Virus record (IMG/VR): IMGVR_UViG_3300044796_000401
Length of the DNA: 64,000 bases
Source: a virus
Lineage: Duplodnaviria; Caudoviricetes
Strand: one strand, 5' to 3'
Shown here: positions 1 through 64,000 of the stretch, piece by piece
How the letters are laid out: each line of letters opens with the position of its first letter
Numbering within the stretch: position 1 is the first letter of the stretch
Notes under the pieces: model-generated
What the model was told of the DNA's origin: nothing
Databases searched by the model: none
The model's input: only the letters and a program-made list of their open reading frames with translations
Position numbers and translations under genes: made by a program

Positions 1-279
1 CGTGTTCTCAAATCTTTTGCTCGCCGTCTGATGAAACTCAAAAACCGGCTCAAACAAGTACACGGCAGCGGGGATGACGCCGCATCGTTTCAATAGGTCT
101 GCTGTCCACCCCCCTTGGTACGCGCCAACGTCAAATACAACGCTGTCAGCGTCGAGGAGATAGTCTATCCTGAGTGTGTCTTCTCGACCGTCGTCATACC
201 ACCTTTGCCTCATCACACAGTAGTCGGTCCAGTCTTTTTCCGAGACGAGTTTCAGTATCTTTTCTGTGGACTTATCCAT
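1..279 (-). CDS. FkbM-family SAM methyltransferase (3' end outside the window)
   Basis: Not in the ORF track. Read manually from ATG 279: MDKSTEK...LRIDYLLDADSVVFDVGAYQGGWTADL...YLFEP, a class I MTase motif I (FDVGAYQG) plus the FEP acidic strand typical of FkbM. Open to position 1. Confidence 0.75.
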   Translation of the reverse strand, partial: MDKSTEKILKLVSEKDWTDYCVMRQRWYDDGREDTLRIDYLLDADSVVFDVGAYQGGWTADLLKRCGVIPAAVYLFEPVFEFHQTASKRFENT

Positions 280-1144
280 TGAATTTTTTCCGTATAGCTT
301 CTTGCCACTCTTTTACTCCGTCGTACTGATGGAGAATTGTAACCGGACTTGATGCTTCATGAAGTTGAAAGCAGTAGTTAGACGAACCCTCCATCCTGTA
401 CGACAAGCCCGATATGTTGTTGAGATGGTGAGCCCCGAAAACAAAGCCATCCCAGACAGTGGCAATTTTTGTTTTAGACGCCCAAGGCTCCTTTCGGATG
501 ATGATGTTCATAGCCGCTTGGTCAGACGGCATGTCATCATAGCTGACCTTGAAGCGTTTGAGCCGCATATCTGTGTTGGACATTTTGTAAACCCCAAGAA
601 GTAGTTCGCTTACGTCTTCAGGAGTACCTGCGATGACTCCAGCATTACAGATTTCAGTTTCTTCCATGGAGTAGTAAACGTCATGACCGAAAGCCTCAAG
701 AGTAATAGCCCTCCACGGCCAACAGCGTTTGAGTTGTATGGCTTCGGACACGACTACCAATTTGCTGCTGCCGAGGTTCCGTGCTAGCCAATCGAACGGA
801 TTAGACTGGAATACGATGTCTCTCGTGTCGGCGGTTAGAACGTAGCGCAGGTCTTTTGCGCCCTTGATATACTCCGATATAACTTTGAAGCGAAACACAT
901 TCGGATGTTCATCGAATGATCCGATGTCTAGCGTCTCAATACCATATTCGGCTAGTTTTTCCAGCAACAGGGAGGGGTCTTCGTTGGCTGCTTTGTGTTT
1001 TGGGTTATTTTCAGCTACGGTTGCGGTGCCAAAAACTAGAACGCAGCGCCCAGTATAGCCCGTTCTTCGCAGGGACACTACAAACGGGTACAGCATATCC
1101 CAGTTGTACCCGGATGCCATTCCGATGATGAGATCAGTTGTCAA
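272..1144 (-). CDS. Putative GT-A fold glycosyltransferase
   Basis: LTADTRDIVFQSNP (DxD-like), NAGVIAG, SDQAAMN and HQYD motifs, inside the GT cluster. Start placed at TTG 1144 after AAGGTGG; the track start at 1174 overlaps the upstream gene. Confidence 0.55.
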   Translation of the reverse strand: MTTDLIIGMASGYNWDMLYPFVVSLRRTGYTGRCVLVFGTATVAENNPKHKAANEDPSLLLEKLAEYGIETLDIGSFDEHPNVFRFKVISEYIKGAKDLRYVLTADTRDIVFQSNPFDWLARNLGSSKLVVVSEAIQLKRCWPWRAITLEAFGHDVYYSMEETEICNAGVIAGTPEDVSELLLGVYKMSNTDMRLKRFKVSYDDMPSDQAAMNIIIRKEPWASKTKIATVWDGFVFGAHHLNNISGLSYRMEGSSNYCFQLHEASSPVTILHQYDGVKEWQEAIRKKFNG

Positions 1145-1916
1145 GTTTGGTCCACCTTTCAGGAACGATGTCACTGCTGCCTACATGGGTGGCTATAAAC
1201 CATTGCTTGGGGGCAAATATAAGTTTGTCCGGTTGCGTGCCAAACCAAGCGCCCCACCACGAGAATGAGCTATTCGCTATAGTGCCGTGATGGCACAGGC
1301 TCATGAGCCAGATGTCCTCGTGTTCCCGTCCGGGGATGTCCCGGCTGATGATCTTATTGTGGCCCACGACCGTGAAATCGCTCGGAAAATTGGCAAGGCA
1401 CCAATCGGGATCGTCAGAAAAGACCCAGAAACGCGCATCTTTGTGGCGTGCGCGGATGCGTTCGACGGCCTCGTTGTAATAACGCATCGTTGGCATGCCG
1501 TGAAACCTTTGATTGTAGTCAAAGACATAGTCTCCCCTGCGGACATGAAGGAACGCGCTCGTCGCACCAGCAGCCACGATGGTGTCCGCCGTTTTTTGGG
1601 ATTCCTCAGACGGCTTGTTCTTAAACGACAATTCCCGGCGAACCATGTTCTCGTCAAAATACTTCTCGGTCTGCCAGTATCCGACGAACGACGTGCCGTT
1701 CGGAGCGCTGTAGACTTTTTCATCATAGCAACTGATGTCCCCGAAAAGAGGACCCGATTCCGGAGCAAACTTGATGGGCTTTATGTTGAAAACGTCAAGC
1801 CTTTCCGGGCCGATGCGATTATAGAAAACCTCTTCCTTCCGGACAGCGCCGACCGACTCACCAAAAGCGTATTGAAACATCTGGTTTGCCAAGCCACCAT
1901 GGAGCCGCACAACCAT
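1134..1916 (-). CDS. GT11 alpha-1,2-fucosyltransferase-like protein
   Basis: GGLANQMFQYA, HVRRGDY, FSDDPDW and NSSFSWWGAW are the hallmark GT11 motifs. ATG 1916 overlaps the upstream TAA. Confidence 0.9.
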   Translation of the reverse strand: MVVRLHGGLANQMFQYAFGESVGAVRKEEVFYNRIGPERLDVFNIKPIKFAPESGPLFGDISCYDEKVYSAPNGTSFVGYWQTEKYFDENMVRRELSFKNKPSEESQKTADTIVAAGATSAFLHVRRGDYVFDYNQRFHGMPTMRYYNEAVERIRARHKDARFWVFSDDPDWCLANFPSDFTVVGHNKIISRDIPGREHEDIWLMSLCHHGTIANSSFSWWGAWFGTQPDKLIFAPKQWFIATHVGSSDIVPERWTKLDN

Positions 1917-2599
1917 TAGACCCCCTGTCCTTTCCTGTAGCTTTCGTACATCCAAGCCGGATTGAATCCCACGCTGTTCGGCCATGTATAGCGTGTCTTG
2001 CCCCAAGTGCAGTGGTGCCAAACCACATAATTGTCGAATTGCTGGGAGGCGAATCCCGTCAGTTGGCCCGCCGCGATAAGCGGTCCGAGAGCGTGGCCCA
2101 CGCTAACATCTTCCGCATAGTGCGCTGGCACCATCTTGGAAATCACTTCGGCCGCACGGCGGGACAGGAAATAGCCCGCCCCTCCCGAAGCGTAAGCCCA
2201 AACCGCTATGTCGCCGAGCCTGTGGTCGCCAAATGTCGGGATTTGAACACCCGGAGGGAACCCATTCCCGAAATATCCGAAATAGTCGTAACCCTCAAAA
2301 CCGCACGAGAGGAGTCGCTCGGGCTTGACAAATGTGTCCACATCGCAAAAGAATGCGGGGTCATATCCGTTTTCAACCGTCCATCCCGCCATTTCACGGG
2401 CTTTCGAGGGAAGGGCCGTTAGGTCATCTCCAACGGCAAGCCGGACCTCGTCGCTTTTTAATGACGCGCTCCCGTTGCCGACAAAAAATCGCACGTCAAC
2501 ATTGGGGGGAAAATCCTTTCCCCATGTCTCGCGGATAGCCGTGTGGCAGCCGTTCAGCATGTCGCGTTCGCAGCTTTTGATTGCGATCAGGAGCCTCAT
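1916..2599 (-). CDS. GT31/fringe-like glycosyltransferase
   Basis: FFCDVDTF (DxD), SGGAGYFLSRRA and AEDVSVG motifs. Confidence 0.7.
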   Translation of the reverse strand: MRLLIAIKSCERDMLNGCHTAIRETWGKDFPPNVDVRFFVGNGSASLKSDEVRLAVGDDLTALPSKAREMAGWTVENGYDPAFFCDVDTFVKPERLLSCGFEGYDYFGYFGNGFPPGVQIPTFGDHRLGDIAVWAYASGGAGYFLSRRAAEVISKMVPAHYAEDVSVGHALGPLIAAGQLTGFASQQFDNYVVWHHCTWGKTRYTWPNSVGFNPAWMYESYRKGQGV

Positions 2600-3300
2600 A
2601 GCGTGTCGCCGCAGTCTCGCAGTGAAATTGCATGGGCCGCATCCATCCAGCTTGGCTCGTAGGAGCCGGTCCGTTTGGAGAGATGCACCGTTATGCCGTC
2701 ATAGCCGTACAGTTGCAGCCGATCCCCCTTGAAGTGGTATCTCGGATTGTGGTAGCCGAGGATGCCGAGCGGAAAGAGCACGTTGGGAACCCAGAGGTCC
2801 TCGGCCGGGATGCCCTTGTTGTCGAGCCGCTTTTCATCGAGCGGCGCGGCGAGCATGGCCTCCATCGCCCGCTTGCTCTGCCAGTACCCGCAGCCCCCGG
2901 AGGCGTACGTGTAGAAGCCCCGGCAATCCCCCACCACGGGTATGAAGCCCTCCTGCGGGTGCATCGGGAAGTGCCCGACGTAGTCGAATTTCTCGAAGCC
3001 GCTGGCGATCAATCGCCTCGGCGAGAGGTATGTATCGCGGTCAGCCTTGAACATGAACTCGTACCCGTGTTCAAGCGCCCATTTTCGCATCTCCTGCACC
3101 TTTTCAGGCAGCCATGGCTGGCCGTCCGGAACGTCCACCCGCTCCTCATCCGGGGCAAGAGCACGGTCGCCCTGCCCGACGAAAATCTTGTAGTCAAGTT
3201 CCCCCGGTACCATGCGGGTCACCCACGTGCGCCGGATGGCATCGTGGCAGCCGTTGGCCGAGTCTCGTTCGCAGGACATGACTCCGATAAGCGCTTTCAT
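2596..3300 (-). CDS. GT31/fringe-like glycosyltransferase, tandem paralog
   Basis: FKADRDTY, SGGCGYWQSKRA and AEDLWV motifs; the N-terminus (SCERD..GCH.AIR.TW) is shared with 1916-2599. Confidence 0.7.
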   Translation of the reverse strand: MKALIGVMSCERDSANGCHDAIRRTWVTRMVPGELDYKIFVGQGDRALAPDEERVDVPDGQPWLPEKVQEMRKWALEHGYEFMFKADRDTYLSPRRLIASGFEKFDYVGHFPMHPQEGFIPVVGDCRGFYTYASGGCGYWQSKRAMEAMLAAPLDEKRLDNKGIPAEDLWVPNVLFPLGILGYHNPRYHFKGDRLQLYGYDGITVHLSKRTGSYEPSWMDAAHAISLRDCGDTL

Positions 3301-4038
3301 TTAGGCTCCTATCCAATCCTTGATTCCTTCTTTTCTCAGCATAATCGTGTGCCCCATGGTGAAAGCACGCCTGCGGAAGCCGTTGTATCTTGGGTCTTGC
3401 ACCTCAGGTCCGTAACCAAGAGAGAGCGTATTGATGTTCCAGCCCGGAAGCCAAACCGTGACCTTGTCAGCTTTCTTGCGATGCCAGAAGAATTGCCCAT
3501 GTTCTCCCCCGATTTTCACAACGTCGGTATCCCAGGGCACCTCCAACAGCACGGATACCCGTGCTATGAAATGATTCACTACGAGGTCACATCGTTGATA
3601 TGGCGATCCGTCAGGCACCAAGCGAATTTCGCGGATCACATTTTTTTCTGCGTCGTGCACAAGATTGGCTTCATAGGGATTGTTGTCTACGCGACCACCC
3701 ACCAAATCAATCTCTGAGTGCGTGTCCAGCAAATCCACAGCTTCGGTCAATTTGTCCCTGTATCCCTTGGTGTTCGCAGCAAAGTCATCGCAGAATAGAA
3801 GCATGTAGGGTGTCGTTGTCGCCTCGACTATGCGGCAGCGTTTGACTGTGAGCCCCGAATCCGGCGCAAGGCGTATACAGCTTGGACCAGCTATGGTGGC
3901 GCATCGATCATCGAAGGAATCATCCGCCACGATGACTGGACATTCTGGTAGGTGTTCCTTGATCTGCTTGAGGCATTCAACGAGATAGCCCCAGCGACAG
4001 AAGCTCGAAATTGCGACTGTAATATCAGACAGCGGCAT
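3301..4038 (-). CDS. GT2-like glycosyltransferase
   Basis: ITVAISSF.R...L.ECL, IVADDS, LFCDDF and GGEHGQFF motifs; start at MPLSD (ATG 4038). Confidence 0.65.
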   Translation of the reverse strand: MPLSDITVAISSFCRWGYLVECLKQIKEHLPECPVIVADDSFDDRCATIAGPSCIRLAPDSGLTVKRCRIVEATTTPYMLLFCDDFAANTKGYRDKLTEAVDLLDTHSEIDLVGGRVDNNPYEANLVHDAEKNVIREIRLVPDGSPYQRCDLVVNHFIARVSVLLEVPWDTDVVKIGGEHGQFFWHRKKADKVTVWLPGWNINTLSLGYGPEVQDPRYNGFRRRAFTMGHTIMLRKEGIKDWIGA

Positions 4039-4849
4039 TGGGTTCTCCGTTATGACAATAAGAACAATCTGGATCAATGATGTTCCTGCTAGCATGCCAG
4101 CGAGTATGCCGACCCCTTACCTGCGCTTCTTTGACCTCTGGTCGTGAAGCGTTGAGCTTACCCTGAATTCTTCCTAATGCTTGTATTCGTCCGTTTTCAG
4201 CATTTTTGCGTCCGTTGATACGCCCATTGATGGGACCGTAAGTTTTGCCCAGCTTTTGTATTTGGCCGCTCTCGACGTTTTTGCGCCCTTGTATATGTCC
4301 CAATGCTTGTATTCGTCCGCTTTCAACGGCTTTCTTTCCAGCAGCGATTCCTGCGATTTTCTGATGTTCTGGGGTTCGAATGCGGGCCAGCAAGCCGCTT
4401 TCTACGTTCTTTTTTCCTTGGATAAGTCCCTGAGTATGACCACCCCTAGCGCAGACTTCACGAGTCAAATTCTTAACGCCGTGTCCTGTCAACGCTTCGA
4501 TGCGCCCTTGCGTTTTGCCGCCCTTCTTGCCACCAATGCGGCCTGCTCTGCGCTTTGCCTCCCGGACTTCCTCAGTTAGTATCAGCGTTCCAGACGATCC
4601 GTCTCCGCCATCTGTCATGTTGTGAAGAATGCCAGTTCCTTTATCTTTGCGACCAAAAAGTTCAATCATAACTATTTCAGACTCAAAAGCTTCAGCCTCG
4701 TTTAACATGGGAAAAACAACAATGCGAGAGCGGTCTTTTGGACGATGAACTGCATGGGCAGAACTAATGAAAGCTCTACGTTTTTGACCCTTTCCTACAT
4801 AGTAAGGTGTCCCGTCTTCTCGTAGCCACATGTAGGTATAAAAACCCAT
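4025..4849 (-). CDS. GIY-YIG-like homing endonuclease with G[RK]K[NA]VESG repeats and HTRWH..CxxC tail
   Basis: FYTYMWLREDGTPYYVGKG...R, E..MIELFGR and LHNMTDGGDG motifs. Real start is MGFYTY at 4849; the track extension to 5113 is a shadow of the upstream GT2. Confidence 0.75.
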   Translation of the reverse strand: MGFYTYMWLREDGTPYYVGKGQKRRAFISSAHAVHRPKDRSRIVVFPMLNEAEAFESEIVMIELFGRKDKGTGILHNMTDGGDGSSGTLILTEEVREAKRRAGRIGGKKGGKTQGRIEALTGHGVKNLTREVCARGGHTQGLIQGKKNVESGLLARIRTPEHQKIAGIAAGKKAVESGRIQALGHIQGRKNVESGQIQKLGKTYGPINGRINGRKNAENGRIQALGRIQGKLNASRPEVKEAQVRGRHTRWHASRNIIDPDCSYCHNGEPNAAV

Positions 4850-4866
4850 ATGTTCTTCAATACCAC

Positions 4867-5526
4867 TCACAACTCCCCCTTGGCGATCGCCTGCACGGCC
4901 GCCCACGGCACCTCCACGAAGGACGACGAAGGCATGGATTTCCGGGCGGCGTTCGTGGAATGTGACGCCGCCACCAGCAAGCTTGTGTCCGCCAAGTCGC
5001 ACCACCGGTCGCGGGGCACTTGGGTCAGGAAGTCGTAGTCCGCTCCGTGGGGCTTGTCGTTGAACCGATGCGCCTCCCAAGCGGACTTGCGGAACGCGAT
5101 CGCACCGATCCAAGCCAGGTTGGTCTTGTTTACATAATGAAACGCCCTCTGCGTCCCTTGCAAGGCGTAGTACAGTTGACTTGTACCCGTTATCGTAATT
5201 TGCGGGCTATTGAGCATCGGCTGGATTTGCCGGGAGACCCTGCTGGACGTATAAAAATCGTCATCATCTTCAACTATACAAAAAGTTCCTGCTGCACGTT
5301 CACAACAAATGTTCATTAGTTGCCCGTGGTTTAGTTTCGTTCCCAACAGGGGAAAATGCTTGATCCTTGGGTCTTCGGGCAGCAAGTCACGAATTTGGTC
5401 TGTTCCATTGTCAGCGATTATCCACTCAATATTGGGGTAGTCCTGCGAAAGGAAACACCTTATCGCCCGCGGAAAAAACTCACGGCGGTTGTAAGTGGGG
5501 GTTACAGCGCTAACTAGTGGATGCAT
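4867..5526 (-). CDS. GT2 family glycosyltransferase
   Basis: VSAVTPTYNR..F.PRAIRCFLSQDYPNIEWIIADNG and EDDDDFY motifs. Confidence 0.9.
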   Translation of the reverse strand: MHPLVSAVTPTYNRREFFPRAIRCFLSQDYPNIEWIIADNGTDQIRDLLPEDPRIKHFPLLGTKLNHGQLMNICCERAAGTFCIVEDDDDFYTSSRVSRQIQPMLNSPQITITGTSQLYYALQGTQRAFHYVNKTNLAWIGAIAFRKSAWEAHRFNDKPHGADYDFLTQVPRDRWCDLADTSLLVAASHSTNAARKSMPSSSFVEVPWAAVQAIAKGEL

Positions 5527-6046
5527 TCTTCCTTCCCAACTGTGAAGCTTCAGTTCCTTTTTGGGTTATTTGACGGCGCTGCTCGGCTGTTTTAGTCGCC
5601 CACCAGCGGCACTTTGCTTCGCTAATGTTTTTCTTGTGTTCCTCAGAGAAGGGAGCGTGCGGTTTATTTCTGAGGTTCTGCCGATTCCATTCAGCTAAAT
5701 CAGGACGTTTTTTTCCAAACATCCCATTGGCTTTTCCATGACGCCCCTTGCCAAAGCTCTGACGGCGATTGTTGGCGGAAACTTTCGGGGTGACCCAGCG
5801 GACATTTCCGGGTTCGTAGTGGCCATCATTGTTTTTGCGGTCAAGCATTGTGCCCACGGGACGGCAGCCGATTTCAGCAAGGAATTGCTTAAAACAGACA
5901 AATTGGAACTTAATGCCTCGTCCACCATAATGACCCCACTCAGGGTCTTTAGGATTGGTACATCGTTGTCTAGCTCCAGCATAAGCGGAGTATTCTGGAC
6001 CTGCGTAGTCATCGTCTACCCAACGCCAAGCGTGTGTCTTATTCAT
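5510..6046 (-). CDS. HNH-type homing endonuclease with NUMOD3-like tail
   Basis: RQRCTNP...YGGRGI, LDRKNNDGHYEPGNVRW and NGMFGKK/FSEEHKKNISEA motifs. Confidence 0.8.
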   Translation of the reverse strand: MNKTHAWRWVDDDYAGPEYSAYAGARQRCTNPKDPEWGHYGGRGIKFQFVCFKQFLAEIGCRPVGTMLDRKNNDGHYEPGNVRWVTPKVSANNRRQSFGKGRHGKANGMFGKKRPDLAEWNRQNLRNKPHAPFSEEHKKNISEAKCRWWATKTAEQRRQITQKGTEASQLGRKNASTS

Positions 6047-6467
6047 TCGGCGTCCATTCTAAATACCGGATCGCCCTGCCGAGCACTTCGGGCGAAAACT
6101 TCATCCTCTTCAGCCCCTCCGTGCAGTCGGCGCAAAGCAGGCCCTTCGCCTGCCCGTCGCGGTAATCCACAACAGTCTTCCTGTTGTACAGCACCAAGGC
6201 CGTGTCGCAAATCGGGCATTTCTTGTCCTGCTTCCGCCAGAGTTCGAGGTAGTCCCCCGGCTTCATGTGGCATTCGCGCTCAAGGAAGGCGTCGAAAGCA
6301 TGCACTTTCGTCCAGAAAGTTTTGCAATATGTGTTATGACATGTTTTGCAATAGTGGGAGCGCCCGCTGACAGTGCGCTTGTTCTTCCCGAAGGCATCCA
6401 AAATCAGCCAGCGTTCACACTTTGCGCACCACTTTTCTTTGTCGTTGAAGAGTCTCTTGCGCCCCAT
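6039..6467 (-). CDS. Endonuclease VII-like protein, possibly degenerate
   Basis: N-terminal CxxC..CxxC, then QDKKCPICD...VVDYRD...KGLLCADC; the expected DHDH and N residues are altered. Confidence 0.65.
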   Translation of the reverse strand: MGRKRLFNDKEKWCAKCERWLILDAFGKNKRTVSGRSHYCKTCHNTYCKTFWTKVHAFDAFLERECHMKPGDYLELWRKQDKKCPICDTALVLYNRKTVVDYRDGQAKGLLCADCTEGLKRMKFSPEVLGRAIRYLEWTPNE

Positions 6468-6962
6468 TTAAGCATTCTCCCAAAGTGTGCTTCCGCACCG
6501 AACTTTTCTGCGGATGGCTTTCTTGATGGCGAGGCAAACAAGCGTCTCATCCGCACCGAACTCTGCCTTTGCGGCCTCTCGTATGGTCTGAAAAACCTCT
6601 CCGGTATCCAACCGTCTGACTGGGCGGTCTCCGTGGAAGCTCGGTTCGGACCAGCGTTTTTCCAGTTTGCCCCTTAAAACTTCATCCGGAACCAACAACA
6701 CCTCATTAATAGCTGCCTTGATCCGGGCCTCATCCCAACAAAACCATTCATTCTGCACACGCAGATCGTTTAATAATCGATGCACCCGAGCTTCCCGAAG
6801 CCGAACATAGGTACAGGGGTAGGAATCCACCAGTTCAAGCTCAAGGGGGCAGAAGGTTTTTATAGTCTGTAACCGAGAACGCACATTTCTCGCCATGCCG
6901 ATTTTGGCAAACTGCCGTGTTTTGTCTGCGATGATGTACAAGTACCCCCTTAATAGCGCCAT
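6468..6962 (-). CDS. T5orf172/MUG113-type GIY-YIG protein with NUMOD1-like C-terminus
   Basis: GYLYII...AKIGM.RNV.SRL, E..VH..L...RVQNEWF and VRRLDTGEVFQTIREAA motifs. Confidence 0.75.
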   Translation of the reverse strand: MALLRGYLYIIADKTRQFAKIGMARNVRSRLQTIKTFCPLELELVDSYPCTYVRLREARVHRLLNDLRVQNEWFCWDEARIKAAINEVLLVPDEVLRGKLEKRWSEPSFHGDRPVRRLDTGEVFQTIREAAKAEFGADETLVCLAIKKAIRRKVRCGSTLWENA

Positions 6963-7112
6963 AAAGCCCCCCAACAATAGAACTTTCGTAGTTCATTGAT
7001 TTTTTAATCAACGATAAACTTCCAATACTCCTATAGAAAATGGGTAATGAATGAAATTTCTCGCTACCAAACGCATGGTTGTAAGAGGATATTTCCTCCA
7101 AGGACACAAATT

Positions 7113-8567
7113 ATGGGCAACAACATCTTCCTGCGTGGCGCGGACACACCCGCCACGGGGCCGAGCACGGGCTTTCCGGCCCAATACGCTTCAAAGATCG
7201 AAAACCTGATGTGCAACCAGCAGGGCGACAACGTCGTCGTGACGCCCGTCGCTACGACAGACTATGTGAACAGCCCCCCGGCTTACGCTGGCGACCTGCT
7301 CGTCGCCGTCGCCATCGGCCTGAAGAGCTACCAGCCCTTCGACCTGCTCCACGGCAATACCACCGAGTTCGGCTTCTTCCAGGGGCTGAACGACTTCAAC
7401 GCCAACCCGACCATCACCGACACCAGCGCAGGCCCCTCGGCGACGATCACGGGAGTGACTATCGCGGCCACCGCGTACGCCGTGACCTCGGCCATGGCTT
7501 CCAATGGCACCACCACGGTGTACAACGGCACCTTCGCCACCGGCCTCGCGGGCTACTACTTCACCGTCGCGGGCTTCAGCAGCGAAGCCTCGCCGCCTGT
7601 CGCCGGGGATGACAACAACGGCACCTACCTGTGCACGGCGTCTTCCGCTACCCAGCTTACGCTGGCCAACCCGAACGGCGTGCATCTCTCCGTCGTCGGG
7701 GCGACCGCGACCGACTACGTCTTGACCGTCACCGCCAGCAACAGCTTCGCCGCGGGCGAAGTCGTGACCCTATCGGGAACGGCAGAGACATATTTGAACG
7801 GGACGGCCGTGACCGTCGTCTCCGCAACCGGGGCATTGTTCACAGCGAACTACCCGGCATGGACCGTAAACGTCACCAACGCGTCCGACACCGGATCAGC
7901 CTCCACCGGGGGCAACATCTGGACGCTCGTGACGAACCTCAACATCGTGGACTCGGACTACACCGTGGTTGCCACGCCCCCGACAGCGCCGAACCCATGG
8001 CCGTCCAGCGCATGGAACCTCGACGGCTACTACCCGAGCATCTATGTTTGGGTCGCCCAGAACGTCAGGGCGGGCACCTACAGCGTCAACCTGAACTCCA
8101 TGTACCAGGACGGCATCGATCCGCCGCAAGACCTCGCGGCTGGCAAGCCGATCTTCGACGGAGGCGTGAACTTCCAAGTCTTCTGCTTCGCTGGCGCTGC
8201 CTTGTCTGGAGCGGTGGAGACTTCCTCCCTCAAAAACATTGGAACATCCACGACCGATCCGGCAACCGCCCCGGCGACGCTCACCACGACCGCCGCCAAC
8301 GGCGACTTGCTCCTTTCAGTCGGCCTCCAGAAGAGCGGGAACGTCTTCAGCGCCGGAACTGTCGGGGAAGCCGGAATCGGCTCGCCGCCGGTAGCCGGAG
8401 CCGCAATGACCAGCATCTCGAACGGCAAGCTGGTCGGCTCCGCAGCACACTACATGGTCGAGTATGCCCTCACAGGGCCGAACACGGCTGGCACCTACGA
8501 CCCCAACTTCTCGAACCCCCTCGGGTACGAGATGGTCGTCGCCTCCATCGCAATCGCATCCTCGTAA
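7113..8567 (+). CDS. Thr/Ala/Gly/Ser-rich beta-strand protein, probable virion surface or fiber protein
   Basis: 484 aa with strong codon bias and a composition typical of beta-sandwich surface proteins; AAGGA upstream of ATG 7113 and a terminator downstream. Confidence 0.65.
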   Translation: MGNNIFLRGADTPATGPSTGFPAQYASKIENLMCNQQGDNVVVTPVATTDYVNSPPAYAGDLLVAVAIGLKSYQPFDLLHGNTTEFGFFQGLNDFNANPTITDTSAGPSATITGVTIAATAYAVTSAMASNGTTTVYNGTFATGLAGYYFTVAGFSSEASPPVAGDDNNGTYLCTASSATQLTLANPNGVHLSVVGATATDYVLTVTASNSFAAGEVVTLSGTAETYLNGTAVTVVSATGALFTANYPAWTVNVTNASDTGSASTGGNIWTLVTNLNIVDSDYTVVATPPTAPNPWPSSAWNLDGYYPSIYVWVAQNVRAGTYSVNLNSMYQDGIDPPQDLAAGKPIFDGGVNFQVFCFAGAALSGAVETSSLKNIGTSTTDPATAPATLTTTAANGDLLLSVGLQKSGNVFSAGTVGEAGIGSPPVAGAAMTSISNGKLVGSAAHYMVEYALTGPNTAGTYDPNFSNPLGYEMVVASIAIASS

Positions 8568-8598
8568 TCAGCCTCGGGAGATGGCTCCCGAATCCAAG

Positions 8599-8629
8599 AG
8601 GGCGGCTTATAGCCGCCCTTTTCGTTTTT
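8599..8629 (+). terminator. Rho-independent terminator
   Basis: AGGGCGGCT-tat-AGCCGCCCT is a perfect 9-bp stem followed by TTTCGTTTTT, 32 nt after the stop at 8567. Confidence 0.85.
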
Positions 8630-8736
8630 GCAGTATTAAGAGGTAAGGTTCTGCCGGGTTCCGCCCTTTGGGCACACCACCCCTTGATACCTGAATACTC
8701 AAAAATTTCAGTTTTGATGAGAAAATTTCACGCAGG

Positions 8737-9519
8737 GTGTGCATCGGCGGGCCGATCGGGCCCAGGGGACTAATCGTGGAAACAACGCCTTACATGGACA
8801 GCGTCACGGCCGCCAGGTCGATATTGCTTTCCGAGCAGGACCAGCTTGAGGGCACGACGACGATCTCGCTCGAAACCTGCGAGGACCTCCAGCAAGAGGC
8901 GGATGTGCTCACGTACATCCAGGAGAACTTCGGCGAGTTCCTGAAGACGCTGCGCTACCTGAAGAAGGAGGACCAGGAGCTCCTCCTCAGCTACTACCTC
9001 CTGTCCAAGACCCAGAACACGCTGGCGCTCATCCACAAATCCACGCAGACGGTGTGCAGCTTCCGCATCCGCATGGCGGTCAAGACGCTGTGCGCGTTCA
9101 TCATGATGGGCCTCCCTACGGAGGAAAACATGCGGGCAATTTTGGAAGAAGAGGGACTGGAACATAGCTTGGGCGACACGCTGCCGCTATCTAGGGCAAT
9201 TGCTCTGTATTCCAAGGTACGCTCGTTCCAGCGTATAGCCGAAATATACCACATCCATAGGCCTGATATCCGCAGGGCGATGTCCCGTGCGTCCAAGCAG
9301 CTTATGGAATCTAAAAACGCCCACGCACACGCCCTCGGAGCATATACCCACTCGCTCATAGACAAAGCTTCGCCAAGCGGAACCGGGTATTCAAAGCGCA
9401 AACAGCAAAAACAAGGACATATCTACCGTTCAGATTCCCCGATTTTGGGAGAGTTCAGAGTGAAAGTAACCGATCCAGACTTTGAAAAACATTGGTTCGT
9501 TTCGCGCGCAAACAGGTGA
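8737..9519 (+). CDS. Sigma-factor region-4-like HTH protein (two HTH-like segments)
   Basis: LKKEDQELLLSYYLLSKTQNTLALIHKSTQTVCSFRIRMAVKTL follows the sigma70 r4 pattern; second segment SFQRIAEIYHIHRPDIRRAMSRASKQL. True start is probably GTG 8777 or ATG ~8793. Confidence 0.55.
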   Translation: MCIGGPIGPRGLIVETTPYMDSVTAARSILLSEQDQLEGTTTISLETCEDLQQEADVLTYIQENFGEFLKTLRYLKKEDQELLLSYYLLSKTQNTLALIHKSTQTVCSFRIRMAVKTLCAFIMMGLPTEENMRAILEEEGLEHSLGDTLPLSRAIALYSKVRSFQRIAEIYHIHRPDIRRAMSRASKQLMESKNAHAHALGAYTHSLIDKASPSGTGYSKRKQQKQGHIYRSDSPILGEFRVKVTDPDFEKHWFVSRANR

Positions 9520-9526
9520 ACCGCTA

Positions 9527-10129
9527 ATGGACAACCGCCACACCTGCCAGATGCAACTTGGGCACCCCGGCGAGATATGCGGGAACCCGTCCGCGCACAA
9601 GGTCGATTTCTACATGCGTGACGAGTCGGGCGAACTGATGCATTCGCCATGGGTCTGCGGCGGCTGCATCGAGGAAGCGCAGATTTGGTGGAATGGTTAT
9701 GGGGGCAACCTACGAGTTTTGAAGCCCCGCCATGCGGGACTCCCGCGTGCCCGGCCGGTACACGGGCGCTGGCTCCCCCTCGGTAGTGCATCCGATCTTC
9801 ACGGCCATGTTGATTTCCGCAAGGTTGCGCTCGTAGCCCTCGGTGCGGGACAGGCGGTACGCGTAGCCCAAGGACGAGCTGTCGACGGGACCGATCTCGC
9901 GAAGCTCGTGCGGCGGGAACAGCCACGACAGCGTCCGCTCCCAGACGGACCCCGCGGGCTTCGGCTCGCACGCCGGGTACGGCTTCGGGCTTACCGCATC
10001 GCAAACTTGCGCCAATACGTCAGGATTCATTGGGTGTCCAGGCCCGCGAGTTTTGGGCTGCCTCAACGTCTAGGGTACCGCGGGTCCAGTTGCGGCGCTC
10101 CGGTTCCTTGTAGGCCTTGGCATAGCTGA
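9527..10129 (+). CDS. Possible small Cys/His protein; 3' two-thirds doubtful
   Basis: MDNRHTCQ..ICG..WVCGGC looks zinc-binding, but the frame then runs antisense over 9710-10030 with junk-like composition. Confidence 0.3.
   Translation: MDNRHTCQMQLGHPGEICGNPSAHKVDFYMRDESGELMHSPWVCGGCIEEAQIWWNGYGGNLRVLKPRHAGLPRARPVHGRWLPLGSASDLHGHVDFRKVALVALGAGQAVRVAQGRAVDGTDLAKLVRREQPRQRPLPDGPRGLRLARRVRLRAYRIANLRQYVRIHWVSRPASFGLPQRLGYRGSSCGAPVPCRPWHS
9710..10030 (-). CDS. Hypothetical protein
   Basis: Start overlaps the end of 10020-10262, part of a chain of coupled small genes. Confidence 0.5.
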   Translation of the reverse strand: MNPDVLAQVCDAVSPKPYPACEPKPAGSVWERTLSWLFPPHELREIGPVDSSSLGYAYRLSRTEGYERNLAEINMAVKIGCTTEGEPAPVYRPGTRESRMAGLQNS

Positions 10130-10262
10130 AATCCCGCTCCGGCATCGAGGTGGCGCAGAAAAGATCGGGGTCGTCCACGGGCTCCACATCCGCCTGCGGC
10201 TTGATTCTGGACAATTCGGCTGCGACCTCGTCGCCTTCCGGCGTGCCGTAATAGGCGCTCAT
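10020..10262 (-). CDS. Hypothetical acidic protein
   Basis: ATGA coupling to the upstream gene at 10259-10262. Confidence 0.6.
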   Translation of the reverse strand: MSAYYGTPEGDEVAAELSRIKPQADVEPVDDPDLFCATSMPERDFSYAKAYKEPERRNWTRGTLDVEAAQNSRAWTPNES

Positions 10263-10417
10263 GCTTTCGCTCCACAGTTCGAGTGTTTATTGCTGAATCT
10301 GATCACGGCGGTCGCCCACTTCAAGCCGCCCCATCCCGGTTTGCGGGTCAATGCCTTGCCGCATTTGTCGCATTCCATCGTCCTGCGACGGTCCTTGTTG
10401 TAGGCGATGAGGGTCAT
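10259..10417 (-). CDS. Small hypothetical zinc-finger-like protein
   Basis: MTLIAYNKDRRRTMECDKCGK...HSNC; GGGAG upstream and ATGA coupling at 10414-10417. Confidence 0.55.
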   Translation of the reverse strand: MTLIAYNKDRRRTMECDKCGKALTRKPGWGGLKWATAVIRFSNKHSNCGAKA

Positions 10418-10722
10418 GCCCCGGCTCCCTTCGCCGCGGCCTTGAGTTGCGCCACGGGCTTCGGCTGCACCTGCACGAACGTGCTGCGGATGTCTTCCCG
10501 TCCCGCCCAGCCCATCGCACGGGCGGCGCGGATCGTCTTGGGGTATGACAGGACATCGGGGAAGAGGCTCACCGCACGGGTGTCCCTTATAGCCACCTTG
10601 TTGTCCCGTGCGTTGAATCCGATCCAGCCTTCGAGAATCCAGTAGCAGAGGTAGTGGCAAATTCTCGGGGACTTGGCGTCCGCCGTCCTCTTGCACCCGC
10701 AGATGGCGCAGCAGTATTCCAT
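10414..10722 (-). CDS. Hypothetical protein with CxxC
   Basis: MEYCCAICGC...; TAATG coupling at 10722. Confidence 0.6.
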   Translation of the reverse strand: MEYCCAICGCKRTADAKSPRICHYLCYWILEGWIGFNARDNKVAIRDTRAVSLFPDVLSYPKTIRAARAMGWAGREDIRSTFVQVQPKPVAQLKAAAKGAGA

Positions 10723-11009
10723 TATGCCGTTTGCTCCCGCTTTTTCGCGGCTTCGTTGGCGATCAGTTTCTCCAACTTTTTCTCCCGGTCGGGATGCCCC
10801 TGCACCACTTCGATAAGCTGCTTCGCAACCGCGGCGAGCAGCGCTTCGAGGGGACGCCCCTCGACCGTGACGACCTCGGACTCGCTCCCGAATCCCTTCT
10901 TGAGATTTTCAGCCTGCTTCGCCGCCTCGGCGAGGGTCATGGCGAGGGAGAGCAGCTTTGTCTTCTGCACCACCGTAGTCGGCGTTGTCGTTGCCATCCC
11001 GATTTGCAT
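10722..11009 (-). CDS. Hypothetical helical protein
   Basis: GGAGG 5 nt before ATG 11009. Confidence 0.6.
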   Translation of the reverse strand: MQIGMATTTPTTVVQKTKLLSLAMTLAEAAKQAENLKKGFGSESEVVTVEGRPLEALLAAVAKQLIEVVQGHPDREKKLEKLIANEAAKKREQTA

Positions 11010-11040
11010 AGATGCCTCCTCGATCACTTCTCCCTGAAAA

Positions 11041-12165
11041 TCAATGACAGCCAAGAATACAGTTCCACGGCGCGGGCAATCCCGCCATCACGCCGTAGTA
11101 GGAAACGAACCCAACTAATGCCGACGCAACCGCGACCGGTGCCAGCTTGAAGGGCATCTTCTTGCTTTCGCCCAACTGCCAGCACGCCACCGCTATCGCG
11201 GGAGCGAGGAACACGAACGCATCCAGATAGTAGTAGTAATACGTGGCGGGGCGGGGAGTCACCACCCAGAATCCAAGGTTGACGAGATACGGCATGGCGA
11301 CGATCATCTTGTCTCGGCGGTACAGGATGAAGGCGAGGGCAAGGATGCCGAACACCGTAATCGCCGGATTGCCCACCAAGTAAGGCAAACTATCCTGCGG
11401 ATGCGTGCGGAAAATCCAGTTATACCACGCCTCCGAGAATCCCGGAACGCTGACAGCGTGCTTGTGGAATCCCAGCATGAACACCTGCATCCCGACGAAG
11501 GAACTCGGGGCGTCGTGCTCACGTACCATCAGGGGGATGAAACTCAGCGCATAGGCGCTGGCGGCGGCGGCGTACAGCACCATCGGCTTGCGCACGCTCT
11601 TGTCCGTGACGAGGCACAGGATGCCGATGACGAAGAGCATTGCCCCCGCATTCCACCTGCATCCGACAGCGAGTCCGAATGCCAGACCGGAGTAGCCGAT
11701 CCACAATCCCCTCGTGCGTGACAAAGTGTAGAGATACAGCCCGATGGCAGAGAAGGTCAAGCCGAAGATGGACAGCATCGCCACTCGGGACATCACGAAC
11801 CAGAAATTGTTGAGGACGAGCAAGGCGGCGGCGATGAGGGCGGTGCTTCTGCTGCCCGTCAGTTCCAGCACCCAAAGCAGTATCACGACCACGAGGACGG
11901 CACCGAATAGGGTGCCCATGATGCGCCAGCCCCACGGATTGTCGCCGAGCACCCGCATGCCAGCGGCGATGAAATACTTCGCCACCGGAGGATGTTCGGG
12001 GTTGGTCGTCGGCGTTCCGGCGAGGAAATCCTTGGCAGCCGACACGTAGTACTTTTCATCGAACATCATCGATTGGCTGCCCAGATTGAACAGCAACAGG
12101 CCCCAAGAAACGATGAAAGTGACCAGCACCAGACTGATTATGCTTGTCTTGGATGGGGTGTTCAT
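11041..12165 (-). CDS. Pmt/GT39-like polyprenol-phosphate-dependent glycosyltransferase (GT-C, multi-TM)
   Basis: MFDEKYY, NPEHPPVAK, GDNPWGWR, MSRVAML, C[RK]WN and GNPAI motifs as in bacterial protein O-mannosyltransferases; many hydrophobic helices. Confidence 0.8.
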   Translation of the reverse strand: MNTPSKTSIISLVLVTFIVSWGLLLFNLGSQSMMFDEKYYVSAAKDFLAGTPTTNPEHPPVAKYFIAAGMRVLGDNPWGWRIMGTLFGAVLVVVILLWVLELTGSRSTALIAAALLVLNNFWFVMSRVAMLSIFGLTFSAIGLYLYTLSRTRGLWIGYSGLAFGLAVGCRWNAGAMLFVIGILCLVTDKSVRKPMVLYAAAASAYALSFIPLMVREHDAPSSFVGMQVFMLGFHKHAVSVPGFSEAWYNWIFRTHPQDSLPYLVGNPAITVFGILALAFILYRRDKMIVAMPYLVNLGFWVVTPRPATYYYYYLDAFVFLAPAIAVACWQLGESKKMPFKLAPVAVASALVGFVSYYGVMAGLPAPWNCILGCH

Positions 12166-12211
12166 ATCCCTAGTATACAGCGTCGGGGGAATTTTGGCTA
12201 TCTGCAAGGTG

Positions 12212-12250
12212 TTGAAAACAAAAGAATAGCGGCTGTTGCCAGTCGCTATT
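12212..12250 (-). terminator. Rho-independent terminator
   Basis: Minus strand AATAGCGACTG-gcaa-CAGCCGCTATT followed by CTTTTGTTTTC, just after the 12280 stop. Confidence 0.65.
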
Positions 12251-12279
12251 CAGACAATTTTCGGTTTTAGGGGGCTGTA

Positions 12280-12507
12280 TTAGGCGAACAGTGTGTCCGG
12301 CGCATTCGGGGCTGTGCCCTTGTACTTGGAGCCGCCGCTCGGGCCGCCACGCCCCATCGCGTAATCGACGAAGCGCTTTTCCTTGAAGTTTTCGTTGGTG
12401 CTGTGGAGGTACTTTGCAAAATGCTTGACGAGGTCTTCCCACTGCTGATTAGGCATGCGGAAAGTCCTCAGGGCATCGGCGATCAGGACGAAATGCTGCG
12501 TGCTCAT
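12280..12507 (-). CDS. Small phage hypothetical protein
   Basis: MSTQHFVLIADAL...LVKHFAKYL..TNENFKEKRFVDYA resembles a recurrent small phage family (..HF.LIA....N..F...RF), recalled from memory. Confidence 0.55.
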   Translation of the reverse strand: MSTQHFVLIADALRTFRMPNQQWEDLVKHFAKYLHSTNENFKEKRFVDYAMGRGGPSGGSKYKGTAPNAPDTLFA

Positions 12508-12580
12508 GCTCACGGCTGTTTTGTCAAAGACTCCCGATGGCGGACTTGCCAGCGGGGGTGACCTTTTTTGCAGCCTTGCC

Positions 12581-13354
12581 TTACGACTGCGGAATCTCCG
12601 TTTCTTTCGGGGCTTCCGGCTGGCCGGACTTGTCCCGGTCGGTGACCCAAGCGTCGGACCCGCCGCCTGCCGCCACGCGGGGAACATCTACTTGTTCTGG
12701 GACTTTGGGACTTCCGGTCTCGTCCCGGTCGGTGACCCAAGCATCGGAAGCACCGCCCGCAGCTTCTTTCTCTTCGACTTCTTCCTTCTCTTCGAACGGT
12801 TCATCGCCTTCCGCCTTTTCGAAAATCTCGACTTCGGGGGCCTCGCCTTCGGCGTCGACTTCCTCGACGATGTCATCGGCGACGTTCTCTTCCTTGACTT
12901 CATCCTTAAGATCGGTATAATCCTCAACAATGCCTTCGGCCTCAGCGGGCGCGGTTTCGAGGCTGACGCCCATCTGCTCGGCCGCGAACTCGATGTCTTG
13001 GGCGATGTCGTTCAACCCTTGATACGCTTCAACCAAGGCCTCTTCCAGCTTCTCCGGGCTCTCCTCGGCGATCTGGCGGAACTTCTTGCCGTATTCCTTG
13101 GCGGCGGCGACCCGTATCTTCAGCGGGGCTTCCCTGGCTGCACGAACCAAGCCGAGGTTCTCGCGGAGGTTCTCGATGCCTTCCGCATGGCTGGCGTACT
13201 TGTCGGCGAGCCGGATCAGGTGCTTCTCCAGCTTCTCGGGGGCCTTTGCGGCGACCGTGCGCATCTTGGCATATTTCCTGATTTTTTCGGTCTTGCGTTC
13301 GGCTTTGCGGGCCGCGATCTTTGCCCGAAGCTGCTTAGGTGATTGCTTTGCCAT
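12581..13354 (-). CDS. Acidic head-associated protein with two TDRD peptide repeats
   Basis: Start MAKQSPK (ATG 13354); basic N-terminus, PEKLE helical repeat, Glu-rich stretch, then two SDAWVTDRD repeats. Confidence 0.7.
   Translation of the reverse strand: MAKQSPKQLRAKIAARKAERKTEKIRKYAKMRTVAAKAPEKLEKHLIRLADKYASHAEGIENLRENLGLVRAAREAPLKIRVAAAKEYGKKFRQIAEESPEKLEEALVEAYQGLNDIAQDIEFAAEQMGVSLETAPAEAEGIVEDYTDLKDEVKEENVADDIVEEVDAEGEAPEVEIFEKAEGDEPFEEKEEVEEKEAAGGASDAWVTDRDETGSPKVPEQVDVPRVAAGGGSDAWVTDRDKSGQPEAPKETEIPQS
12632..12742. repeat. 21-nt direct repeat with 90-nt period (coding)
   Basis: GTCCCGGTCGGTGACCCAAGC at 12632-12652 and 12722-12742. Confidence 0.9.
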
Positions 13355-13445
13355 GATTATACCCTCTGTTTTAAGACTGCTATAGTTAAGAAACGACTTC
13401 GCACTCAAGTATTTTGAATACAGTCCCCATCTGTAGGGATTCAAA

Positions 13446-13931
13446 ATGAACAAACACAAACCGTGTCCTGATTGTGGAGACGACATCCCAGAAAACTTTC
13501 ATCAAGGTGCACACTACTGTAAGCCCTGTATCAGTAAACGCAGCAAAAATTGGCGGGCGAAAAACATAGGTCGTATTCGCGAAACCCATAGATTGCAGGC
13601 CCAGCGCTGGCGAAAGGATAATACTCATAGATACCGAAAATCCGATTCGGATAGAAGACAAAGAATGCGGCAAACATGCATCGTCAAACTTGGTGGAAAA
13701 TGCGTATGGCCCGAAGGCTGTTATTGGACTGACCCGAGAGCTTTGCAGATCGATCACGTACACGGGGGCGGTACCTCAGAGCGCAAACAACTAAATAGTG
13801 CCGTCGCTTTCTACAAAAAAGTTCTCGCGGATACTGACGGCAACTATCAGCTATTGTGCGCTTGCCACAATGCCATCAAGAAAATCATAAACCACGAATA
13901 CCATGCCAAAAATACCCAAGGGCACCTTTAA
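13446..13931 (+). CDS. HNH endonuclease with N-terminal zinc ribbon
   Basis: CPDC..CKPC, LGGKC..C, LQIDHVHGGG and YQLLCACHNAIK motifs. Confidence 0.8.
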   Translation: MNKHKPCPDCGDDIPENFHQGAHYCKPCISKRSKNWRAKNIGRIRETHRLQAQRWRKDNTHRYRKSDSDRRQRMRQTCIVKLGGKCVWPEGCYWTDPRALQIDHVHGGGTSERKQLNSAVAFYKKVLADTDGNYQLLCACHNAIKKIINHEYHAKNTQGHL

Positions 13932-16900
13932 CGATACTTTGTTCGTACAGACTCAAAAAACCCCTTCTTATCCGCAAAAATACCGTCCTCGTCGCTGCTC
14001 TTAAGCCGGGCGGAAGTTTTCATGGTCGTGTTCTCGGGCAGCCCGACTTGGCACGAGCCGTCGCCAACTTCCTTCATCATCAAGTCGCCGTTCGTAAAGC
14101 TCCAAACCGCCCCGCACTGACCGCACATCGCAAACCACAGATCGTCGGACGGTGCATCGCCGGGGTCCAATTCGCCGGATGACATGGGGACAACAGCCCG
14201 ATGTCCGCGGAGCTTGGTGTTGACTAGCTGTGTCAACTCCGCCGGGGGCTCCTCGTAATCAACGGGTTCATCGCTGCTCATGTGGAAATTCGGATTGGCA
14301 AGCTCGGGCAGGATCGTCTTCCTCATCGGCGCGTCTTCGCCCCGGCCGGATTGCGGGGTGATCGCGACCGCGGGCTGGCTCGGCTGGGCGGGGACAGCAG
14401 GCTGGGGCTGTTGCGCCTCGGGCTGCACGCCCTGCGACCGCTGGACGTTTTTCACCAGCATTTGCTGCGGGGTGACGGGACCAGCGCCGACTCGGTTTCG
14501 ATTGGCCCATTCGCCGGGCTTCCAGTCCCTCTTCGCCGGGTCGGGCTCGGCCTTGCGGATTTCTTCGAGAACCCCGTCGATCTTTTGCAGGTGCACGTGG
14601 ATTTCCTGCACGCTGCGCGCAAGGTACTTGTCGTCGGTGACGAAGCCCTCCAGCATCCGCTTGCCTTTTTCCAGCCACCTGTGAAACGCCGCCACGAAAT
14701 CCTCCGGCCGTGCGGCGGTCTTCGGCAGCCTGCTCGCGACTTCCGGTCCGTGCATCGAGCGGCCCTTGGCATTGAGCAGGTCCTCGATCTCCATCGCCAA
14801 GGGGTTGTTCATGCCTTCCCCGGTATCCGGCGTGCCTTCTTGCAGGCTGTGGGCGGCCTGCTCAAGCAGGTCGAGCAGCGTGCTTTCGAAATCGCCGTCC
14901 GCGCCCGTTTTGCGCGCTTTGGCTGGATCGTCTCCTTTCCTGACAATCTCGTTGTCGCCATAGGTAATATACGTTGCTGGCTCGCCGAGCCCGAAAACGA
15001 AATCCTGCAACTTCTGTTTCGCCTCTTCCACGGAACCGCACGGCCCGACTTGCGTGCCGAGGTTCAGTTCGTTGGAAGCGCCGTAGTCCGTCCATTCCCA
15101 CGTGCCTTCCCAGCCGTCGAGCTCCAGATGGCGGCTGTCGTACATCCCGCTCCATTCGATGCGGACTTGGGCTTCGAGGTCCGGCGTCGAAGCGCCTTCC
15201 TTGCGGGCGTGCGGCAGGCGTCCGGTGTCGCCCGGCGTGATCTGCGGGCGGATGCCGTCGTAGAAATCGTGCCCGATCCCGGCTTCCTTCTCGCCGTACT
15301 GCTTTTCCCAGTCCTCGTCGGACAGTTCGTCGGGCTTGCGCCACTCGATATGATTGCCGGTGATATCCTCGTACGCCTTCGCCGTTTCTTCCCATTGCTC
15401 GGACGTGACCATGGGTGGCTGCACGCGATGCGTGTCCAGCAAGTTGGCCAACGCTATCGATATGGAAGGAATGGGCTCGTCGCCGCTGGCGTAGTCGAAC
15501 GCATCCTGCAAAATCTTCCAGTCCTGCGCCGTGAGCATGCCATCCCCGCGGGCTTCGAGGAGATTAGCCGTGGCTTCGAGCAATTCCTTGTTCCCAAGTC
15601 CAAGTCCCGCTTTCTTTGCCTTGATACCCATGCTTTTCAACATATCCTTGTCCTCTTCGGAATAGCCCTCGGTCTTCGGTTCCTCCGGCTCCGCATAGAT
15701 CGTGCGCAGCTTTTTGAGGTCGTATTTGGAGAGGTATTTCTTCATCTCGTCCAAGGTCGTGCCCTCGGCGACAGTGGGCTCCCTGTTGGCAGCCATGTCC
15801 TTTTGGGACGCCTTCCACCCGTCGCTGTAAAGCCGCATGGCGAAGAGCGGGTACCTCTCGGGATACCACGGGTTCCTTCCCTTCCAGCCCAGCGAATCCA
15901 TGTAGTCGCGCATCCTGTCGAATTCTTCCCTTTGCGCTTCCCGCTCCTCTTCCTCGCGGCCGGGATGCAGGCTCTCATAGTCGGCGTCTTCCGAGCCTTC
16001 CTTCCGGGTATCCAATCCCAGGGGTCCAAGGACGCACTTGGCCGGGCGGCAGGCAAGCATCCAGTGTTCCTCGGTTGCGCCGGGCAATGTCTCGTTCCAA
16101 ATGGCGACGACTTCGCGCCCGGCAGCAGTCAAACTTTTAGCATACCCTTCGGCTTCTTCGGCGTCGCGCAAGAACGTCACGTCAAGCTGCTGTTTCTTGG
16201 CTTCGTTGAGCGTCATGGCTTTCTCTGCTTGGGCGGCACCGAGTTTTCCTGCCCTTGCCATCCCTTTGTTCATGCGCCATGCTTCGCTGCGTTCGACGCC
16301 CTCCATGTGGGGACCGCCGTTCTTGCATGGGCGGAGGTTGCATTGGGTGCATTCGAGGCACCGGGGGCAAACAAGGTGTTCCACGTCCGCCAAGCAATAT
16401 TGGCAATACTCTTTCCCCGGAACGGCTTCCTCGTATCCGCACGCGCTGCACATCGCCGCTTCATTGGGCGGGAGGACGTTCTCGCCGAACTCCGCGGTTT
16501 TCGTGTAGCGCTCGCGACATCCGTTGCAAACCTTGGTGTCCCCGATCTTCCCGCACGTTTCGCATTTCAGCTTGCCTTCCGGAGGTTCTTCGGGAGCGTC
16601 GTCGTCTTCGCTGCCTGTCAATGAACGGGCACCCGGCGCGAGCACCGGATTCGCCAGGATGCCGGGCTCGAAGTGCCCCGGAAGCAAGCGCCCGGCGTTC
16701 GTGAAATAGAAAGCCTTGTCCCCGAGCCAATCGGCGTCGGTCTGGAGCGGGATCGTCGGGTGGTCGTGCCCCTCGGACGATTCCGTGTTGACGTACGGCC
16801 TGTTGATGTCGCACTTGTCGCAATGGTAGATCGAAGTACGGCGCGGGTTGTCCGATGTCCAGCGGTGGACGAAGGCGTCCTTCACCTGCCGGAGCATCTC

Positions 16901-18091
16901 GGGGGTCAAGTTGGTCCCGTGGATAAGCTGCTTGGCGATTTTTGCGGAAGCCGTGCGTCCCGACGCCGGTTCGGGTTGCTCTTCGGCCGCGAGATTCAGC
17001 GATGCCAGCGACGCCTTGACCTTCGGCCGACGGCGGCGGAGCTTCTCCCTCTCGTGGTGGATGTTGTCGATCAGCTTCACGAAGATGTCGTCTTCGCCCA
17101 GGGTGCGGCGGTTCTCCTGGATGTACTGCTCAAGCAGCTTCGCGAGGCGGCCGATGTATTCGTAGAGCGAGGCGTTGCTCAATCGCGTTCTTTCCTTCCA
17201 CAGCGGTTCGAGGTGGCGGCGCGCTGGCATGTAGCCGGGGCGTCCCGTCCCCTCGTTCGGCGACTCCGTGGACTCGGACACCCACTCCCAGTAGATGTCG
17301 AACAGGGTGATGAACCACTTGGCGGACGTTTCGCTCTGGTGCTTCTTCAGCCACCCGTAGAAGCCGTCGCGGAATTCGCGGATGTCGTGCTCCGACTGGC
17401 GGATATCTCTCGGGATACCGTCGTAGAGTTTCGGCTGGGTAGCATGCTCTTTGGTGTCGAGGATGTTTAACTCCTCGCCCTCATCCCCCAGCTGCCACAT
17501 GCTGATCTCCTTCGGCTGCCGCTCGTTGATCCAGCCACGGATCATTTTTTTGCCCCAACTGAAAGTATCAATAAGGAACTGCGTAAGTTGCTGCGCCAGT
17601 TCCTTTTCCTTGTGTGGAAAACTCTCCTTGTTGCGCACGCCCTCGAATTGCTCCAGCACGCGGCGTTGTCCCAAATACGTGAATAGCATCTCATGAATGA
17701 GTTCGTCCTTCTCCGACGGATCAATGTTCCCTGGGAGTTTTTGCGCTACTTGCTTCTCTAAGAAACCCGCCCAATCATAGGGCTTGCCATCGGTTCCAAC
17801 CGGATAGGGGAGTTGTTGCTTGGAATGTTGCTGGTTAAATTGGTCTATGTATCCGAGGATATAGAGGTTGAAGTCCTTGTTGTAGGCGAGGTGGAATCTG
17901 ATCAGGCTTGCGAACTGGGCAAAGGCGGGGCTTACCGGAACTACCTCGGAGACCGGTCGGCCTTGCATGTCGGCGAAGCGAACGACAGTGCCATCGGAAT
18001 CGGCGACTTTGGATGCGACTCTGTAATGAACGCCGCTGATGTCGGTGACGACTTGCCCCGGCTCGTAGGAACTAAGCTTGTTGTTGGGCAT
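13928..18091 (-). CDS. Giant multidomain K-x-A-linked polyprotein (sigma-like domain, zinc fingers, small phage domains)
   Basis: About 1390 aa from MPNNKL (track start 18190). Mosaic of short unrelated domains bounded by RTAS/KIAK, KTAE, KKAG, KEAG, RKTGA and KTAA linkers. Confidence 0.75.
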   Translation of the reverse strand: MPNNKLSSYEPGQVVTDISGVHYRVASKVADSDGTVVRFADMQGRPVSEVVPVSPAFAQFASLIRFHLAYNKDFNLYILGYIDQFNQQHSKQQLPYPVGTDGKPYDWAGFLEKQVAQKLPGNIDPSEKDELIHEMLFTYLGQRRVLEQFEGVRNKESFPHKEKELAQQLTQFLIDTFSWGKKMIRGWINERQPKEISMWQLGDEGEELNILDTKEHATQPKLYDGIPRDIRQSEHDIREFRDGFYGWLKKHQSETSAKWFITLFDIYWEWVSESTESPNEGTGRPGYMPARRHLEPLWKERTRLSNASLYEYIGRLAKLLEQYIQENRRTLGEDDIFVKLIDNIHHEREKLRRRRPKVKASLASLNLAAEEQPEPASGRTASAKIAKQLIHGTNLTPEMLRQVKDAFVHRWTSDNPRRTSIYHCDKCDINRPYVNTESSEGHDHPTIPLQTDADWLGDKAFYFTNAGRLLPGHFEPGILANPVLAPGARSLTGSEDDDAPEEPPEGKLKCETCGKIGDTKVCNGCRERYTKTAEFGENVLPPNEAAMCSACGYEEAVPGKEYCQYCLADVEHLVCPRCLECTQCNLRPCKNGGPHMEGVERSEAWRMNKGMARAGKLGAAQAEKAMTLNEAKKQQLDVTFLRDAEEAEGYAKSLTAAGREVVAIWNETLPGATEEHWMLACRPAKCVLGPLGLDTRKEGSEDADYESLHPGREEEEREAQREEFDRMRDYMDSLGWKGRNPWYPERYPLFAMRLYSDGWKASQKDMAANREPTVAEGTTLDEMKKYLSKYDLKKLRTIYAEPEEPKTEGYSEEDKDMLKSMGIKAKKAGLGLGNKELLEATANLLEARGDGMLTAQDWKILQDAFDYASGDEPIPSISIALANLLDTHRVQPPMVTSEQWEETAKAYEDITGNHIEWRKPDELSDEDWEKQYGEKEAGIGHDFYDGIRPQITPGDTGRLPHARKEGASTPDLEAQVRIEWSGMYDSRHLELDGWEGTWEWTDYGASNELNLGTQVGPCGSVEEAKQKLQDFVFGLGEPATYITYGDNEIVRKGDDPAKARKTGADGDFESTLLDLLEQAAHSLQEGTPDTGEGMNNPLAMEIEDLLNAKGRSMHGPEVASRLPKTAARPEDFVAAFHRWLEKGKRMLEGFVTDDKYLARSVQEIHVHLQKIDGVLEEIRKAEPDPAKRDWKPGEWANRNRVGAGPVTPQQMLVKNVQRSQGVQPEAQQPQPAVPAQPSQPAVAITPQSGRGEDAPMRKTILPELANPNFHMSSDEPVDYEEPPAELTQLVNTKLRGHRAVVPMSSGELDPGDAPSDDLWFAMCGQCGAVWSFTNGDLMMKEVGDGSCQVGLPENTTMKTSARLKSSDEDGIFADKKGFFESVRTKYR

Positions 18092-19058
18092 ATTTGAACC
18101 GCTTTCCTTGCTCGTTGCTGAGCCAGTATTTGATTCGCTCTTCCGCGATCTTACAATATTCGGCATCCTTTTCGACACCCACAACCTCATCCCATCCCGC
18201 CAAAAGCGCCCCTATCATCTCTGATGCCACTCCCGAAAAGGGCACAAGCAAGCGGCGAGGCTTTACGCTGTTGGGCGGCAAAAGCAAAGAAGCAAGCCAG
18301 CGATTGAGTTCTATGGGCTTGATCGTGGGGTGGTCGTTATTCCCGCTAAGTCCCGCATTTTTTTCACGGATGCTTGCTTTGGCCACGTAGAAAAATCGGG
18401 ATTTTTCGCCGAGCATTTCCCCGGTCTCTTCATCCAGCATCGCATTTGCGGGATAGCGACCTTCGGGTTTGATCACTTGCGGCGTGTCGCCATTGGATTT
18501 TGTCATTCCCCACTTCTGTCCCGAGCTATCCTCCGTTCTTCGGTTCCGATTTATTGTCCGTAGTTGGGACGCATCCATTTCCAAGTCGATGGCGATTCGT
18601 CCCGCATCCACGTTCAAGGCTCCGCTGCCGAATCGCAGGGCGCAGGCATCATAGGTCAATCCCTGCCGGGGGGCGCGGAACATCAGGACAGGTTCCCAAG
18701 CTGGTTTGAGGGAGGGCGTCTTCCAGCCGTCGAATCCCTCCGCCTTGATGCTCTTGGCTTTCGGGAATCCCTGTCCGTGGAGCCACATCAGGGTGTCGAT
18801 CATCTCGAAGCCCGCGTCTTCCATCCCCGCCGCCAACCGGTGCCATGTGCGGGTTCCGCCGAACATCAAGCAAAGTGCGCCGGGATACAGGTGCGGAAGC
18901 AACGCTTGTCCCCAGACTTTGTAGTCGGCGGACTTGTCCCAGTCCTTGCCCATAAAGTTCAAGTCATACGGGGGGTCGCTGAGCATGGCGTGGAACTTTC
19001 CGCCCATGTACGACGGTGACCACGCAACAAATTTGGAGTTGACTACTTGATAGGCCAC
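18072..19058 (-). CDS. N6-adenine/N4-cytosine DNA methyltransferase (beta class)
   Basis: SDPPYDLNFMGKDWD catalytic motif; HPTIKP, VPFSGVASE and GVEKD SAM-binding motifs. Confidence 0.9.
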   Translation of the reverse strand: MAYQVVNSKFVAWSPSYMGGKFHAMLSDPPYDLNFMGKDWDKSADYKVWGQALLPHLYPGALCLMFGGTRTWHRLAAGMEDAGFEMIDTLMWLHGQGFPKAKSIKAEGFDGWKTPSLKPAWEPVLMFRAPRQGLTYDACALRFGSGALNVDAGRIAIDLEMDASQLRTINRNRRTEDSSGQKWGMTKSNGDTPQVIKPEGRYPANAMLDEETGEMLGEKSRFFYVAKASIREKNAGLSGNNDHPTIKPIELNRWLASLLLPPNSVKPRRLLVPFSGVASEMIGALLAGWDEVVGVEKDAEYCKIAEERIKYWLSNEQGKRFKYAQQQA

Positions 19059-19063
19059 GCTAT

Positions 19064-19978
19064 TTACCCCGCATACTCGAATTGCCTTCCGAAAAACTTG
19101 TATCCTTTCCCGATTGAACGCGAAAGGTTTGATCCGTACCCACCGAATTTTTCAACCGCATGAAGCAGGGACGGAAACACTTCTCCAGTATCAATGCAGC
19201 GGACGGACTTGCCGGGTTTCGGGGAGATCGTCAATGCTCGTTGTACTCCGTCGCTTATGTTTTTTCGTTGCTGTTCAGAATGCTTCTTACCTAAATGATG
19301 CTTTGTATTCCGCATCTGCAATGCCCATATTTTCCGGCGTTCGGGAGTCCACCATTCCTTGTGGCTTTGGGTTTGTTTCGCACGATACACCGGGTCAGCC
19401 CAAAACTTTTTGGAATGTCCGGATTTCCACTGTTTCCAAGCTTCGGACGCTTTACGGCCTTTTCTACCCCGAAGAGCGAGGGAAATTTTGGATTTCCATG
19501 ACAAAGAAAGAGGAGGTCTTTTATTTCCTAGTTTGGAAAGACGAATATTTTCTTTCCTCTCGGCACTAAAGATTGCCTTCTTTCCCAACTCGGATAACAA
19601 AGCTCTTGTTTCCGGAGAAGCTTTCTTACCAAGATGCGCGTTTCGATTTTTTAGTTTAGAAGCTTCAGAATGTTTGAATCCGTACATGCCGTCGCCGCCC
19701 TCGGTCATGTTGTATCCCTTCTTGGGATCGTTGGATTGATGCAAGGCAATGTGGAGTTTTTCCTTTTCGGAAAGCTCCTCAACAGTTTTAGCTCGGTCAA
19801 TTATTTCAATTCGGAAAGCATCTGGCCCGTATTTGCGGATGGCTCTGTGAAAATAACACGGACTTCCCATCTTGGCGGAATACTTATGATTCCGCCAACG
19901 CTGATCAACAGTTGGATGACTCCACTTGCCGATATAGACCTTGCTGTTGACCGTATTTGTCACACGGTAAATCAGCAT
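19064..19978 (-). CDS. GIY-YIG homing endonuclease with NUMOD3 repeats and NUMOD1 tail
   Basis: LIYRVTNTVNSKVYIG, GYNMTEGGDG, HSEAS/HSEQ and CIDTGEVFPS motifs. Confidence 0.9.
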   Translation of the reverse strand: MLIYRVTNTVNSKVYIGKWSHPTVDQRWRNHKYSAKMGSPCYFHRAIRKYGPDAFRIEIIDRAKTVEELSEKEKLHIALHQSNDPKKGYNMTEGGDGMYGFKHSEASKLKNRNAHLGKKASPETRALLSELGKKAIFSAERKENIRLSKLGNKRPPLSLSWKSKISLALRGRKGRKASEAWKQWKSGHSKKFWADPVYRAKQTQSHKEWWTPERRKIWALQMRNTKHHLGKKHSEQQRKNISDGVQRALTISPKPGKSVRCIDTGEVFPSLLHAVEKFGGYGSNLSRSIGKGYKFFGRQFEYAG

Positions 19979-20024
19979 AACTTCCTCCAGAGATTCAAGG
20001 GCTAAAGTGTTGAAACTAAGGCAC

Positions 20025-20258
20025 TTAATCTTTCAAAGGGTCGTTAGGGTCATGATCAGTTGATCCGTCTTCGGCCAGCACGGACTTGAGTACCGAAAGA
20101 TACTCGCTGTGATCCGCGAAGGCTTGGGGGTCAAGCGTGCGCCCGGCCTCGCTCTCTTGCACCTTGTCGGCGATCTTGCGGCCAGCGAGGCGGGCGAACT
20201 CGACGCCGTAAAGCGAGTTCATTGCATCGTTGTCGATTTTTGCGATCTTCTTACTCAT
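20025..20258 (-). CDS. Small acidic protein with KIA motifs
   Basis: MSKKIAKID...GRKIADKV; AGGAG upstream of ATG 20258. Confidence 0.6.
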   Translation of the reverse strand: MSKKIAKIDNDAMNSLYGVEFARLAGRKIADKVQESEAGRTLDPQAFADHSEYLSVLKSVLAEDGSTDHDPNDPLKD

Positions 20259-20344
20259 TTTCTTGGTTCTCCTAGCTAGGGATAGGCTCAAAAGCGAGCC
20301 CTACAAGGGAAAACGGTAGCTGATTTTTCTTGGGTTTGCAGGAC

Positions 20345-21922
20345 TTAGGCCCCGTAAATGGAGTATTTTCCGATCAGGGCCGCTGGCGGCACCGTCGAAG
20401 TCATGGCATCCTTGAAGGGCGGGTCCGGGATGTGGTAGGTGGCTTGTATGACCCCCTGCAAGTCGAACGCGCTGTAGCTGAACATCAGGTACCTGTTGTT
20501 GACGGGATCGAACGAGAACGAGACGATGTCGAGCAGGTCGCCGTCCACGTAGATTTGCATGTCGCGCCGGGGATCGAACGCCCCGAGGGCGGAAGACGTA
20601 TACGGCCCAGCGAGGGGCGAACAGTACAGCGCCAGCCTGCCGGGAAACGGGGCGTTGGTCCACAAGCCGGAAAGCGGCGTCACCACTTGCACCACGCTAC
20701 CGCTGCTTGACGCAAAAAGCCCTTGGGGGACGTAAATTGCCACGATGGCACGGGTTCCGGTATTCAGGCTGCTCGTGGTGTACTGGACGCTTCCCGCCGT
20801 GAGCGGCAAGCCCATGATGATGGGGACTGGGGGACTGATCCCGTCCAAGATAGCAATCGTTCCCGTAGCGGGTATGGGAGGCGAAGTCCCCGCCACACTA
20901 ATCGTAAAAGTGACCGGATCGGTAAACACGGATGGGTTCGTACTGCTTGTGACCGTGGTCATGGTCGGCTGCATGTAAGTGTACCCGTTCACCAATGTGC
21001 CGAACTGCGAATCGGGATTCGCGACGACGATATTCACCGCGCCAATGGCGTGCGCCGGGGTCACGCAGGTCAACTGCGTGGGGTTCACGAACACCACGCT
21101 CGTCGCGGACACGCCGCCGAAAGTAACCGTGCAGCCGCTTGCGAAGTCCGTGCCGAACAGGTTCGTGATCGCGGTTCCCCCGGCAATCGGGCCGCTGTTT
21201 GGCGTGCAGCCCGCGACGATCGGGGCGGGCGCAATAACGTAGTTAACTATATGCGAGAACTCCCCGGCTATGATCCATGCATTGTCAGGATTGCCGACGC
21301 CCTGAATCGTGACGACAAGGGCTGCGTTGCCCGTCGCCCCGATGCAAGCCCACAAGCTGGTTTGCCCTCCAGCGTCGTAAGTTGGGTCCCTCTCGACGAC
21401 ATCGGCAAGGTTGACGTAGATATTATTAGCATTGTCCGTGACCGTAATGCCGGAAAAAGGCGGATAAGTGTGGACGCCGTCCCAGCCGTTGTTGGAAGTT
21501 ATGTTGACGACAATCGTGTTTCCTGTTGTGGTCGGAGCCGGGAAAGTAACCGTGGCATCCAGCGGGATGGCCGGAAAGTTTGGATATGCAGGCTGTGCGA
21601 GGGGGGTTGCTTGGATGAGCCCCGGAGCATTGCCGTCCGTCTTGAAAAGGGCCAGGGCAAGCGCCAGAGGAAGAGACCCCGCCGAGTCCATGTTGGCTGT
21701 ATAGGTGGCCGCGCCCGAAGGCACGGATTGGAATACGAAGATTCCGGCTCCCGATTGCGCTCCTATGGCTGTCCAACCGGCCACCGGAGTGTAGAATGAT
21801 GCGGAGGTGCCGCCCGAAACGATGGCGAACTCCGGGTAGCCCGAAGGCGTGGCGGAAATCGCGGGATTCAGCGGGGGAACCATGACCGCCAACGTTGCGA
21901 CTTTGTCCGCCGTGCTGCCCAT
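20345..21922 (-). CDS. Ig-fold virion protein (IPT/TIG and Big_3-like domains)
   Basis: PNSGPIAGGTAIT..GTDF..G.TVTFGG...V.VNPTQLTCVTPAH (IPT/TIG); TTVTSSTNPSVFTDPVTFT...TGT..ILDG (Big_3). Confidence 0.8.
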   Translation of the reverse strand: MGSTADKVATLAVMVPPLNPAISATPSGYPEFAIVSGGTSASFYTPVAGWTAIGAQSGAGIFVFQSVPSGAATYTANMDSAGSLPLALALALFKTDGNAPGLIQATPLAQPAYPNFPAIPLDATVTFPAPTTTGNTIVVNITSNNGWDGVHTYPPFSGITVTDNANNIYVNLADVVERDPTYDAGGQTSLWACIGATGNAALVVTIQGVGNPDNAWIIAGEFSHIVNYVIAPAPIVAGCTPNSGPIAGGTAITNLFGTDFASGCTVTFGGVSATSVVFVNPTQLTCVTPAHAIGAVNIVVANPDSQFGTLVNGYTYMQPTMTTVTSSTNPSVFTDPVTFTISVAGTSPPIPATGTIAILDGISPPVPIIMGLPLTAGSVQYTTSSLNTGTRAIVAIYVPQGLFASSSGSVVQVVTPLSGLWTNAPFPGRLALYCSPLAGPYTSSALGAFDPRRDMQIYVDGDLLDIVSFSFDPVNNRYLMFSYSAFDLQGVIQATYHIPDPPFKDAMTSTVPPAALIGKYSIYGA

Positions 21923-23496
21923 TACCTAGCTCCCCCGAACAAGGATTTCTGCCCCAGCCGCAGCCTGTGGACAGGGACTTCATGGATGCCCAGCTTGCCC
22001 CAGTCCACCTTCACAAAGGTCGTCTGCGGCGCTTTCTTGTCGGGCAGGATTTCCAGCACCTTGCCCCGAGCATCGGGATTCGCGTCGAACCACACGCTGT
22101 CCCCGACCCCGATGTCTTCGAGCTTGGCGGCGAACTGAAGGCGGCGCTGGGGCGAAATGCCGAGCAGGATGTTGGCGGTGACGGTGCTTTCGTGCCCCCC
22201 GTCCCAATGCACGGTGGCATAGTTCTTCCCGACCTTCTCCACGGTGCCTTTCAACTCCATGTCCGCGAGCCAGCGGACCCTCATGCCTTTCTTGGCGTCG
22301 CGATGCTCTATGGCGGTGCGGGCCTTGGCGAGCTTTCCCCTTTCCCGCCGCACCAAGTCCCGTATCGCCGACAGGTCCTCGTCTTCTTCCGGAGACAGGA
22401 TTTCCCCGGGCTCAAGGGAGGACTTTTTCCTCGTGACCCAGTTCTTGATCTTGTTCCAGACGTTGCGCAGCTTCTCCATGTACGCGGGCGACTTCTTGCC
22501 GGGCTCTTTTATCTGCTTCCAAAGCCTGCCCAGCATGTCGGACGCGGACTCTTCCTCCTCCGGCTCCTTTTCGGTCTCGTATGGAAGCCCGGTGTGGATG
22601 TGCGGCTCGCCCTCCTCGTGCCGCCTTTTCTCCTCCTGCTTCGTCAGGTCCTCGATGTCGATCTCTTTCTCCTCGGGCTCCGTGGCTGGCTCCTTTTCCG
22701 GGGCTTCCTCCGGGACCTCGAATTCCTCCGGCTCCGGCTCCAGCGCCGGTCCTTCCCGTTCGACCACATCTTCATCGACCTTGCCCGGTGCCTTGCTTTG
22801 GTCCGTTAGCTCCTGCTCGTGCAAGAGGCGGGCCTGCTCCCCGCCCTCCAGTTCCTTGAGCAGCTTGTCCCTGACCTTCTTGTCCTTGATCTTCCGGATT
22901 TTCTCCAGTTCGTACTTCCGGCGCATCTCGTCCTGCTTCTTCCTGAGGCGCTCCGGGGTCTTGCGTTCCTCGTCCTTGTGGCGCTGGATTTCCCGCTCGC
23001 GCAATATTTTCACGATGTTGTGCTGCACGGACGGCAGGATGCGCTCGAAGACCGAGTGGACGTGCTTGCAGATCACGTAGTTCGCCCGGAGGTCGAGGCG
23101 CTCGGTCGGGGCGACGAGCTTCGGGCGCGGCGTGCCGAGCAGCCCGTCCTGCTGGTGGAGGTTCCACTGCGCCCCCCAGTACAAAAATGCCGGGCACGAA
23201 CAACTGACCTGAACGTCGAGGTCCGCCGCCTTCTGGGACTCCTGCACCTTCGTCACGTCGAACTGGATGCGCACGTCGTGGCCGGCGGGGTCGCTGTCTT
23301 TCTTGTTGCATTTCACATTGTAGTGGAGGAACAGCGCCTTGGGATTTGAGTCCAGCAGCTTTGGCGTACAGCCGGGGCGATACTTGAGACTAAACGCATT
23401 TGTACTCCGGATAATTTCGGGTAGCGTAATGGCCGTTTTTACATGTGGGTGTTTGTCCGCCAAAACCACAGGAATTGTGATGAAAAAGCCGTCCAT
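21922..23496 (-). CDS. SWIM zinc-finger protein with acidic linker and two SH3/KOW-like C-terminal domains
   Basis: VSCSCPAFLYWG...ICKH (SWIM); GMRVRW..KGTV...VHWD and VGDSVWF..GKV...VDW (SH3-like). Confidence 0.7.
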   Translation of the reverse strand: MDGFFITIPVVLADKHPHVKTAITLPEIIRSTNAFSLKYRPGCTPKLLDSNPKALFLHYNVKCNKKDSDPAGHDVRIQFDVTKVQESQKAADLDVQVSCSCPAFLYWGAQWNLHQQDGLLGTPRPKLVAPTERLDLRANYVICKHVHSVFERILPSVQHNIVKILREREIQRHKDEERKTPERLRKKQDEMRRKYELEKIRKIKDKKVRDKLLKELEGGEQARLLHEQELTDQSKAPGKVDEDVVEREGPALEPEPEEFEVPEEAPEKEPATEPEEKEIDIEDLTKQEEKRRHEEGEPHIHTGLPYETEKEPEEEESASDMLGRLWKQIKEPGKKSPAYMEKLRNVWNKIKNWVTRKKSSLEPGEILSPEEDEDLSAIRDLVRRERGKLAKARTAIEHRDAKKGMRVRWLADMELKGTVEKVGKNYATVHWDGGHESTVTANILLGISPQRRLQFAAKLEDIGVGDSVWFDANPDARGKVLEILPDKKAPQTTFVKVDWGKLGIHEVPVHRLRLGQKSLFGGAR

Positions 23497-24233
23497 TAAG
23501 ACACCCGTCCCAGTTGCCAGCCCTGCTCTATATAGGCATTCAAAAGACTGGTGGGCACCATCATTGTCTCAGTTTCGCGATGAATCCACCTTTTTCCGTA
23601 GCTGGGGTTGCTTTCTCCTGATAAAGCCTTGCTCAAGTTTTGACAGTGAATCTCAGAGAACTCCAGCCCTTTATGCGCCTCGCTCAACTTGTGTCGATGC
23701 TCTTCTGAAAGTACCTTGCCTTGATGTGCATATCTGATTTTTTCGCGATGTTCTGCGGAAAGTTTCTTGCCTCGTTGGGCTTCCCCTATCTTACGTCGAG
23801 TCTCTTCACTACGTGGCTTGCCCCAATGGGGACTATTTGATCCTCGTTTCGAATCTCCGATGTGCCTGCAATGTTCCTCAGAAAGCTTTTTTCCAAGGCG
23901 AACTTCGCTCATTCTACGACGCGTTTCTTCAGTCACAAGAGACGCACCCTCACCGCCAAGCGTCATATTGTAGCCTTTTTCTGGTTCATGGGATTGGTGC
24001 GAAAGGATGAAATGAGTCTCCATTTTCGCCAATTCATCAACGTCCTTAGCGTGATAGATCACCTCTCGTGTGAACGCTTTGGGACCGTACTTACGAATGG
24101 CGCGGGCGAAATGGAATTGACCGCCTTGGTTAGCAGCGTTGCGATGCCATTTCCATCGTTTGGATAGCGAGGTCGTTGTCTTCCCGATATAGACTTTGCC
24201 GTTTATTTTGTTGGTGATCTTATAAATCAGCAC
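23496..24233 (-). CDS. GIY-YIG homing endonuclease with NUMOD3 repeats
   Basis: LIYKITNKINGKVYIGKT, GYNMTLGGEG and repeated SEEHR/SEETR motifs. Confidence 0.9.
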   Translation of the reverse strand: MLIYKITNKINGKVYIGKTTTSLSKRWKWHRNAANQGGQFHFARAIRKYGPKAFTREVIYHAKDVDELAKMETHFILSHQSHEPEKGYNMTLGGEGASLVTEETRRRMSEVRLGKKLSEEHCRHIGDSKRGSNSPHWGKPRSEETRRKIGEAQRGKKLSAEHREKIRYAHQGKVLSEEHRHKLSEAHKGLEFSEIHCQNLSKALSGESNPSYGKRWIHRETETMMVPTSLLNAYIEQGWQLGRVS

Positions 24234-24272
24234 ACCGAAGCCCCTACAATAAGGTTCGGTAGATAAATACTT

Positions 24273-24605
24273 TCAGAAGCTCCAAGGATTGGCGTTGCCT
24301 TCCCCGTAAAACACGATCTTGATTCGACTTAGGTCCCCGGCGTAGAGGCCCATCACGATGGCCCTGCGGATGACAGTCACCTTGCAGAATTTCCGGTACC
24401 CGGAAACCGTTCGGCTGCCCTTCACATTGTTGCAGCGGTTGCAGGCGGGAAGCAGATTATTATCGCGATTCTTCCCGCCGCGGGAGCGGGGAAGGGCATG
24501 GTCCACCGTGAGGTCGTCGGGATCGGGAAAATGCCCGCAGTACCAACAACGGCCGTCGCATTTGCTTGCGGTGTGAGCCCATTGGGTTTTCCGGGGAGTT
24601 CGCAT
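24273..24605 (-). CDS. HNH endonuclease (McrA-like)
   Basis: CWYCG..TVDHALPRSRGG..NLLPACNRCNNVKG motif. Confidence 0.9.
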   Translation of the reverse strand: MRTPRKTQWAHTASKCDGRCWYCGHFPDPDDLTVDHALPRSRGGKNRDNNLLPACNRCNNVKGSRTVSGYRKFCKVTVIRRAIVMGLYAGDLSRIKIVFYGEGNANPWSF

Positions 24606-24607
24606 GG

Positions 24608-24850
24608 CTATTGGCGTAGGTGGTAAACTTCGGGTTCGCCTTCAATCCGCACGATGTCCCCCGCACACAGAGCCTCTGCGCCGGGAACCTGTTCGCCGCC
24701 GGGATAAAGCAGGCGGTACGCTAGGCAACAGCACGAAATCGTGCCACGCCCGTGCTTGCCGAGGTTCATAACGGCATTGTGGGTGTCCAGCCAGCGATGG
24801 CACGTGTTGCAATGATCAACAACCCAAGGGATGCTTTTACAGGTCCGCAC
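24608..24850 (-). CDS. Hypothetical Cys-containing protein
   Basis: Fills the gap between coupled neighbours; no recognisable family. Confidence 0.45.
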   Translation of the reverse strand: MRTCKSIPWVVDHCNTCHRWLDTHNAVMNLGKHGRGTISCCCLAYRLLYPGGEQVPGAEALCAGDIVRIEGEPEVYHLRQ

Positions 24851-25256
24851 CCTTCTCCGGTTCCTTCTCGGCTTCCGGCCGGGGCTCCGGCTCCTTGGGT
24901 GCCGCCTTGGGCGGCTTCTTGGCTTCCTTGCGGGCTTCCTTTTCGGGCACGGCGTCCTTCTGCTTGAACTCCGGCACGGGGGCTGGAGTAGCCTTCCTTG
25001 GGGCTTCGGGGGCTCTGGGAGACGCCGGAACGGCGGCGGGGCGCTGGGAGACCAGCAATTCGGAGACGAAGCCCTGCTTGAGCAGCGCGGCCATGCCGAG
25101 GGCCGTCTGGGTAATTGCTTTGACGATCTCCCCGTTCCGATACACGGTCAGCTTGTTCCCGTTCGCCGTGTCGTGGACCAGTATGTCGCCGACGCGCACG
25201 AAGAACCCGAAATTTGCGAAATTGATGGAAGATTTGACTACAAAGGATTTTTGCAC
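24837..25256 (-). CDS. Hypothetical protein (globular N-terminus, Pro/Lys/Glu tail)
   Basis: GTG start after GGAAGG, downstream of a putative late-promoter motif. Confidence 0.65.
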   Translation of the reverse strand: MQKSFVVKSSINFANFGFFVRVGDILVHDTANGNKLTVYRNGEIVKAITQTALGMAALLKQGFVSELLVSQRPAAVPASPRAPEAPRKATPAPVPEFKQKDAVPEKEARKEAKKPPKAAPKEPEPRPEAEKEPEKGADL

Positions 25257-25274
25257 GCTCGGACCTTCCCCTAC

Positions 25275-26477
25275 TTAGATACTGAAATTGACCGTTTTGT
25301 CGGCTTTCTTCTTGGCGTGAAACGCTTTCAAGCTCTCGGAACGCTTGAGCTTGGTCGCTTCCGACTGTGTTTTGCCTTCAAGGGACCGGGATATTTTGTC
25401 ACGGGTTGCGGCGTCCCGTTCCTTGCCGTATGTCCAATGCTGTTCCCTACGCGGGCGGGCGGCATCAAGCGCAGCCACGGCGTTGGGATTAGCGGTGTAG
25501 AATTCCTTGTGCGACTCGGACATTTTTTCCTTCGTTTCCTCGGAATGAAATTTGCCGCCCATCGGTCCCAATGTTCCATACCATGGGTTGTTTTCACCAA
25601 GGCGGGCACCAGAATCCTTTAGTTTTTGCTTGGCTTCCTCGGACCAATTCCAATGCTTGCCTTTGGCGAGACCTTGATGTACCGGATGTTCGGGGGGTTT
25701 AGGAATACCAGTCAATTTCTTGCGGATTTTGCCTTTGGTCTTCTCGTCCCGTTCCTTGCCGTGCAGCCAGTGTTCTTCGCCGCGCGGCATATAAGAATAA
25801 GCATTGTCACCTTTGGCTTTTTCTTCTTCGTGACGCTGCGTTGTTTTCTTCCTGATAGCTCTGCGTGACTCTTTGGTATGGAATTGCGCCCTACCTATCT
25901 GGTATCCCTGTTCAAGATAGGCGGGAACTTCCTTGGTTGGCACACGGTAAGACTCAGAACCCCTGAAGACCCATTGCCGGGGAGGGGCGGTCTGCGTCCA
26001 ACCCGAATCCAAATAGCGTTGAAGCTGGTTTGCGGGAATGATGGTGCGGGAACTCTTTCCTTTGTAGACGTGCAGCCATCCGTCGATGGAATCCAGCTTC
26101 GCGCACATTCTTGCAAACGCACTAGATATTTCCCGCAGCAAAGCTTCGTCATATCCGCTTTGAGCAAGCAGATTGAAACGACTGTGACTGCACATCTTGA
26201 GGAAAGACAAATAAGCGACGGGATGTTTGGGCAGCGCCCGATACAGATAGTAGTGGGCGACAAGGTGGTCGGCGGGAGACAAAGGCTTGCAATTCCATGG
26301 ATGCTTCTTTAAGGAGACGAATTCGGGAAACATGGCACGGGGCAAAATGTGATGGTGGTGGCAGCGGCCCATTGAGGGGTGTTCTCGCGGCGACAGAGCT
26401 TGTTCGATGAACGTCAAATAAACGTCCGTCCAAATCGGATCAGGGAATAGGGATAACAGTTGTTCTCGTATGTCCAT
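25275..26477 (-). CDS. HNH-type homing endonuclease with NUMOD3 repeats
   Basis: HHHILPR..FPEF...LSPADHLVAHYYL, then ENNPWYG and HSEETKEKMSESH motifs. Confidence 0.8.
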   Translation of the reverse strand: MDIREQLLSLFPDPIWTDVYLTFIEQALSPREHPSMGRCHHHHILPRAMFPEFVSLKKHPWNCKPLSPADHLVAHYYLYRALPKHPVAYLSFLKMCSHSRFNLLAQSGYDEALLREISSAFARMCAKLDSIDGWLHVYKGKSSRTIIPANQLQRYLDSGWTQTAPPRQWVFRGSESYRVPTKEVPAYLEQGYQIGRAQFHTKESRRAIRKKTTQRHEEEKAKGDNAYSYMPRGEEHWLHGKERDEKTKGKIRKKLTGIPKPPEHPVHQGLAKGKHWNWSEEAKQKLKDSGARLGENNPWYGTLGPMGGKFHSEETKEKMSESHKEFYTANPNAVAALDAARPRREQHWTYGKERDAATRDKISRSLEGKTQSEATKLKRSESLKAFHAKKKADKTVNFSI

Positions 26478-26507
26478 GGTCTATAATACCCGGCCTTTCA
26501 TGAAATA

Positions 26508-26536
26508 AGTATAGACTAGAACAAAGTTTGTGTCAA
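26508..26536 (-). promoter_or_regulatory. Consensus sigma70 promoter driving the 25275-26477 HNH gene
   Basis: Minus strand TTGACA-caaactttgttctagtc (17 nt)-TATACT, 31 nt before the ATG and immediately after the MCP terminator. Confidence 0.8.
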
Positions 26537-26564
26537 GGAGAAAGTAGCGAGGATTTATTCACGG

Positions 26565-26603
26565 GCAAAAGAAAACGGCTGACTTTTTAAGGTCAGCCGT
26601 TTT
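26565..26603 (-). terminator. Rho-independent terminator after the major capsid gene
   Basis: AAAACGGCTGAC..GTCAGCCGTTTT 12-bp stem, followed by CTTTTG on the minus strand. Confidence 0.85.
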
Positions 26604-26631
26604 GAAGTTAAATCGTTGAAAACTAAGGAAC

Positions 26632-27591
26632 TTAGTTTTCCCCGACGTTGGCAGTCGAAGCGTAGCGTCCGTTGACGTGAAGCGCCTGAATGCCACTTGG
26701 GTTGAAGACGAGGAAGCCGAGGTTTTCAAATATGCTAAATCCTATTTGACGAAGGTCCGGACGATCCGCCGACATGACTGTCAGAGGAATACGTTCGGGG
26801 ATCACACCGAGGAACTCGGCGTCCGCCAGGATGTAGATCGAGCCGTAGCCGACCTTACGGGACTGGAGGAGCGTTGCGCCCCAGAGATAGCCCATGACAC
26901 CTGTCTTGAGCAGCTTGCGCTGAGTTTCCCTGTCGATGTTCTGTTGGGTCCACTTCAACAGGTCCGTGTAGTCGCGGGGGTTGAAGAAGACGAATGCCAC
27001 CGAGAGGTCGTGGCGCTGCACCTGCCCAAAACCGTCTGCCATCGAGTTGATGTCGATGGGGGCGTTGATGGCGATGCTCACGTTGTAAACCGGGTCGTTG
27101 GCCGACTTTGCGTTGGCGGCGGTAGCCACGGCGTCAAAGAGCCCGAAGACGTATCCGTCTTCCTGCGCGCCAACTTCGGCCTTAGCCAAGTTGAGCGAGC
27201 GGGCGACGAGATCGAACCTGCGTTCCTTGATCTGGGTGATCGGAATCATCGGGTTGGAGACGATTTCGAAGGTGGGAACAGTGACACGCTTCGGCTTGGT
27301 GACGCGGACGATGTCCCCGCCCTCTTCGCCGACGACGAATGCTTCCACGAAGGACGAGCCCGGCGTTGAGCCGACCGTCATCGCGGAAGTGTCAAATTCC
27401 TTGTCGTAGATGGGCAATGCGCCATCCGGCAGCGTTTCGACCATGAGCGCCTTGCGGGCGATACTCATGTAGTCGCGACGGCGACGGAGGGAAGGACCGA
27501 GAGAAGCAGCGAGCTTCTGGCGGCCGCCAGCGGTCTTGAGAAGCTGACCGAGCATTGCGGTTTGCTGTTGTGTGCGAGATAGATTAGCCAT
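26632..27591 (-). CDS. Major capsid protein (HK97 fold inferred; Bxz1/E3-like family)
   Basis: Size of 319 aa and position after protease and scaffold with a strong terminator. GRQKLAASL...RRDY.SIARKALMVETLPDG..PIYD...VTVPTFEIVSNP...QED parallels, from memory, the Bxz1-type MCP. Confidence 0.85.
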   Translation of the reverse strand: MANLSRTQQQTAMLGQLLKTAGGRQKLAASLGPSLRRRRDYMSIARKALMVETLPDGALPIYDKEFDTSAMTVGSTPGSSFVEAFVVGEEGGDIVRVTKPKRVTVPTFEIVSNPMIPITQIKERRFDLVARSLNLAKAEVGAQEDGYVFGLFDAVATAANAKSANDPVYNVSIAINAPIDINSMADGFGQVQRHDLSVAFVFFNPRDYTDLLKWTQQNIDRETQRKLLKTGVMGYLWGATLLQSRKVGYGSIYILADAEFLGVIPERIPLTVMSADRPDLRQIGFSIFENLGFLVFNPSGIQALHVNGRYASTANVGEN

Positions 27592-27611
27592 AGTAGTTTC
27601 CTAGTCTCCCT

Positions 27612-28431
27612 TTAGAGCAAGCTCGCAACGCCGAGCCAAGGCTCGCCGCTGGTTGGAACGTGGGTGCAAATGCCGACGGGAACTGCGACACCTGTGCCGC
27701 CGTCATTGCTACCCTCGGAGTCGGTGATGGAAACGTACAATCCAGCGCGCTTGGCAGTGCTGCCACCGCAATAGACGTACGATCCAACTGCGAAGTTGGT
27801 GGTGGTTCCGCCATAGGCTTGAGAGTCCACGTTGCCTTGCCACAGGGCGCGGACAACAGGGGCTTTCTTGGAACCGGATGGGCCGATGGCTCCAGCAAAT
27901 TCGCCGGGACCATTGAGTAGGGTTGCGAACGGGACATGGCCAACGGTGCTTGCAGCAGCACGGTCACAGGGGACGATGTTGCCGATAGTACCGAATGCAG
28001 GCTCATTAGCGGTCTGGATCACATAGGTGGCACCGTTGCCTGAGTACCCAGTTACGGTAGAGGTCAAGGCAACGATTGTGCCGCCAAGATAGCCAGCGGT
28101 TGTGAGGCTCTGTTGGTCGGTTCCCGGATCGCCAGAGAGCGCGATGGCAGGCGTAACGTTCACGCTGTCATTTTGCCCGTAATCATTTTGAGGGGCATTT
28201 GTTACCAGCGTTGCTGGGACAGGTCATTTCTGCCTATCTCTCACGGTTTTTATTCCCGTAATGTTCGGACTATCGCATCACCCGGTCTGGGTGCCCTCTC
28301 ACTTAGTCTCTCAGGCTGCCTTTCGGCTTGCCCCTTGTTGGCGTTTCAGCGTTCAAGTCAATCAGAGAAGGTTGTTTTCCCTTGGATTCCGCCAAGGAGA
28401 CCCATTACGTTTAGGTCAGTTTTAGTGACAT
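27612..28431 (-). CDS. Capsid decoration/cement-like protein, split by a group I intron (exon1 28431-28413, exon2 28183-27612; 196 aa spliced)
   Basis: Spliced product MSLKLT-Y-YGQNDSVNVTP... is in frame (591 nt). Small Gly/Ala/Thr-rich protein directly upstream of the MCP, ending PWLGVASLL. Confidence 0.75.
28184..28412 (-). ncRNA. Group I self-splicing intron, 229 nt, no internal ORF
   Basis: P1 GACCU|..GGGUC with U-G wobble at the 5' splice site; P10 CGUAAU/AUUACG; P2 CCUUGG/CCAAGG; P3 CCUUCUC/GAGAGGG; P6a GCC-GAAA-GGC; P7 GACUA/UAGUC; P8 CACCC/GGGUG; P9 hairpins; terminal G. Confidence 0.9.
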
Positions 28432-28611
28432 ATTGGTTGGTTTCTCCAGTTAAAGTTGAAACTTGAACGTTTAATTTGCCCCTCCAATCCGGCCTCTTTT
28501 GGGAGAGGGTAGGACTATAGAAGAACACGTTCAATGAAGGATTGAGAAAAATCATTTTTCTCAAAACTAACGATTTTGTCGTTTTGGCACTTTTTGGGGT
28601 ATTATATAGAT

Positions 28612-29523
28612 ATGCAAATAGATAGCCACCTCAAAGGGGTCTTGCAGGCCAAAGTCCCAGACACGGATTTCACAAGATATTTTGGTTTTCTCGAATCTTG
28701 CTCGTGCGATGAGCATGGCGAACGTCATCACATATTGCCGAAGACGGAATTTCCGGAGTATAAAACCCATCCGAGCAACATTGTCCGGATTTCTGTTGCC
28801 AGCCATCTCTATGCCCACTATTGGCTGGCCGTCTGCGCCCCCGATTGCAGAGCATTCCAAAGGGCCTTTTTTCTGATGGCGAGAGTGGATCACACGGATA
28901 TTAATGCAAGTTCCTTGCCCGAATATGCTGCGGTTCTGAAGCGGGGGAGGCTGGCCCAGAAACAGCCATGGACGCGGCAGCGCCGAAGACGGCAATCCGG
29001 CATCGCAACGAAAGTAAATGCGGTCGAGAACTCAAAACTCCGGGATCGAAAATGCCTGTACTGCGGACAAGAATTCAAGCGGGTTACCAAGGGGGAATTC
29101 GGCGGCCATCGCCGCTTCTGCCTGCATTACAAAGACAAGGAAGTTTCTGTCCGTCCGTTTGTTGTCTTGACGAGTATGAAGGTCAAGCGATGCGGCAAGT
29201 GCGGCAAGGAAAAGTTGTTGGACGCTTTCAATGTAGAACGCAAAGCACGGCTTGGCCGGGCGAATTATTGCCGAGACTGCGCCCACGAGCACCGCAAGAC
29301 CCCCAGTGCATCACAACTGCATGATTTCGTGTGCCCGGATTGCGGTCGAGACTTCAAGCAGGTAAAGCCGGGCGTTTATGGCGGACATCGGCGAAGCTGT
29401 TTGAATTACGGCGCTAGGCGGCAAGAATTTGAGTCTTGGAGTGGTTCTGCCCAAGAATTCGCAAACACGCATAGCCTGCCGTTGCAGACTGTACGGCGCT
29501 GGGAAAACAGCCCCCTCAACTAG
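28612..29523 (+). CDS. HNH-type endonuclease with C-terminal zinc-finger repeats
   Basis: HHILPKTEFPEY...SHLYAHYWL; two C..CG..F......GGHRR.C fingers. The N-terminus is paralogous to 51342-52171. Confidence 0.75.
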   Translation: MQIDSHLKGVLQAKVPDTDFTRYFGFLESCSCDEHGERHHILPKTEFPEYKTHPSNIVRISVASHLYAHYWLAVCAPDCRAFQRAFFLMARVDHTDINASSLPEYAAVLKRGRLAQKQPWTRQRRRRQSGIATKVNAVENSKLRDRKCLYCGQEFKRVTKGEFGGHRRFCLHYKDKEVSVRPFVVLTSMKVKRCGKCGKEKLLDAFNVERKARLGRANYCRDCAHEHRKTPSASQLHDFVCPDCGRDFKQVKPGVYGGHRRSCLNYGARRQEFESWSGSAQEFANTHSLPLQTVRRWENSPLN

Positions 29524-30041
29524 CAGCCCGACTTTGGCGTGCCCGGATTGTTCTCGGACGGCCGGAACCCCTTGTAGTCGGGGCCGTCCCGGATGACGTT
29601 CAACCAGTCCTTGAACAGGGGGAAATGCAGGAAGTAGTTGCCGAGGAACTCGATCCAATATCCTTGCACCGGCTCGTACCCGGCGTTCAACAGCGTGATC
29701 TTGCCCTTGGCGACCGGGGGCGGCGGGATGGGGTTGACCCCCATCATCAGCATGCGGGCCGCGGAAAATGCCGTTGGCGGCGGCGGTATCTGGGACAACT
29801 GCGCCCACTCCTCCGAACGGTTAGCATAGGTCATCAGGAAATTCTTGAAGCAGGTCGGCTCGTCGAGGTTGCTGGTCCAGCCGACCACGAAAAGGTCGTT
29901 GCCGAACAGCACGGTTGTCTGCACCTTGGCGAGGATTCCGGTCACGGCCAGGATCGCCCGGTGCCCGTCCAGTATGTTCAGATACGGGCCGGTAACGATT
30001 CTCGTCGGACCCATTTTCAGGGAAAGAATGATGCCTGGCAT
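29520..30041 (-). CDS. Hypothetical protein in the head module
   Basis: 173 aa globular ORF with GAGG SD; lies between scaffold and decoration genes. Confidence 0.65.
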   Translation of the reverse strand: MPGIILSLKMGPTRIVTGPYLNILDGHRAILAVTGILAKVQTTVLFGNDLFVVGWTSNLDEPTCFKNFLMTYANRSEEWAQLSQIPPPPTAFSAARMLMMGVNPIPPPPVAKGKITLLNAGYEPVQGYWIEFLGNYFLHFPLFKDWLNVIRDGPDYKGFRPSENNPGTPKSGC

Positions 30042-30067
30042 GGTTCCTCACTTAGGGAACGAATAGG

Positions 30068-30103
30068 CAAATAAAAAGCCCCGATCTTTCAACCGGGGCT
30101 TCT
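30068..30103 (-). terminator. Rho-independent terminator
   Basis: Minus strand AAGCCCCG..CGGGGCTT followed by TTTATTTG, after the 30130 stop. Confidence 0.8.
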
Positions 30104-30129
30104 CAGTAGTGTTAGGTTTAGGTTTAGAG

Positions 30130-32304
30130 TTAAAACTCGTCGTTGCCGAGCAATGCGGATGCGATGTCGATCGGCTTCTTCTCGGAGGCAACCACGGGCT
30201 TCAGCTTCTTGATCACCGGAGTTTCCTTCTTGGCGGCTGCCTTGGGCTCTTGCAGTTCGTTGGTCTCGTCCTGCTTCACGCGCTTGAACCCGCCCTCTTC
30301 GGCTTGCTGGTTCTCGATCGCTTCGGCGAACAGATCGCCTTCGTGATCCTGCTCGTTGTCGCGGCTCTCGCCGGTAGCGGTGTCGGATTCGAACTTCTTG
30401 GCCGCCTCGCCTGTGAACGACGGGATGACTTCCATCCCCGCGACTTCGGCTGCGGTGCGGATTTCGCCAGCGATCAGGCGGGCAAGGGGATCGGAGTCCG
30501 AGCCCTTGAGGGAGAAGAAGTCTTCCATCGACGCGATCTGGGTGTCGTCAAGGGAGGCTTCAAGGCTCTCGGCCGCGGACGGCGCGAAGAACTCCTCGCC
30601 GTTCCCGGCGGTGTGCTCGTCGCCCTCATTCGCCAGCGAGGAGACCTTGTCTTCCATCTCGTCTTCGTTGAAAATCTGCGAATAGTCAAGCTCTTCGCCC
30701 TCGACGTTCTCTTCGAGAATTTCCTTCTCAAGGGCGCTGATGGCTTCCTGGGCTTCTTCGATCTTTTCCTCGACGACCATCTTCTTCTCGTCGCTGAGGA
30801 CTTCCGCGGCATTGTCTTCCACCGGGGCTTCCTCCGCTGGAGGTAGCTCGGCCGGAGGCTCGATTGCGCCTTCGTCTGTCGGGGGAACGTCCCCGATCGG
30901 GGCTTCCGCGCCTTCCGCCGGAGGAGCGTCCGTGATGCCTACCGCGGGATCGTCCGCGGTCTTGGCTGCGCCGCACTTGGCGCACTTCTCGCCGTCCGCC
31001 AGCTTTGCGCATTCCGCGCACTTCTCGGCGTCCGCCTTCTTTTCCTTTTTCTTCTCGTCCTTCTTCTCGTCCTTCTTCACGCCAGCGTCCTTGGCGGCTG
31101 GAGCGGCGGCGGCCTTCGAAGCTTCCTTGCCCTTGCCTTCGCCCTCGGATTTGTTGATCGTGTTCGCCGGGCGGTTCGCCGCTTCCGTCTGCGACTTGCC
31201 GGAGCCAGCGTCCATTTCCTTCGGCTCGGAGTGGGTGCCGCCGCCGCATCCGCGCCCGTCATTGTAAGTTTCGACTTGGGGACCGGCATCCTTGCGGTCG
31301 TCCGCGACCTTGGCGGCAGCCTTCGCTTCGCCGTTGAGTTCGGATTTGATCGATGCCTTTTCCGACTTCAGAATGGAGGGGTCTTCGAGGAGATCGTTCA
31401 TTTCGACCTTGTGGACTTGCTTGAAGGTCTCGGCGACCTTCGAATAGTGCGCATTCTTCGCCGTCTGGCGGAGCATGGCATTCAGAACCGGGGTCGGGTT
31501 CTGGAGCAGATTCGCGGCGGCACTCTTCTGTACCTCCGCTGGCGCTGAAGGCAGCATCGTCTTGGCGATGGTCCAAGCGGCAGCGACGCGCTGTTGCGCT
31601 TCTTTCTTGATCGCTTCGCGCTTCGACTTTACTTCCGCAAGCTTTTCCTTCAAAGACGGCTTGCTGGGGGTCTGGGTTGCCATGGTAGAACCTTCCTTTT
31701 TGAGGCTTGAAGGGCCGGAATTGCCCTTCCTATTAGGGGATTGAAAACTGTTTTTCTCGCTTACTGGGGATTTTGCGCTTGCCATCGGGGTTGCAACGGG
31801 GGCTGCGGGCTCTTCGACAGGTGCCGGGACAGGTTCTCCGATGGGGGCCGCATCAAGCACGGGCTCCTCAATGGGGGCTGCCTCAGGAGCCACGGGGGCT
31901 TCTGGAATCGGTGCGGCTTCGGGGGCGAGGGGCGCTGCGGGTTCCGGAGCCATGCCCAGAGCTTCCGGGCCTCCCAAAAGGTCACCAACCGGGGCTTGCT
32001 CGCCTCCAGCTATGTCGGTAATTTCGATGTCGATCTCGCCGAGCATGGTTTTGATCTCTTCGGACCACGGCCCGTCTCTGAACTTCTCCCATTCGGAGAT
32101 AAGTTGAACACCTTCCTGCATTTTGGTGATCTCTTGCTCAAGTTCCTCGCGTTTTTCGCTTAGGATGTCGAACTCCGGGCTGGTAGGAGCGTCAATTGGC
32201 GCATCGAGGGCCATCTCCGGCATGCCGGATAGCTCGTCGTCGATCACATCAAGGTCCGCTCTCTTCTTCTTCAAAACGGCTAATGCGTGCTTTAAGTTGG
32301 GCAT
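30130..32304 (-). CDS. Scaffold/internal head protein, acidic, with many K-x-A motifs
   Basis: 724 aa between the protease and decoration/MCP genes; coiled coils, Pro/Ala/Glu low-complexity tracts, and KRAD, KVAD, KKAD and KTAD motifs. Confidence 0.7.
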   Translation of the reverse strand: MPNLKHALAVLKKKRADLDVIDDELSGMPEMALDAPIDAPTSPEFDILSEKREELEQEITKMQEGVQLISEWEKFRDGPWSEEIKTMLGEIDIEITDIAGGEQAPVGDLLGGPEALGMAPEPAAPLAPEAAPIPEAPVAPEAAPIEEPVLDAAPIGEPVPAPVEEPAAPVATPMASAKSPVSEKNSFQSPNRKGNSGPSSLKKEGSTMATQTPSKPSLKEKLAEVKSKREAIKKEAQQRVAAAWTIAKTMLPSAPAEVQKSAAANLLQNPTPVLNAMLRQTAKNAHYSKVAETFKQVHKVEMNDLLEDPSILKSEKASIKSELNGEAKAAAKVADDRKDAGPQVETYNDGRGCGGGTHSEPKEMDAGSGKSQTEAANRPANTINKSEGEGKGKEASKAAAAPAAKDAGVKKDEKKDEKKKEKKADAEKCAECAKLADGEKCAKCGAAKTADDPAVGITDAPPAEGAEAPIGDVPPTDEGAIEPPAELPPAEEAPVEDNAAEVLSDEKKMVVEEKIEEAQEAISALEKEILEENVEGEELDYSQIFNEDEMEDKVSSLANEGDEHTAGNGEEFFAPSAAESLEASLDDTQIASMEDFFSLKGSDSDPLARLIAGEIRTAAEVAGMEVIPSFTGEAAKKFESDTATGESRDNEQDHEGDLFAEAIENQQAEEGGFKRVKQDETNELQEPKAAAKKETPVIKKLKPVVASEKKPIDIASALLGNDEF

Positions 32305-32311
32305 AACCCCT

Positions 32312-32869
32312 CTATATAGTAGGAACCGTATTCTTAATTTCAGCCTGATAGTAGTAAATTTCCGCTACTAGCTCTAAAAACCCATCGTGTGGCATTGTGC
32401 CTTTTGCTTTGTTGCATCTAAAGCAGGACGACACTACGTTGCCCGGCACATACCCCTCGTTGTTATTCTTGCGGTCGAGTCCGTTGTAAGTAAAAGCATG
32501 CTTAAGCCGCTGTTTTCTACTGGCCGGAGGTTTTCCGCAATAGTGACAAACCGCTATAATTAGTTTGTCAAAGTCGTTTCGCGAAAGACCCCAGCACAAC
32601 CCTCTCTTTTCCGCGCTGTACTTATAACCGTAAAAAATGCCGTTTTTCAGATGCTCGCTGATCTGTTCTGCCCTCAGGCAGCCGCAACTTTTAACTCTCC
32701 CCTGCACCAAGTTCGTACTTCGAACTACAGACTCATTTCCACAGTCGCAACGAACCCGCCACAGTATGGCATTGCTGCTTCCGCTATGCTTTTCTGACCC
32801 CTCTTTTGAGATCACCGTCAGCTTACCAAACTTTTTACCCAACAATCGGTGCATAACAACTACCCCCAT
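32312..32869 (-). CDS. HNH homing endonuclease
   Basis: LTVI..W..RCDCG..SCGC domain, then CHYCG and GLDRKNNNEGY..GNVVSSCFRCNKAKG. Confidence 0.85.
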   Translation of the reverse strand: MGVVVMHRLLGKKFGKLTVISKEGSEKHSGSSNAILWRVRCDCGNESVVRSTNLVQGRVKSCGCLRAEQISEHLKNGIFYGYKYSAEKRGLCWGLSRNDFDKLIIAVCHYCGKPPASRKQRLKHAFTYNGLDRKNNNEGYVPGNVVSSCFRCNKAKGTMPHDGFLELVAEIYYYQAEIKNTVPTI

Positions 32870-32900
32870 TAATAAATACTGTATTGGTAGTTGTTTTTAA

Positions 32901-33809
32901 TTAACGTCTGAGTTCTCCATAAAGATCAGCGCCCAACAAAATATTAGCGTACTCGGATGCCATATTTTCCGAGGCTGTCATTGCAAATGCGCTCCTGGCA
33001 GCGCTTTGTTTCTGGGTGTAGGGGGTCTTCGGCCCGACCCACTCCTCCGACACGATGCTGCGCTTGGCGGCACCGGGGAAGGCGGGGGTGGCAACCCAGG
33101 ACGCCTCCACGAACTTCACGCCGCCGTTGGGCATGGTCTTGTGGCCGCAAAGCTCGGCGATCCTGCGGGGGATGCCGTCGTCGTCGGCGAGGAACGTGCC
33201 CTTCTGGAACTGGAGGTGGTTGCAGTAGGTGCTGGCGTCGGTAACGTGCGCCCCGCAATAGGAGCAGATCACGAGGTCCGTTACGCAGCCCATGCTCAGG
33301 TAGCGGACCTTGCTCTCGCGGATGTCGCTGACGAGCTTCTCGTGCGTGAGATCGGTGGCGACGAGGATGTCGCAGAAATAGACCCAATCATCCGGATCAG
33401 GGCCTAAACTTATCTTCCTCAAGACTGTATCCAGGATATGCCCTTTTGCGAATTTTGAATTTTGGAAGTGCTCAACGAAATTGAAAGCGCCGACGAAGCT
33501 GCGGTGAGAAAGTTTCAAAACGGCCGAGGTCCACGCGTCATCATTATTATTGACCAAGTGTGCGGACGACGGGCGGATAAGAAAATCGAACGGATCAGCC
33601 TCTACGGCGACCGAACTCATAATCGTGCAGTGGCTCAAAAGATACTTGCTAGAATCCGCCTGCTTTTTCATGGAGGCGGTCTTGCAAAACGGATGATCTT
33701 TGTCAATGTGGCATCCGCGGAATGCACGATTGCCGTACATCTTTTCCCAGTCCCCGGTGTTCAATCGAGGCTCCACAAGCGAGGCGGTAGCGATTTTCTT
33801 AAACGGCAT
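32901..33809 (-). CDS. Prohead (capsid maturation) protease with zinc-ribbon insertion
   Basis: NFVEH (His), YLSMGC (Ser), CSYCG..CNH insert, and VKFVEASWVATPAF C-terminal motif as in assemblin-like phage head proteases; located upstream of scaffold and MCP. Confidence 0.75.
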   Translation of the reverse strand: MPFKKIATASLVEPRLNTGDWEKMYGNRAFRGCHIDKDHPFCKTASMKKQADSSKYLLSHCTIMSSVAVEADPFDFLIRPSSAHLVNNNDDAWTSAVLKLSHRSFVGAFNFVEHFQNSKFAKGHILDTVLRKISLGPDPDDWVYFCDILVATDLTHEKLVSDIRESKVRYLSMGCVTDLVICSYCGAHVTDASTYCNHLQFQKGTFLADDDGIPRRIAELCGHKTMPNGGVKFVEASWVATPAFPGAAKRSIVSEEWVGPKTPYTQKQSAARSAFAMTASENMASEYANILLGADLYGELRR

Positions 33810-34608
33810 GGGCTTCCCTACTTAAAGAAGCGGTATTTGGCTTTTCTAGCTGAAATTTACCCGCCTTTCTAAGAAAGGCAATAAACTTATCATAGGGCAT
33901 GGTTCCCTTCATTCGGTTGCAACTCCAACAAGCCGAGACACAATTTTCAAACACGTAGCCTTTCGTGTTGTTCTTACGATCAATGCCATTACATCTGCAT
34001 GCGCCGTTGAATCTCGAAGAGTGCTTCCTGTCCGACGGAGGTTCGCCACAGTAGTGACAATCACCTTGAGTAAGTACATCAAACTGTTCGTTCACCAATT
34101 CCCAAGAATGCCCGCGACGCTTAGCTGCCGCCTTGTAGATTTGCAGCAGATGGTTTCTCATTCCGATACCGGGCTCTAACATCCGACTCTCTTTACGCCA
34201 GCATCCGCAGCTTTTAGTCCTACCTGTAACCAACGCGTTCGTTCGGACGGTTACTTCTTTTCCGCATGCGCATTTGCACAGCCAGAGCTTCGCTGCCTGT
34301 TGACTTGAATCAAAATTGTGAAAACGAATGACAGTTAAACGATTGAACGTTTGGCCCACTAGCTGCTCTTCCGTACGCTTGTTGATGGATTCTCTAAGCG
34401 CAACCATGCATTCTCTGGCTACTTCTTTCATTAAACAGCCGCAGCTTTTAGTTCCCCCTCTTCGCAAATTGTTTCCAAGACAAATGACTTCCTGTCCGCA
34501 GTCACACTTACAGACCCACCGTGCTTGCCCGTTTTTGTCTTTTTTCGGGTGTTCGCCAACCACTACAAGCCGACTAAACCGCTGTCCTAATAGATCAATT
34601 TTTCTCAT
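33799..34608 (-). CDS. HNH homing endonuclease with duplicated N-terminal domain
   Basis: Two G..F.RL.V..W.CKC.CG..KSCGC units, then CHYCG and GIDRKNNTKGY..NCVSACWSCNRMKG. Confidence 0.85.
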   Translation of the reverse strand: MRKIDLLGQRFSRLVVVGEHPKKDKNGQARWVCKCDCGQEVICLGNNLRRGGTKSCGCLMKEVARECMVALRESINKRTEEQLVGQTFNRLTVIRFHNFDSSQQAAKLWLCKCACGKEVTVRTNALVTGRTKSCGCWRKESRMLEPGIGMRNHLLQIYKAAAKRRGHSWELVNEQFDVLTQGDCHYCGEPPSDRKHSSRFNGACRCNGIDRKNNTKGYVFENCVSACWSCNRMKGTMPYDKFIAFLRKAGKFQLEKPNTASLSREAHAV

Positions 34609-34647
34609 ACTACTTAATCCTGCCGTAGTTAGAAAACTTGATTAAGC

Positions 34648-37600
34648 CTACCTCTGGGCGTGCCAATCCTGGGGAATCCGGTTCCCCTTGCTGGCAAAAT
34701 ATTCATTCGCATAGTCTTGCCCAATTTCCTTCCATAGTTCCTCGGGGGTGCTATGACTTTCAGCGGCAAGCTGTTGTATATAGCCTTCCTTCAGAAACGC
34801 CTGCCGGGCCTCATCCTCGTCCGTCTGCGCCTTGCTGGCGAAGTCCTCAGACGCCGGTCTGTCCTGATGCTCTCGGTCGTAATGGTCGGCCTTCCTCAAC
34901 AGGGCGGCCTTTGGTTTTTTCATCGTTTCACTCGCTATGAGCGGCATGCCCGGCACCGTTTGCTGCATGAGCAAGGATTCCGGGTCGCCGTTGATGTTCG
35001 GATCGAACTGCCTATGCAATGGCTTCGAACGCGGAGGCTCGGCGTTGAGGGGCTGCTTCACCCCGTCCATGACGCCTTCCATGACATCCCTTTCGGCTTC
35101 CACATCGACGTGCTTGCGGAACTGTTCGCGAGGCGGCTTGAATTTCGGGGCGTCGTGGAACTCCACGGCGGCCCTCTTGCCGCCGATGTAAGACTCGATC
35201 TGTCCCGGCGCGAGGTTGAGTTGCTCCCGCAGCAACTCGATCTTCTGCTGCATCGGGCGGGCGGACTTGGCGAACCATCCCGTATCCTCTGTGGTGCCGA
35301 GCTTGTGCAGCGCCCATTTCATGGGATGGAAATCTATGCTCATCGCCAAGGAGGCGGACTTGAGGGCGGATTCCCGGTCCTCGACTCCGACCGCTATCCG
35401 CGCTTCCTCAACGACTGATTCTTCTTCCTGAGCGGCGGCTTTCTGCTCTTCTTCGTCCTCTTCGGGGTCCGGCACTGGCTGGTTGGGCGTGCCGCCGAGC
35501 GGAGCGCCCGCGCCGTAGAACTCCGTACCGGCGCTTGCCGGATTGTCCAAGGGCACATCCATCCCGTAGGCTTTCGTGGAGGCCGTCTTCTCTTCCCGCA
35601 GAGCGTCTAGGAATTCGTCTTTTTCCCCGGTCAGCAATTGCAACGCCTCTTTCGAGGATGTTTTTTGGGGCGGCTTGTGCAAGATATCCCAAAGGGTCTC
35701 ATACTCTTTTTCATATGTTTTTCCCTTGAGCAAATCACGGGGAAATTGGTTGTTCCTGATTAGTGTCTGGGCATCCACCTTGTCTTTTTGACGGCTTTGC
35801 GGCAGCCCCATGTCCACGCCGCCGAAGAAGCCGCCAATTTTCATGTCAATCAATGTCGCCGCATCGCAATACACGGGGGTCGTGTTGACGCTCGCCGGGG
35901 TGGGGAGGGGAACTTTATTGAACCCCGCTTTTCGCCCCTCTTGCATCGGTTGTATGAGTTCGCTGTTTTCCGGGTCCAGCAGATGTTCTTCGTCTTCGTC
36001 CGCCTGATAGCCGTTCTTGATGAGTACGAACCAAGCCTTTTTGGCGTCGGATACCGAAAGGTCGATGTCAAGCGTATTGCGGGCATACCCGTATTCTTGG
36101 AGCGCCACGCCGCCGATCACCAGCGACCCTATTCCGCTTTCCCCCAGTATTTTCACGGCCTTTTTCAGGGCTTGTTCTTTGTTTCCTGAGGCTTTTCGTA
36201 TCGCCACAGCCTCTTTGTGGTTGTAGCCGGGATCGCTTACCTTGGCGATGCGATTGACCAGCTTGTTTTGTTGTTCGGGGGCGAGTTGATTCCACGAAGC
36301 GTGAAACGGGAAATTCCAGTCCAAAGACGCCTTCATCCAGCCCACCCGGTTGTCAATGTTAAGCTGATTCCACTGAGCAGCAATTTTAGGAATGCTTTCC
36401 CGCTCGGTTTCATTCACAAAATTCTTGCTGAGTACGGCTCCGGTCTTCCGTTCCTTTCGGGCCTCCTCTTCCTGTTCGTCCTTCTCATCATCCGAATCCC
36501 ACTCGGAGCAGCAGGCGTCGCCGACCACGTGCGTTCTCCAGAACGAGCACCAAAGCCCACGTCCCTCAGGATCGGAAGCTTTGGCTTCTGCCCCGTACTC
36601 GCAACGCTTGCACCCGAATCCGCCCTCGTGCTCGCCATACTTCGCCTCTTCCTTGGTGAACTTCTCATCCATCGAGGGAGCGGTCTCGGGCTTGATCCCG
36701 AGGTGGTACAGGCGGCAACCGCCCGTGTCGAAGCTGATCGGCCCTTCGACGCGCATGCAATCTGATTCATCCCTCCTCATATCGCAATCCCGGCATAAAT
36801 ACAGCCCTTTAGGATCGTACGGTTTGATATCCGCGGTGTTGTCCTTTTCCTCGGCGTACTGTGCCCACTGCTTCATCTCCTCGCGGACGTGCGCCTCGTG
36901 CTCGAAGTCGTATTCGCCGGGATCGGGCGCGTTGGCGTGGGCTTGCTTTTCCAAAACGCTTCCTCTTTTTGCGAAATCCGCGTCCGACCGACCGATTTCT
37001 TCACGCACAGCCTCCGGCGTGAGCAAAGACTCTTTCAACGCCAATGTGCCGTGCGTGGCCGGGCTGTTGAACCAAACCATATTCTCCATCGTGCCCGCAT
37101 ACAGGCCCCCGCCTTCCGCCACGATTTGTTTGTACCGTTCCTCTTTCTCCGTAGTGCCCTTGGGGTCTTTTTTCTCCCCCCCGTCAACAGCCCCCACGCT
37201 CGGGAGACCGAATCGCACACGAGCATCGTTAAGGCGCTCACGCACCTTTTCGTCACTAAACTCGTTCACAAACAAACCAAACTGGGTACCGCTGACCGGA
37301 TCGTTGTAGATGATGTACTGATTGTCAGCCGTGCCGGGAGTCTTGGTCGCGCCCTTGTAGTCCACGCCGTACCTTTCAGCGGCGGCGCGAAACGGCGTCT
37401 CATCAATGTCACTCACGACTTTCTTGGCGATGCGAGCCGGACGTTCCACGGATGCCCTGACCATCTCGTATTCCGGCAGGCTTCTCTTGAAGAACTCGTG
37501 CTCTTCCCTCTCCACCTCGACCGGACGCATGGCGGGGTCGCTTTCCTTGAAGAACGCGGCGTCTTCCTTGCCCTCGGGCGGCTCCAATTTGGGATGGGGC

Positions 37601-37824
37601 TCCACGACTTCGGCCGAGTAATGCAAGTCCTGAGGCGGGATGCTGACATCGAGACCCTCTTCAGGCTCCGTGGTATTGCGCCCGGCGTAGTCCTTGCCGT
37701 TCTGGGTCGTGAAATCCGGGTCCGAGTGGTGTTGGTGGGTGGCGTACTCGGGGTCTGCGTACATCTCCAGCAGGGCGTCTAACGCCTTCTTTTTGAGCAA
37801 ACCAGATTTGGAGTTGGAAGCCAT
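34648..37824 (-). CDS. Giant K-x-A-linked polyprotein (duplicated domain, two HiPIP-like Cys motifs, nucleotidyltransferase)
   Basis: Start MASNSKSGLLKKKA (ATG 37824). IGGVAL..YGYARNTLDIDL NTase motif; CxxC..C..GC twice; KKAL, KQAH, KTGA, KIAA, KEAV, RKAS, KTAS and RKAD linkers. Confidence 0.75.
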   Translation of the reverse strand: MASNSKSGLLKKKALDALLEMYADPEYATHQHHSDPDFTTQNGKDYAGRNTTEPEEGLDVSIPPQDLHYSAEVVEPHPKLEPPEGKEDAAFFKESDPAMRPVEVEREEHEFFKRSLPEYEMVRASVERPARIAKKVVSDIDETPFRAAAERYGVDYKGATKTPGTADNQYIIYNDPVSGTQFGLFVNEFSDEKVRERLNDARVRFGLPSVGAVDGGEKKDPKGTTEKEERYKQIVAEGGGLYAGTMENMVWFNSPATHGTLALKESLLTPEAVREEIGRSDADFAKRGSVLEKQAHANAPDPGEYDFEHEAHVREEMKQWAQYAEEKDNTADIKPYDPKGLYLCRDCDMRRDESDCMRVEGPISFDTGGCRLYHLGIKPETAPSMDEKFTKEEAKYGEHEGGFGCKRCEYGAEAKASDPEGRGLWCSFWRTHVVGDACCSEWDSDDEKDEQEEEARKERKTGAVLSKNFVNETERESIPKIAAQWNQLNIDNRVGWMKASLDWNFPFHASWNQLAPEQQNKLVNRIAKVSDPGYNHKEAVAIRKASGNKEQALKKAVKILGESGIGSLVIGGVALQEYGYARNTLDIDLSVSDAKKAWFVLIKNGYQADEDEEHLLDPENSELIQPMQEGRKAGFNKVPLPTPASVNTTPVYCDAATLIDMKIGGFFGGVDMGLPQSRQKDKVDAQTLIRNNQFPRDLLKGKTYEKEYETLWDILHKPPQKTSSKEALQLLTGEKDEFLDALREEKTASTKAYGMDVPLDNPASAGTEFYGAGAPLGGTPNQPVPDPEEDEEEQKAAAQEEESVVEEARIAVGVEDRESALKSASLAMSIDFHPMKWALHKLGTTEDTGWFAKSARPMQQKIELLREQLNLAPGQIESYIGGKRAAVEFHDAPKFKPPREQFRKHVDVEAERDVMEGVMDGVKQPLNAEPPRSKPLHRQFDPNINGDPESLLMQQTVPGMPLIASETMKKPKAALLRKADHYDREHQDRPASEDFASKAQTDEDEARQAFLKEGYIQQLAAESHSTPEELWKEIGQDYANEYFASKGNRIPQDWHAQR

Positions 37825-37885
37825 CCTAATAAGAGAACAAAAAGTTGTGAAAGCACAAATTGCAACTTTCCAGTATCTAAGTAGG
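37825..37885. promoter_or_regulatory. Back-to-back pair of putative phage late promoters
   Basis: Minus AACTTTTTGTTCTCTTATTAGG (37846-37825) directly before ATG 37824, and plus AACTTTCCAGTATCTAAGTAGG (37864-37885) before ATG 37902. CAGTATCTAAGTAGG recurs at 25270-25284 (minus). Confidence 0.5.
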
Positions 37886-37901
37886 AAGGAAAATTGTTGC
37901 A

Positions 37902-38501
37902 ATGAACTGCACCAGATGCAAAAAGGCCCACAACGAGGCCGGAAAAATGTGCCGAATATGCCTTGACTACGCGTATACACTTCGCAAAAACAAAGTAGCC
38001 GGGGGCAAATGCCAGTGGTGCGGAAGGCCGTTGGCATCAAAGACGCTTTGCCAAAAGTGCCTTGACAAACAGACCAGTGCCCGTGAAGCAAAGATGTCTA
38101 TTGGGGAATGCACCTTTTGCGACCAAAAGGCCGTTTCGGGAGGCTCGACTTGCTTGGTCTGCCGCAGCCGAAGGCGACTCTGGAAGCATGGCATCTCGCG
38201 AGAAGACTACAAATTCATCCTAAAGACACAGGACAACAAATGTCCTCTGTGTGGCCGGATTCTGGACGCTAACTGTAACATCGATCACGATCACCGATGT
38301 TGCCGAGGAGTGTCTGGCGGGGAACGAGGAAGAAAACCAGCGTGTGGGAAATGCATCCGCGGAATAGTCTGCTGGAAATGTAACCGATTCTTGGTCGCTT
38401 GGGGTGATTTCATGCTCCAGCAGCCCAACGGGGAAGAACTGTTACGGGATAGCTACCCGGCCCTGCTTCATTATCTGAATTCAAAGCTCTTCAAGAAGTA
38501 G
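37902..38501 (+). CDS. Endonuclease VII-family homing endonuclease with zinc fingers
   Basis: TQDNKCPLCG, NIDHDH and IRGIVCWKCN motifs; three N-terminal CxxC..CxxC units. Confidence 0.85.
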   Translation: MNCTRCKKAHNEAGKMCRICLDYAYTLRKNKVAGGKCQWCGRPLASKTLCQKCLDKQTSAREAKMSIGECTFCDQKAVSGGSTCLVCRSRRRLWKHGISREDYKFILKTQDNKCPLCGRILDANCNIDHDHRCCRGVSGGERGRKPACGKCIRGIVCWKCNRFLVAWGDFMLQQPNGEELLRDSYPALLHYLNSKLFKK

Positions 38502-38542
38502 CCAAAACCCCCCAACCGCTGTATACTGGGGGCGGAGGAACA

Positions 38543-39166
38543 ATGGGCGATATATTAAAGGAACAGGCGGTGAGAGAGTTAGAAACTGATGGGTGGGAAG
38601 TTCTAACTACAGGATTCCCCGATGTGATTGCTCGGAAAACTAGAGATGGTAAACCTACGTTTTTCACCCGAGAGATGAAAAATCTCAGCACAGGGGACCG
38701 TCCCAGTAAAGAACAACTAAAAATGGCGGCGTGGCTTAACGAATTGGGAATACGCCATGAGATTACTTACAGCCATCCCTTAGTAAATGAAGATACTGAT
38801 GGCACAGAACCCGAAACTCGTGTTATCTGTGAACCGGGGGAACTGCCCCGAGTTATTCGTGCCAAATTGGCACCCGGTTTCTACGGATACACCACACAAG
38901 ACGGAGCATCTCTTCGAATTCGTATTGATGAAAACGGTACAACGCTCTTAAAGAACAGCATTTTGCGCAAACAAGAGACAGAAAATCTACAGGACAGACG
39001 CCCGCTAATCGTTGCACAGCGAGATGAATGGATAAAGAATGGTGTCTTAACTGCCGAAGGTTCTTTTCTTCGACTTGTACAGGATGTAAACGTCACCAGT
39101 CCGACTCGGGCAGCTTGTATAGGACTCGGTGCTTTTAGAAGCAGTACTGTATGGAAACCAGAATAA
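38543..39166 (+). CDS. PD-(D/E)xK nuclease fused to a DUF4357/RAMA-like domain
   Basis: GFPDVIAR...EMK....RPSKEQ (VRR-NUC-like); C-terminal LLKNS..NGVL...LVQDVNVTSPTRAA..LG...W is typical of DUF4357. Confidence 0.65.
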   Translation: MGDILKEQAVRELETDGWEVLTTGFPDVIARKTRDGKPTFFTREMKNLSTGDRPSKEQLKMAAWLNELGIRHEITYSHPLVNEDTDGTEPETRVICEPGELPRVIRAKLAPGFYGYTTQDGASLRIRIDENGTTLLKNSILRKQETENLQDRRPLIVAQRDEWIKNGVLTAEGSFLRLVQDVNVTSPTRAACIGLGAFRSSTVWKPE

Positions 39167-39246
39167 ATTATGGGGTTCTCTTGGGGGTAGCCCCTCCCCA
39201 CCGCTCTATGGTATACTGTGAGTAAAGCATCTACCAAGGAGGAAGC

Positions 39247-39456
39247 GTGAGACTCTGTGAATGCAATCCCGACATGACGCAATGTCCCAACGCGGGTGAA
39301 TATCCTGTCATTTTTGAAGTTTACGAGGACGTGAAGCGGGTCAACTGGGTATGCAAGGACCATTACGGTGTTTTGATCGAGTTCAAACTGGCGAAGGATG
39401 CGCCAGACAGTTTGGTTAACCAGGTTGAGTGCCCAGAAGCAAACCATAAAGCTTGA
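39247..39456 (+). CDS. Small Cys/His hypothetical protein
   Basis: GTG after AGGAGG; CEC..C..VCKDH; extended -10 TGGTATACT upstream at about 39209-39217. Confidence 0.6.
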   Translation: MRLCECNPDMTQCPNAGEYPVIFEVYEDVKRVNWVCKDHYGVLIEFKLAKDAPDSLVNQVECPEANHKA

Positions 39457-39552
39457 AGGACGGTCCATAGCTAATTTCCAAAACAAGAAGCCACACAACA
39501 CAGTATTAGACAGGGAGGGCAGTACGCCCTCCCCTTTTCATTTGGAGAGCCC

Positions 39553-39810
39553 GTGCCAACCTACACCATACCCACCCCCGGTATCTTGGATTATGTTGAA
39601 ATCCCGCTTTCAAACGGCAAAACCGCATGGTACAAGCCACTGCATGCTGGACCACCGTACAACTCCGTGGTGACCGTCCTCGTTGACGGCGACAAGATAG
39701 CCGTGACGGATGACCACGGGACCGCGTTTGCGGAAGTGGAAATAAAAAAGCCCCGGTCTGTTAAACCGAGGCTTTCTGCTGGTTCCGTGGGGACCTATTA
39801 CTGGGAGTAG
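39553..39810 (+). CDS. Hypothetical protein
   Basis: GTG after GGAG; convergent with the tail tube gene. Confidence 0.5.
   Translation: MPTYTIPTPGILDYVEIPLSNGKTAWYKPLHAGPPYNSVVTVLVDGDKIAVTDDHGTAFAEVEIKKPRSVKPRLSAGSVGTYYWE
39740..39776 (-). terminator. Rho-independent terminator after the tail tube gene
   Basis: Minus strand AAAGCCTCGGT..ACCGGGGCTTT followed by TTTATTTC. Confidence 0.75.
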
Positions 39811-40484
39811 AGGAGCGAGCGACCTGTCTCGTCGCCGGTGTTCAATCCGGCGTCGAGGAACTCGCCGTAGATCGAGCCGCTCACGTCGAAGATGTCCGTG
39901 ACCTGCACGCTGCAATCTTCCTGGACGGCCGCCGTGTCCACGGTGTAGGCCGTGTTGTACGATTCCATCCAGCATCCCTCGTATACTGTTGCCACGGCTA
40001 GGAGGCCGGGGTTGCCGAGGTTGTTCAAGCCGCCCTCGTTCGGGACATCCGCTGGCGTCGCGTATTCCTGGGCCGGATCGCCTGCGTAGCCGCCGGGGTC
40101 TTCCGTCGCAAGCTGGCTGAACACGATCTCGGTCTTGATGTCGAAGGGCCAGCGGTGGTGCTTGAGCGAGCGCACCGCGCCGCTCGTGCCCGCCTTGTAG
40201 CCAAGCACCTGCATGAGGTTCGCGAGGTAGAGCGCCGTGCGGGTGATCGCCAGCGTTGTCGGGGCGGTGACGCCGGGCACGAGTTCGGCCACCTGGTCGC
40301 CGTAGCCCAGACCGCGGATCGCGTCGAGGGGTTTGGTTTCTGAGATTGTGAATGACGAGGTCACGCCCAACTTGATAAACCGTCCCACGTCAACCAGATC
40401 GGTGAAAATCTTGAATCGACTGGAGATAACGGTCTCGGTGTTGGGGCTTGTGCCTTGCCGATATACGTAGCCGCCTTGTGCCAT
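39798..40484 (-). CDS. Tail tube protein
   Basis: IG..SSF..SE...DAIRGLG..DQVAELVPGVT..TLAI.R..LY, FDI and VYEGCW.ESY....V.EDC motifs of gp19-like tubes; downstream of the sheath. Confidence 0.8.
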   Translation of the reverse strand: MAQGGYVYRQGTSPNTETVISSRFKIFTDLVDVGRFIKLGVTSSFTISETKPLDAIRGLGYGDQVAELVPGVTAPTTLAITRTALYLANLMQVLGYKAGTSGAVRSLKHHRWPFDIKTEIVFSQLATEDPGGYAGDPAQEYATPADVPNEGGLNNLGNPGLLAVATVYEGCWMESYNTAYTVDTAAVQEDCSVQVTDIFDVSGSIYGEFLDAGLNTGDETGRSLLYSQ

Positions 40485-40554
40485 AGTCTGTTCCTCTGCC
40501 CCTTGCGGGGTCTTCTGTACTAAAAGCCGATATTCGCCAAACTGAGTTTGGCTG

Positions 40555-42231
40555 TTACTCCGAGGCCGCTATCGCCAGACCGAGGAACGAGCTTTTCTTG
40601 CCCTTGTTCTCTGCCTTGATCTTGGCTGCCGCTTCTTCGGATTCCACCTGCGCCTGCTGCTTGCTCAGGACTTTCGTGGCCTCGTTGAACAGGTCAGCCG
40701 CACGGAAAATCGCCTCTACCGCCTCGCGCACGGGACGAGTGTCGTTCACGTTCGTGAGCGGCTTCGCCTCAAGGTATATGCGCTTCAAGTCCGCACCCAG
40801 CTTCTCGGACTCCTTGACCGCCTTACCGATGGTCATTTCAGCCGCTTGCTTGTTGAGCGTAATGGGTGCGGTTGTCGCCGGACGGTCGATCCCAGTCTTA
40901 TCTTCGAGCTTGGAGTGCGCCTCGCCAATTTCCGGAGTGCGCCCGCCATCTTCCGTCACTTCGATTGGCTTGCCGCCGCCGATAAACCATGAGCCGCCCT
41001 GCGCGTTGGCGATCTTGTCCAGCGCCGCGAACGCTTCCTTCAGGCTGCCTTCCTTCTCGTTGTGAATCTTCCATGCCGTAGCGTAGGCCTTGTCTTTCTC
41101 GCCGGGGTACTGACCCTTGAGCTTGCGCATCAACTCTTCGCTGATGCCCGGAGGCGTAACGGCAACCTTTTCCGTGGATGCAACGATAGGCTCCTCTTCC
41201 GGAGCGGCGGTCGCCAAGCCGCCGAGGCTCACCTGCGCTTGGGCGGGATTGTCAGCGGCTTTCTTCTTGGCTGACGCCACGGGTGCGGGAATCGGAGCCG
41301 GAGCGGGTGCCGCTGCTGGCGCCGCGGCCGCGGGTGCCGCCTTGGGCTCTTCCTGCTCAATCGGGCGGGTCTTCAGTTCACGTGTCATAACTTCAACAAG
41401 AGCCTGACCCTGCTTGTCTTCCTCGAACGATTTGCAACCCACGGCTGCCTTGATCAATTCCGACAAAGCTTCGGTGCCAAGGAGCTTGACATCGAACGTG
41501 CCTTCTTCCGGAATCGGAGCGGCGGCTGGCGCTGGCGGAGTCACCGGGGCTATCGGGGTGGCGGCTGGCTTCTGCGCTTTCTTGTCCTTGGCTGCCAAGC
41601 GGGGCACTTCCACCTTCTCGGGTGCCTTGGCTACGCCCTTCTCGTCGCGGTCCGTGGAAAACGCCGCGCCGCCGTCGGCTTTCTTGCTCGGAACCGCACG
41701 GCATCCGCAATGTGAACAAGTATGAGCGCGGCTCGGCTTTGCCGTCTCATCGTGACAATAGCAGGTCTTTTCCTCGCAGCCACTACGGTCCCATTTGTAC
41801 GTCGTATCGGCCTTCTTCGCCGACGCCATGGGCGCGGGCATCTGCGCCCTTGCCGGAACTGCGGCTGGCTGGCCGACCGGGGCATTCTGCTGCACTTGCG
41901 ATTTTCGGGAATGTGACTCCCTGCGCCATTTTGCAATCATATCTACCTCTTGTTTGACCTTGTTGGCCACGTCCGGCTTGACCGTATCGTCGAAGTACTC
42001 CTCGATGGTGCTCACGCCATCCTGCGCCATTTCCTGCGGATTCTTGTTCAAGATCGTCGATAGGAAATCCATGGAGTCCTGAAGCTGTTCCAGCCGGGGA
42101 TCGTTCTCGTTTTCCGCCTTCCAGTACTCGGATAGCGTCTGGGCGTACCGGAGCGCGTCCTCGACGGTCTGCTTGGAGGCCTTGATCGTTGCCTTCTTGG
42201 CTTGCTGGCGGCGTGCTGTGAATTCCATCAT
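40555..42231 (-). CDS. K-x-A-linked multidomain head-associated protein with a TDRD peptide
   Basis: KKAD, KKAA, KVAV, KIAN and KQAA boundaries separate a Cys-rich mini-domain, the TDRD peptide, a PPG..KAYATAW (ChaB-like) mini-domain and helical domains. Confidence 0.7.
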   Translation of the reverse strand: MMEFTARRQQAKKATIKASKQTVEDALRYAQTLSEYWKAENENDPRLEQLQDSMDFLSTILNKNPQEMAQDGVSTIEEYFDDTVKPDVANKVKQEVDMIAKWRRESHSRKSQVQQNAPVGQPAAVPARAQMPAPMASAKKADTTYKWDRSGCEEKTCYCHDETAKPSRAHTCSHCGCRAVPSKKADGGAAFSTDRDEKGVAKAPEKVEVPRLAAKDKKAQKPAATPIAPVTPPAPAAAPIPEEGTFDVKLLGTEALSELIKAAVGCKSFEEDKQGQALVEVMTRELKTRPIEQEEPKAAPAAAAPAAAPAPAPIPAPVASAKKKAADNPAQAQVSLGGLATAAPEEEPIVASTEKVAVTPPGISEELMRKLKGQYPGEKDKAYATAWKIHNEKEGSLKEAFAALDKIANAQGGSWFIGGGKPIEVTEDGGRTPEIGEAHSKLEDKTGIDRPATTAPITLNKQAAEMTIGKAVKESEKLGADLKRIYLEAKPLTNVNDTRPVREAVEAIFRAADLFNEATKVLSKQQAQVESEEAAAKIKAENKGKKSSFLGLAIAASE

Positions 42232-42677
42232 TAGACTGTCACCGGATTAATAACGGGCACAGGAGTCTGCGAGCGTAATTGCTGCATCGCTTGGGCAATA
42301 CGCCCCGTACCGGAAGCCATCAATATGCTTGCCCAAGATGTCGCCGCTTCACTGGGGTTAAGCGTCACGCAATCCAGAGGCCCCTGTATTGGTGCTGGCT
42401 GGTTCGGATTCTGAGCTTGCGGCAGGGCTTCCATGAATCGAACAACTTGAGACGACAACTGAGTTGTCACTCCCACCCACATCTCCGTCGTAGGAAACTG
42501 AAACACAAAAGATGGATTCGACGGATCGGTGAACGAGCCAGCGATATTGACCACCGGGTCGCCAAACGCCGCAATTCTCTGCTTATCCGACATGTCGGTC
42601 TGATCCCCCACGAAAGTTGCCTGAAGGATGACGCTAATAACACCGTTTGCTTGACTGACTATTGCGTTTACCTTCAT
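42231..42677 (-). CDS. Hypothetical, probably structural protein
   Basis: TAATG-coupled at both ends within the tail operon. Confidence 0.65.
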   Translation of the reverse strand: MKVNAIVSQANGVISVILQATFVGDQTDMSDKQRIAAFGDPVVNIAGSFTDPSNPSFVFQFPTTEMWVGVTTQLSSQVVRFMEALPQAQNPNQPAPIQGPLDCVTLNPSEAATSWASILMASGTGRIAQAMQQLRSQTPVPVINPVTV

Positions 42678-43120
42678 TAGACCGTCACCGCCTCAAAATT
42701 GGTTCGATGGAATTTCAAATACTCAACAAGCTTCGCCAGCGTATCGGTATTTTCCCCAACCAAGCCTATAGCTGCGTTGCAATTGCCGCACAAAATCCCC
42801 CGCAATTTTTTCGTGTTGTGGTTATGATCAAGATGCCATCCTTGAGCATGCCGAGGCTCCGAAGACCCACATCCGGCGCATATGCGGCCTTGCTTGTCGA
42901 ACATTTGCTTGCGTTCTTCCAATGTGATCCCGTAGCGCCATTTGTGCTGGCGGTCCTTTGCAAAATTTTTCGGAAGCTTGCTTGTATAAGTCTTCCGATA
43001 CACCCTGCCAACTTCACTAACACACCCACGGCAATAACAATGCAGTCCGTCTCTCGCCACGTTCTTCTTTCCGAACTGTCCGGTATCTTTTTCCGCTTTG
43101 CACCTTATGCATATTTTCAT
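42677..43120 (-). CDS. Endonuclease VII-family homing endonuclease
   Basis: RYGIT..E...MFDKQGRICAGCG, HLDHNH and LRGILCGNCNAAIG motifs. Confidence 0.9.
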   Translation of the reverse strand: MKICIRCKAEKDTGQFGKKNVARDGLHCYCRGCVSEVGRVYRKTYTSKLPKNFAKDRQHKWRYGITLEERKQMFDKQGRICAGCGSSEPRHAQGWHLDHNHNTKKLRGILCGNCNAAIGLVGENTDTLAKLVEYLKFHRTNFEAVTV

Positions 43121-43126
43121 TTAAGC

Positions 43127-46100
43127 TCACAGACTCGTCTGGACGACAAACGTCACGCTCGCATACAGAAGCGAGAAGATTGGCTTAAAAGTCACAGTGA
43201 CATCGACTTCGGTCGGGTCTTGCGGGTTCACGACAACGCTGAGGTTCTCGTACGCACTGACGATTTCGATGTTCACGAGCGATGTCAGGCGTGCGTTGCA
43301 GACCACCCGAATGTCCGTCACGAGGCTGTCCACCAGCTTGCGGCCTATGAACTGCTGCAAGTCGAGGCGGAACGCCTGCGCCACATAGTCGGTGATCGTC
43401 ACCGAAGTCGGCTCGCTGGTCAGGTCGTTCGACGGGTCGGTCGTCTTGTAGTGGCGAATCTGCAATGCGCCGTTGTTGTTGAGCAGCATGGTCAAGCCGT
43501 TGGCTGCCATGTTGTCCATCGTCGGGTCGTCGTAGGTGATGAGCAGGCGGCTGAACCCGACCAAGTTCTGGAGGGTAAGAGTCGTCGCCACGTCGTTCGA
43601 CGGGTTGCAGTTCAAGCCCGCCATGGCGGCTGCCATGAATGGACCGTCCACGGGGTATTCCATCGCCACGCCGGTCGTCCGGTCGGTGATGAGGATGCCC
43701 GCGGCTGCGTTGCCGATGGCGATCATGCGGCTGTTGCTCAAGCTGACGGCGTTTGCCGAAGCCTGCGCCGCGGTCGTGAATTGGGAGTAGCCCACGAAGC
43801 CGATCGCCTCGCCCTTGAAGCGCGGCCCGGCTTGGGTGATAAGCTGGCGGCTCAGCGCTTGGTGCACCGCGGGGTCGTTGCTCAGGGGCACGACCACGTT
43901 CACCTTGCGGTTGAGGCCCGGGATGTTCTTCGTGAGTTGCTGCAATGCGCCGATGAAGTCCGAGGAGGCGGCATAGTTCGTGCCGGGCTGCACCGGGACT
44001 TGGATAGCGCCGAAGGTCTGCACGCCGTTCAAGGACATCAACTGGATGCCGAGGGACAGGCGGTTGACCGTGCTGGGCTGCCCATACTGGGCGTAAGCGT
44101 CGGACGGGTTGGTGTAAATCTTCAGGGCGTAGTCCGCGGCGGTCTTGCTGGTCGTGAAGGTCACGTCGTAGAACGTGCCAATTGCCGGACCCTTGCCGGA
44201 ACCACGGAACGTGCTGATGACCACGGTGTCGCCCGCGGTCGAGTTGTAGTCCGAGACGACCTCGGTGGTCAGGCCGGGGATGGCTACCCAGTTGTTGAAC
44301 TGCGCCGGGAGCGTTCCCGGCGTGCCGCAGTAGCGGACGGCGGGAGAAACCCCGCCCACCGCGTCGGCGGCTACAGCGAACACCAGTATGTCGCCGGGCG
44401 TGAAGTTGTAGCTTGGTGAAATGGTTTGCCCGCCGTAGGCGGAAGAGGAAGCATCGGCCGGGTTGACGACCGTGATGCGGAATCCGGTCACAACGTCTTC
44501 ATAGGTCTGGTCAAGATAGCCGATGTTTGCGTTGCCCGCCGTGACGGAACCAGAGCCCTTGGCGTTGGTTGAGCTTACCGTGTAGCTGTGGGTGATGGGG
44601 GCGGTTGTTCCATTAACACCGCCCAAGAGGGGCGTGGCGGCTGTAGTGGCGGCTTGACCTGAGGTTGTACCGCTGGCTATGCAGGAGATTCGCCCGCCAT
44701 CAGTTGTTTCAGCCGAGGGGAACAAAGCCGCAATCTGTTGCAAGGTGAGGGGAGTGCTCGCCCAGTTGGCATAGATCGTGACGAGGTTACCGTTCACTGC
44801 GACAGGGATAGAATTCGTACTCAAGGCATCGATGGCGATCTGGACGCTATTGCCGAGAATACCCGGCGTAGCCGCCGTGAAGAGCAGGTGCCCAGCACCC
44901 GCATTAAAGTTCAACGTCAAAGTTGCTTGAGCCGGAGAAACGACGATTTGATTACCATCGTTATTGAACGTCAATGTGACAGTCTCATCGACTGCCGTGC
45001 CAGCTTGAGCCTGATAGTCCGGTCTGCCGTTCGGATAAACGACTCCCGTGGCCGCAAAGGCTGCGGAGAGCGCTACCGTGCCGCTCGTGAAAGTCACAAG
45101 CGGGGACACGCGGTTGAGTTCGTCTGCGATGATGAATGTGCCGTGCCCGCTGTAGCCGGAGGTCACGACCTGCACGGAGTATTCGTGGGTCTCAAGCGTG
45201 TTGCGATGGTACGATGCATACACGTTGTTCCCCAGAGCCGGAGGATTGTACAGAGTGACTTGCTGCGCCACAGAAGACAGTGATGCCACCTGCACCGCGC
45301 CAGCGAGAAACGCTTCAAGGGGATCAGAGCCGACATAGACCTGAATGTTCTTCGGATCGTCTGTTGGACGGCCAAAGCCATCTGTTGGCGTGTCGAGAAT
45401 TCCGAAGGCTGTAGCCCTGCTGCTGGCGACACCCGTCAGCGGACGAAGGAAAACCTGCTCGTCTACGAGGGATGTGGTCACTTCGGCCGGGGTGAAGTTT
45501 GCGTTCTCGCCAGCGGCGGATACGCCGATGGCCTCGCTGGCCGAATTGCCCCAGTTGATCGTGCCGTTGCCGTCCGCATCCACGCCGAGGGCAAAATCCA
45601 CGTTCTGGAGGTAATCGTTGCGGTTCGGGCCGAGTCCGACGCTCACGATGGAGGCGATGTTCGACGCCGGAAGCAGGTCGTATGTGTTCTGCCACGTGTT
45701 GTAGTAGTACGTGAAGGTCAGAGTTGAGCCGTATGCTACCGGGGATGCCAGGGTGACAAGACCGTACTGACCATTGACCGTGGAAACGGGTGCGGACAGC
45801 CCATCCACTTCCGCCGTGACGTTCGCGGGATTGATCGTGGTCACGCCGCCGTTCGTACCGTCAGTGATCGGGAAATTCTTGACTTGGAAGGTCGTGTTGC
45901 TGTTGTTGCCCTTGCCGCCCGCGAAAGGCAGAGCGGCTGTTGCGGACAATGTGGTCGATGCAACGCCCGTAATTGCATTAGGCGCTTGGAGGTATCCGCC
46001 GTCAAGCGTTGGAATGCTCGTGCTGTTGATCAAGGAGACCAAGCCCGTCAAAGTGCGAACTCCCGTGGGAGCATTCAAAGTGACGGGGCTGCTGATATTG

Positions 46101-46762
46101 ATCACGATGGCGTCCGTGCCCGCGCCGGAAACAGCCTGCGCGTCCGGCACAGCCAGACCGGCCACGAATTGAAGCGTCACAAGATTGCCCGACGCACCCG
46201 GAGTGCTGAGGCTCAATACGACCGAGCCGCTCGTGGGCGGCGACGCTTCCGTCGTCGGAACAGTCAAAGTTGCATACTGCGGAATCTGGAGATGCGCATC
46301 CTCGTTCGTGACGAGCGTGTCGCCGCGCTTGAAGTTGTAGGTGATCTCAAGCGTCCAGCCCTGCGGGATGATATCCTGCGTGGAGAAGACGCCCGTCAAG
46401 CCGACCAAGGAAACCACGGTGACAGGGAGCACGTTGCCGTCCGTATCGACGGCTTGGACCTGGACCTTGCTCGGGTCGTTGGTCACGACGCCCTTGCCCG
46501 TCCCGTCCGTCACCGGATGGTAGGTGGTCGTGAAGCTGTGGGTAAAGCCGCTGACCTGATTCGAGATATTCTCGTTCACCGCCTGGTCGTCCTGCACCGA
46601 GGAGGAGCCGCGGAACAGTTCGACGTTCGGGAAGCTGAAGAACTGCTGTCCCTCGCCGATGATCACCGGGACGCGCGCGGTCCCGATCGCGGCCGAGGCC
46701 AGCGGATTGAAGATTTCGGTTGTGTAGACGCCTGGAGGTGCGTAGCTTGTAAACAGTGCCAT
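43127..46762 (-). CDS. Tail sheath protein, enlarged (1211 aa)
   Basis: N-terminal YAPPGVYT and IIGEG; C-terminal PSNDVATTLT..L.GF, MAANG, IRH..T, DYV, FIGRKL and VDVTV.FKPIFSL.Y sheath motifs. Confidence 0.9.
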   Translation of the reverse strand: MALFTSYAPPGVYTTEIFNPLASAAIGTARVPVIIGEGQQFFSFPNVELFRGSSSVQDDQAVNENISNQVSGFTHSFTTTYHPVTDGTGKGVVTNDPSKVQVQAVDTDGNVLPVTVVSLVGLTGVFSTQDIIPQGWTLEITYNFKRGDTLVTNEDAHLQIPQYATLTVPTTEASPPTSGSVVLSLSTPGASGNLVTLQFVAGLAVPDAQAVSGAGTDAIVINISSPVTLNAPTGVRTLTGLVSLINSTSIPTLDGGYLQAPNAITGVASTTLSATAALPFAGGKGNNSNTTFQVKNFPITDGTNGGVTTINPANVTAEVDGLSAPVSTVNGQYGLVTLASPVAYGSTLTFTYYYNTWQNTYDLLPASNIASIVSVGLGPNRNDYLQNVDFALGVDADGNGTINWGNSASEAIGVSAAGENANFTPAEVTTSLVDEQVFLRPLTGVASSRATAFGILDTPTDGFGRPTDDPKNIQVYVGSDPLEAFLAGAVQVASLSSVAQQVTLYNPPALGNNVYASYHRNTLETHEYSVQVVTSGYSGHGTFIIADELNRVSPLVTFTSGTVALSAAFAATGVVYPNGRPDYQAQAGTAVDETVTLTFNNDGNQIVVSPAQATLTLNFNAGAGHLLFTAATPGILGNSVQIAIDALSTNSIPVAVNGNLVTIYANWASTPLTLQQIAALFPSAETTDGGRISCIASGTTSGQAATTAATPLLGGVNGTTAPITHSYTVSSTNAKGSGSVTAGNANIGYLDQTYEDVVTGFRITVVNPADASSSAYGGQTISPSYNFTPGDILVFAVAADAVGGVSPAVRYCGTPGTLPAQFNNWVAIPGLTTEVVSDYNSTAGDTVVISTFRGSGKGPAIGTFYDVTFTTSKTAADYALKIYTNPSDAYAQYGQPSTVNRLSLGIQLMSLNGVQTFGAIQVPVQPGTNYAASSDFIGALQQLTKNIPGLNRKVNVVVPLSNDPAVHQALSRQLITQAGPRFKGEAIGFVGYSQFTTAAQASANAVSLSNSRMIAIGNAAAGILITDRTTGVAMEYPVDGPFMAAAMAGLNCNPSNDVATTLTLQNLVGFSRLLITYDDPTMDNMAANGLTMLLNNNGALQIRHYKTTDPSNDLTSEPTSVTITDYVAQAFRLDLQQFIGRKLVDSLVTDIRVVCNARLTSLVNIEIVSAYENLSVVVNPQDPTEVDVTVTFKPIFSLLYASVTFVVQTSL

Positions 46763-46821
46763 GGGTTTTCCTCTTAAAAATGGACTTCATCTAGGGGCAT
46801 AAAAGTCCGAATTTTCTAGTG

Positions 46822-47178
46822 TTAATCTTCCTTTGGCTCGGGAGTTTGGACCGAAACGAGCTTTTTGTCGGTCGCCACGTACTCGCCTATGCCGACCGCC
46901 GTAAGGCCTGTTTTGCCGCTCTCCCGTCGAATCTTGTCCCGCTGAGCCTTCCGTTCAATGACCTTTTCCCACCGAACCTCGGCATCCTTGCCGATCGCCA
47001 CGTCTATCGTCTTGTGGTCCATGCTGGCGGTCAGGACGCCCGGAGCGACCAGGAAGGCATAGAAAGAGTCCTCCCCGCACCTCGGGCACGGCAGGCTTTC
47101 CGGCAAGGGCTTGTGGATGGACTGGCGGAACTCCTGGACCACGCCGCAGCTATCGCATTTGTAGTCGTAAGTCGGAAT
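46822..47178 (-). CDS. FmdB-like zinc-ribbon protein with probable ATT start
   Basis: (I)PTYDYKCDSCG...CPRCG. AGGGAG lies 6 nt before ATT 47178, and there is no ATG/GTG/TTG between the upstream in-frame TAA and the first CxxC. Confidence 0.7.
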   Translation of the reverse strand: MPTYDYKCDSCGVVQEFRQSIHKPLPESLPCPRCGEDSFYAFLVAPGVLTASMDHKTIDVAIGKDAEVRWEKVIERKAQRDKIRRESGKTGLTAVGIGEYVATDKKLVSVQTPEPKED

Positions 47179-47214
47179 GATTGGCTCCCTGTATTTGGGG
47201 CGGAAAGTCGTATT

Positions 47215-47826
47215 TTAGGGGAGGAATTTAACAACTGGGGGTGGTACGTCAAACGGACGATTTAACTGTTTAGCTCGGCCTTTAGCACCGATCCACTTTC
47301 TAAACTCTGGGGTATACTTCTTTCTTTCGAGGCTTTTTTTACGAATCAACTCTCGGGTTTCGACCGATTGTTCTTTCCCTAACATGCCAAAATGACCGGG
47401 AACACGACCCAAGTTTTTATTCCGGCACCTTTTACAGATGCCGCGAACTCCCGTCTTGCGCCTATGATCCCGCTGAAACTCTTTTATGGAGGTGTAGGCT
47501 TTATGTGTTGAACACCAAGCCATTCCTTCAGGCGCTATAACATTGTGGTTCCTACGTTGGTGCTGAATGTTGCATCTCTTATGTGAAAACCCTATGTTAT
47601 CCATACTCCAAAACAATCCAGCCGAAACTCCACGCCACGGCTGTTTATGGTCGAGACTTGCATCTTCCGCTCTTTCGATCTTTTTACCGCATCGAATGCA
47701 GCTATCTAACCCTGCTAGACAGATTAGATGAAATCTAACCTTTTGTTTCAGTTGGGATTCAGCGTTCTTTGGAAGGCCCACCACGGCATAAACCTGTTTT
47801 CTACGATCCCAGTTCCACTTGTCCAT
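47215..47826 (-). CDS. HNH endonuclease with zinc-ribbon and NUMOD3-like tail
   Basis: CIRCG, SLDHKQPW, NIGFSHKRCN, WCSTH...CKRC and SVETR motifs. Confidence 0.75.
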   Translation of the reverse strand: MDKWNWDRRKQVYAVVGLPKNAESQLKQKVRFHLICLAGLDSCIRCGKKIERAEDASLDHKQPWRGVSAGLFWSMDNIGFSHKRCNIQHQRRNHNVIAPEGMAWCSTHKAYTSIKEFQRDHRRKTGVRGICKRCRNKNLGRVPGHFGMLGKEQSVETRELIRKKSLERKKYTPEFRKWIGAKGRAKQLNRPFDVPPPVVKFLP

Positions 47827-47843
47827 GGTTCTTAATACTGACT

Positions 47844-49739
47844 TTAACGATAATTAGGAATAAATTGAGCAGCACCTAATGCTTTTAATCGTGACGCCAT
47901 CTGTAATTTTCCCTGGAAGCCGGGGTTCGACGGGGTATTGGTGATCTCGTACCGCACGAGGCGGGTGATCAGTGGCACGTACACCTTCCAGTCGGCGGAC
48001 GCCGTGACGCCCACCGTGTAGATGTAGCTCGGGGCGGTGGCGCTCGGGTCGCGTGCCGCGCCTTGGAAATCGCGGGTGGCCTCGAAGACCGTCAATCCGT
48101 CCGCCTCGCAGTTCTCCCGCCCGAGGATCAGAAGCTGCTGCTTGAGCATCTCGCTCAGGTCGGAGGAGGTCTGGAGGTCGTTGGACTTGACCTCCAGCGT
48201 GAAACTGATGTTCTCCTTGGAGCCGAATACCTCGTAAGTCTCCGTCAGCGTTGGGCTTACTACAATGGCCGCCTGGTCCCCGACGATGACTTGGTCCCCG
48301 ACGGCCAAAACGAGCCCCGGCAGGAAGTACCGCTGCTGCCCGTTGGCGAGCAGGGGGCTGCCCGCGGAGACCTGAACCGATGCTGGCTGGGGCTCCCCCT
48401 GTGCGGCCGGGGGCTGCTTGAACTGGATTGTGTTGGGATCGACGACAATCAGGCTGTTGAGTTCCCATTTCTTGGCGCTGGCTTTGACTTGAGGAGTTTC
48501 GATCCGGACTTCCCAATGGCAGTATTCCCCCGGCTGGAGAAGCTGGGACAGGATGATGGTCCCGTCGGACTCCGCCGTCAGGCCGGTAAAATCCCCCGCC
48601 GTCGTGTGGATGAAGGCTTGGCCGGGAGCCAATATCTCGTCCGGCTGGAGCCCAATCCGGAGGATGTTCTCGGGGTTGGTACCCGATGTCACCATGGGGT
48701 TGAGCTTCGTCACAGCGTTGCAGTACAGGACGGAACCGCTGGGCGACCATGCGGCAAGCTGGATGAAATTGCTGCCGTACATCGTGTAGTCGAGGTTCGG
48801 GCGCAGCACGTAGCCGTCCTGGTCCGTAATGGTGAACCCGAGATTCGCCGGGATGCTGACCAGTTCGGAACCGCCGAGGGTCTTCTGGCAAATCGTCACG
48901 GTCTGCTGGCGCTCGTACCAATAGTCCGCGAGGGGTACGAGGGTTTGCCCGGCAAGGGGGTTTGGAATGTCGGGGGACAATGCCGCATAGGGAATCCAGA
49001 CCGTATCCGGCCCCGGCAACTGCCCGACGTTTGAAATAGCCGCTTTCCATACGGTGGCGGCATAGGTCACCGTGGCACCGGTCGCATAGGTGATGTCGGG
49101 ATTCCAAACGGGGGCGAACAAGCTGTTCGTCCATGTGCAAACAAGCTTGTTGACCGGGGTGAGCAGGTTGGCAAACGCGCCGTTTGTCTGGTTGAATCCC
49201 GCAAACTGCACCGGATTTCCCGTTTCCAAATCGGACATGGAAAGCAGCGTCACATCGATGCCAGGACGGAAGAACACCTGCGAGCCCGCGGCGTTCACGA
49301 TCTTTCCTTCTTCCCACCTGAAGTACTGGCAGGTGAGCCCGATATCGTTGGTCTGCTCGTTGAAGTAATCGACGTTCAAGTAGTACACGCCAGCGGCGGG
49401 CGTCCGGCGGGTCTTGTCGGTCTCGCGCACCCATTCGACAAGCTGGCCGGGCTTGTCCCGCACCTTCGCCAGGATGGCGCGCCCCTGCTGCGTACAGAGA
49501 AAATAGTCAAAGGAGAGACGCGTGCCTGCGGTTGTTACGTTTCTAATTATGACTTGCGTGTCGTTCCATTTTATGTGCGTGTTCGAGGGAAACGTCACGG
49601 TCCCGAGCGTGTTCTTGAACCGGGGATTTTTTTCTACAATATCCCTCACGATTCTAATGATATACGCAACGAGATTTGCCCCAGTCAAGTCTAAAATGTT
49701 AGTACCAAAGGATTTACTCCTTCGCCTCCCCTTGTCCAT
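47844..49739 (-). CDS. Tail-completion/terminator-like structural protein with inserted CBM5/12-like module
   Basis: PVWNPDITYATGATVTYAATVWKA...PG...W is a chitin-binding-like module; C-terminal FTLEV..DL..S..L..M tail-terminator-like fold; immediately upstream of the sheath. Start uncertain (possibly TTG ~49688). Confidence 0.55.
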   Translation of the reverse strand: MDKGRRRSKSFGTNILDLTGANLVAYIIRIVRDIVEKNPRFKNTLGTVTFPSNTHIKWNDTQVIIRNVTTAGTRLSFDYFLCTQQGRAILAKVRDKPGQLVEWVRETDKTRRTPAAGVYYLNVDYFNEQTNDIGLTCQYFRWEEGKIVNAAGSQVFFRPGIDVTLLSMSDLETGNPVQFAGFNQTNGAFANLLTPVNKLVCTWTNSLFAPVWNPDITYATGATVTYAATVWKAAISNVGQLPGPDTVWIPYAALSPDIPNPLAGQTLVPLADYWYERQQTVTICQKTLGGSELVSIPANLGFTITDQDGYVLRPNLDYTMYGSNFIQLAAWSPSGSVLYCNAVTKLNPMVTSGTNPENILRIGLQPDEILAPGQAFIHTTAGDFTGLTAESDGTIILSQLLQPGEYCHWEVRIETPQVKASAKKWELNSLIVVDPNTIQFKQPPAAQGEPQPASVQVSAGSPLLANGQQRYFLPGLVLAVGDQVIVGDQAAIVVSPTLTETYEVFGSKENISFTLEVKSNDLQTSSDLSEMLKQQLLILGRENCEADGLTVFEATRDFQGAARDPSATAPSYIYTVGVTASADWKVYVPLITRLVRYEITNTPSNPGFQGKLQMASRLKALGAAQFIPNYR

Positions 49740-50428
49740 CCTTTATGACTGTTTCGCCCACCGTGGAAAACTGAACTCATGTGGGATGCGGATAACCCAC
49801 GTCCCGCACAAAACCCTTTCAGATTTGTAATTGAAACTGTTTTGCCTTCAGGCGACCGCAATACGAAAGTTCTGGAGTTGGCCGCTTGAATTTTTCGACG
49901 AGTGGAGTCTGACAGATGCTTCCCAAAATTGGAATGGTCTTCTCCCCGCGCTCCCATCCGCTGACGTGATGCTAACGTATGTTTCTTGCCGAAGAAATGG
50001 TTATCTGCCCCCTGTGTATGCTCAGAAATTGCCTGCTTCGCTTCCTCAGATTGGTGCTTGCCGAACATCGGGTGCTTTATCCCGATTCGTGCCCGCATCA
50101 ACGCCTTCTGCTTTTCCGATTGATGGAATCCAAAATTGCTCTCACCGCCTAGCGTCAAGTTATAGCCCCGAGAAAGGTCGTTCGATTGATGCTCAGCAAT
50201 TGCTTGCATTTCTAGGGAATTTAATTCTTCATTGGTTGAAGCGGTTGCGAGCAACTCAATTTTGAAGGCTGCCGCCCCATATTTGCGAATAGCAGCGCTT
50301 AAGACTGGGCATCCTTTTCCCGTCTTTGCCATATACTTGTGGACAGTCCACCGACGACCGAGTGTCGTCACAGTTCTCCCGATATAAACCTTGCCGTTGA
50401 CCCGATTTGTGATCTTGTAGACGACCAT
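49691..50428 (-). CDS. GIY-YIG homing endonuclease with NUMOD3 repeats
   Basis: VVYKITNRVNGKVYIGRT, GYNLTLGG and HPMFGKHQSEE motifs. Confidence 0.9.
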   Translation of the reverse strand: MVVYKITNRVNGKVYIGRTVTTLGRRWTVHKYMAKTGKGCPVLSAAIRKYGAAAFKIELLATASTNEELNSLEMQAIAEHQSNDLSRGYNLTLGGESNFGFHQSEKQKALMRARIGIKHPMFGKHQSEEAKQAISEHTQGADNHFFGKKHTLASRQRMGARGEDHSNFGKHLSDSTRRKIQAANSRTFVLRSPEGKTVSITNLKGFCAGRGLSASHMSSVFHGGRNSHKGWTRGGEGVNPLVLTF

Positions 50429-50448
50429 TCCAAGCCCCTAATACTGCT

Positions 50449-50775
50449 TCAGATAGGCGATTTAACGCCATCGAGCAAATGCCTGATCGTCGCCGTGGAG
50501 TACGAATAATCGTTGTTGTGAAGGAAGGCCCGGAAGTCGAATTCGAAGGTCGGGTCCGAGGGCTTGTGCCCGTCTTCGAGGAAGAACTCCATGGTGTCCT
50601 TGGCGAACTGCATCTCCTCGGGATCGTCTGGCTGATCGTTTAAGTCCGTGTAATCGTGGGTTTCCAGCCATTCAAGAACGTCGGGATGCTGCGGGACTCC
50701 TCGTTCCCCGTCTTTGTCACCGAGGACGCTTTCCATCCATCTATCGAACGCATCGATGGGCTGATCGAGGCGCAT
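50449..50775 (-). CDS. Hypothetical acidic protein
   Basis: TAATG coupling at 50775. Confidence 0.6.
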   Translation of the reverse strand: MRLDQPIDAFDRWMESVLGDKDGERGVPQHPDVLEWLETHDYTDLNDQPDDPEEMQFAKDTMEFFLEDGHKPSDPTFEFDFRAFLHNNDYSYSTATIRHLLDGVKSPI

Positions 50776-51299
50776 TACCATCCACTGGGCACGTCCAAAG
50801 AGTGTCCTGCTTCGCCCTTGCTGAGTTCGTCCGGGCGGCCGTAGTTGGTCGGGCCATCCGTGATCTTGACGAGCAGAGCGCCATAGTCAACGCCCGGCGG
50901 AGGAGCGGGAACGTACTGCTGGATGGGTTCGATCCACTGCTCGATGGAGCGGCGAATGTCGTTTATGCCGACGCGCCCGCCGAGGCGCGGGTACCAGCGG
51001 TTCTCAATCTGAAGATACCCCTGCCACGGGTAGTCAAGAATGTTCCATTGGCTGCCGTCGCGGGCTTGGAAAGCAGCGCCGGGGATCATATAGGCGAAGA
51101 AAATCTCGTCACCCTGGAGCGGAGAAAGGGGATTGGGAAGCTGCATATTGCCGGGGTTGGGTTCGAATTGCACGAATGTTGAAATTCTTGAATCCGAGGC
51201 ATCTCCTACGAGTTTTTGTAGGTCTGGGTTGATGTTCACTTCGTCGGACTCATCCAGCACACGGGCCGTCTTTGCTAGGGTTTCAGCGTCAAATGCCAT
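50775..51299 (-). CDS. Hypothetical, probably structural protein with N-terminal KTA
   Basis: MAFDAETLAKTARV...; GAGAGG SD and promoter-like motif upstream. Confidence 0.65.
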   Translation of the reverse strand: MAFDAETLAKTARVLDESDEVNINPDLQKLVGDASDSRISTFVQFEPNPGNMQLPNPLSPLQGDEIFFAYMIPGAAFQARDGSQWNILDYPWQGYLQIENRWYPRLGGRVGINDIRRSIEQWIEPIQQYVPAPPPGVDYGALLVKITDGPTNYGRPDELSKGEAGHSLDVPSGW

Positions 51300-51341
51300 G
51301 AGGGTACCTCTCTTAAAAGGTTGCGGTAGACGCCTTTTTGG

Positions 51342-52171
51342 CTATATGTCCGAGCTTATGCACAGCTTGCAAGCTGAGTTACGGATTCCCCGGTTAGTGT
51401 GCCAACGGGTGTGAAGGCTTTTAGCGTGGCCTTCTGGTGTTTTTATTCTAGCTAAATGCCCACTTTCAACGTTTTTGCGCCCCTGAACTTTACCGCCTAA
51501 TGACCGCAACTGCGCCATACGTCCACTCTCAACCGCCTTACGCCCAGCCAATGCAGCGATCTTCGCCAGATGTCCACTCTCGACGTTTTTGCGCCCACCG
51601 ATCCTTCCGCCCTTTGCACAAGATTCCTTTGTACGAATACGGTAAATTTGCCCACTCTCAACCGCTTTGTCTCCCAACTTTTTGGCCCATCCGCTTTCGA
51701 CATTTTGCGACCGACTATCGGACCCCCTTTACGTCCGCCTCTAGCAGCAGCGCCCAGAGCAAAGATGCCCGTGCCGTTCTTTTTATTCTCAAGCCCGTAA
51801 AAACTAGAGACCTCAGCCTGATGCGCCCCGCCCCTTTCATAAACCTCGGCGTATAGCGGCAACTCGTCAACGGAAACTTGCGAAGCGTACTTCCTGAACT
51901 TGGTCATGAAGAAAAACACCCGCTGGAACGACTCGCATTGCGGGGCGCAAACCGCAAGCCAATAGTGCGCCCTGAAGTGATCAGCGGGCGAGACACGGAT
52001 TATGTTGTCGAAGTTCTTAGCGTACTCAGGGAACTCTTTCTTGGGAAGGATGCGATGTTTGTTGCCGTGTTTCGATGTGGGCAAAGACTCGACGAAGGCG
52101 AAGTACGGCGCAAAGTCCGTATCAGGGACTTTTTCAACCAAAGCCTTGCGCGATGTGTCGGAAATCAGCAT
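51342..52171 (-). pseudogene. HNH-type endonuclease with a -1 frameshift into G[RK]K[NA]VESG repeats
   Basis: ORF 52171-51497 (HRILP..EFPEY..DHFRAHYWL) continues in the frame of ORF 51677-51342. One extra A in the run at 51703-51706 restores GRK-NVESGWAKKLGDKAVESG. Confidence 0.7.
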
Positions 52172-52208
52172 CTACATTATATACTGAAAGTCCAATAGTT
52201 TCTTTGAT

Positions 52209-53504
52209 TTACGTCTGAATTTTTCCGAAGGAAATTGATCTTCCAACCTGCGGATTGACATTTTCCCAGTCCTTGCCCGGCACGGTGCGGGGATCAAAAA
52301 GTGGTTCTCCCCCGCCTTGTCCATCCAGCGGATCAGGCCGAACCACGGGATTAAAAAGCGTAGGAAGTCCTTGGTTCAGCGGGATCAGGTAGCGGGTGTC
52401 GCCCGGCGAAAGCAGGCTCACCGTGAAGTCCTGCTGGAGTATGACGCCGCGGGGCATCTTGTAAACCACGTTGCTGATGACGTTCCGGTCGCCGTTGCGC
52501 CGGACGATGAGGTCGCCGTTCTGGACGATGGGGGTGCGGGTCAAGAAGCTCCGGGAGTCACGCGTGGTCTTGATGCCGCCCTCGTTCAGTTCCCGCATGA
52601 TCGCCGAGTCCGGGGGCACGAACAGGAGGTCATACGGGCCGATATACCCGCCGACGAAACCCGTCTCGAAGCATGTGCGGCACCCGGTCTTGCCCTGCGT
52701 CAAGCCCGCGGTGCACCCGCAGGGCTCGCCGCGCCACTTGCGGAACAGCACGTAGGCTGGCTCTCCGACCTCCTCGAAAATCCACTGGTTGCGATTGACC
52801 ATCTCTTGGAATTCCCAGCTTATCTGGTCCACTTCCTGCGTGTTCTTGATCACGCTGCCCCGAGCGCCGGGAGCATGCGTCTCGTGCCCATCCTTGCCCA
52901 CCGGTACAACCGTATAAAATGTGCGATTTAACGCCGTATAGATGTCCACGAGGTTGCTGACCTTGTAGTAGGTGGCCTTGAACGCCGCGATTCCCGACCA
53001 GTCGCCCTTCCACACCACGCCGTTGCTTGCCAGCGGCAATGCTGACAATGCACCGCCTTCCGGAAGAGTGTTATCCATTTTCAGCCAGATCGTGCGGTCG
53101 AAGCCGTCCACCTTTGCTGGGCGGAAAGTCTGGGCGTCATCAAAGTTCCCCGAGACGGAGGTGGTGACGAGGACATCCGTGGGATCGTTGCTGACCACGG
53201 GGCGTCCCTGCACCGCACGGGAGAACGGGGGGTCGGGAATGCGGAATACGAATCTTCCCAATTCTCCTCGTTCGATCCAGTCCGAATCCTGCACGCTGTG
53301 GACGACCTCGACCAACGAGGTCATGTCGCGATAGAAGTGCCCGCCCACGGGAACTTGGCTGATCTTCGTCCAGTTCGCCGGGTAGTCGAACGCCCGGTAG
53401 ATTGAGTAACCGTGAGTTGCCTCTGGAATGTCAGAAAACCAAATATCCCGTGACCCGACGTACGAGCTATTCAGTATTTGAAGGTTTTGTACCATCGGTA
53501 CCAT
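52209..53504 (-). CDS. Neck/head-closure-like protein with FN3-like N-terminus
   Basis: GYSIYRA (FN3-like); GEPAYVLFRK..GEPC.C..CRTCFETGFVGGY and GDLIVRRNG motifs. Confidence 0.6.
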   Translation of the reverse strand: MVPMVQNLQILNSSYVGSRDIWFSDIPEATHGYSIYRAFDYPANWTKISQVPVGGHFYRDMTSLVEVVHSVQDSDWIERGELGRFVFRIPDPPFSRAVQGRPVVSNDPTDVLVTTSVSGNFDDAQTFRPAKVDGFDRTIWLKMDNTLPEGGALSALPLASNGVVWKGDWSGIAAFKATYYKVSNLVDIYTALNRTFYTVVPVGKDGHETHAPGARGSVIKNTQEVDQISWEFQEMVNRNQWIFEEVGEPAYVLFRKWRGEPCGCTAGLTQGKTGCRTCFETGFVGGYIGPYDLLFVPPDSAIMRELNEGGIKTTRDSRSFLTRTPIVQNGDLIVRRNGDRNVISNVVYKMPRGVILQQDFTVSLLSPGDTRYLIPLNQGLPTLFNPVVRPDPLDGQGGGEPLFDPRTVPGKDWENVNPQVGRSISFGKIQT

Positions 53505-53508
53505 CGGG

Positions 53509-56500
53509 CTATTCCTTTAACAATGACGCCTTAAACGGAATTTTGGGCTTCGCATATGTATCTTGAAGTTCGTCTTCATGGGGCTTTCCAAGCATGCTAG
53601 TCTGTCGGGAATCAGAACGAGCCTTTTCCGTGGGCGTCTTCGGGAGTTTGGAAGTTAGGTCACGGACCATCACCGGAAATATCGCACCCGTAATCGGCAC
53701 CGGCTTGAATCCCTGCCCCTTGTACCAGCCGATCAAGTCGAAGCCTTCGCGCTGTTTCCCGGCGGTGTCAACCACAGCCACGACCGCCGTGGCTCCGAGC
53801 TTTTTGGCTTCGGCTATGAAATCATAGAGCAGTGCCTTGCCCAAGCCTTGTCCTCTTTTTTCCTCGCTGACCTCTATCCCCTCCAAGGTGCCGATCTTTT
53901 TGTGCTCCTTCAGCAGACGAGTGAGCTTTGCGATCCCGCGCGTTGCACCCGGCATGAGCATGGCGGCCCATTCACCCAGCTCATCTATCGGAATGACGTT
54001 CCCGTAGGCGTTGCTTTCGCCGTCCCCGACGAGGATATCCGTGTCGGCCTTCTTGCTGAATCCCGCTTGTTTCGATGCGGTCTTGCCCTCAGCCTTCAAT
54101 GCCTTCCGCGTGTTGAGCAGGGCTCTCGCCCGCGCGCCGTAGTTCCCGGCGTCGCTTCTAATTGTGGGCTCATACACGCCGTCGATCAGCCAGCCGCCAT
54201 CCTCGACCTTGTCGGGAGGAATGCCCATCCTCCGGATGAACGAGATATGCGTATTACGTTCCCAGTCGGGATCGGCGAATATCTGCCCGTCGCTCGTGCG
54301 GATGGCGGCGTATTGCCCTTTTTCGGGAATAAGCCCGGCTTCCGGTATCTCTTCGCCAAGGTCTGGAAATTGCTGCATCACTCTTCCCATGTCGGCCTTC
54401 TTGCCGAATCCCGCGACCTTGTCGATGCCGTACCGCTGCCCGAACTCTTCCACCCACTGCCGTACTCGGGGCTCGCACGAAGCCATGGACTCGGCATGCT
54501 CCGGATTCCCAAAGAATCCCTTGTCGTGGTAGAACGTCCCGGAGTCCCACAGGTCCGTCAGGTCGATAATGCGATCCGGCGTCTTGAGAAGCTGGTGATC
54601 GGCGTTGCCCCTGATCTGCCCGCCGAACAAAGCCTGGGCGAACAAGGAGGCGAACTTGCATGCGCCTTTTATGTCCATCGGCTCGCCCTCGCGCCCAAGT
54701 TCAAGGTGGCGCTCCGCCCATTTCTCCTTCAGGAAGTCCTTTGCACGGCCGACCCACTCGTCGGTCGCGGGATAGAGCTTGGCGGCTGTCTTGCCGAACA
54801 GCGGCTTGTCATCCGTGTCGCCCATGAACTTCGCCTCGAACTCATCAGGTAGCCACGGTCCCTTGATGGAGTACAAAGTGACGTTCAGTTCCTTTGCCAT
54901 TTCATCGGCGGAACGTTGGCCCCCGGCATCGAAAGTCTTGCCATCCTTCTTCACGAAGGCGTGGGTGATCTCATATGGAATCTCGTCGCTCCATTCTTCC
55001 CCGTAGTCCGCCGACAGAATGCATATCTCCCCGCCGTTCTTGCGGGCGAAATCCACCGCCCAGATGCCGCAGCCCTCGACCATGCAATAGTCCTCTTCGC
55101 TGGCCTTCTTCGCGGCCGAGAACTTGCCTTCCTGGAGTTTCTTCAAGTGCAGCTTGTACGCATTTTCTTTGCCCGTCAGGTTGTGGAATACGGGAAGGTT
55201 ATGCCAGTCTCTAACACCCTGCGGCGCTTCCGCATCGTAGTAGCGCCCTTCGAATTTGACGAAAGAGTGGGCGGGTTCATCGATGTTCTCCTCCACCCAA
55301 CTGCCGCCCACCTCGAAGTGCTCGGCACCCCTGACCAGCTTCACTAAGTCTTCGGCGAACTCCTGGCAATAGCCGTTGTTGATGCTGTAAGGCGTGTCAT
55401 CGTACTTTTTTATGAGTTCCTGGATGACCATGGCGATGTCGGTGCGTGTCGGGCTCGGAGGTGCGTAACCCTCCGAATACACGCTCGGGTCGAAAGCGCC
55501 CCAATTCACGGGATAGGGGATTCTTTGTCCTTCCTCGTTCGTGACATACTTGGGCGGTTTTTTCGCTGTTTTCTTTGGTTTGGGCTCTTTGAGCTTATCC
55601 CGTGTAGCCTTGCCACCCTCTACGAACCACGCAGCCGCATCGCTCCGATGGCGCAGGATATTAAGAATCTGATCGATGGCAGGATCATTGTCATCGGCGA
55701 CCTTGTTTACCGATGCCGTGCGGACCCAAAACTTTCCCTTTAAGTCACCAACATCCAACTGCTGCTTCTTGAAACCGAAACCACGAGCTAATTGATCGTA
55801 ATACATGTGGACTTTTTCGCCCTCGACCGCTTCATCCCTTGTCGCAATGGTCTCCGCGGTGTGGATCGCCACGTTCTTGATGCCGTGCCTGCGGGCAAGC
55901 TCAAGCAGGCTGGCGATGCCGTACTCCGCCCAGTTCTGGAACAAAGCGATGAGCTTGCGCTTGATCCCTTCCAAGCCTTCGAGGTCGTATCCTTCTTGCA
56001 GCATCCGCTGCTTCGCCTGCCGGAAGTTCTGGGCGGTGATGCCCTTCTCCGCCGCCATCCGCCGCACTTTGTCGTTGGCGAGATTCGCCATGAAATCCTC
56101 GAAGCTGTCCGCCTCGATAACGAGCTTCGCCTGCGAGACGGCGTTCACGAGGTCCGATTGAACTTCATCGACCAGCAGCCAGTCATCATCCACAAAGTCC
56201 ACGCGCAGCCGGCCCACGGTCTTCCGGGTCGCCGGGTGCCCGCTCATCTCGCTGGACTGCCCGACCATGTCCACCCACTTTGCGAGGACGGGGTCTTGGG
56301 CGAGGATGCGCGAGGCGTCGGCGCTCTGGTTGATCCTCAGCACAAGCTGTTCGGCGTCCCGGTAGGAGGTATCGGGGTCGCGGTACGTGGCGTGCTCAAG
56401 CTCGTAGCTCCGCTCCTGCGGCTTGAACTCGTCCATCCAGCGTTCCATGTCCTCGGTCGTTATGTGCGGGCGGTTCTGCCGCGCGTCCATCCACACCTTG

Positions 56501-56673
56501 GGGTACTTCTGCGCGAATTGTTGAAATCGGCGTTGGAAATCCTGCCACGAGAGCGACCGGATGCGGCTGTCTAGGTATTGCTGGTAGACCCAGCGCACCG
56601 CGTCGTATTCCTTGGCGACCGGGGCACTAAGCTCCTGAAGCTGGGGCACGTCGGCTTTCTTAAGAAGACTCAT
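53509..56673 (-). CDS. Giant K-x-A-linked effector polyprotein (EVQSD domain, three Cys-His-Asp domains, GNAT)
   Basis: MSLLKKAD...; DEVQSD domain; three C..H..D modules; VSEEKRGQGLGKALL..WYKGQGF GNAT. Linkers RTAS/KVAD, KKAS, KTAA, KVAG/KKAD and KTAS/KQAG/KKAD. Confidence 0.8.
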   Translation of the reverse strand: MSLLKKADVPQLQELSAPVAKEYDAVRWVYQQYLDSRIRSLSWQDFQRRFQQFAQKYPKVWMDARQNRPHITTEDMERWMDEFKPQERSYELEHATYRDPDTSYRDAEQLVLRINQSADASRILAQDPVLAKWVDMVGQSSEMSGHPATRKTVGRLRVDFVDDDWLLVDEVQSDLVNAVSQAKLVIEADSFEDFMANLANDKVRRMAAEKGITAQNFRQAKQRMLQEGYDLEGLEGIKRKLIALFQNWAEYGIASLLELARRHGIKNVAIHTAETIATRDEAVEGEKVHMYYDQLARGFGFKKQQLDVGDLKGKFWVRTASVNKVADDNDPAIDQILNILRHRSDAAAWFVEGGKATRDKLKEPKPKKTAKKPPKYVTNEEGQRIPYPVNWGAFDPSVYSEGYAPPSPTRTDIAMVIQELIKKYDDTPYSINNGYCQEFAEDLVKLVRGAEHFEVGGSWVEENIDEPAHSFVKFEGRYYDAEAPQGVRDWHNLPVFHNLTGKENAYKLHLKKLQEGKFSAAKKASEEDYCMVEGCGIWAVDFARKNGGEICILSADYGEEWSDEIPYEITHAFVKKDGKTFDAGGQRSADEMAKELNVTLYSIKGPWLPDEFEAKFMGDTDDKPLFGKTAAKLYPATDEWVGRAKDFLKEKWAERHLELGREGEPMDIKGACKFASLFAQALFGGQIRGNADHQLLKTPDRIIDLTDLWDSGTFYHDKGFFGNPEHAESMASCEPRVRQWVEEFGQRYGIDKVAGFGKKADMGRVMQQFPDLGEEIPEAGLIPEKGQYAAIRTSDGQIFADPDWERNTHISFIRRMGIPPDKVEDGGWLIDGVYEPTIRSDAGNYGARARALLNTRKALKAEGKTASKQAGFSKKADTDILVGDGESNAYGNVIPIDELGEWAAMLMPGATRGIAKLTRLLKEHKKIGTLEGIEVSEEKRGQGLGKALLYDFIAEAKKLGATAVVAVVDTAGKQREGFDLIGWYKGQGFKPVPITGAIFPVMVRDLTSKLPKTPTEKARSDSRQTSMLGKPHEDELQDTYAKPKIPFKASLLKE

Positions 56674-56680
56674 AGATCAC

Positions 56681-57925
56681 TCAATAAAGACGGGGAAAGT
56701 CGTCCAATGTAAGGACTTTGAGAGGCTCGTTTCCGTCCTTGTCCCAAAGCTGAACGACCGGAAGCCAACCATGGGATCGGACGGCGAGCAGCTTTTGAAG
56801 CAGGGTGCCGTCGGCCAGTGATTGCGCCAGTGTGTATTCGGACTTGACCTCGATGGCGGTCTGCTTGGATTTGACGCAGAGGTCGGGAAAATACGTGTGC
56901 TGATCGCCGTTCAAGTCCGTCCACGGGAAGGAAATACCGGCGTTGAACAGAAGCTCGTCCTCGGCGAAAGAACGAAGAAGGAAACGGATGGCGCGATCCT
57001 CGTAGCCTTGGTAGTTGACAATGCGGCCGGAAGGGAGGGGCAGTTGGTGGGTATGGTAGAGCGTAGGCTTTACGTTTTTAATCCACCACAAAGCTCGCTC
57101 TGGGTCTTTTCCCGGATGATCAAAACCGTGAATCACCTTGTAGGCGTCTTTGTACTTAGCCCACCATTCTCGTGACCCCAACTCCAATCCATTTTGATTA
57201 ACTTTCCACGTCGCATACTTTTTCATACCAATCTCTTCAACCTGCATGGGGTGTTCGACACCATACTTTTCAAGGTTATTCTTGCGGCGTTTTTCAACCA
57301 CTTCCTCGGATTGAATAGCATGCTCGACGCCGTAGATTTCCTTACTTGTTTCCCTGCGCTTTTTCTGCACAGATGGCAGTTGTGTCCAATGGTCCACGCC
57401 ATAAGTCTTTTGGTACTGCTCACGGACCTCATTAAATACACCGGGGATTTGTGGTCCGTGCTCAACGCCGTAACGCTCCATGTTCGTGTCTTTAATCTTT
57501 TGGGCTAACTCAGGCACATTCACGGCGCTTTTAGCCCCATATTTTTCAACCATCGTGGCTTCGAATCTTTCCTGGCGCTGTTTTTTGAGTTTGGGGTCTT
57601 GAAGGCGTTTTTCATAGCCAGCGACTTGAGCTTCATGATTTGCTTTGGCGGCGACGGGGCACTTGATCAAAGCTGTCCCCTGTCCGCATACGGGGCCGCA
57701 AGCTTGAATCATGGTGGCGGGAGCGCCGCAACCGTAGCAAATCGAGCCCTCGGGAGCGGCCTTCGAGCACTTGTAGCCGTAGCTGGAACAGCAAAGCAAA
57801 AGGGAGTTTTTCAAGAGGAACTTCGCCGGGCGTTGACGGCAAATTTCGCACAGCGCCTCCGTTTCTATCTTGGCAAATGTGCGTTTAGGTGGAAAGCTGA
57901 CGAATTTACGTTTTGTGATGTCCAT
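56681..57925 (-). CDS. Endonuclease with KYGVEH repeats and C-terminal PD-(D/E)xK domain
   Basis: Five [KR]YG..H/S repeats; YQGYE..A, YFPDL..K..AIEVKSEYT nuclease motif; start MDITKRK. Confidence 0.75.
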   Translation of the reverse strand: MDITKRKFVSFPPKRTFAKIETEALCEICRQRPAKFLLKNSLLLCCSSYGYKCSKAAPEGSICYGCGAPATMIQACGPVCGQGTALIKCPVAAKANHEAQVAGYEKRLQDPKLKKQRQERFEATMVEKYGAKSAVNVPELAQKIKDTNMERYGVEHGPQIPGVFNEVREQYQKTYGVDHWTQLPSVQKKRRETSKEIYGVEHAIQSEEVVEKRRKNNLEKYGVEHPMQVEEIGMKKYATWKVNQNGLELGSREWWAKYKDAYKVIHGFDHPGKDPERALWWIKNVKPTLYHTHQLPLPSGRIVNYQGYEDRAIRFLLRSFAEDELLFNAGISFPWTDLNGDQHTYFPDLCVKSKQTAIEVKSEYTLAQSLADGTLLQKLLAVRSHGWLPVVQLWDKDGNEPLKVLTLDDFPRLY

Positions 57926-58087
57926 ACTTATGGTCTCTGTAGTTATAATACTGGACGGGGACAATTTTTGCAAATATCAAATCGGACGCTGCGATGCGGA
58001 GTAGTGACAAGAACGAAACTAAATCAATTTGACCGTTCTCTGACGGTATTGGTGATTTTATGTAAGTTGTTGAAAATGAACTATTTA

Positions 58088-59041
58088 TTATCCGAGTAAC
58101 CAACGATTTTGTCTCAAACCCGCACTATAAGGTCTGTTTGCGGTAAGAAGGGGCGCCCACGTGTTGAACTGCTGGTCGAACGTCGAGCCGAGTGTGTGGT
58201 ACATGCCGGACTTGTTAATATCCAAAGATACACCGTTTAGGCTGTACGAAAATTCGTCAGCCGTCCACCTTGCAGACTCGCCGAGCAGGCAGAACGCCGC
58301 AGCGCCGATCGCGGCGCACTTGCCCCAGTCCATTGGGATGCTGTCGAGCGTCCAGCCCGTGTAGTTCATGGGGTTCCATGTGTTGAGCTTGCCGATGCTG
58401 ATGTCCAAGTTGATGAGGATATCCTCGTCCGTCCAGATGAAGCCCACGCGGGTGCTGTACCCGGCAACCACGCGGCCGGGCGTCGGCGGGCGGAAGTGGT
58501 AGTTGCGGTCGGGATTGTCGTCGCGGAGCAGCTTGCGGACATAGCGGATCGCCTTGGCGTACATATCGGGCGAAGTCTGGGCGCTGGCGATGCTCAGGGT
58601 CTTGCCTATGATCATGCTGGGAGCCTCGAATGCCGGGTCGGCGGGATCGACCGCCTGCACCACGAAGTCCTCGAACACCTGATCCACTGGGGAACTCGGG
58701 TACTGCTGGAGGTACCACGTCAAACGGAAGATTCCGCCCCAAGTTGTCGGAATAGTGATCGGGACGAAGTAAGCCCCTTGCGAGGCGCGCTTGGGAATCT
58801 GGTTGGGTTGGCCGACCAACGCCAGCCCCTCGGGTGGCAGCGGCGGGCCGCCTTGCATATTTTGCGGCTGGTGCAAGTCCCACTCATAGGCTTGAGTCGG
58901 CTTCACCGGGATGGACTGGCTGATCTGGAAGATCGAATAGGTGATATTTTGGGGGTCCAATAAAGCACCACTCGCATCGCGCACAAGAATGGCTAGATTC
59001 CCAGCGTTTAATTGTTGGCCCTGTGTGAAGGTTACGCTCAT
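58088..59041 (-). CDS. Head-tail adaptor/neck protein
   Basis: Ig-like N-terminus; C-terminal helical region LRD.NPD.NY.F..IWTDE..L...N...EFSYSLNGVSL.I.KS..Y as in myovirus neck-1 proteins. Confidence 0.6.
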   Translation of the reverse strand: MSVTFTQGQQLNAGNLAILVRDASGALLDPQNITYSIFQISQSIPVKPTQAYEWDLHQPQNMQGGPPLPPEGLALVGQPNQIPKRASQGAYFVPITIPTTWGGIFRLTWYLQQYPSSPVDQVFEDFVVQAVDPADPAFEAPSMIIGKTLSIASAQTSPDMYAKAIRYVRKLLRDDNPDRNYHFRPPTPGRVVAGYSTRVGFIWTDEDILINLDISIGKLNTWNPMNYTGWTLDSIPMDWGKCAAIGAAAFCLLGESARWTADEFSYSLNGVSLDINKSGMYHTLGSTFDQQFNTWAPLLTANRPYSAGLRQNRWLLG

Positions 59042-59499
59042 ACTGTCCCCGCCTTTCTTTGTACCTGAATCTGTCGCAAGCCCGGACTGAGAACCATCAT
59101 GTCCCCATAAGAGAAATAGTTATTCTTGATTCGGTTGCAAACAACGCATGCTACCACAACATTGTTGTTCTCATACCCCTTCAAGTTGTTTTTCCTGTCC
59201 AAATTTATGGACCAATTTTTGTGCTTTAACCCGTTGCGGGGCGTCCACTGAACTTGTACACCGCAGTAATGGCACTCGACGATTTGCGTGAACTTAAAAA
59301 ATTGTTCAAAAGTCAAGGAACACGGAACGCCGCGTTTCGCAGCATGGTAGGTAAGGCGGTTATACAACCACTCAAAAGGCCGTCGAAGACACCCGCCGCG
59401 ACTCCTTTTATTCGTTGGATAGCCAAATCTTCCGTACGGATGTTTGGCACGCCTCTCAACCCATAGGCTATGTATTTGCCATAAATTCATCCCTATCAT
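59038..59499 (-). CDS. HNH homing endonuclease
   Basis: CHYCG and NLDRKNNLKGYENNNVVVACVVCNRIK motifs. Confidence 0.85.
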   Translation of the reverse strand: MIGMNLWQIHSLWVERRAKHPYGRFGYPTNKRSRGGCLRRPFEWLYNRLTYHAAKRGVPCSLTFEQFFKFTQIVECHYCGVQVQWTPRNGLKHKNWSINLDRKNNLKGYENNNVVVACVVCNRIKNNYFSYGDMMVLSPGLRQIQVQRKAGTV

Positions 59500-59546
59500 A
59501 AGGCTCCAATAGTTTTCTTAGTCGATGCGGGGGCTTCCGCAGTAGC

Positions 59547-60299
59547 TCACCGTTCGATCTCCAGCTTCTTGATGTTGTTCGCGGCCGGGATTTCGAGCAC
59601 GAGGCTCCACGCGATCAGGCTGTAGCCCAGCAGGTCGCGGGCGGAATCCTGCAAGGGCTCGAAGTTGGGAACGATGTCCTCTTGGGACGCAAGCTGGGTG
59701 TACCGGGCGATCTTGTCCCACAGCCGGGGCAGCAATCCCACGACCCCATGCCTGCGGAAGCTCTCGCCGTAGTCCTGCGCCTTGCGGCAAAGATTTTCGG
59801 CGGCGATCTCGATCCGGGCCTTGACCATGTCTTCGGATTCGCAAAAGCAGTCCAAGGGAACGTCCGTGACGACGATCCGTTCCCCGATCAGGCAAAGCAG
59901 GGCCGCCATGTAAACCATGAAGTGCAGCCCCCGCACATACATGTCGAGGAACATCGGCGGCCACTCGGCCAGCGGGGTCTCGGGATTCACCTTCGCCAGC
60001 GCTTCCAGGATGAAAAATTGGTAGAGCCACTGGAGGGTGATGTTTTCGGCCGTGAGGCGATCCGGGGGAAGGTGCCCGAGGACAACCTCGGGATCGGGTG
60101 TGGCATAGGTCGGAACCCCCGCCAAATGCGCCACACCCCTCAGGCCGCAATGTGCTAATTGGTCTGCGGACTGAAGCAGGGGGCGGGCCTCGGCGGCGTT
60201 TATTTGGCCGGGGAGACCGCTTACGATACGTGGCCAGTCCTCGCCGCGGAGCATGACGGTGCTGCTTATTTCTTGCCAAAACCGGATGTTGTCGTCCAT
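59547..60299 (-). CDS. DUF1599/Nmad1-like (MazG-type all-helical) nucleotide-modification-associated protein
   Basis: RKAQDYGESF...G...RLWDKIARY...EPLQDSARDLLGYSLI is the DUF1599 signature; extra N-terminal helical half. Confidence 0.7.
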   Translation of the reverse strand: MDDNIRFWQEISSTVMLRGEDWPRIVSGLPGQINAAEARPLLQSADQLAHCGLRGVAHLAGVPTYATPDPEVVLGHLPPDRLTAENITLQWLYQFFILEALAKVNPETPLAEWPPMFLDMYVRGLHFMVYMAALLCLIGERIVVTDVPLDCFCESEDMVKARIEIAAENLCRKAQDYGESFRRHGVVGLLPRLWDKIARYTQLASQEDIVPNFEPLQDSARDLLGYSLIAWSLVLEIPAANNIKKLEIER

Positions 60300-60321
60300 G
60301 GATACCTAATACTGGAAGGGC

Positions 60322-60534
60322 CTAATGCTTCTCGGGTATGCGGATTCGATTGATGTTGAGGAGCCAGCCGAGGATTTTATGGGCTTTTACTCGGGCAACA
60401 TGCTCGGAGATGCCCAAGTCCCCGTGGTGCATGTCCATCAAGACAGCGGTGAGGTTATCGATGGTCCACTTGCTTTGGTACAATTCCATGATTCGCTCAT
60501 CAGTGAGCTTGACTTCTTCTTCAGGAACGGTCAT
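60322..60534 (-). CDS. Hypothetical protein
   Basis: Start overlaps the end of 60521-60727. Confidence 0.55.
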   Translation of the reverse strand: MTVPEEEVKLTDERIMELYQSKWTIDNLTAVLMDMHHGDLGISEHVARVKAHKILGWLLNINRIRIPEKH

Positions 60535-60727
60535 TAGCATGTCTTCTATCCTTCCCGATTCTGCGCTCGATCTTGTGCTCCTCGCAGCGTTCGCCCCAGA
60601 CGACGGGCTTGCCGCAGAGCTTGGTGCCGAAGTTCCCGGCCAGTTCGGAGCCGTAGGTGTTCCAAACCCGCTCATTATCTGCGGCGTTCTCCCGATCAAA
60701 TACCCATTCCAGGCATCCTTCGTTCAT
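60521..60727 (-). CDS. Small Cys/His hypothetical protein
   Basis: MNEGC...LCGK...RCEEH. Its ATG is the first base outside the right end of the IsrB element. Confidence 0.6.
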   Translation of the reverse strand: MNEGCLEWVFDRENAADNERVWNTYGSELAGNFGTKLCGKPVVWGERCEEHKIERRIGKDRRHANDRS

Positions 60728-61970
60728 CTCTTATGTCGCTGCGGATACCCCCAGTTTTAGCTGTGGGGAGGAAGCAGCGACCCTCCATGTATTGAAAGAC
60801 AAAAACTTCGTGTCTTCTGGCTTGGCTGACTGCGTGAGCCTCTTGCCAGTTGAGACGTCGTGCAAACTGATACGACCCTTGGTTGCGCCGCCCACGTAGC
60901 ACAGCCCGAACTTCGGATGCCGAACCAACGAACCGCGAGAGAAGCCCTCGCTGCGCGTACCGCCATACGGCTTGCGAATATGCCCCTTGGAGAACTGCAA
61001 GCGATGCAACTGGCGGCGGTGCAAACGAATTGGCTCGATGACCATCACGTCGGTGTTGTCTGGCTTCGTGTGCCCGCCAACTTCGTCGTTTGCCATTACC
61101 CAAGAATCAACACAGTGCGCCGAGAAGTCCTCGGACAGTTTGTTCTTGGACTTCTTCAAGCCGTGGGCATCACGAAGTTTCTTCGTTTCCCAGCCCGTGT
61201 TGGTGCGAAGCAAACCCAACTTGCGAAGTTCGTCGTAAAACCACTTCTTGCCAACCTGCAATGGAGAGAACGACTTGTTCCAGCGGCGACCGCCGAAACA
61301 ATGCGCCTTGATGTCCTCGACGCGGAAGTGCGTGACTGGAAAAATCTTTGCCAGTACAACAGCGATGCGAAGTTTCCAACCCCAGCGCGCTTTCGTGCTG
61401 GGTGGTATTCGTCCAATAGAACGATTGCAACGGTTTTGGCGGCACGGCGTGTTGCGATTACGGCGACCCCGGCGCATTTGGCGGCGAGTAGTAACCGCAT
61501 CCTTAACCCAATCCACGGCGTGCGACTCGATGTTGAGATACGTATGCAATTCGGATTTGACCGTAAAGCCTTCCCGCTTGCTGCCTGGGTCAATGGCAAC
61601 GACCACGGGTTGCATCTGTGTATCAGACGGCTGTTGGTTGAGGCGAACGCAGAACACACCCTTCTTGAAGAACGGTGTGGCTTTGCCTGAACGGACCCAG
61701 CGTCGTGCTCTTGCTGGGGTCGTGGGCATCAGCGGTTTTTGTTGCGAATCTACAACTGGTACATATTGCATTAAGCCACCTCTCGGTGTTTGTACTTCCC
61801 TTCGCCACTGACCTGCGGAGAGGTTCGAATTAGGGAAGCGTTCGAACATCCTATTGCCTACCACGGCAGCAGATTCAGTTAACATGGCTAGTCTCGGCTT
61901 ACGTTGTGCTTTCGGATGTGGTTAGCACCCTTGGGTACAAGCCCCTAGCTTTAGCTATGGGGTCCTTGAC
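60728..61970 (-). mobile_element. Non-autonomous IS200/IS605-family OMEGA element (omegaRNA plus isrB, no tnpA)
   Basis: Left end GTCAAGGACCCCATAGCTAAAGCTAGGGGCTTG; right-end hairpin TTCCTCCCCACAGCTAAAACTGGGGGTATCC. Removing the element restores GAG GAG CAA TGA/ATG AAC. Confidence 0.85.
60731..61771 (-). CDS. isrB: IsrB RNA-guided nickase (PLMP, split RuvC, no HNH)
   Basis: 346 aa from MQYVPVVD; KPLMPT, RuvC-I IDPGSK, Arg-rich bridge helix RRQMRRGRR, RuvC-II VED and RuvC-III HCVD, with no HNH between II and III. Confidence 0.9.
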   Translation of the reverse strand: MQYVPVVDSQQKPLMPTTPARARRWVRSGKATPFFKKGVFCVRLNQQPSDTQMQPVVVAIDPGSKREGFTVKSELHTYLNIESHAVDWVKDAVTTRRQMRRGRRNRNTPCRQNRCNRSIGRIPPSTKARWGWKLRIAVVLAKIFPVTHFRVEDIKAHCFGGRRWNKSFSPLQVGKKWFYDELRKLGLLRTNTGWETKKLRDAHGLKKSKNKLSEDFSAHCVDSWVMANDEVGGHTKPDNTDVMVIEPIRLHRRQLHRLQFSKGHIRKPYGGTRSEGFSRGSLVRHPKFGLCYVGGATKGRISLHDVSTGKRLTQSAKPEDTKFLSFNTWRVAASSPQLKLGVSAAT

Positions 61971-61990
61971 TGCTCCTCTGTCTCCCTCCG
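61772..61990 (-). ncRNA. omegaRNA (scaffold about 61970-61780, 5' guide from flank about 61990-61971)
   Basis: GTCAA..CCCC..GGGGCTTG first hairpin, GACTAGCC, GTTCGAA..TTCCCTAATTCGAAC stem and TGGCGAAGGGAA are typical of IscB/IsrB omegaRNA. Guide length is inferred. Confidence 0.8.
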
Positions 61991-62320
61991 CATCAACAGG
62001 TCGAGCCTGTTGCCCTTTTGAAAAACGACCCACGGATTCCCATTGCTCAGGCCGAGCAAAATCAGCACCCGTGCATCCGGCACAAACCTGGTCTGCCACC
62101 CGTAGCTGTCCGCTATCTTGCGGAGGGCGTCCTGCGTCCGGTCGTCCCACTTGCCGGATGGTGGGCCAGGCATGAAGTCGTGGGAGATCAAGACCTTTTG
62201 GATTTCGACGATGCGCTGCGGATCGATCTGCTTCTGCCCCGTCATGGGCCTCTTGGGAGCCGCGCAAAGGGGCACAGCAAAGATTAAAAATAAAACGACA
62301 AACTTAGCTGGGCGTTTCAT
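61955..62320 (-). CDS. Secreted protein with peptidoglycan-binding-like domain
   Basis: Signal peptide (KFVVLFLIFAVPLCA), then IVEIQKVL..H.F..G.PSGKWDDRTQDALR..GWQT..VPDAR.LI.LGL. Confidence 0.7.
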   Translation of the reverse strand: MKRPAKFVVLFLIFAVPLCAAPKRPMTGQKQIDPQRIVEIQKVLISHDFMPGPPSGKWDDRTQDALRKIADSYGWQTRFVPDARVLILLGLSNGNPWVVFQKGNRLDLLMRRETEEQSRTP

Positions 62321-62561
62321 ATTTCGTCTTCCATTGGGCCGACAGGGCGTTCATCTCGTCCGGGGTGGCTTTCTTCACGCCGGGGTCTTTCTTGATCCTC
62401 TGCTCCGCGCTCCCGGTCACATCGCAATGGACATACCACGTTCCGGGGTATTGAATCCACGACATCGGTATTTTCTGCGACTTGGCGTACCGCCGTAGCT
62501 CCTGCTCCGAGTCCGCCATCAGGCGGCTGAATTCGTTGTGCAAATCCTGAAGATAGACCAT
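62304..62561 (-). CDS. Hypothetical protein
   Basis: Coupled small gene; WIQYPG...H.DV resembles DUF4031-like proteins only weakly. Confidence 0.55.
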   Translation of the reverse strand: MVYLQDLHNEFSRLMADSEQELRRYAKSQKIPMSWIQYPGTWYVHCDVTGSAEQRIKKDPGVKKATPDEMNALSAQWKTKYETPS

Positions 62562-62564
62562 GGG

Positions 62565-62804
62565 TTATCCGTCGTCTTCCTCTTCTTCCGCATTCAATCT
62601 TTCGTTGAGGCAATCGTCGCACAGCCGTATCGGGGGCTTGACCCATGAGTCATATACGGGAATCACGTAGCTGTGGCTGTCCCCGCATTCGTCGCACGTG
62701 CGCGCCAGACAGAACATCGCGTGCGGCATCCCTATCTTGTAGGAACAGCCGCAGTCGGGACATTTCACGGTGTTTTTCTTCGGCTTGGGCTTACCTCCCT
62801 TCAT
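62565..62804 (-). CDS. Small zinc-finger hypothetical protein
   Basis: CPDC, HxxxC, CDEC and CDDC motifs; ATGA coupling. Confidence 0.6.
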   Translation of the reverse strand: MKGGKPKPKKNTVKCPDCGCSYKIGMPHAMFCLARTCDECGDSHSYVIPVYDSWVKPPIRLCDDCLNERLNAEEEEDDG

Positions 62805-63025
62805 ACATCCTCCGGGAAGAACTTCTCTTCCAGTTCTGCTGCCGCGATGGGATTATTGAGCACGAGGCGGGAAACCGAATCCCATTTCGTCTGTAGCCTT
62901 TTGGCCCTTATCCGGTATTGCTGAGGCGTCGAGGGCTCGTCTGCGATGGCGTACAGGAAGTTCGCCATCTGAGCGCCCACGAACTCCATCTTGGTGATCG
63001 GAATGCCCTTCTCGCGCTTCGCCAT
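62801..63025 (-). CDS. Hypothetical protein
   Basis: GAGG SD before ATG 63025; TATACT upstream at about 63047-63052. Confidence 0.6.
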   Translation of the reverse strand: MAKREKGIPITKMEFVGAQMANFLYAIADEPSTPQQYRIRAKRLQTKWDSVSRLVLNNPIAAAELEEKFFPEDV

Positions 63026-63099
63026 CTTGCGCCTCTTTCACATCCAAGTATACCCCAACTAGGCCCCGATCTCAAGCAGGAATCTTGAGAGGATGAATT

Positions 63100-64000
63100 T
63101 CAGCGTCTTCCTACCGCCTTAAACCCCAGTAATTCCCCAGCTTCATATCGTTTGTTGATGCCCCTTCTCGCCAGTTCCCTAAAACAGTCTCGACTACAAG
63201 TTTTTGCTCCAGAATGCCTCGGAGTGAAATCGGTGTCACATACAACGCATTTCACTAACTGTCGCCGTCTAGCGTTGCGCTTTTGCCAAACTATAAAACA
63301 TTCCCGCCTACATGTAGTCCTTTTCTTGTTTAGTATTTCTGTCCCACAGACAGCACACGCGGGAATGACCTGGGGGAGGGGCAAGCCGTACTTCTTGCAC
63401 GTTACTAAGTTAGGCATCCATTTATAAATTTCCATCTTTCTTTTCATGGCTTTTGCTAAAGATTCAAGCGATTTAGGCTTCCCCCTGTTGGAGGCGGCTA
63501 TCCGCGATTTTTGTGCTTCAGACATAATGTAGCCCCTACGCGCCCTAGACATATTTTCCCGAATTTCTTCCGTGTAGACCCGCTCTCTGGCCACTTTAGC
63601 TATGCGCTGGCGCTCAGACTCAGGCATGCCCTGTTCTTTTTTGATTCTAGAAAGAAGTTGTTTTTGGGCTTCCGACATTGGCCCTTTGGATTTTCCGCGC
63701 TGCAAGTCACCGATAAGTTTTTTAGTTTTCTCGGAGTGCTTGTAGTTGTCCCTAGCTCTCCGAGTGGCAACATATTTAGAAATTTCTTCTGGAGTTCTAG
63801 TCCGTCCCCTTGTGCCCTGCTTCACGTAAGGCAGGCTGTTGTATCCGTTTTTATAGGCGTCAAGACGATCAATCCAATATTGCTCCCGCACTACCAACAC
63901 GGCTGGATCGCATTTCTCTAAAACCAGCCATTTCCAACTATCGGGACCGTGCTTGCACCAAGCTCGAAGAAGCTTAGTGCCTGTGTGTTTTCTAGATTTC
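63100..64000 (-). CDS. GIY-YIG homing endonuclease (5' end outside the window) with NUMOD3 and CxxC..C repeats
   Basis: Frame open to 64000: ...LLRAWCKHGPDSWKWLVLEKC...REQYWID..NGYN; HSEKTKK/MSEAQK motifs and two CAVCG..CSR units. Confidence 0.85.
   Translation of the reverse strand, partial: KSRKHTGTKLLRAWCKHGPDSWKWLVLEKCDPAVLVVREQYWIDRLDAYKNGYNSLPYVKQGTRGRTRTPEEISKYVATRRARDNYKHSEKTKKLIGDLQRGKSKGPMSEAQKQLLSRIKKEQGMPESERQRIAKVARERVYTEEIRENMSRARRGYIMSEAQKSRIAASNRGKPKSLESLAKAMKRKMEIYKWMPNLVTCKKYGLPLPQVIPACAVCGTEILNKKRTTCRRECFIVWQKRNARRRQLVKCVVCDTDFTPRHSGAKTCSRDCFRELARRGINKRYEAGELLGFKAVGRR

Follow-up and report, generated by a model that had tools for sequence, protein, structure and literature searches.

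The window, a stretch of 64,000 nucleotides, comes from a huge soil phage akin to phage G and Tunturi 5 and constitutes its head and tail module; the phage's relatives have genomes that reach 240–460 kb. A short conserved peptide, Leu-Leu-Lys-x-Ala, was found to join modules of large, multi-enzyme putative virion proteins and also to flank the head protease, the scaffold and small head proteins, which suggests from the sequence that the herpesvirus-like head protease probably cuts there. The best reading, which is considered fairly likely, is that the modular proteins are cargo polyproteins and that the head protease matures them, with Ala at P1. The underlying principle is already known from T4 and phiKZ/SPN3US, and the novelty lies in the Lys-x-Ala site type and in a modular polyprotein design delimited by linkers. 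The original prediction of a candidate new system was too strong, since head-protease maturation of head and ejection proteins is established in T4, phiKZ and SPN3US and polyvalent proteins have already been described; the peptides that it quoted were all found in place in minus-strand ORFs.

The head maturation protease and its own sites are as follows:

32901..33809, minus strand: head maturation protease, 302 aa, phrog_18299
33786-33803, minus strand: protease site F-K-K-I-A-T
33654-33686, minus strand: protease site C-K-T-A-S-M-K-K-Q-A-D
32970-32981, minus strand: protease site M-T-A-S, after the core

The core of the fold model (residues 51–250) has pLDDT >90, and the ends bearing the sites are disordered. 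Its predicted fold is that of the serine proteases T4 gp21 (5JBL; VIA-align Z=10.5) and herpesvirus assemblin (pUL26; Z=7.4–10.3 for the VZV, PrV, HSV and HCMV proteases). The Ser of LSMG, singled out in the original prediction, is Ser172 (codon 33294-33296), which is invariant, as is His114 (codon 33468-33470); for the herpesvirus comparison these two are the only catalytic residues assigned. Across 54 loci the protease N-terminus has two constant elements, F-K-K-x-A-N-A and K-[TVS]-A-[SA], and a pre-core spacer of variable length. Sites of the form [KR]-x-A occur on both sides of the catalytic core in a family of about 1000 members. They number 297 before the core in 975 representatives (131±10 expected), and directly after it K/R is present in 77/84 members, followed by A or V, then Ala in 78/84 and Ser in 53/84, with an acidic tail in most. 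The window protease has Met in place of Lys at this post-core site, which counts against the cleavage reading.

Herpesvirus proteases also have Ala at P1 and a small P1' residue (PrV Y-L-Q-A↓T, V-Q-A↓S), and their protease/scaffold release site (x-Q-A↓T/S) is mirrored by the conserved site directly post-core, before a scaffold-like tail, in the phage family, where a near-invariant K-A-A-S resembles it. However, the phage sites prefer Lys/Arg at P3 where herpesviruses have an aliphatic residue, the scaffold is a separate gene in the window clade, and herpesviruses have no such processing of cargo polyproteins.

Related sites were found in other head genes:

30130..32304, minus strand: scaffold-like K/A/E-rich protein, 724 aa, between the protease and MCP genes
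32254-32271, minus strand: scaffold-like protein site K-K-K-R-A-D, conserved
31297-31317, minus strand: scaffold-like protein site A-A-K-V-A-D-D, conserved
30949-30969, minus strand: scaffold-like protein site A-A-K-T-A-D-D, conserved
26632..27591, minus strand: major capsid protein (MCP), 319 aa, phrog_2522, homolog of phage G gp27
27523-27543, minus strand: MCP site L-L-K-T-A-G-G, residues 17-23
20025..20258, minus strand: 77-aa protein with M-S-K-K-I-A-K and G-R-K-I-A-D
21922..23496, minus strand: 524-aa protein, variable 15-30-aa leader, then conserved K-[TV]-A-I-[ST]-L-P-E-L
50775..51299, minus strand: 174-aa protein, A-K-T-A-R-V at residues 9-14, weak (window sequence only)

The scaffold-like protein, a putative scaffold from its position and composition only, is homologous to Tunturi_5 gp332. 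Its three sites are kept in 86–100% of 36 aligned sequences (35 homologs and the window), with a local identity of 0.32–0.71 in the flanks. Of about 15 variants of the 77-aa protein, most retain both K-x-A sites, with varying neighbouring residues, and the site of the 524-aa protein is also kept in Tunturi_5 gp336. The MCP matches phage G gp27 (PDB 6WKK) at E=1e-53, and its K-[TS]-A is conserved in Tunturi_5 and, behind a different leader, in L087, a distant 194-kb phage. However, the first 60 residues of the MCP do not vary among 80 relatives, unusual behaviour for a leader that is to be discarded, and phage G has E-T-E aligned to the site; cutting of the MCP is therefore uncertain and a cleavage site here doubtful. 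The claim that the motif lies near the N-termini of head proteins thus holds for the protease, scaffold-like, 77-aa and 524-aa proteins, where it is conserved, with the MCP doubtful and the 174-aa protein weak. The sites are kept in Tunturi_5, a cultured relative. The 194-kb phage, which has a protease of the same family (45% identity, representative search), keeps sites in its MCP, scaffold-like and portal-like proteins.

The motif is seen between modules in P4:

53509..56673, minus strand: P4, 1054-aa polyvalent protein; leader, D1, four further modules, GNAT at the C-terminus
56650..56667, minus strand: leader site L-L-K-K-A-D, the same peptide as the internal linker directly upstream of D1 in relatives
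55693..55722, minus strand: double site R-T-A-S-V-N-K-V-A-D at the D1 end, low pLDDT from residue 321 on
55099..55116, minus strand: site A-A-K-K-A-S, within a low-pLDDT stretch
54781..54798, minus strand: site F-G-K-T-A-A, in low-pLDDT linker 617-631 before confident domain 632-751
54391..54420, minus strand: double site K-V-A-G-F-G-K-K-A-D, in low-pLDDT linker 752-783
54043..54084, minus strand: triple site K-T-A-S-K-Q-A-G-F-S-K-K-A-D before GNAT, in low-pLDDT linker 861-903

In the fold model all six site clusters fall within low-pLDDT, disordered linkers or on their margins; the confident AF2 domains span residues 19-320, 632-751 and 784-860, and GNAT is recognisable at 924-990. The leader of 8 aa ends in L-L-K-K-A and is followed by the conserved 310-aa module D1 (residues 9-320), which in most homologs with a visible D1 start is preceded by L-L-K-K-A-[DEG]. 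At the other end, all 13 sequences with a D1 end (window P4 and 12 homologs) have F-W-[VA]-R-T-A-[SA], with unrelated sequence thereafter. In the P4 model this R-T-A may belong to the final strand of the fold, which counts against the cleavage reading. Only D1 is common to the homologs, and the other effector modules differ (InPase, RelA/SpoT, ART-PolyVal, GNAT, Tpt1-like); the relatives with the first four of these mark the family as Aravind-type polyvalent proteins.

Domain swapping at linkers was confirmed, modules being exchanged between relatives exactly at the motif. One relative (L081) is missing two P4 blocks, the modules between residues 327 and 630 and the module between linkers 752-783 and 861-903, with both junctions exactly inside linkers, and its R-T-A-A-R-K-K-K-A-A-K is fused to a module matching P4 domain 632-751. 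The linker at 54391..54420 is identical to the next linker in 25/26 bases of DNA, which together with the L081 deletion indicates that DNA-level recombination at linkers is real.

Three further large proteins had been proposed as strings of unrelated domains:

34648..37824, minus strand: P2, 1058-aa multi-module protein, start at 37824 preferred
40555..42231, minus strand: P3, 558-aa Ala/Pro/Lys-rich protein with S-A-K-K-A-D, S-K-K-A-D, A-K-K-K-A-A-D and N-K-Q-A-A
13928..18091, minus strand: P1, 1387-aa Cys-rich protein, membership in the system weak

That description suits the P4 and P2 families, whose architecture varies in relatives, and not P1. P2 homologs are 539–1952 aa long, and L-L-K-K-K-A (residues 9-14) and G-G-K-R-A-A are kept in 10/13 and 11/12 of them, respectively. 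A TTG extension of P2 to 38091 looks spurious. Recognisable domains in the window's P1–P4 are confined to the P4 GNAT and a weak nucleotidyltransferase match in P2. P3, with five K[KT]A (1.5 expected; conservation viewed in four full-length homologs only), probably belongs with the motif-delimited polyvalent proteins; it is matched by gene position to Tunturi_5 gp328, annotated as 'DNA ejection protein'. Only V-R-F-A-D (residues 37-41) of P1 is kept (7/7 homologs), so from its sequence P1 would be at most a weak member.

Enrichment of K-x-A, a pattern fixed before the shuffle tests, was found in P2+P3+P4 (41 vs. 26.3±4.6 expected, p=0.001), the scaffold-like protein (19 vs. 10.7, p=0.001) and five small head proteins (14 vs. 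7.7, p=0.02). It was absent in P1 (7 vs. 7.1) and not significant in tail proteins (13 vs. 8.8), and 13 Lys-rich homing endonucleases were depleted (13 vs. 21.6). The expected enrichment over shuffles and nucleases was therefore obtained for P2–P4 and not for P1, and K.A ranks merely fifth of all 400 gapped residue pairs (z=2.7), so that the loose motif is weak by itself and the generic [KR]-x-A enrichment is modest. The narrower K-[KT]-A-[DSAGN] occurs 10 times against 1.2 expected, as a pattern drawn up after inspection of the data. The fuller motif (S/L)-L-K-[KT]-A-[D/S/A/G], also defined post hoc, is fixed in relatives while its surroundings vary, although the sequences of the conservation tests are mutually related and their counts are not independent events. 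It is kept at the N-termini of the protease, 77-aa, 524-aa and scaffold-like proteins and at the points of module gain, loss or swap in P4 and P2. Homology breakpoints fall ≤5 aa from K-x-A in 20% of cases in the P4 family (8% at random) and 24% in the P2 family (12%), with no such excess in P1 or for the control patterns E-x-A and K-x-L. The predicted placement of [KR]-x-A at domain boundaries is thus upheld in the P4 and P2 families, but some junctions in relatives are without the motif, such as that from InPase to RelA/SpoT in P0135. These results support a short linear element whose position is conserved, as opposed to noise from composition.

In the proposed mechanism the protease would most likely recognise (S/L)-L-K-[K/T/x]-A followed by D/S/A/G and, we infer, cut after the Ala. 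Sites on either side of its core would allow self-release, and the several copies in the scaffold-like protein would allow scaffold disposal. The motif would further be used in small head proteins, behind their short N-terminal leaders, perhaps also in the capsid protein, and between modules of the large polyvalent proteins (P4, P2 and probably P3). The latter would be packaged into the prohead as single chains, and the loaded chains would yield separate 10–35 kDa enzymes to be injected with the DNA. Since one and the same peptide serves as leader and linker, modules could be added, lost or exchanged at linkers.

The K-x-A peptides could instead be flexible linkers or recombination joints of polyvalent proteins packaged and injected intact, the motif persisting through linker-carrying module cassettes. 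Transfer without cutting is known for the polyvalent proteins ArdC, TraC1 and N4 virion RNA polymerase, and the near-identical P4 linkers, the L081 deletion between them and the junctions without a motif also suit this explanation. It is nevertheless regarded as unlikely, as it leaves unexplained the motif after short leaders of unrelated stand-alone head proteins, the repeated copies in the scaffold-like protein and the flanking of the protease core across ~1000 members, including the herpes-like-placed K-A-A-S.

It is quite improbable that the motif serves mainly as a signal for capsid targeting or for docking (to scaffold, inner capsid face or protease), recruiting proteins into the prohead, with cleavage absent or secondary. 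T4 capsid-targeting sequences are short N-terminal leaders, and the hydrophobic L-L ahead of Lys and the invariant MCP N-terminus suit a binding element. However, substrate sites better account for the tandem repeats of the motif inside proteins (two or three within 15 residues) and for its copies in the scaffold and around the protease core, and the T4 targeting leader itself ends in a cleavage motif, so that targeting and cleavage are not exclusive roles. Chance or composition of Lys-/Ala-rich proteins, or cutting by another host or phage enzyme, would agree with the shortness and fifth rank of the loose motif and with the flat P1 result, but is very improbable given the conserved motif position across divergent relatives, breakpoint enrichment not seen for similar-residue controls, depletion in Lys-rich homing endonucleases and co-occurrence with the protease family in distant phages.

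Maturation by the head protease can be compared with several known systems. Polyvalent proteins of phages and conjugative elements (Iyer, Burroughs, Anand, de Souza, Aravind 2017; PMC5512222) are likewise large late-gene proteins with unrelated effector domains in series and rapid architecture turnover, and their signature domains InPase, RelA/SpoT, ART-PolyVal, GNAT and Tpt1-like are those of P4 homologs. Processing was proposed there via an embedded zincin (MPTase) domain, whereas P1–P4 have none; they contain no HExxH metallopeptidase module, so this self-processing route is unavailable here. That paper describes no conserved linker motif common with head-protease substrates ('linker' is absent and 'prohead protease' occurs once), and several well-known polyvalent proteins in it are packaged uncut, which counts against the cleavage reading. 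DarA/DdrB of phage P1, to which no homology of the window proteins was detected, are also anti-defence proteins proteolytically processed and incorporated into the head, but as separate proteins rather than motif-delimited module chains, and with another processing enzyme and site.

T4 gp21 has the same fold as the window protease, and T4 similarly has one short motif in capsid protein, scaffold, protease and injected internal proteins (gp21 substrates being gp23, scaffold gp22, IPI–III and Alt with a capsid-targeting leader), short N-terminal leaders ending in the motif and a scaffold with many sites. T4 is cut after Glu (L/I-x-E), whereas the window sites have a predicted P1 Ala and P3 Lys, and its cargo is single-domain with one leader instead of module chains with internal sites; the window side of this comparison is known from sequence and fold models alone. 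The sequence searches made here gave no match to the phiKZ gp175 and SPN3US gp245 proteases, whose motif is S/A/G-x-E and whose known cuts nearly all remove N-terminal propeptides, which then exit the head, instead of separating enzyme modules. These are nonetheless giant phages with extensive processing that, as predicted here, covers many head proteins, among them the protease and some that are ejected, and some substrates carry several motif copies.

Nearly all of the genes in the window are carried on the minus strand. [quoted passage not shown]

Proteins of the window considered here
13928-18091, minus strand: P1, 1387 aa
20025-20258: protein of 77 aa
21922-23496: protein of 524 aa
26632-27591, minus strand: MCP (phrog_2522, E = 1e-42)
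30130-32304, minus strand: scaffold-like protein, 724 aa, K/A-rich (the "scaffold" of the original prediction)
32901-33809, minus strand: head maturation protease (phrog_18299)
34648-37824, minus strand: P2, 1058 aa
40555-42231, minus strand: P3, 558 aa
43127-46762: tail sheath (PHROGs/Pfam)
50775-51299: protein of 174 aa
53509-56673, minus strand: P4, 1054 aa

A megablast search with 20 kb of the window gave no DNA-level match to GenBank phages. The MCP was found to share 71% identity with that of Tunturiibacter phage Tunturi_5 (309 kb, Acidobacteriota host) and 34% with gp27 of phage G, with a match to PDB 6WKK (E = 1e-53), and the protease shares 59% of its residues with Tunturi_5 gp331 and 27% with phage G gp19. 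Relatives of the protease also occur in cluster C mycobacteriophages. The gene order protease, scaffold-like protein, decoration protein and MCP is the same in the window, Tunturi_5 and phage G, and at least 163 related loci were identified in IMG/VR, on contigs of up to 463 kb. Pfam and PHROGs gave nothing reliable for P1 to P3. The longest ORF of P2 (34648-38091) opens with a TTG that precedes the ATG at 37824 by 267 nt; the latter is the likelier start, because the extension is rich in Cys and Phe and unlike any homolog.

The structural module is unusually dense in homing-endonuclease-like ORFs, with 13 being identified and several of these lying between essential head genes. Five were scanned, of which four gave an HNH or DUF7487 match, with no further matches. 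The remaining eight were sorted solely by the motif at their N-terminus (GIY-YIG-like or Cys-rich).

Homing-endonuclease-like ORFs of the window
25275-26477: HNH + NUMOD3 endonuclease (scanned)
32312-32869: HNH endonuclease (scanned)
33799-34608: HNH endonuclease (scanned)
56681-57925: DUF7487 endonuclease (scanned)
13446-13931, 19064-19978, 23496-24233, 24273-24605, 28612-29523, 42677-43120, 49691-50428, 51497-52171 and 63100-63900: homing-endonuclease-like ORFs

The decoration gene (27612-28163) lacks an N-terminal Y-Y-G-Q-N-D-S that is contiguous in its relatives, and a short exon, M-S-L-K-L-T, is found in another frame ~250 nt upstream (window 28164-28470). This displaced exon is consistent with a putative intron, for which Rfam returned no group I intron family and no other family match.

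The original prediction held that [KR]-x-A motifs delimit the domains of P1 to P4 and are cut by the head protease, and every peptide quoted in its support was found in the window. Compared with within-protein shuffles, K-x-A is enriched in P2, P3 and P4 taken together (41 vs. 26.3 ± 4.6 expected), in the scaffold-like protein (19 vs. 10.7) and in five small head proteins (14 vs. 7.7), and is depleted in the 13 homing-endonuclease-like ORFs (3273 aa; 13 vs. 21.6), with tail proteins at 13 vs. 8.8. P1 shows no enrichment (7 vs. 7.1). When all gapped residue pairs were scanned without preselection, K.A came fifth (z = 2.7). On these counts and this rank, the loose motif is only modestly above chance within the window alone. 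Among 41 family members the surrounding positions favor Thr/Lys at P2, Asp/Ser/Ala at P1′ and Leu/Ser at P4-P6, from which a fuller motif, (S/L)-L-K-[KT]-A-[DSAG], was refined after the data were seen.

The main evidence for the motif is its conservation in relatives. At the protease N-terminus, 54 loci share a fixed F-K-K-x-A-N-A (residues 3-9) and a fixed K-[TVS]-A-[SA] close to residue 43, and a further K-x-(A)-A-D is found just before the core, after a spacer which varies in both length and sequence. The 77-aa protein keeps both of its K-x-A sites while neighboring residues vary, and the 524-aa protein has a variable leader of 15-30 residues followed by the conserved K-[TV]-A-I-S-L-P-E-L. 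In the scaffold-like protein (36 aligned sequences), 86-100% of the sequences retain the sites at residues 14, 332 and 448, with a local flank identity of 0.32-0.71. Tunturi_5 retains sites in its MCP (L-L-K-S-A-A), protease and gp332, and its gp328 and gp321 contain many copies of the motif. Two distant protease contigs were usable, L088 (3 kb) and L087 (194 kb). The latter, whose protease showed 45% identity in the representative search, has I-K-T-A-A-G in its MCP after a leader different from that of the window, and its scaffold-like and portal-sized proteins carry K-K-A-D-L (at the start) and Q-K-T-A-S-S, respectively. As judged by sequence, leaders of 7-21 residues ending in K-x-A are present in P4, P2, the scaffold-like protein, the protease, the 77-, 524- and 174-aa proteins and the MCP. 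The MCP site is one weak point of a cleavage reading. It sits within an N-terminal stretch of 60 residues showing no variation among 80 relatives, and the MCP of phage G has E-T-E at the position of the motif; a multi-omics paper on phage G gives no data on MCP cleavage.

The AF2 model of the protease has a core (residues 51-250) with pLDDT >90 and disordered ends which carry the sites. A sequence search against PDB gave no match, and VIA-align was needed because Foldseek alone was weak (E-values of 0.05). The best VIA-align match was T4 gp21 (5JBL; Z = 10.5, 128 aligned residues, rmsd 3.2), with herpesvirus assemblins at Z = 7.4-10.3. No variation was seen at His114 or Ser172 (L-S-M-G-C) in 84 diverse members of the family. 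In modeled fold, Ser/His pair and gene placement the protease is thus of assemblin type. A cluster of Cys182, Cys185, Cys196 and His198 (window 33219-33266, protease residues 182-198), also invariant in the 84 members, forms an insertion within the protease domain that resembles a zinc ribbon. An exhaustive search yielded 975 cluster representatives. Ahead of the core, the 139 members whose N-terminus is intact contain 297 copies of [KR]-x-A, compared with 131 ± 10 in shuffles, and 104 have a site within the first nine residues (consensus M-A-F-x-[KR]-x-A-x-A). A near-invariant [LF]-x-[KR]-[AV]-A-S directly follows the core and is itself followed in most members by an acidic, scaffold-like extension; the window's own post-core copy reads M-T-A-S. 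A predicted complex of the protease core with a 50-residue P4 linker scored 0.00, which is not evidence either way.

A search of 5.8 billion proteins with P4 found homologs covering only ~30% of it, namely a module of 310 residues termed D1 (P4 residues 9-320). In most homologs with a visible start D1 is preceded by L-L-K-K-A-[DEG]-[VI]-P, and in 13 of 13 sequences it ends in F-W-[VA]-R-T-A-[SA], beyond which the sequences are unrelated. In P4 of the window, the peptide preceding D1 is the N-terminal leader M-S-L-L-K-K-A-D; leader and linker are therefore the same element. D1 (window 55714-56649) is the only part common to all P4-family proteins, has an invariant His146-Pro147 and a D-E-V-Q-S-D-L block, and gave no Pfam or PHROG match; it may be a packaging anchor or a conserved enzyme. 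The other modules of the homologs include InPase, RelA/SpoT, ART-PolyVal, GNAT and Tpt1-like domains. InPase (E = 5.6e-32), RelA_SpoT (E = 4.9e-13) and ART-PolyVal (E = 5.9e-10) were found in homologs sharing D1, and none of the three is present in P4 of the window, where Pfam, applied to its six modules singly, recognized only GNAT, leaving four or five modules without a family. Four homologs (P0135, P0136, P0127, and P0128) clearly combine two or more unrelated effector or enzymatic domains.

A related-locus search with P4 returned only two loci, L081 and L082. The former lacks P4 residues 327-630 and 761-876, with its junctions falling inside linkers. Together with the divergence of homologs beyond the end of D1, this bears out the anticipated swapping of modules at linkers in relatives. 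The P4 linkers at 54043-54072 and 54391-54420, with the core G-F-x-K-K-A-D, are identical at 25 of 26 bases and flank a block missing from L081, which suggests that modules may be lost via recombination between linker repeats. It was also considered that P4 had been split by the homing endonuclease upstream; this was rejected, because the window has nothing corresponding to the additional modules of L081 and L082. Homologs of P2 range from 539 to 1952 residues. BLAST breakpoints fall within five residues of K-x-A more often than at random both in the P4 family (20% vs. 8%, p < 0.002) and in the P2 family (24% vs. 12%, p < 0.002), these being related sequences whose endpoints are not independent. 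The control patterns E-x-A and K-x-L showed no such excess, and some module junctions in relatives lack the motif. P1 was rejected as a member of the system, as it has no enrichment, no excess of breakpoints near K-x-A in its family and poorly conserved sites.

The fold model of P4 is weak overall (mean pLDDT 55), with confident domains at residues 19-320, 632-751 and 784-860 and low-confidence stretches at 1-18, 321-416, 425-537, 617-631, 752-783 and 861-903. In this model, all six site clusters lie inside or abut low-confidence stretches. Two K-x-A matches that fall in confident helices carry Trp or Phe at P2 and are unlikely to be sites.

Copies of the motif flank the protease core, recur in the scaffold-like protein, follow the leaders of head proteins and separate cargo modules. 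This distribution is like that of the Glu-ending motifs of T4 and phiKZ/SPN3US, where cleavage is proven, and for this reason we regard the motif, with somewhat better than even confidence, as the site that the head protease recognizes, Ala occupying P1. We infer cleavage, packaging and injection. The T4/phiKZ motifs have Glu at P1 (L/I-x-E, S/A/G-x-E), unlike the putative P1 Ala here; a short N-terminal leader ending in the putative protease motif is, as judged by sequence, a feature shared with T4. A closer parallel for the residues themselves may lie in the herpesviruses. The PrV release and maturation sites are Y-L-Q-A↓T and V-Q-A↓S, and [KR]-[AV]-A-S after the phage core would fit the same P1 Ala with a small P1′. 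In herpesvirus pUL26 a release site whose P1 is Ala is where the protease is freed from the scaffold part, and the phage family has a like layout with a presumed scissile bond.

The domain repertoire of the P4 homologs is that of polyvalent proteins, in which an embedded zincin (MPTase), frequent though not obligatory, is the proposed processing enzyme (Iyer et al., 2017; PMC5512222). No HExxH was found in P1 to P4 or in the scaffold-like protein; a module with H-E-L-C-H-H is present in one relative, L082. Having no HExxH peptidase module, P1 to P4 could not process themselves in the way suggested for polyvalent proteins. A broader reading is offered more tentatively, at rather less than even confidence: that an assemblin-like Lys/Arg-x-Ala↓Ser specificity is common to this mostly uncultured protease family (~1000 clusters at 50% identity, with phage G, Tunturi_5 and cluster C mycobacteriophages among its members), and that huge soil phages have made of it a plug-and-play cargo system. 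In such a system any module flanked by the L-L-K-x-A leader/linker would enter the prohead, be excised there and be delivered to the host, and modules would be traded between phages at linkers.

It is already known that head and ejection proteins can be matured by the head protease, and polyvalent proteins are known too. New within the searched literature would be Lys-x-Ala as a type of site for a phage head protease, the conservation of this site throughout the family, an assemblin-like release site included, and the motif as the universal connector between exchangeable cargo modules. Should the cuts be real, they would define the specificity of a large uncharacterized phage protease family as closer to herpesvirus assemblins than to T4/phiKZ, and would bear on how the shared ancestry of phages and herpesviruses shaped capsid maturation. 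They would also explain the release of separate enzymes from polyvalent proteins without a peptidase of their own, and the leader-equals-linker rule would predict genes for injected proteins in uncultured huge phages and could be applied in loading foreign proteins into such capsids. The prediction is directly testable, since the cultured phage Tunturi_5 (on Tunturiibacter) keeps the sites.

Two further observations concern proteases of relatives. A protease 75% identical to that of the window (P0029) is encoded on a contig of 894 kb, compared with 240-460 kb for other relatives; a very large phage, an integrated copy and a chimeric assembly are all possible explanations. Three other proteases (P0241, P0263, and P0276), of 700-1300 aa, carry an intein-like insertion right after the conserved L-L-T-H, with the sequence resuming at C-F-P-(A/G)-G-H.

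Follow-up and report, generated by a model that had tools for sequence, protein, structure and literature searches.

The protein described here, P0001, is a giant multi-module protein encoded in a 64,000-nt window of viral DNA (IMG/VR record IMGVR_UViG_3300044796_000401) that is part of an uncultured jumbo myophage. Its N-terminal module likely has a sigma-like fold, as judged from structural models. Three independent weak lines of evidence, namely structure, language-model neighbors and profiles, agree in register and domain order, and the module is probably a distant relative of ECF-type sigma factors and small phage sigmas that falls outside both by the usual tests of sequence membership. 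A sequence-only reading of the window had proposed a sigma factor-like domain embedded in a larger protein. The embedding proved correct, and the likeness to sigma factors found support in fold and architecture, with a sigma2-like part, an acidic linker and a sigma4-like part following one another as in sigma factors, but not at the thresholds of the sequence families. Given the sigma-like shape and the weak sequence signals, the module may redirect host RNA polymerase (RNAP). P0001 as a whole is best described as a fast-evolving, beads-on-a-string protein of an uncultured jumbo phage that appears to depend on host RNAP.

The giant gene and its family

The longest open reading frame in this part of the window spans 13928-18190 on the minus strand (1,420 codons). 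M34 is matched by the first residue of the homologues and of the ESM Atlas record, an AGGA-like Shine-Dalgarno sequence lies ahead of the ATG at 18091, and there is a 20-nt overlap with the end of the upstream methylase gene, stop codon included. Therefore, the gene most likely occupies 13928-18091, which corresponds to 1,387 aa, and is translationally coupled to its methylase neighbor (Table 1).

Table 1. Features of the giant gene and of the genes around it, in window coordinates.
Feature	Position	Strand	Basis
Gene for giant multi-module protein (P0001)	13928..18091	-	ORF list, translation, homologue starts, SD sequence
SH3/Tudor/KOW-like beta-barrel, N-terminal (residues ~40-88)	17927..18073	-	
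Sigma2-like helical domain (residues ~88-227; core 140-226)	17510..17929	-	Language model, profiles
Conserved acidic linker (residues 228-260), E-x-SMWQPG...EE-x-NILDTEEH	17411..17509	-	Model, alignment, hhalign
Sigma4-like / winged-helix HTH domain (residues ~261-387)	17030..17410	-	Colinear structural alignment, language model
Orphan CCHH module (residues 416-514), K417-x-A419 at its start	16649..16945	-	Conservation
Cysteine-cluster (zinc-ribbon-like) region, residues ~540-630	16301..16573	-	Cys count, weak zinc-ribbon match
Long acidic C-terminal part, residues ~650-1420, largely lineage-specific	13928..16243	-	Alignment occupancy
Ig-like (TIG + Big_3_5) protein, conserved upstream neighbor	20345..21922	-	Pfam
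Inserted DNA methyltransferase (18072-19058) and GIY-YIG homing endonuclease (19064-19978)	18072..19978	-	Pfam/PHROGs
Conserved downstream partner gene, helical then acidic, repeated SDAWVTDRD peptides	12581..13354	-	Identity to homologue neighbors

A word-indexed search recovered 19 homologues of 1,132-1,940 aa, on contigs of up to 243, 454, 448, and 894 kb. At E<=1e-3, a profile search over 1.8 billion representatives found 131 cluster representatives from metagenomes that share the N-terminal 365 aa of P0001, including stand-alone N-domain forms of ~360-480 aa. Several family members lie on phage contigs of 170-900 kb, and two IMG/VR relatives that were searched, one of them rated complete, carry one family copy each. 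No match was found among 50,697 cultured-phage records by DNA (megablast) or protein (tblastn). Judged by sequence, the N-terminal 365 aa define a family that is absent from Pfam and PHROGs. The architecture of the whole protein (barrel, sigma-like module, CCHH module, zinc ribbons and variable tail) was found in none of the family libraries, and a limited literature search returned no instance of the head-block architecture with its conserved partner.

Conservation across 20 homologues is concentrated in residues 36-400 and in the CCHH module, while short conserved islands interrupt the acidic and largely lineage-specific remainder of P0001. In 34 of 36 homologues the modules follow a colinear order, which indicates that module shuffling is minor. 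The CCHH module is the most conserved block of the protein (mean column identity of 0.74 across 20 homologues), with C457, C460, H475, and H477 invariant, and it found no match among Pfam, NCBIfam, or PDB sequences. Fifteen Cys occur in residues 400-650, where the cysteine region gave a weak double-zinc-ribbon match (E 0.019). The C-terminal part (D+E 18%) has an alignment occupancy of 0.1-0.5 over residues 650-950, and its conserved islands lie at 968-996, 1110-1158, and 1233-1310.

Probable sigma-likeness of the N-terminal module

Searches of P0001, whole and in four pieces, against Pfam, PHROGs, and NCBIfam returned no domain anywhere in its 1,420 aa; at E<=10, neither Sigma70_r2 (PF04542) nor Sigma70_r4/r4_2 (PF04545/PF08281) gave a match. 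Likewise, Sigma70_r2 or r4 was found in none of 119 N-domain members (Pfam, E<=0.1), whose only matches were scattered zinc ribbons arising from insertions. An ECF HMM built for this analysis matched nothing in the window, and PDB sequences gave no match to the N-domain by phmmer or profile search.

The first line of evidence is structural. AlphaFold models of the N-domain reached a pLDDT of 75.6 with 20 sequences and 87.2 (pTM 0.73) with 119 sequences, and consist of a small beta-barrel (model 5-53) followed by two helical domains (53-189 and 226-351) that a poorly ordered acidic linker joins. When compared exhaustively with 48,161 PDB representatives, the first model had 7 sigma factors among its top 50 matches and the second had 9-10. 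Because an ECF profile finds just 46 distinct sequences in the whole PDB, nearly all of them sigma factors, nine sigmas in the top fifty represent a large enrichment. The sigma matches are colinear from region 2.1 to 4.2, with S. aureus sigma-B aligned over both domains (147 residues). Re-examination of Foldseek candidates showed that ~10 group-1 sigmas from holoenzyme structures also align colinearly; for example, model residues 105-338 follow E. coli sigma70 383-613 over ~149 residues, and Thermus sigma-A behaves likewise. The overall rmsd against these group-1 sigmas is high only because the arrangement of the domains differs. The superposition on sigma2 of ECF sigmas has 2.2 Å over 64 residues. 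Foldseek returned nothing at E<=0.001 for both models against PDB and BFVD, and ranked M. tuberculosis SigH second and then 31st (E 0.24-0.87).

The second line comes from a protein language model, in which the nearest neighbors of the whole module are viral clusters of ~210 aa that carry Sigma70_r2, r4 or GerE (score 0.92-0.93). Queried separately, residues 88-228 had Sigma70_r2 in 82 of the 100 nearest named clusters (0.90-0.91), and residues 258-395 pointed to Sigma70_r4/r4_2/GerE at the level of a lead (0.81-0.85). As a third line, hhalign of the family alignment against 32 diverse ECF sigmas gave a best P of 0.012 (probability 3.6%, 62 columns) in a register that runs from region 2.1 through 2.4 into the start of the linker; with a phage-dominated ECF alignment of 118 sequences as the target, P was 0.065 and the probability <1%. 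In the former alignment, DE-x-IH is paired with ED-xx-Q (region 2.1/2.2), QF with a conserved F, QLT-x-FL with FSTWL (region 2.3), and E-x-SM with 'vSLD', the first residues of the linker between sigma2 and sigma4 in ECF sigmas. The hhalign register of region 2 is the same as that of the structural superposition. A predicted complex of the Sigma2-like part with E. coli beta-prime 200-350 scored 0.33, compared to 0.14 for the best control, a difference on which the method gives no verdict.

All strings singled out by the sequence-only reading, whose proposed domain (17110-17900) equals P0001 residues ~98-360, were found in the minus-strand translation of 13928-18190. EKDELIHEMLF corresponds to residues 160-170 (17681-17713), VLEQFE to 178-183, LTQFLIDTF to 202-210, EISMWQLGDEGEELNILD to 228-245 (17456-17509), and RRHLEPLWKERTRLSNASLYEYIGRLAKLL to 324-353 (17132-17221). 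These motifs stand above chance, as they fall in the best-conserved blocks of the family (20 close and ~130 representative homologues). Residues D162, I165, and M168 of 'DELIHEM', N242 and L244 of 'NILD', and W331, T335, and Y345 of the last motif are invariant in 20 of 20 homologues. The strongest family motif, KDE-x-IHEMLF, and the motif QLT-x-FL-xxx-F both lie within the Sigma2-like domain.

The absence of any sigma Pfam match could also mean that P0001 has nothing to do with sigma factors. In that event the barrel, a helical bundle and a winged-helix DNA binder would belong to a genome-binding internal head or ejection protein (involved in condensation, end protection or piloting), or to a DnaD/ParB-like organizer. 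The head-module context would suit such a role, as would the many zinc ribbons, in keeping with the JGI name of two homologues, 'ssDNA-binding Zn-finger/Zn-ribbon topoisomerase 1'. Nevertheless, we regard an unrelated fold as rather unlikely. DnaD has the reverse domain order, with the winged helix first. Moreover, sigma chains, not DnaD or ParB, dominate the structural lists and do so colinearly over both domains, the language-model neighbors split by domain into r2 and r4, and the profile and structural registers coincide.

The N-terminal barrel resembles Tudor/KOW/EF-P-type SH3 barrels, a generic fold, and its likenesses include RNAP binders (the UvrD Tudor domain, NusG KOW, the RapA N-terminus and Mfd). 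In an ESM Atlas shape search only the barrel was matched, to RapA Tudor-like domains with TM <0.4. The acidic linker is modeled as a low-confidence extended segment between the helical domains, and in homologue P0003 it contains a CxxC zinc-ribbon insertion.

Taken as a sigma-like protein, P0001 would comprise within its N-terminal 365 aa, in order, an SH3/Tudor-like barrel, a very divergent ECF-type sigma2-like domain, an acidic linker and a sigma4-like HTH domain. We infer that the sigma-like module would dock on the host RNAP core as a sigma does. Its invariant DE-x-IHEMLF helix would sit at the site that region 2.1/2.2 uses to contact the beta-prime clamp helices, the acidic linker would be the counterpart of a region 3.2-type linker, and the HTH domain would take the sigma4 position; the barrel may provide a second RNAP contact. 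Docking would either confer phage promoter specificity or block host sigmas, and the remaining ~1,000 aa, made up of zinc modules and short islands opened by K-x-A, might be targeting or regulatory cargo. As an explanation of the whole, a divergent sigma-like module docking on host RNAP seems to us about as probable as its opposite.

Genomic setting and possible routes of action

The window also encodes a tail sheath protein (43127-46762), numerous homing endonucleases of the GIY-YIG and HNH types, and a glycan island. The giant gene is encoded within the head module, on the same strand as the capsid gene (26632-27591) and downstream of it; in all relatives that were inspected it follows the capsid gene at a distance of ~5-8 kb. 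A 95%-identical relative of the capsid protein gave a weak Phage_capsid_4 match. Gene order is similar in L016, L001, and L015, whether with the giant or the 459-aa form. In L016, which is free of endonuclease and methylase insertions, a 741-aa protein is followed by the capsid protein, small genes, a Big_3_5 Ig-like protein, small genes, the giant gene and a ~320-aa partner. The order of capsid gene, Ig-like gene, giant gene and partner also holds for the distant 459-aa (L014/L015) and 362-aa forms, and family members in L001, L014/L015, and L016 have a gene for a Big_3_5 protein upstream. In the window, the inserted methylase and endonuclease separate the Ig-like gene from the giant gene. 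The methylase is absent from that position in L001, L006, and L016, and L001 has a NUMOD3 endonuclease there. A scan of 12300-24500 for sigma70 promoters and terminators stayed at chance level.

The downstream partner shares 62% identity with its counterpart behind the homologue in L001, 43% with that in L016 and 46% with the gene that follows the stand-alone 362-aa form in L013. Where capsid proteins are 95% identical, the giant proteins (P0001 vs. P0017) are only 39% and the partners 43% identical; the giant gene/partner cassette evolves fast relative to the capsid protein. In the complete 332-kb IMG/VR relative, no Rpb1_2 or Rpb2_6 match was found. As no multisubunit RNAP domain was detected there, transcription in these phages appears to rely on the RNAP of the host. 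The same relative encodes one canonical ECF sigma besides its single family copy, and relatives of that sigma occur on contigs of 263,031 and 447,784 bp, sizes that match the contigs of P0012 and P0020. With a canonical ECF sigma already present in relatives, a second sigma is not required.

It is conceivable that P0001 is an intracellular sigma or decoy that is never packaged and works in the cell that makes it, during very late transcription or in shutting off the host, under the control of its zinc-rich cis-regulatory extension and of the partner. ECF sigma genes typically precede their anti-sigma gene, and the partner gene is conserved directly downstream, even beside the stand-alone 362-aa form; stand-alone forms of 360-480 aa exist as well. 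In addition, bacterial ECF sigmas that bear regulatory C-terminal extensions and Cys-rich domains have been described (PMC8999054, PMC7826278). We nonetheless consider such an arrangement unlikely. Known regulatory extensions differ from this one of ~1,000 aa, most of which is acidic and not conserved; the partner protein has no match to an anti-sigma family, and it is unusual to find regulators encoded inside a head module.

Given its membership of the head-gene block, the gene may encode a protein that the capsid carries into the next cell, a prospect to be taken seriously and to which we assign somewhat less than an even chance. The sequence-only reading had taken short motifs as the bounds of the domain, which it proposed to be released by proteolysis. 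Its upstream boundary, KVAD (residues 61-64), lies inside a confidently folded beta-strand of the N-terminal barrel (S60-K61 invariant, pLDDT of the block ~96) and is thus not a domain boundary. Downstream it had named KAS (392-394), RTAS (412-415), and KIAK (417-420). K417-x-A419, within KIAK, is kept in 20 of 20 homologues and opens the CCHH module. K-x-A stands at the start of most conserved C-terminal modules, and each conserved site comes where a variable linker ends and a conserved island begins. These sites include K564-T-A566 ahead of the cysteine region (K-x-A in 19/20), K968-E-A970 at the opening of island 968-996 (K-x-[AGS] in 20/20), R/K1233-x-[AG] at that of island 1233-1310 (17/20), and K-T-A-Q-G-S-G in homologues opposite the K-T-G-A of P0001 (~residue 1094). 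Just after the Sigma4-like domain there is an invariant x-[TLI]-A401. In two neighboring head-module ORFs, K-x-A, often as K-x-A-D, is over-represented (19 vs. 10.8 expected in the 724-aa ORF; 16 vs. 8.0 in the 1,147-aa ORF).

Spelled out in full, the strategy would be that of a head-packaged polyprotein which the prohead protease cuts at K-x-A-type sites, and whose freed sigma-like fragment is injected and reprograms host RNAP before phage expression. The head-block position of the giant gene, its translational coupling to the upstream gene and its faster evolution than the capsid protein are all consistent with this scheme, as are the retention of K-x-A at island starts in 17-20 of 20 homologues, the invariant A401 and the K-x-A excess in the neighboring ORFs. 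A sigma made late would be most useful in the next cell, and there are precedents: N4 virion RNAP and T4 Alt are virion-delivered, and phiKZ inner-body proteins are cut at many sites by the prohead protease. On the other hand, K-x-A is not enriched in P0001 itself (7 vs. 7.1 expected from shuffles of its composition), KVAD is part of a folded strand, and the conserved K-x-A could equally serve as a docking motif. We hold the complete scheme, which also presupposes the sigma-likeness, to be distinctly improbable.

Relation to known systems and implications

Among known systems, ECF (group 4) sigmas such as E. coli RpoE, M. tuberculosis SigH, and CnrH share with the predicted structure of P0001 the order of sigma2-like domain, acidic linker and sigma4-like HTH, and the DE-x-IHEMLF ... 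QF of P0001 is in register with their ED-xx-QE-x-F ... F (regions 2.1/2.2). P0001 differs from them in that it has no Pfam Sigma70_r2/r4 score, carries ~130 extra residues in front (the barrel plus two helices), ~1,000 residues behind and insertions in sigma2, and is encoded in a phage head-gene block; its RNAP binding and promoter recognition are predictions.

Phage-encoded sigma factors include T4 gp55 with gp33, SPO1 gp28/gp34, and phiEco32 gp36. As may be the case for the phage of P0001, these phages lack an RNAP of their own and carry sigma-type factors to redirect that of the host, and the nearest language-model clusters of P0001 are viral sigma proteins of ~100-230 aa. Phage sigmas are, however, small, free-standing products of early or middle genes that are not known as virion components, whereas the sigma-like part of P0001 heads a giant structural-module protein, and the P0001 family coexists with a canonical ECF sigma in relatives. 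Minimal and RpoD-like sigmas have been described in 'group 2' jumbo phages (PMC7824862).

Virion RNAPs, as in phiKZ and AR9 (PMC7598289), and processed head proteins resemble P0001 in being large and encoded with structural genes, and the modules of P0001 are punctuated by K-x-A. The scheme of processing at several sites and of delivery that seizes transcription as infection begins would be shared as well. In contrast, virion RNAPs and T4 Alt deliver a polymerase or an enzyme and none of them a sigma, and packaging and cleavage of P0001 are hypotheses. Polyvalent proteins (Iyer et al., 2017, cited in PMC7824862), which occur in phages and conjugative elements, are likewise giant multi-domain proteins with variable module content that are proposed to enter with DNA, but their arrays of enzymatic and anti-restriction domains were not detected in P0001 (Pfam, PHROGs, NCBIfam).

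Even if P0001 is not a sigma, the family is a widespread, unannotated and conserved part of the head-gene block of these phages. If it is a working sigma, it would represent a sigma lineage that escapes current family models and is fused here to a giant, variable head-block protein. From its placement among head genes comes the idea, open to test, that what phages can deliver from the capsid is promoter specificity and not a polymerase. The strongest form of this idea is that giant, host-RNAP-dependent phages package processed cargo, the N-terminal sigma-like fragment of which is injected with the genome and sets promoter specificity from the onset of infection. We think this improbable, yet if true, a virion-delivered sigma would be a third strategy beside early promoters for host sigmas and injected polymerases. 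A sigma role would, in any case, give uncultured jumbo phages one more fast-evolving gene for host takeover.

Modules of the giant protein

The orphan CCHH module of the giant protein P0001 is the most conserved part of its entire length (mean identity 0.74), with an invariant C-x2-C ... H-x-H signature (here CDKCD ... GH-x-HPT), and it has no match in Pfam, NCBIfam or PDB sequences. In one homologue, P0003, the acidic linker that joins the two sigma-like domains is interrupted midway by a zinc-ribbon insertion (CxxC-x-G-x-G, DnaJ-central-domain-like; columns ~310-350 of alignment A2), which shows that this linker can accommodate a folded insert. Module order is permuted occasionally, in 2 of 36 homologues: a short DWKPGEW module lies near the C-terminus of P0001 (1217-1238), whereas in the homologue P0017 it occupies residues 510-531, after the N-domain and before the CCHH module.

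Features of the window and of a relative's locus
Feature	Location	Strand	Remarks
Conserved partner gene downstream of sigma-like gene	window 12581-13354	-	basic helical half + acidic tail
Orphan CCHH module (residues 416-514)	window 16649-16945	-	invariant C-x2-C ... H-x-H
DNA methyltransferase + GIY-YIG endonuclease	window 18072-19978	-	between Ig-like gene and giant gene
Large head-module ORF	window 30130-32304	-	K-x-A 19 vs 10.8 expected (shuffles)
Large head-module ORF	window 34648-38091	-	K-x-A 16 vs 8.0 expected (shuffles)
Canonical ECF sigma	L010:1087-1818, IMGVR_UViG_3300033405_000002	-	Sigma70_r2 + r4_2

Neighbouring genes and K-x-A tripeptides

In the partner protein the N-terminal half is helical and basic, while the tail is acidic and contains two repeats of the SDAWVTDRD type. 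Since its gene accompanies the sigma-like gene even where the latter encodes just 362 aa, the two proteins are suggested to form a functional pair, the partner perhaps being anti-sigma-like or a chaperone. Upstream, the methyltransferase and GIY-YIG endonuclease genes look like an insertion; in relatives the same spot is empty or holds another endonuclease. Both large head-module ORFs exceed the shuffled expectation for K-x-A, and many of these tripeptides take the form K-x-A-D. The excess could mark prohead protease sites, or it could be a compositional quirk of coiled-coil scaffolds.

ECF sigma factors and genome size in relatives

A canonical ECF sigma factor is present in relatives of the window phage and absent within the 64-kb window; most of its nearest relatives are encoded by contigs of other huge phages. 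One relative's contig, L016 (JGI Ga0374055_0000025; 894,233 bp), encodes a capsid protein 95% identical to that of the window. If it is neither a concatemer nor a duplicated assembly, this contig would represent an exceptionally large phage genome.

Follow-up and report, generated by a model that had tools for sequence, protein, structure and literature searches.

The window analysed here, a stretch of 64,000 nucleotides, carries on its minus strand a decoration-like gene that is read in two exons and lies directly upstream of the gene for the major head protein (Table 1). We consider there to be little doubt that the 229 nt separating these exons are indeed a group I intron, compact and without an ORF, at the 5' end of a decoration (cement)-like gene; the huge phage that carries it is a relative of the Tunturiibacter phage Tunturi_5. 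Exon 1 is preceded, at a distance of 145 nt, by a divergent endonuclease gene, and four homing-endonuclease-like genes are found within 6 kb around the head genes.

Table 1. Features of the interrupted gene, its intron and their surroundings (window coordinates).
Feature	Position	Strand	Basis
GIY-YIG + NUMOD3 gene	23496-24233	-	
HNH gene	24273-24605	-	
HNH-like + NUMOD3 gene	25275-26477	-	
Major head protein gene, immediately downstream	26632-27591	-	phrog_2522, E 1e-42
Exon 2 of decoration-like gene, AT TAC GGG ... to stop	27612-28183	-	homologs, ORF list
ORF-less group I intron, 229 nt	28184-28412	-	sequence, folding, RNA contig, covariation
Peripheral 3' domain	28185-28261	-	P9 and P9a covary; folding
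P9b	28205-28217	-	drawn
P9a, conserved GCAGAAAUGAC loop region	28218-28238	-	covariation
P9	28241-28261	-	covariation
Catalytic core	28267-28371	-	RNAalifold covariation, P7 pair counts
P8	28279-28293	-	core
P7	28310-28304 / 28272-28267	-	bulged A, invariant G-C guanosine-site pair
P5, P6 and P6a	28313-28333	-	core
P4	28357-28354 / 28337-28334	-	core
P3	28371-28365 / 28300-28294	-	core
P2 hairpin, UCCUUGG / CCAAGGG	28379-28398	-	in site-A introns (window, L002, L281)
Internal guide CGUAAU-GGGUC, 11 nt	28399-28409	-	sequence; P10 change in L281; P1 in family
Exon 1 of decoration-like gene, ATG TCA CTA AAA CTG ACC T	28413-28431	-	sequence, homologs, RNA contig
Free-standing HNH-like (HHILP-type) homing endonuclease gene, divergent	28576-29523	+	phrog_655, phrog_12434

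Exon 1 (19 nt) encodes MSLKLT and the first base of a tyrosine codon (codon 7), and its last base is U. The minus strand runs ...GGAGAAACCAACCAAT ATG TCA CTA AAA CTG ACC T up to the intron start, AAACGTAATGGGTCTCC, and at the other boundary CCCCTCAAAATG is followed by AT TAC GGG CAA AAT GAC AGC GTG AAC, which stays in frame as far as the stop at 27612. The intron RNA accordingly has AAACGUAAUGGGUC at its 5' end and AAAAUG at its 3' end, with the terminal G at 28184. Deletion of 28184-28412 joins ATG..ACC T to AT TAC GGG and yields the N-terminus MSLKLTYYGQNDSVN; the spliced coding sequence of 591 nt specifies 196 amino acids with the N-terminus MSLKLTYYGQNDSVNVTPA. In unspliced RNA, the first intron bases complete an in-frame TAA (ACC TAA), which leaves a peptide of six amino acids. 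The initial annotation had proposed these coordinates, exon sequences and short peptide, all of which we confirmed in the sequence. A GGAG Shine-Dalgarno sequence at 28447-28444 precedes ATG 28431 and is conserved in relatives. GTG 28163, the sole start offered for exon 2 in the ORF list, lacks an upstream Shine-Dalgarno sequence in the window; we reject it as the true start and regard it as a gene-caller artefact of the intron.

Further upstream, some 60-90 nt before the ATG, lie a conserved TCTATAGTC motif and, after it, a GC-rich segment resembling a hairpin (28466-28520, minus strand). The pair occurs in the same place in L002, L003, L010 and L282, with and without an intron, and in a looser version in Tunturi_5; the arrangement resembles that of a late promoter together with a leader structure.

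Comparison with relatives supports the junction. The exon 2 product (P0001) has 329 relatives, and we read the N-termini of the 120 that were listed. About 85% of these start with MSLKLTYYGQNDSVN or with a variant that differs by one or two residues, and this is, residue for residue, the N-terminus predicted for the spliced product. The initial annotation had suggested looking for intron-less homologs with such a start. In the only cultured relative, Tunturi_5, a 309-kb phage from soil, gp333 begins MLKLVNYGQNE without an insert and is encoded directly before the major head gene, in the same gene order as in the window. Across viral contigs that carry the gene, it is uninterrupted in 55 of 61. 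The aberrant N-termini among the listed proteins are the MN.TPA starts, MDKD and MINNKED (these two before YGQND), and ..GLG and ..TTL (each before YYGQND), and they are what a gene caller yields on meeting an insert: the D in front of YGQND comes from the insert's terminal G, translated jointly with AT. The window's own protein cluster, P0003, has the MNVTPA start that results from GTG 28163. The initial annotation had allowed that homologs might begin at the equivalent of this GTG. We did not find this pattern, and the few MN.TPA starts trace to intron-bearing alleles in both cases checked (the window and L283).

The host protein matched nothing in Pfam or PHROGs. An AlphaFold2 model built from 42 homologs (mean pLDDT 71) returned nothing significant in Foldseek searches of the PDB and BFVD (E>=0.39), and re-scoring with VIA-align gave middling Z values of 5.5-7.4 to 10 chains, all from phage capsid structures (XM1, Sf11, FCWL1, HFTV1, Pam3, T1, Pa193, E217, Patience and TW1). 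These chains appear to be small auxiliary (decoration or cement) subunits of the capsid. The predicted fold of the host protein thus resembles phage capsid decoration proteins weakly but consistently, and the label 'decoration-like' seems reasonable if provisional. The Tunturi_5 ortholog, gp333 (L001:2983-3480), is annotated as a 'tail fiber protein'. This label is probably wrong, given the position of the gene before the major head gene and the matches to decoration-protein folds.

Evidence at the RNA level comes from a peat metatranscriptome (X1), in the form of contigs assembled as a k = 31 unitig graph from an RNA library, which can contain DNA. Of the sampled words of the region, 85% were present. 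One contig of 306 nt, without a mismatch to the window, joins 27907-28182 to 28412-28441; it skips 229 nt, and with one ambiguous base this equals the removal of 28184-28412. Its short side measures 30 nt, just below the 31-nt rule, because unitigs overlap by k-1. A second contig (28239-28441) has the intron attached to exon 1 and ends short of the unspliced 3' junction, and a third (28412-28619) holds the shared upstream part. This branch pattern is the one expected of coexisting spliced and unspliced molecules. Three other runs (X2, X7 and X10) contained short pieces of the intron core or a close relative only, at 90-99% identity, and were set aside as evidence on expression or habitat. The relative in X10, a run of unrecorded type, is a contig of 12,665 nt (record 7) and differs from the window at 6 positions over 679 nt of exon 2 and the start of the head gene. 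Its intron keeps the core at 28302-28366, and the 5' and 3' peripheral parts are replaced by other sequence, which suggests that the intron periphery may turn over rapidly between near-identical phages.

These observations have to be weighed against the idea that the 229 nt stay in the RNA, that the gene starts at GTG 28163 downstream of a structured 5' leader or regulatory RNA, and that the joined contig derives from a co-occurring intron-less strain. Gene callers do choose this GTG, as the P0003 cluster illustrates, the RNA evidence is at contig level with a short side of 30 nt, and Rfam offers no match. However, the Shine-Dalgarno sequence is found before ATG 28431 and not before the GTG, and the 19 nt of exon 1 joined to exon 2 reproduce the N-terminus of the family exactly. 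Moreover, the joined contig matches the exons at 100% identity over its entire length, whereas the nearest intron-less homologs share ~81-83% identity with the window at the protein level, which counts against such a strain as its source, and the full group I core described below covaries. We therefore regard retention of the segment as a leader as most improbable.

The predicted fold of the intron has the hallmarks of a group I ribozyme. Within the internal guide, CGUAAU pairs with AUUACG of the 3' exon to form a P10 of 6 bp, and GGGUC pairs with GACCU of the 5' exon to form a P1 of 5 bp with the U.G at the splice site; the P10 strand is followed by the P1 strand, as in the canonical order. 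The P2 hairpin that follows is missing from most members of the family. A tail of 20 nt separates P9b from the terminal G. The initial annotation had judged P1 with its U-G wobble, the 6-bp P10, P2, P3, P6a, P7, P8 and P9 to be pairable; all of these can be drawn, as can P4, P6, P9a and P9b, and most covary in relatives. The minimum free energy of the intron has a z-score of -2.27, and none of 200 dinucleotide shuffles folds as well. Together with the MSLKLTYYGQNDSVN N-terminus in most homologs and the RNA contig that has the exact junction, this places the junction beyond chance. Some details depart from the common pattern: P5 consists of just 2 invariant pairs, and J3/4, at 7 nt, is atypical. 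The spacing from P7 to P3' is 3 nt (AAG/U) in 64 of 64 related sequences, which leaves no P7.1/P7.2 and shows that the element is not of the IA1/IA2 type. A group II intron and an intein were considered as well, and both are ruled out by size, boundaries and structure.

To follow these helices across the family, we aligned 64 non-redundant related elements from viral contigs, the window included. RNAalifold recovers P3, P4, P5, P6, P6a, P8, P9 and P9a from this alignment, with compensatory double changes in 32 of its 38 pairs. P7 forms a pseudoknot with P3 that is outside the reach of RNAalifold, and its pairs were tallied by themselves. Below the bulge, the pair is GC in 42 sequences and AU in 22, the distal pair is AU in 61 and GC in 3, and in none is either broken. 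The G-C pair that we take as the guanosine-binding site is invariant (64/64), and the bulge beside the covarying pair is A or C. A base in J8/7 tracks a pair in P4 in all 64 sequences (CG with A in 43, UA with G in 21). A group I base triple would be expected to give this pattern, to which shared ancestry may contribute, as two sub-lineages could yield the same result. In 37 of 42 members located in different host genes, the GGNNNNN segment immediately 5' of the J region pairs over 7 contiguous nt with upstream exon sequence ending in U, forming P1 (shuffled controls average ~5). In L281, exon 2 carries a synonymous C->U change (TAC to TAT) and the P10 strand of the guide a compensating G->A change.

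The covariance model of Rfam was less informative. The initial annotation had looked to Infernal with RF00028 for confirmation, and the model returned no match at the gathering threshold or at E<=10: Rfam 15 matched no family over the whole window at gathering threshold, and a search of 28100-28500 at E<=10 gave only chance miRNA and snoRNA rows. RF00028 likewise matched none of about 14 relatives in 12 loci. We read the missing match as a limit of the model and not of the element, whose group I status is left intact because the defining features were tested directly and found. In the related loci the sole match to RF00028 is to a different group I intron (L064:680-898, minus strand, 74.9 bits), which sits ~260 nt from a family member invisible to Rfam (L064:209-416) on the same strand.

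The structural data also bear on whether the intron acts on its own. It could be degenerate, having lost self-splicing and depending on a phage or host protein as cofactor, and the very short P5, the unclear subgroup and the lack of a match to RF00028 might be read in this way; there is also precedent in the Bastillevirinae, where 4 of 8 validated introns are reported to have spliced only in infected cells (PMC11878797). Against this, the core helices and the guanosine-site pair are all intact and conserved across the 64 relatives, and there are many GNRA loops, typical of compact introns that fold by themselves. Dependence on a cofactor is thus unlikely, if less so than retention as a leader. 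Splicing is probably autocatalytic and would follow the classical guanosine-initiated two-step transesterification: by analogy with group I chemistry, guanosine would attack at the U.G of P1, the terminal G would then dock, and P10 would guide ligation of the exons. The in-frame TAA at the boundary of exon 1 may assist: ribosomes would leave the RNA after the sixth codon, and folding of the ribozyme could then proceed. In-frame stops have been proposed to permit such folding in messages that are being translated (PMC3984707), in T4 introns among others.

The same decoration-like gene is interrupted by related introns in other phages, at three sites within 11 nt. Introns at the window's site (site A, after nt 19) are found in L002/L283 and L281. 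Others lie 1 nt upstream (after nt 18, between ACT and TAT) in L003:1250-1500 and L282:~1820-2036, and after nt 8 (between CT and T AAA) in L010:1230-1500 and in L012, L015 and L017. Each has U...G boundaries and restores MSLKLTYYGQND, the splice sites in these relatives being deduced from the conserved protein together with the U...G rule. The intron at each insertion site carries its own guide sequence; site-B introns are without P2, and the P2 of L010 is different.

Endonuclease genes recur beside these introns. Of 6 distinct lineages that bear an intron, 5 have a divergent gene of this kind upstream, compared with 17 of 55 intron-less loci. Orthologs of the HHILP-type gene of the window accompany the introns of L002/L283 and L010 and none of the 55 intron-less loci, making the enzyme encoded at 28576-29523 a candidate trans-acting mobility partner of the intron. 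In L003 and L281 a GIY-YIG gene occupies the same place, and such a gene also stands beside the 17 intron-less alleles; in L282 the intron is present and an adjacent endonuclease gene is absent. The pairing of endonuclease and intron, seen here as gene adjacency, fits collaborative homing (PMC3984707, PMC6083498). As in the systems described under that name, an ORF-less intron is found with a free-standing endonuclease gene beside the interrupted gene. The present case differs in that two endonuclease families are involved (HHILP-type HNH and GIY-YIG), that the GIY-YIG gene is commoner beside intron-less alleles, and that one intron lineage has no neighbouring endonuclease.

The intron would then be a selfish passenger, close to neutral in its effect on phenotype, that disrupts the target of the enzyme and is spread or retained through endonucleases encoded in trans, of which that at 28576-29523 is the likeliest. 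It is tempting to go further and to view the first seven codons as a contested hot spot, in which related ORF-less introns at nt 8, 18 and 19, most of them with a divergent HNH or GIY-YIG gene, provide immunity against endonucleases through collaborative homing and reach new sites by ectopic insertion near the break, all of them, each with its own guide, belonging to a large compact group I family that Rfam does not detect and that is widespread among virion genes in huge phages from the environment. We offer this wider scenario tentatively and consider it possible but rather doubtful.

An alternative to a selfish passenger is that the intron has been recruited as a regulator, with splicing efficiency tuning the amount of decoration protein relative to the major head protein. 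Its location, at the extreme 5' end of the gene that immediately precedes the major head gene, would suit such a role, as would the fact that unspliced RNA gives only the six-residue peptide and the presence of both spliced and intron-containing contigs in the RNA library. Nevertheless, the 55 of 61 viral loci and ~85% of the 120 listed proteins without an intron indicate that the gene works without one, many unrelated genes host the same intron family, contig depths cannot measure splicing efficiency, and selfish spread is what the linkage with endonuclease genes suggests. We therefore find a regulatory role very unlikely, and the suggestion in the initial annotation that splicing sets the ratio of decoration to major capsid protein is pure speculation.

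Classical phage group I introns include that of Twort orf142. The introns of T4 td, nrdB and nrdD, of SPO1 and of the Bastillevirinae (PMC11878797) share with the intron of the window the P1-P10 architecture and the terminal G. Further parallels with classical phage introns are the in-frame stop just inside the intron (PMC3984707) and a related core in the ribonucleotide reductase gene of phage CRP-118. Unlike the T4 and SPO1 introns, for which IA1/IA2 is typical, the intron of the window is without P7.1/P7.2, has no endonuclease ORF and goes undetected by RF00028. Other counterparts come from the Cluster J mycobacteriophages, in which group I introns have been described in the major capsid gene of LittleE and in a minor tail gene of BAKA and Optimus (265 bp, ORF-less), and a group I intron in the capsid gene of Tuc2009 has been published as well (PMC3706429). 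Like the present element, the Cluster J introns are small, lie in structural genes, follow an exon ending in U and end in G, and were found against intron-less relatives with splicing shown at the RNA level; the BAKA intron similarly has no ORF, and the genomes carry many free-standing HNH endonuclease genes (PMC3706429). The likeness is one of description. Here the interrupted gene is decoration-like and belongs to a huge phage that has an Acidobacteria phage as a relative, only 19 nt of coding sequence precede the intron, and a metatranscriptome contig takes the place of their RT-PCR as evidence from RNA.

The initial annotation considered an ORF-less intron at codon 7 of a head gene unusual. 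This was overstated: introns in capsid and tail genes, including the ORF-less one of 265 bp, are already published (PMC3706429), so the present intron adds to a known kind, and broad surveys keep finding more phage group I introns (PMC11878797). It leaves our understanding of how group I introns work unchanged. What it does provide is a clean, RNA-supported case from a huge phage of soil or peat, in a head gene that is expressed at a high level. It also has a practical consequence for annotation, given that the gene of the window is mis-called and shortened to the GTG start in a public protein cluster and that Rfam gives no warning. Of greater interest are the size of the Rfam-invisible family, the three sites within 11 nt and the repeated occurrence of introns alongside two endonuclease families. 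The three insertion sites, the two endonuclease families and the alleles that have or lack each component form a natural series in which the movement of ORF-less introns and the immunity they may confer could be tested.

Beyond the decoration-like gene, the related family comprises introns of ~200-230 nt in many genes of environmental phages. An 18-nt motif spanning P4-P5 and a 17-nt motif in P7 are each present in at least 119 viral contigs; within the 64-kb window, scanning for the motif with <=3 mismatches allowed found no copies other than this intron. The blind spot in annotation extends to related introns in viral contigs, well over a hundred of them, and to at least one cultured phage, Roseobacter phage CRP-118. 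In this genome (L280:1480-1880; OR420741.1, ~35056-35455) an element with the same P1/P3/P4/P7 core splits the gene for ribonucleotide reductase, a classical host gene of group I introns. The enzyme is annotated as two CDS (gp44 and gp45) with the unannotated element between them. Rfam gave no match to this element at E<=1; judged by its core, it is probably an unrecognised group I intron. Among the IMG/VR loci L063-L247, which include L122:7750-8126, L140:3349-5998, L143:7689-8166 and L067:1297-3284, several contigs have two or three family members within a few hundred bases of one another, implying that single genes hold tandem introns.

Follow-up and report, generated by a model that had tools for sequence, protein, structure and literature searches.

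An intact IsrB OMEGA element with a HEARO-like guide RNA between two small genes of a tailed phage

The DNA considered here, hereafter the window, is a stretch of 64,000 nucleotides from a virus of the Caudoviricetes (IMG/VR record IMGVR_UViG_3300044796_000401), and the part of it that concerns us, in which all genes lie on the minus strand, holds a non-autonomous transposon of the IS200/IS605 type (ISC/OMEGA; 60728..61970, minus strand, 1243 bp) set between two phage genes, an upstream gene A and a downstream gene B. The transposon consists of the DNA for an omegaRNA scaffold followed by a single gene, isrB. The phage setting proposed in the first-pass annotation is borne out by a tail sheath encoded in the window (phrog_2839, E 3.5e-23; Pfam Phage_sheath_1C) and by the presence of the window sequence on contigs of 241 and 270 kb. 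Just upstream of the locus, at 63100-63999, is a GIY-YIG/NUMOD3 nuclease gene; past the window end in the same direction, as read from contig L015, is a gene for an intein-containing UvrD helicase, and GIY-YIG genes are again among the neighbours. Judged by its annotated genes, the neighbourhood appears rich in selfish nuclease genes. IMG/VR holds many further IsrB loci, some of them on contigs of more than 400 kb, and IsrB is therefore not rare in phage-like contigs; our search of the literature found no paper treating the subject.

The isrB gene (60731..61771, minus strand) comprises 346 codons and a TAA stop, and some gene callers extend its start to 61885 (ORF 60731-61885). Its product matches the RRXRR family of Pfam (PF14239, E 4e-35) and an unannotated PHROG family (phrog_32617, E 3.6e-50), and the structure of DtIsrB (8DMB) aligns over residues 3-341 (E 3.8e-35), collinearly and without insertion, in an alignment that takes in the PLMP strand, the DPG, ED and HxxD motifs of RuvC and the arginine-rich bridge helix. 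The PLMP domain is present as KPLMPTTP at residues 12-19, aligned to the PLMP strand of DtIsrB, and the three RuvC motifs are kept as IDPGSK (D61), VEDIK (E152) and HCVDSW (H219 and D222), with all four of these residues invariant in a family alignment of six relatives that are 59-63% identical. Pfam places no HNH family between RuvC II and RuvC III, the solved IscB proteins align to the first ~120 residues only (~190 in one case), and the NCBIfam IscB model covers residues 6-155 only. Since the match to DtIsrB runs the full length of the protein, the matches to IscB are partial and the HNH domain is missing, the protein is an IsrB and not an IscB. Compared with DtIsrB it is similar in size (346 versus 353 amino acids) and has the same order of domains, namely PLMP, a split RuvC with the arginine-rich bridge helix, and a C-terminal motif-reading domain, neither protein having an HNH domain; the match in sequence is remote (E 3.8e-35), and the window's element is carried by a phage whereas DtIsrB comes from Desulfovirgula thermocuniculi. 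In a tree of IsrB proteins the window's sequence has a long branch and is grouped, with a support of 0.86, as sister of a clade that is mostly cellular; viral and cellular sequences are intermixed in this tree, and no donor lineage is resolved by it. In a collection of phage genomes from GenBank the sole IsrB match is distant and lies in an uncultured phage of 485 kb.

Directly upstream of isrB, and overlapping its ribosome-binding site, the element encodes the structured RNA that accompanies IsrB proteins. We assign to it a HEARO-like scaffold (61772..61970, minus strand) of ~180-200 nt, a short variant without one variable stem-loop, which is also missing from several relatives. Rfam returned no match at gathering thresholds; at permissive settings HEARO (RF02033) was the sole Rfam match in the 64-kb window, on the minus strand at 61790-61970, with an E-value of 6.5e-5 in a 2-kb search and of 0.0021 over the whole window. 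The match runs from model position 1 to 211; the window has no counterpart of one long model helix, and the score of 34.4 bits, against a gathering threshold of 83 bits, does not make the RNA a member of the Rfam family. The omegaRNA models to which the first-pass annotation had pointed thus do place a HEARO start (model position 1, GUCA) exactly at 61970, the first base of the element, but with a score below Rfam's threshold; the RNA is predicted to act like a HEARO/omegaRNA, yet it is no HEARO by Rfam's own measure.

Because the thermodynamic fold of the single sequence is uninformative, being no better than that of shuffled sequences (z = -0.44), we judged the structure by covariation. IMG/VR supplied at least 105 loci with relatives of IsrB and bacterial genomes, those of cyanobacteria for the most part, at least 578; in 120 of 168 loci GTCA and a C-rich hairpin stand ~200-250 nt upstream of the gene, next to unrelated 5' flanks. 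From an alignment of 41 sequences (the window and 40 non-redundant relatives, at an identity cut-off of 80%), RNAalifold predicts 32 pairs, with compensatory double changes in 28 of them. Cells of this alignment pair in 94.9% of cases, but in 35-44% once the pairing partners are displaced by 1-3 columns; the displaced controls give covariation scores of 0.08-0.14, where the predicted structure gives 0.72, and not one of 500 shuffles reaches the observed values. Of the 32 pairs, 27 are kept in the window itself; at the remaining five the alignment shows gaps, or the first hairpin, which in the window folds as 8 bp with a bulge, is displaced by one base. Searched as an exact 27-nt pattern, the hairpin retrieved only another, IscB-type omegaRNA family. 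Five IMG/VR loci (L028, L030, L032, L033 and L034) carry near-identical HEARO-type omegaRNAs of another family than the window's, with the same first hairpin, differing 5' flanks and no IsrB/IscB-like ORF within the next 1.7 kb; these RNAs may be guide-RNA elements that stand alone in viral contigs.

The predicted guide (…GGAGGGAGACAGAGGAGCA; 61971..61990, minus strand) is formed by the last bases of gene A and borders the scaffold on its 5' side, the arrangement known from DtIsrB and the one that the first-pass annotation had proposed in assigning the guide to the left flank; we infer a length of 20 nt, and over that length the sequence is unique in the window with 3 mismatches allowed. DtIsrB itself works with a 20-nt guide and an NTGA motif (Hirano et al. 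2022, PMC9581776). In both systems the guide RNA is encoded upstream of the nuclease with the guide at the 5' end of the RNA (PMC9581776), and in both an NTGA-type motif stands 3' of the target, the window's ATGA being assigned from the conservation of flanks and not from an assay. The DtIsrB scaffold, at 262 nt (PMC9581776), is the longer of the two and retains the variable stem-loop.

The ends of the element are laid out as in IS200/IS605 transposons, with similar subterminal hairpins in place of inverted terminal repeats, of which there are none. At the omegaRNA end the hairpin occupies 61942..61962 (minus strand; 8 bp, one bulge, loop TAAA) and folds as predicted; at the other end it occupies 60748..60768 (minus strand), within the last codons of isrB and at a position common to the relatives. 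The two 21-nt stretches, which make up direct-repeat family D3, are 86% alike in direct orientation and are inset from their respective ends by 8 nt and 20 nt. No target-site duplication is present at the flanks. On the left, GTCA is kept across relatives despite unrelated flanking DNA; on the right, the copies that make up multi-copy families in single genomes are similar up to and including ATGA and then diverge. The boundaries originally drawn at 60728 and 61970 agree with both observations. The ATGA (60724..60727, minus strand; TTCAT on the plus-strand flank) is at once the start codon of gene B and, by the conservation of flanks, the target-adjacent motif: it follows the hairpin by 20 nt in the window and by 18-21 nt in 56 of the 93 non-redundant relatives scored. 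Its earlier description as the flanking motif is therefore upheld, as it comes directly after the right end in most members of the family, and insertion beside a fixed short motif is a further trait of IS200/IS605 elements that both the window and most relatives display. The element contains no gene for a Y1 (HUH) transposase, TnpA; the HUH...Y motif is absent from all six frames of the 64-kb window, by a motif scan that is a weak test, and the window contains no second copy of the element. With the catalytic residues, the pairing of the RNA and both hairpins all kept, the element is intact, as had been claimed for it, and its identification as an IsrB OMEGA element is secure. The class of element is known; what is added here is a clean example from a phage, together with a family-wide pattern of start codons to which we return below.

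The two flanking genes make it possible to reconstruct the site as it was before insertion. Gene A (61955..62320, minus strand) encodes 121 amino acids with a signal-peptide-like N-terminus and a weak match to PG_binding_1, under the curated cut-off; its protein ends ...RRETEEQSRTP, and its last four codons and its stop lie within the element. Gene B (60521..60727, minus strand) is intact, encodes 68 amino acids beginning MNEGCLEW, and has its ATG 3 nt past the isrB stop, the order at this joint being TAA, GAG, ATG. Deletion of 60728-61970 fuses ...GAGGAGCA to ATGAACGAAGG, creating a CAA-TGA that overlaps the ATG of gene B. Five homologues of gene A on other contigs (P0002-P0006, 64-78% identical) all end ...E(E/D)Q-stop, so that the SRTP tail in the window is an extra provided by the element, in accordance with the element-supplied stop (EEQSRTP*) of the first reading. 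In three relatives (L011, L012 and L013) gene A ends ...GAGCAATGA or ...GAACAATGA, with its stop overlapping the next ATG (CAATGA); that ATG opens a gene X of 61-68 amino acids, which is followed by gene B, and in L011 gene B starts ATGAACGAAGGA, the same as in the window. Gene X (MTYR.TSINGETATVE...; L011:876-1067, L012:513-698, L013:1714-1920) is missing from the window and from L009, the contig whose gene A protein is nearest to the window's. In L009 the element is absent, gene A ends CAA-TAA, and a 47-nt spacer leads to a gene B homologue that is 77% identical. The predicted stop and the CAATGA are thus real features of the gene A family, and genes A and B can adjoin; to judge by gene content in these relatives, the A/B junction appears to be a hot spot for the gain and loss of genes.

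Overall, we believe that the ancestral insertion site was most likely the overlapping stop and start (CAATGA) of two small co-oriented genes, cut between CA and ATGA. The boundary and the site are beyond chance because five independent gene A homologues stop after the Q, the GTCA is conserved in relatives whose flanks differ and ATGA follows the right end in most of the family; the insertion site may be called well supported on these comparisons, and the exact ancestral junction a reconstruction. That junction occurs in none of the relatives examined. The protein collection, the JGI metagenome contigs and IMG/VR yielded no near-identical allele without the element, and neither a degenerate pattern for the empty junction nor gene A as a query gave a match in the JGI metagenome contigs or IMG/VR. 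Of the empty site as first reconstructed, then, the predicted stop (5/5 homologues) and the CAATGA (three relatives) stand, but a near-identical allele without the element was not met with; relatives that lack the element do exist, but they are diverged, and in them gene A is followed by a different small gene or by the 47-nt spacer. Insertion at this point would be tolerated, since gene A gains just four residues and gene B keeps its ATG, and the survival of both neighbours, another element of the first reading, is seen in the window itself, with gene A four residues longer and gene B intact.

The presence of gene X between A and B in L011-L013, where A and X meet at CAATGA and gene B opens with ATGAACGAAGGA in the case of L011, together with the variable gene content from A to B among the relatives, could also be read as the trace of a replacement. 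The ancestor would then have had the order A-X-B, a break at the A/X junction (...GAGCA|ATGA) would have been followed by recombination of the element from a donor phage, and the repair would have deleted X. We consider this quite improbable: L009, the nearest relative by its gene A protein, has A and B adjacent without X, a plain single insertion takes fewer events, and the gene A ends of the relatives differ from the guide at 5-6 of its 20 positions. In L009 the motif itself is altered, with ATAA in place of ATGA, and so, whether for these 5-6/20 mismatches or for want of the motif, none of the known relatives would be a target. A single insertion into the stop/start overlap thus remains our preferred account of how the element came to lie between genes A and B.

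Close relatives of the element are found elsewhere. An IsrB at least 90% identical (in a 336-aa form; L198-L202, JGI metagenome contigs) follows a gene for the small terminase (Terminase_2) in phage-like surroundings that are not those of the window, within an element that shares 81.5% DNA identity with the window's and has different flanks; this copy may split a gene, since its flanking ORFs join in frame once the element is removed. Relatives that are 76-87% identical occupy three further sites, followed by ATGA at two and by ATGG at one. Copies from 76% to more than 90% identical are therefore present at four other sites, as expected of a transposon, and the lineage has been mobile recently, since its close relatives occupy several other sites. 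In L195 (2876-3921) an isrB that is 81% identical is broken into ORFs of 55 and 306 amino acids, probably by a frameshift; ATGG and not ATGA follows it, and it lies ~2 kb downstream of a toxin-antitoxin pair of the RelE/MqsA type.

Near-identical copies of gene A occur on more than 24 contigs from several projects, all of them with the start of the element and with identical DNA wherever they can be compared, and all except one, the hybrid L021, read as full element to their limits. L021:875-1165 (an ENA BUCK21 scaffold, 2 samples) carries gene A, the omegaRNA and the first 37 nt of isrB. Its gene A/RNA part is 99.8% identical to window positions 62793-61737; at its right end are a different 50 nt, then ATGA and a DUF2201 gene, which normally stands after a MoxR-type ATPase gene (L022-L026), and the 351-aa DUF2201 protein of L021 has no exact-sequence record. 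L021 represents either a mini-element of ~286 nt that has no gene, or else a hybrid that arose in assembly by way of such an element; in the former case, with an omegaRNA and a right end and no nuclease gene, it would be comparable to the PATEs, the gene-less derivatives of IS200/IS605 elements. Two independent assemblies (L016 and L019) end at window position 60725, 3 nt past the element, and L018 ends at 61871, inside the RNA gene. Taken with L021, these ends suggest repeated or polymorphic element ends in the sampled communities, or else artefacts of assembly.

These observations bear on whether the element does anything at all in its present host. It might be a passive passenger, inserted once without harm and now simply inherited, with IsrB and its RNA perhaps made and of no use to the element in this phage, for want of a transposase and of an empty target. 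Such a history would fit the fact that only filled alleles are known, 100% identical across many samples, as well as the failure to find an empty allele in the protein collection, the JGI metagenome contigs or IMG/VR, the absence of a Y1 transposase motif from the window and the presence of a single copy there. Against it, the element has kept its ORF, its catalytic residues, the pairing of its RNA and its two hairpins intact, close relatives of this recently mobile lineage lie at several other sites, and contigs from several assemblies break at the ends of the element. On balance we regard mere inheritance of this kind as unlikely.

We think it probable, rather, that the locus holds an intact, non-autonomous IS200/IS605 OMEGA element, installed at a CA|ATGA stop/start in a giant tailed phage, which would be kept in place by a cycle of nicking and repair. 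The steps of the cycle can be proposed by analogy with DtIsrB and with GstIscB/TnpB. No sigma-70-like promoter was found in or before the element, and elements of the IscB type are co-oriented with their upstream gene; the RNA is therefore most likely produced by read-through from the operon of gene A. Transcription of the phage operon would run through the element, and the RNA would be processed to a ~20-nt guide, from the end of gene A, and the scaffold. The complex of IsrB and RNA would recognise only the element-free junction, in which a match to the guide is followed by ATGA, and would nick the displaced strand ~8-11 nt before the ATGA; the occupied junction would be immune, because GTCA and not NTGA comes after the guide sequence. 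Within a replicating pool of phage genomes the nick would break the fork, and repair from an occupied copy would re-install the element, either after its excision by a Y1 transposase acting in trans or in a co-infecting sibling that lacks it. Gene B would continue to be translated by coupling, its ATG lying 3 nt after the isrB stop.

GstIscB, from Geobacillus stearothermophilus, offers a close parallel for such a cycle. Both elements are non-autonomous members of IS200/IS605, with a guide RNA that is encoded upstream of the nuclease gene and bounded by the transposon end, and both point the same way as the gene upstream of them. GstIscB has TTCAT as its wild-type motif (Meers et al. 2023, bioRxiv 10.1101/2023.03.14.532601), the same five bases that are found on the plus strand of the window, and the donor joint of GstIscB is the target of its nuclease (bioRxiv 10.1101/2023.03.14.532601), to which the reconstructed joint in the window may be likened. 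In the established model for TnpB and IscB, an occupied copy serves to repair the break at a site that the element has left or does not occupy (PMC13565253; bioRxiv 10.1101/2023.03.14.532601). The two systems differ in that GstIscB has an HNH domain, cuts both strands and has a known partner transposase, whereas the window's IsrB is a predicted nickase for which no transposase was found.

By the same analogy, it is plausible that the element homes into sibling phages that lack it. Cas9 and Cas12 descend from OMEGA nucleases, whose natural role, to our knowledge, has been demonstrated only for chromosomes and plasmids of bacteria. IsrB only nicks, and we know of no demonstration of homing driven by an OMEGA nickase. 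A nick is nonetheless enough for homing in a phage, as the nicking homing endonuclease I-HmuI of SPO1 illustrates. The window's element shares with I-HmuI, and with SegF and Mob, the placement of a nuclease gene between two conserved phage genes and the prospect of cutting only those genomes that are without it; it differs in that its target would be recognised by RNA and is, in the manner of intron homing, interrupted by the element itself. SegF and Mob are free-standing homing endonucleases of phage T4 (PMC13565253), and homing into co-infecting phages has been raised as a theoretical possibility for OMEGA nucleases (review PMC13565253). The killing of competitors by protein-guided phage homing nucleases is also documented (review PMC13565253), and the window is crowded with free-standing nuclease genes, the GIY-YIG/NUMOD3 gene among them. 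One might therefore suppose that the nickase mainly harms co-infecting relatives that lack the element, helping its carrier to outcompete them while the element itself is little copied. We find this very improbable, as a single nick makes a weak weapon, and as the sites of the relatives are mismatched to the guide, at the positions noted above, or lack the motif, as in L009.

Regardless of the specific route by which the element moves, its choice of site is not peculiar to the window. We reconstructed empty sites for 64 independent insertions for which one set of rules sufficed to place both boundaries (from survey loci L035-L194), and took as a control the other ATGA sequences in the same flanks. 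The flanking ATG opens an ORF of at least 40 codons in 52/64 insertions, compared with 31% of the controls (binomial p ~1e-16), and in 39/62 it lies within 20 codons of an upstream in-frame stop, and so at the start of an ORF, compared with 8.6%. Coupled junctions, in which the TGA of the motif also ends the upstream ORF, account for 10/62, compared with 5% (p 0.001), and are distributed as 7/21 on IMG/VR contigs and 2/42 in cellular genomes, the window being the tenth case. The stop of isrB is the motif's own TGA in six loci (4/21 viral and 2/42 cellular), and the gap from that stop to the ATG is usually short in viral loci and ~46-47 nt in the cyanobacterial copies. The coincidence of motif and gene junction that the first-pass annotation remarked on in a single phage can thus be seen across the family, in a broader form, the usual site being a start codon. 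That HEARO elements insert before ATGA or GTGA was reportedly noted already in the original description of HEARO by Weinberg and colleagues in 2009.

A more far-reaching model might also be considered for this clade of IsrB, one in which ATGA serves both as the landing motif and as the recognition motif, so that insertions fall just ahead of start codons or into stop/start overlaps, translation is handed on to the host gene, and the nickase, in tightly packed phage genomes, would convert siblings without the element in the course of co-infection, as a homing drive that does no harm. We offer this tentatively, as a possibility that we hold to be less likely than not. For homing in phages the locus is a clean test case: its parts are intact, its target can be written down, and its insertion is silent for both neighbours. 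If the model is true, it would be the first natural RNA-guided homing between phages. The siting of the elements at start codons and stop/start overlaps suggests how they may persist in gene-dense genomes, and the family pattern could aid the prediction of motifs and guides for new IsrB enzymes.
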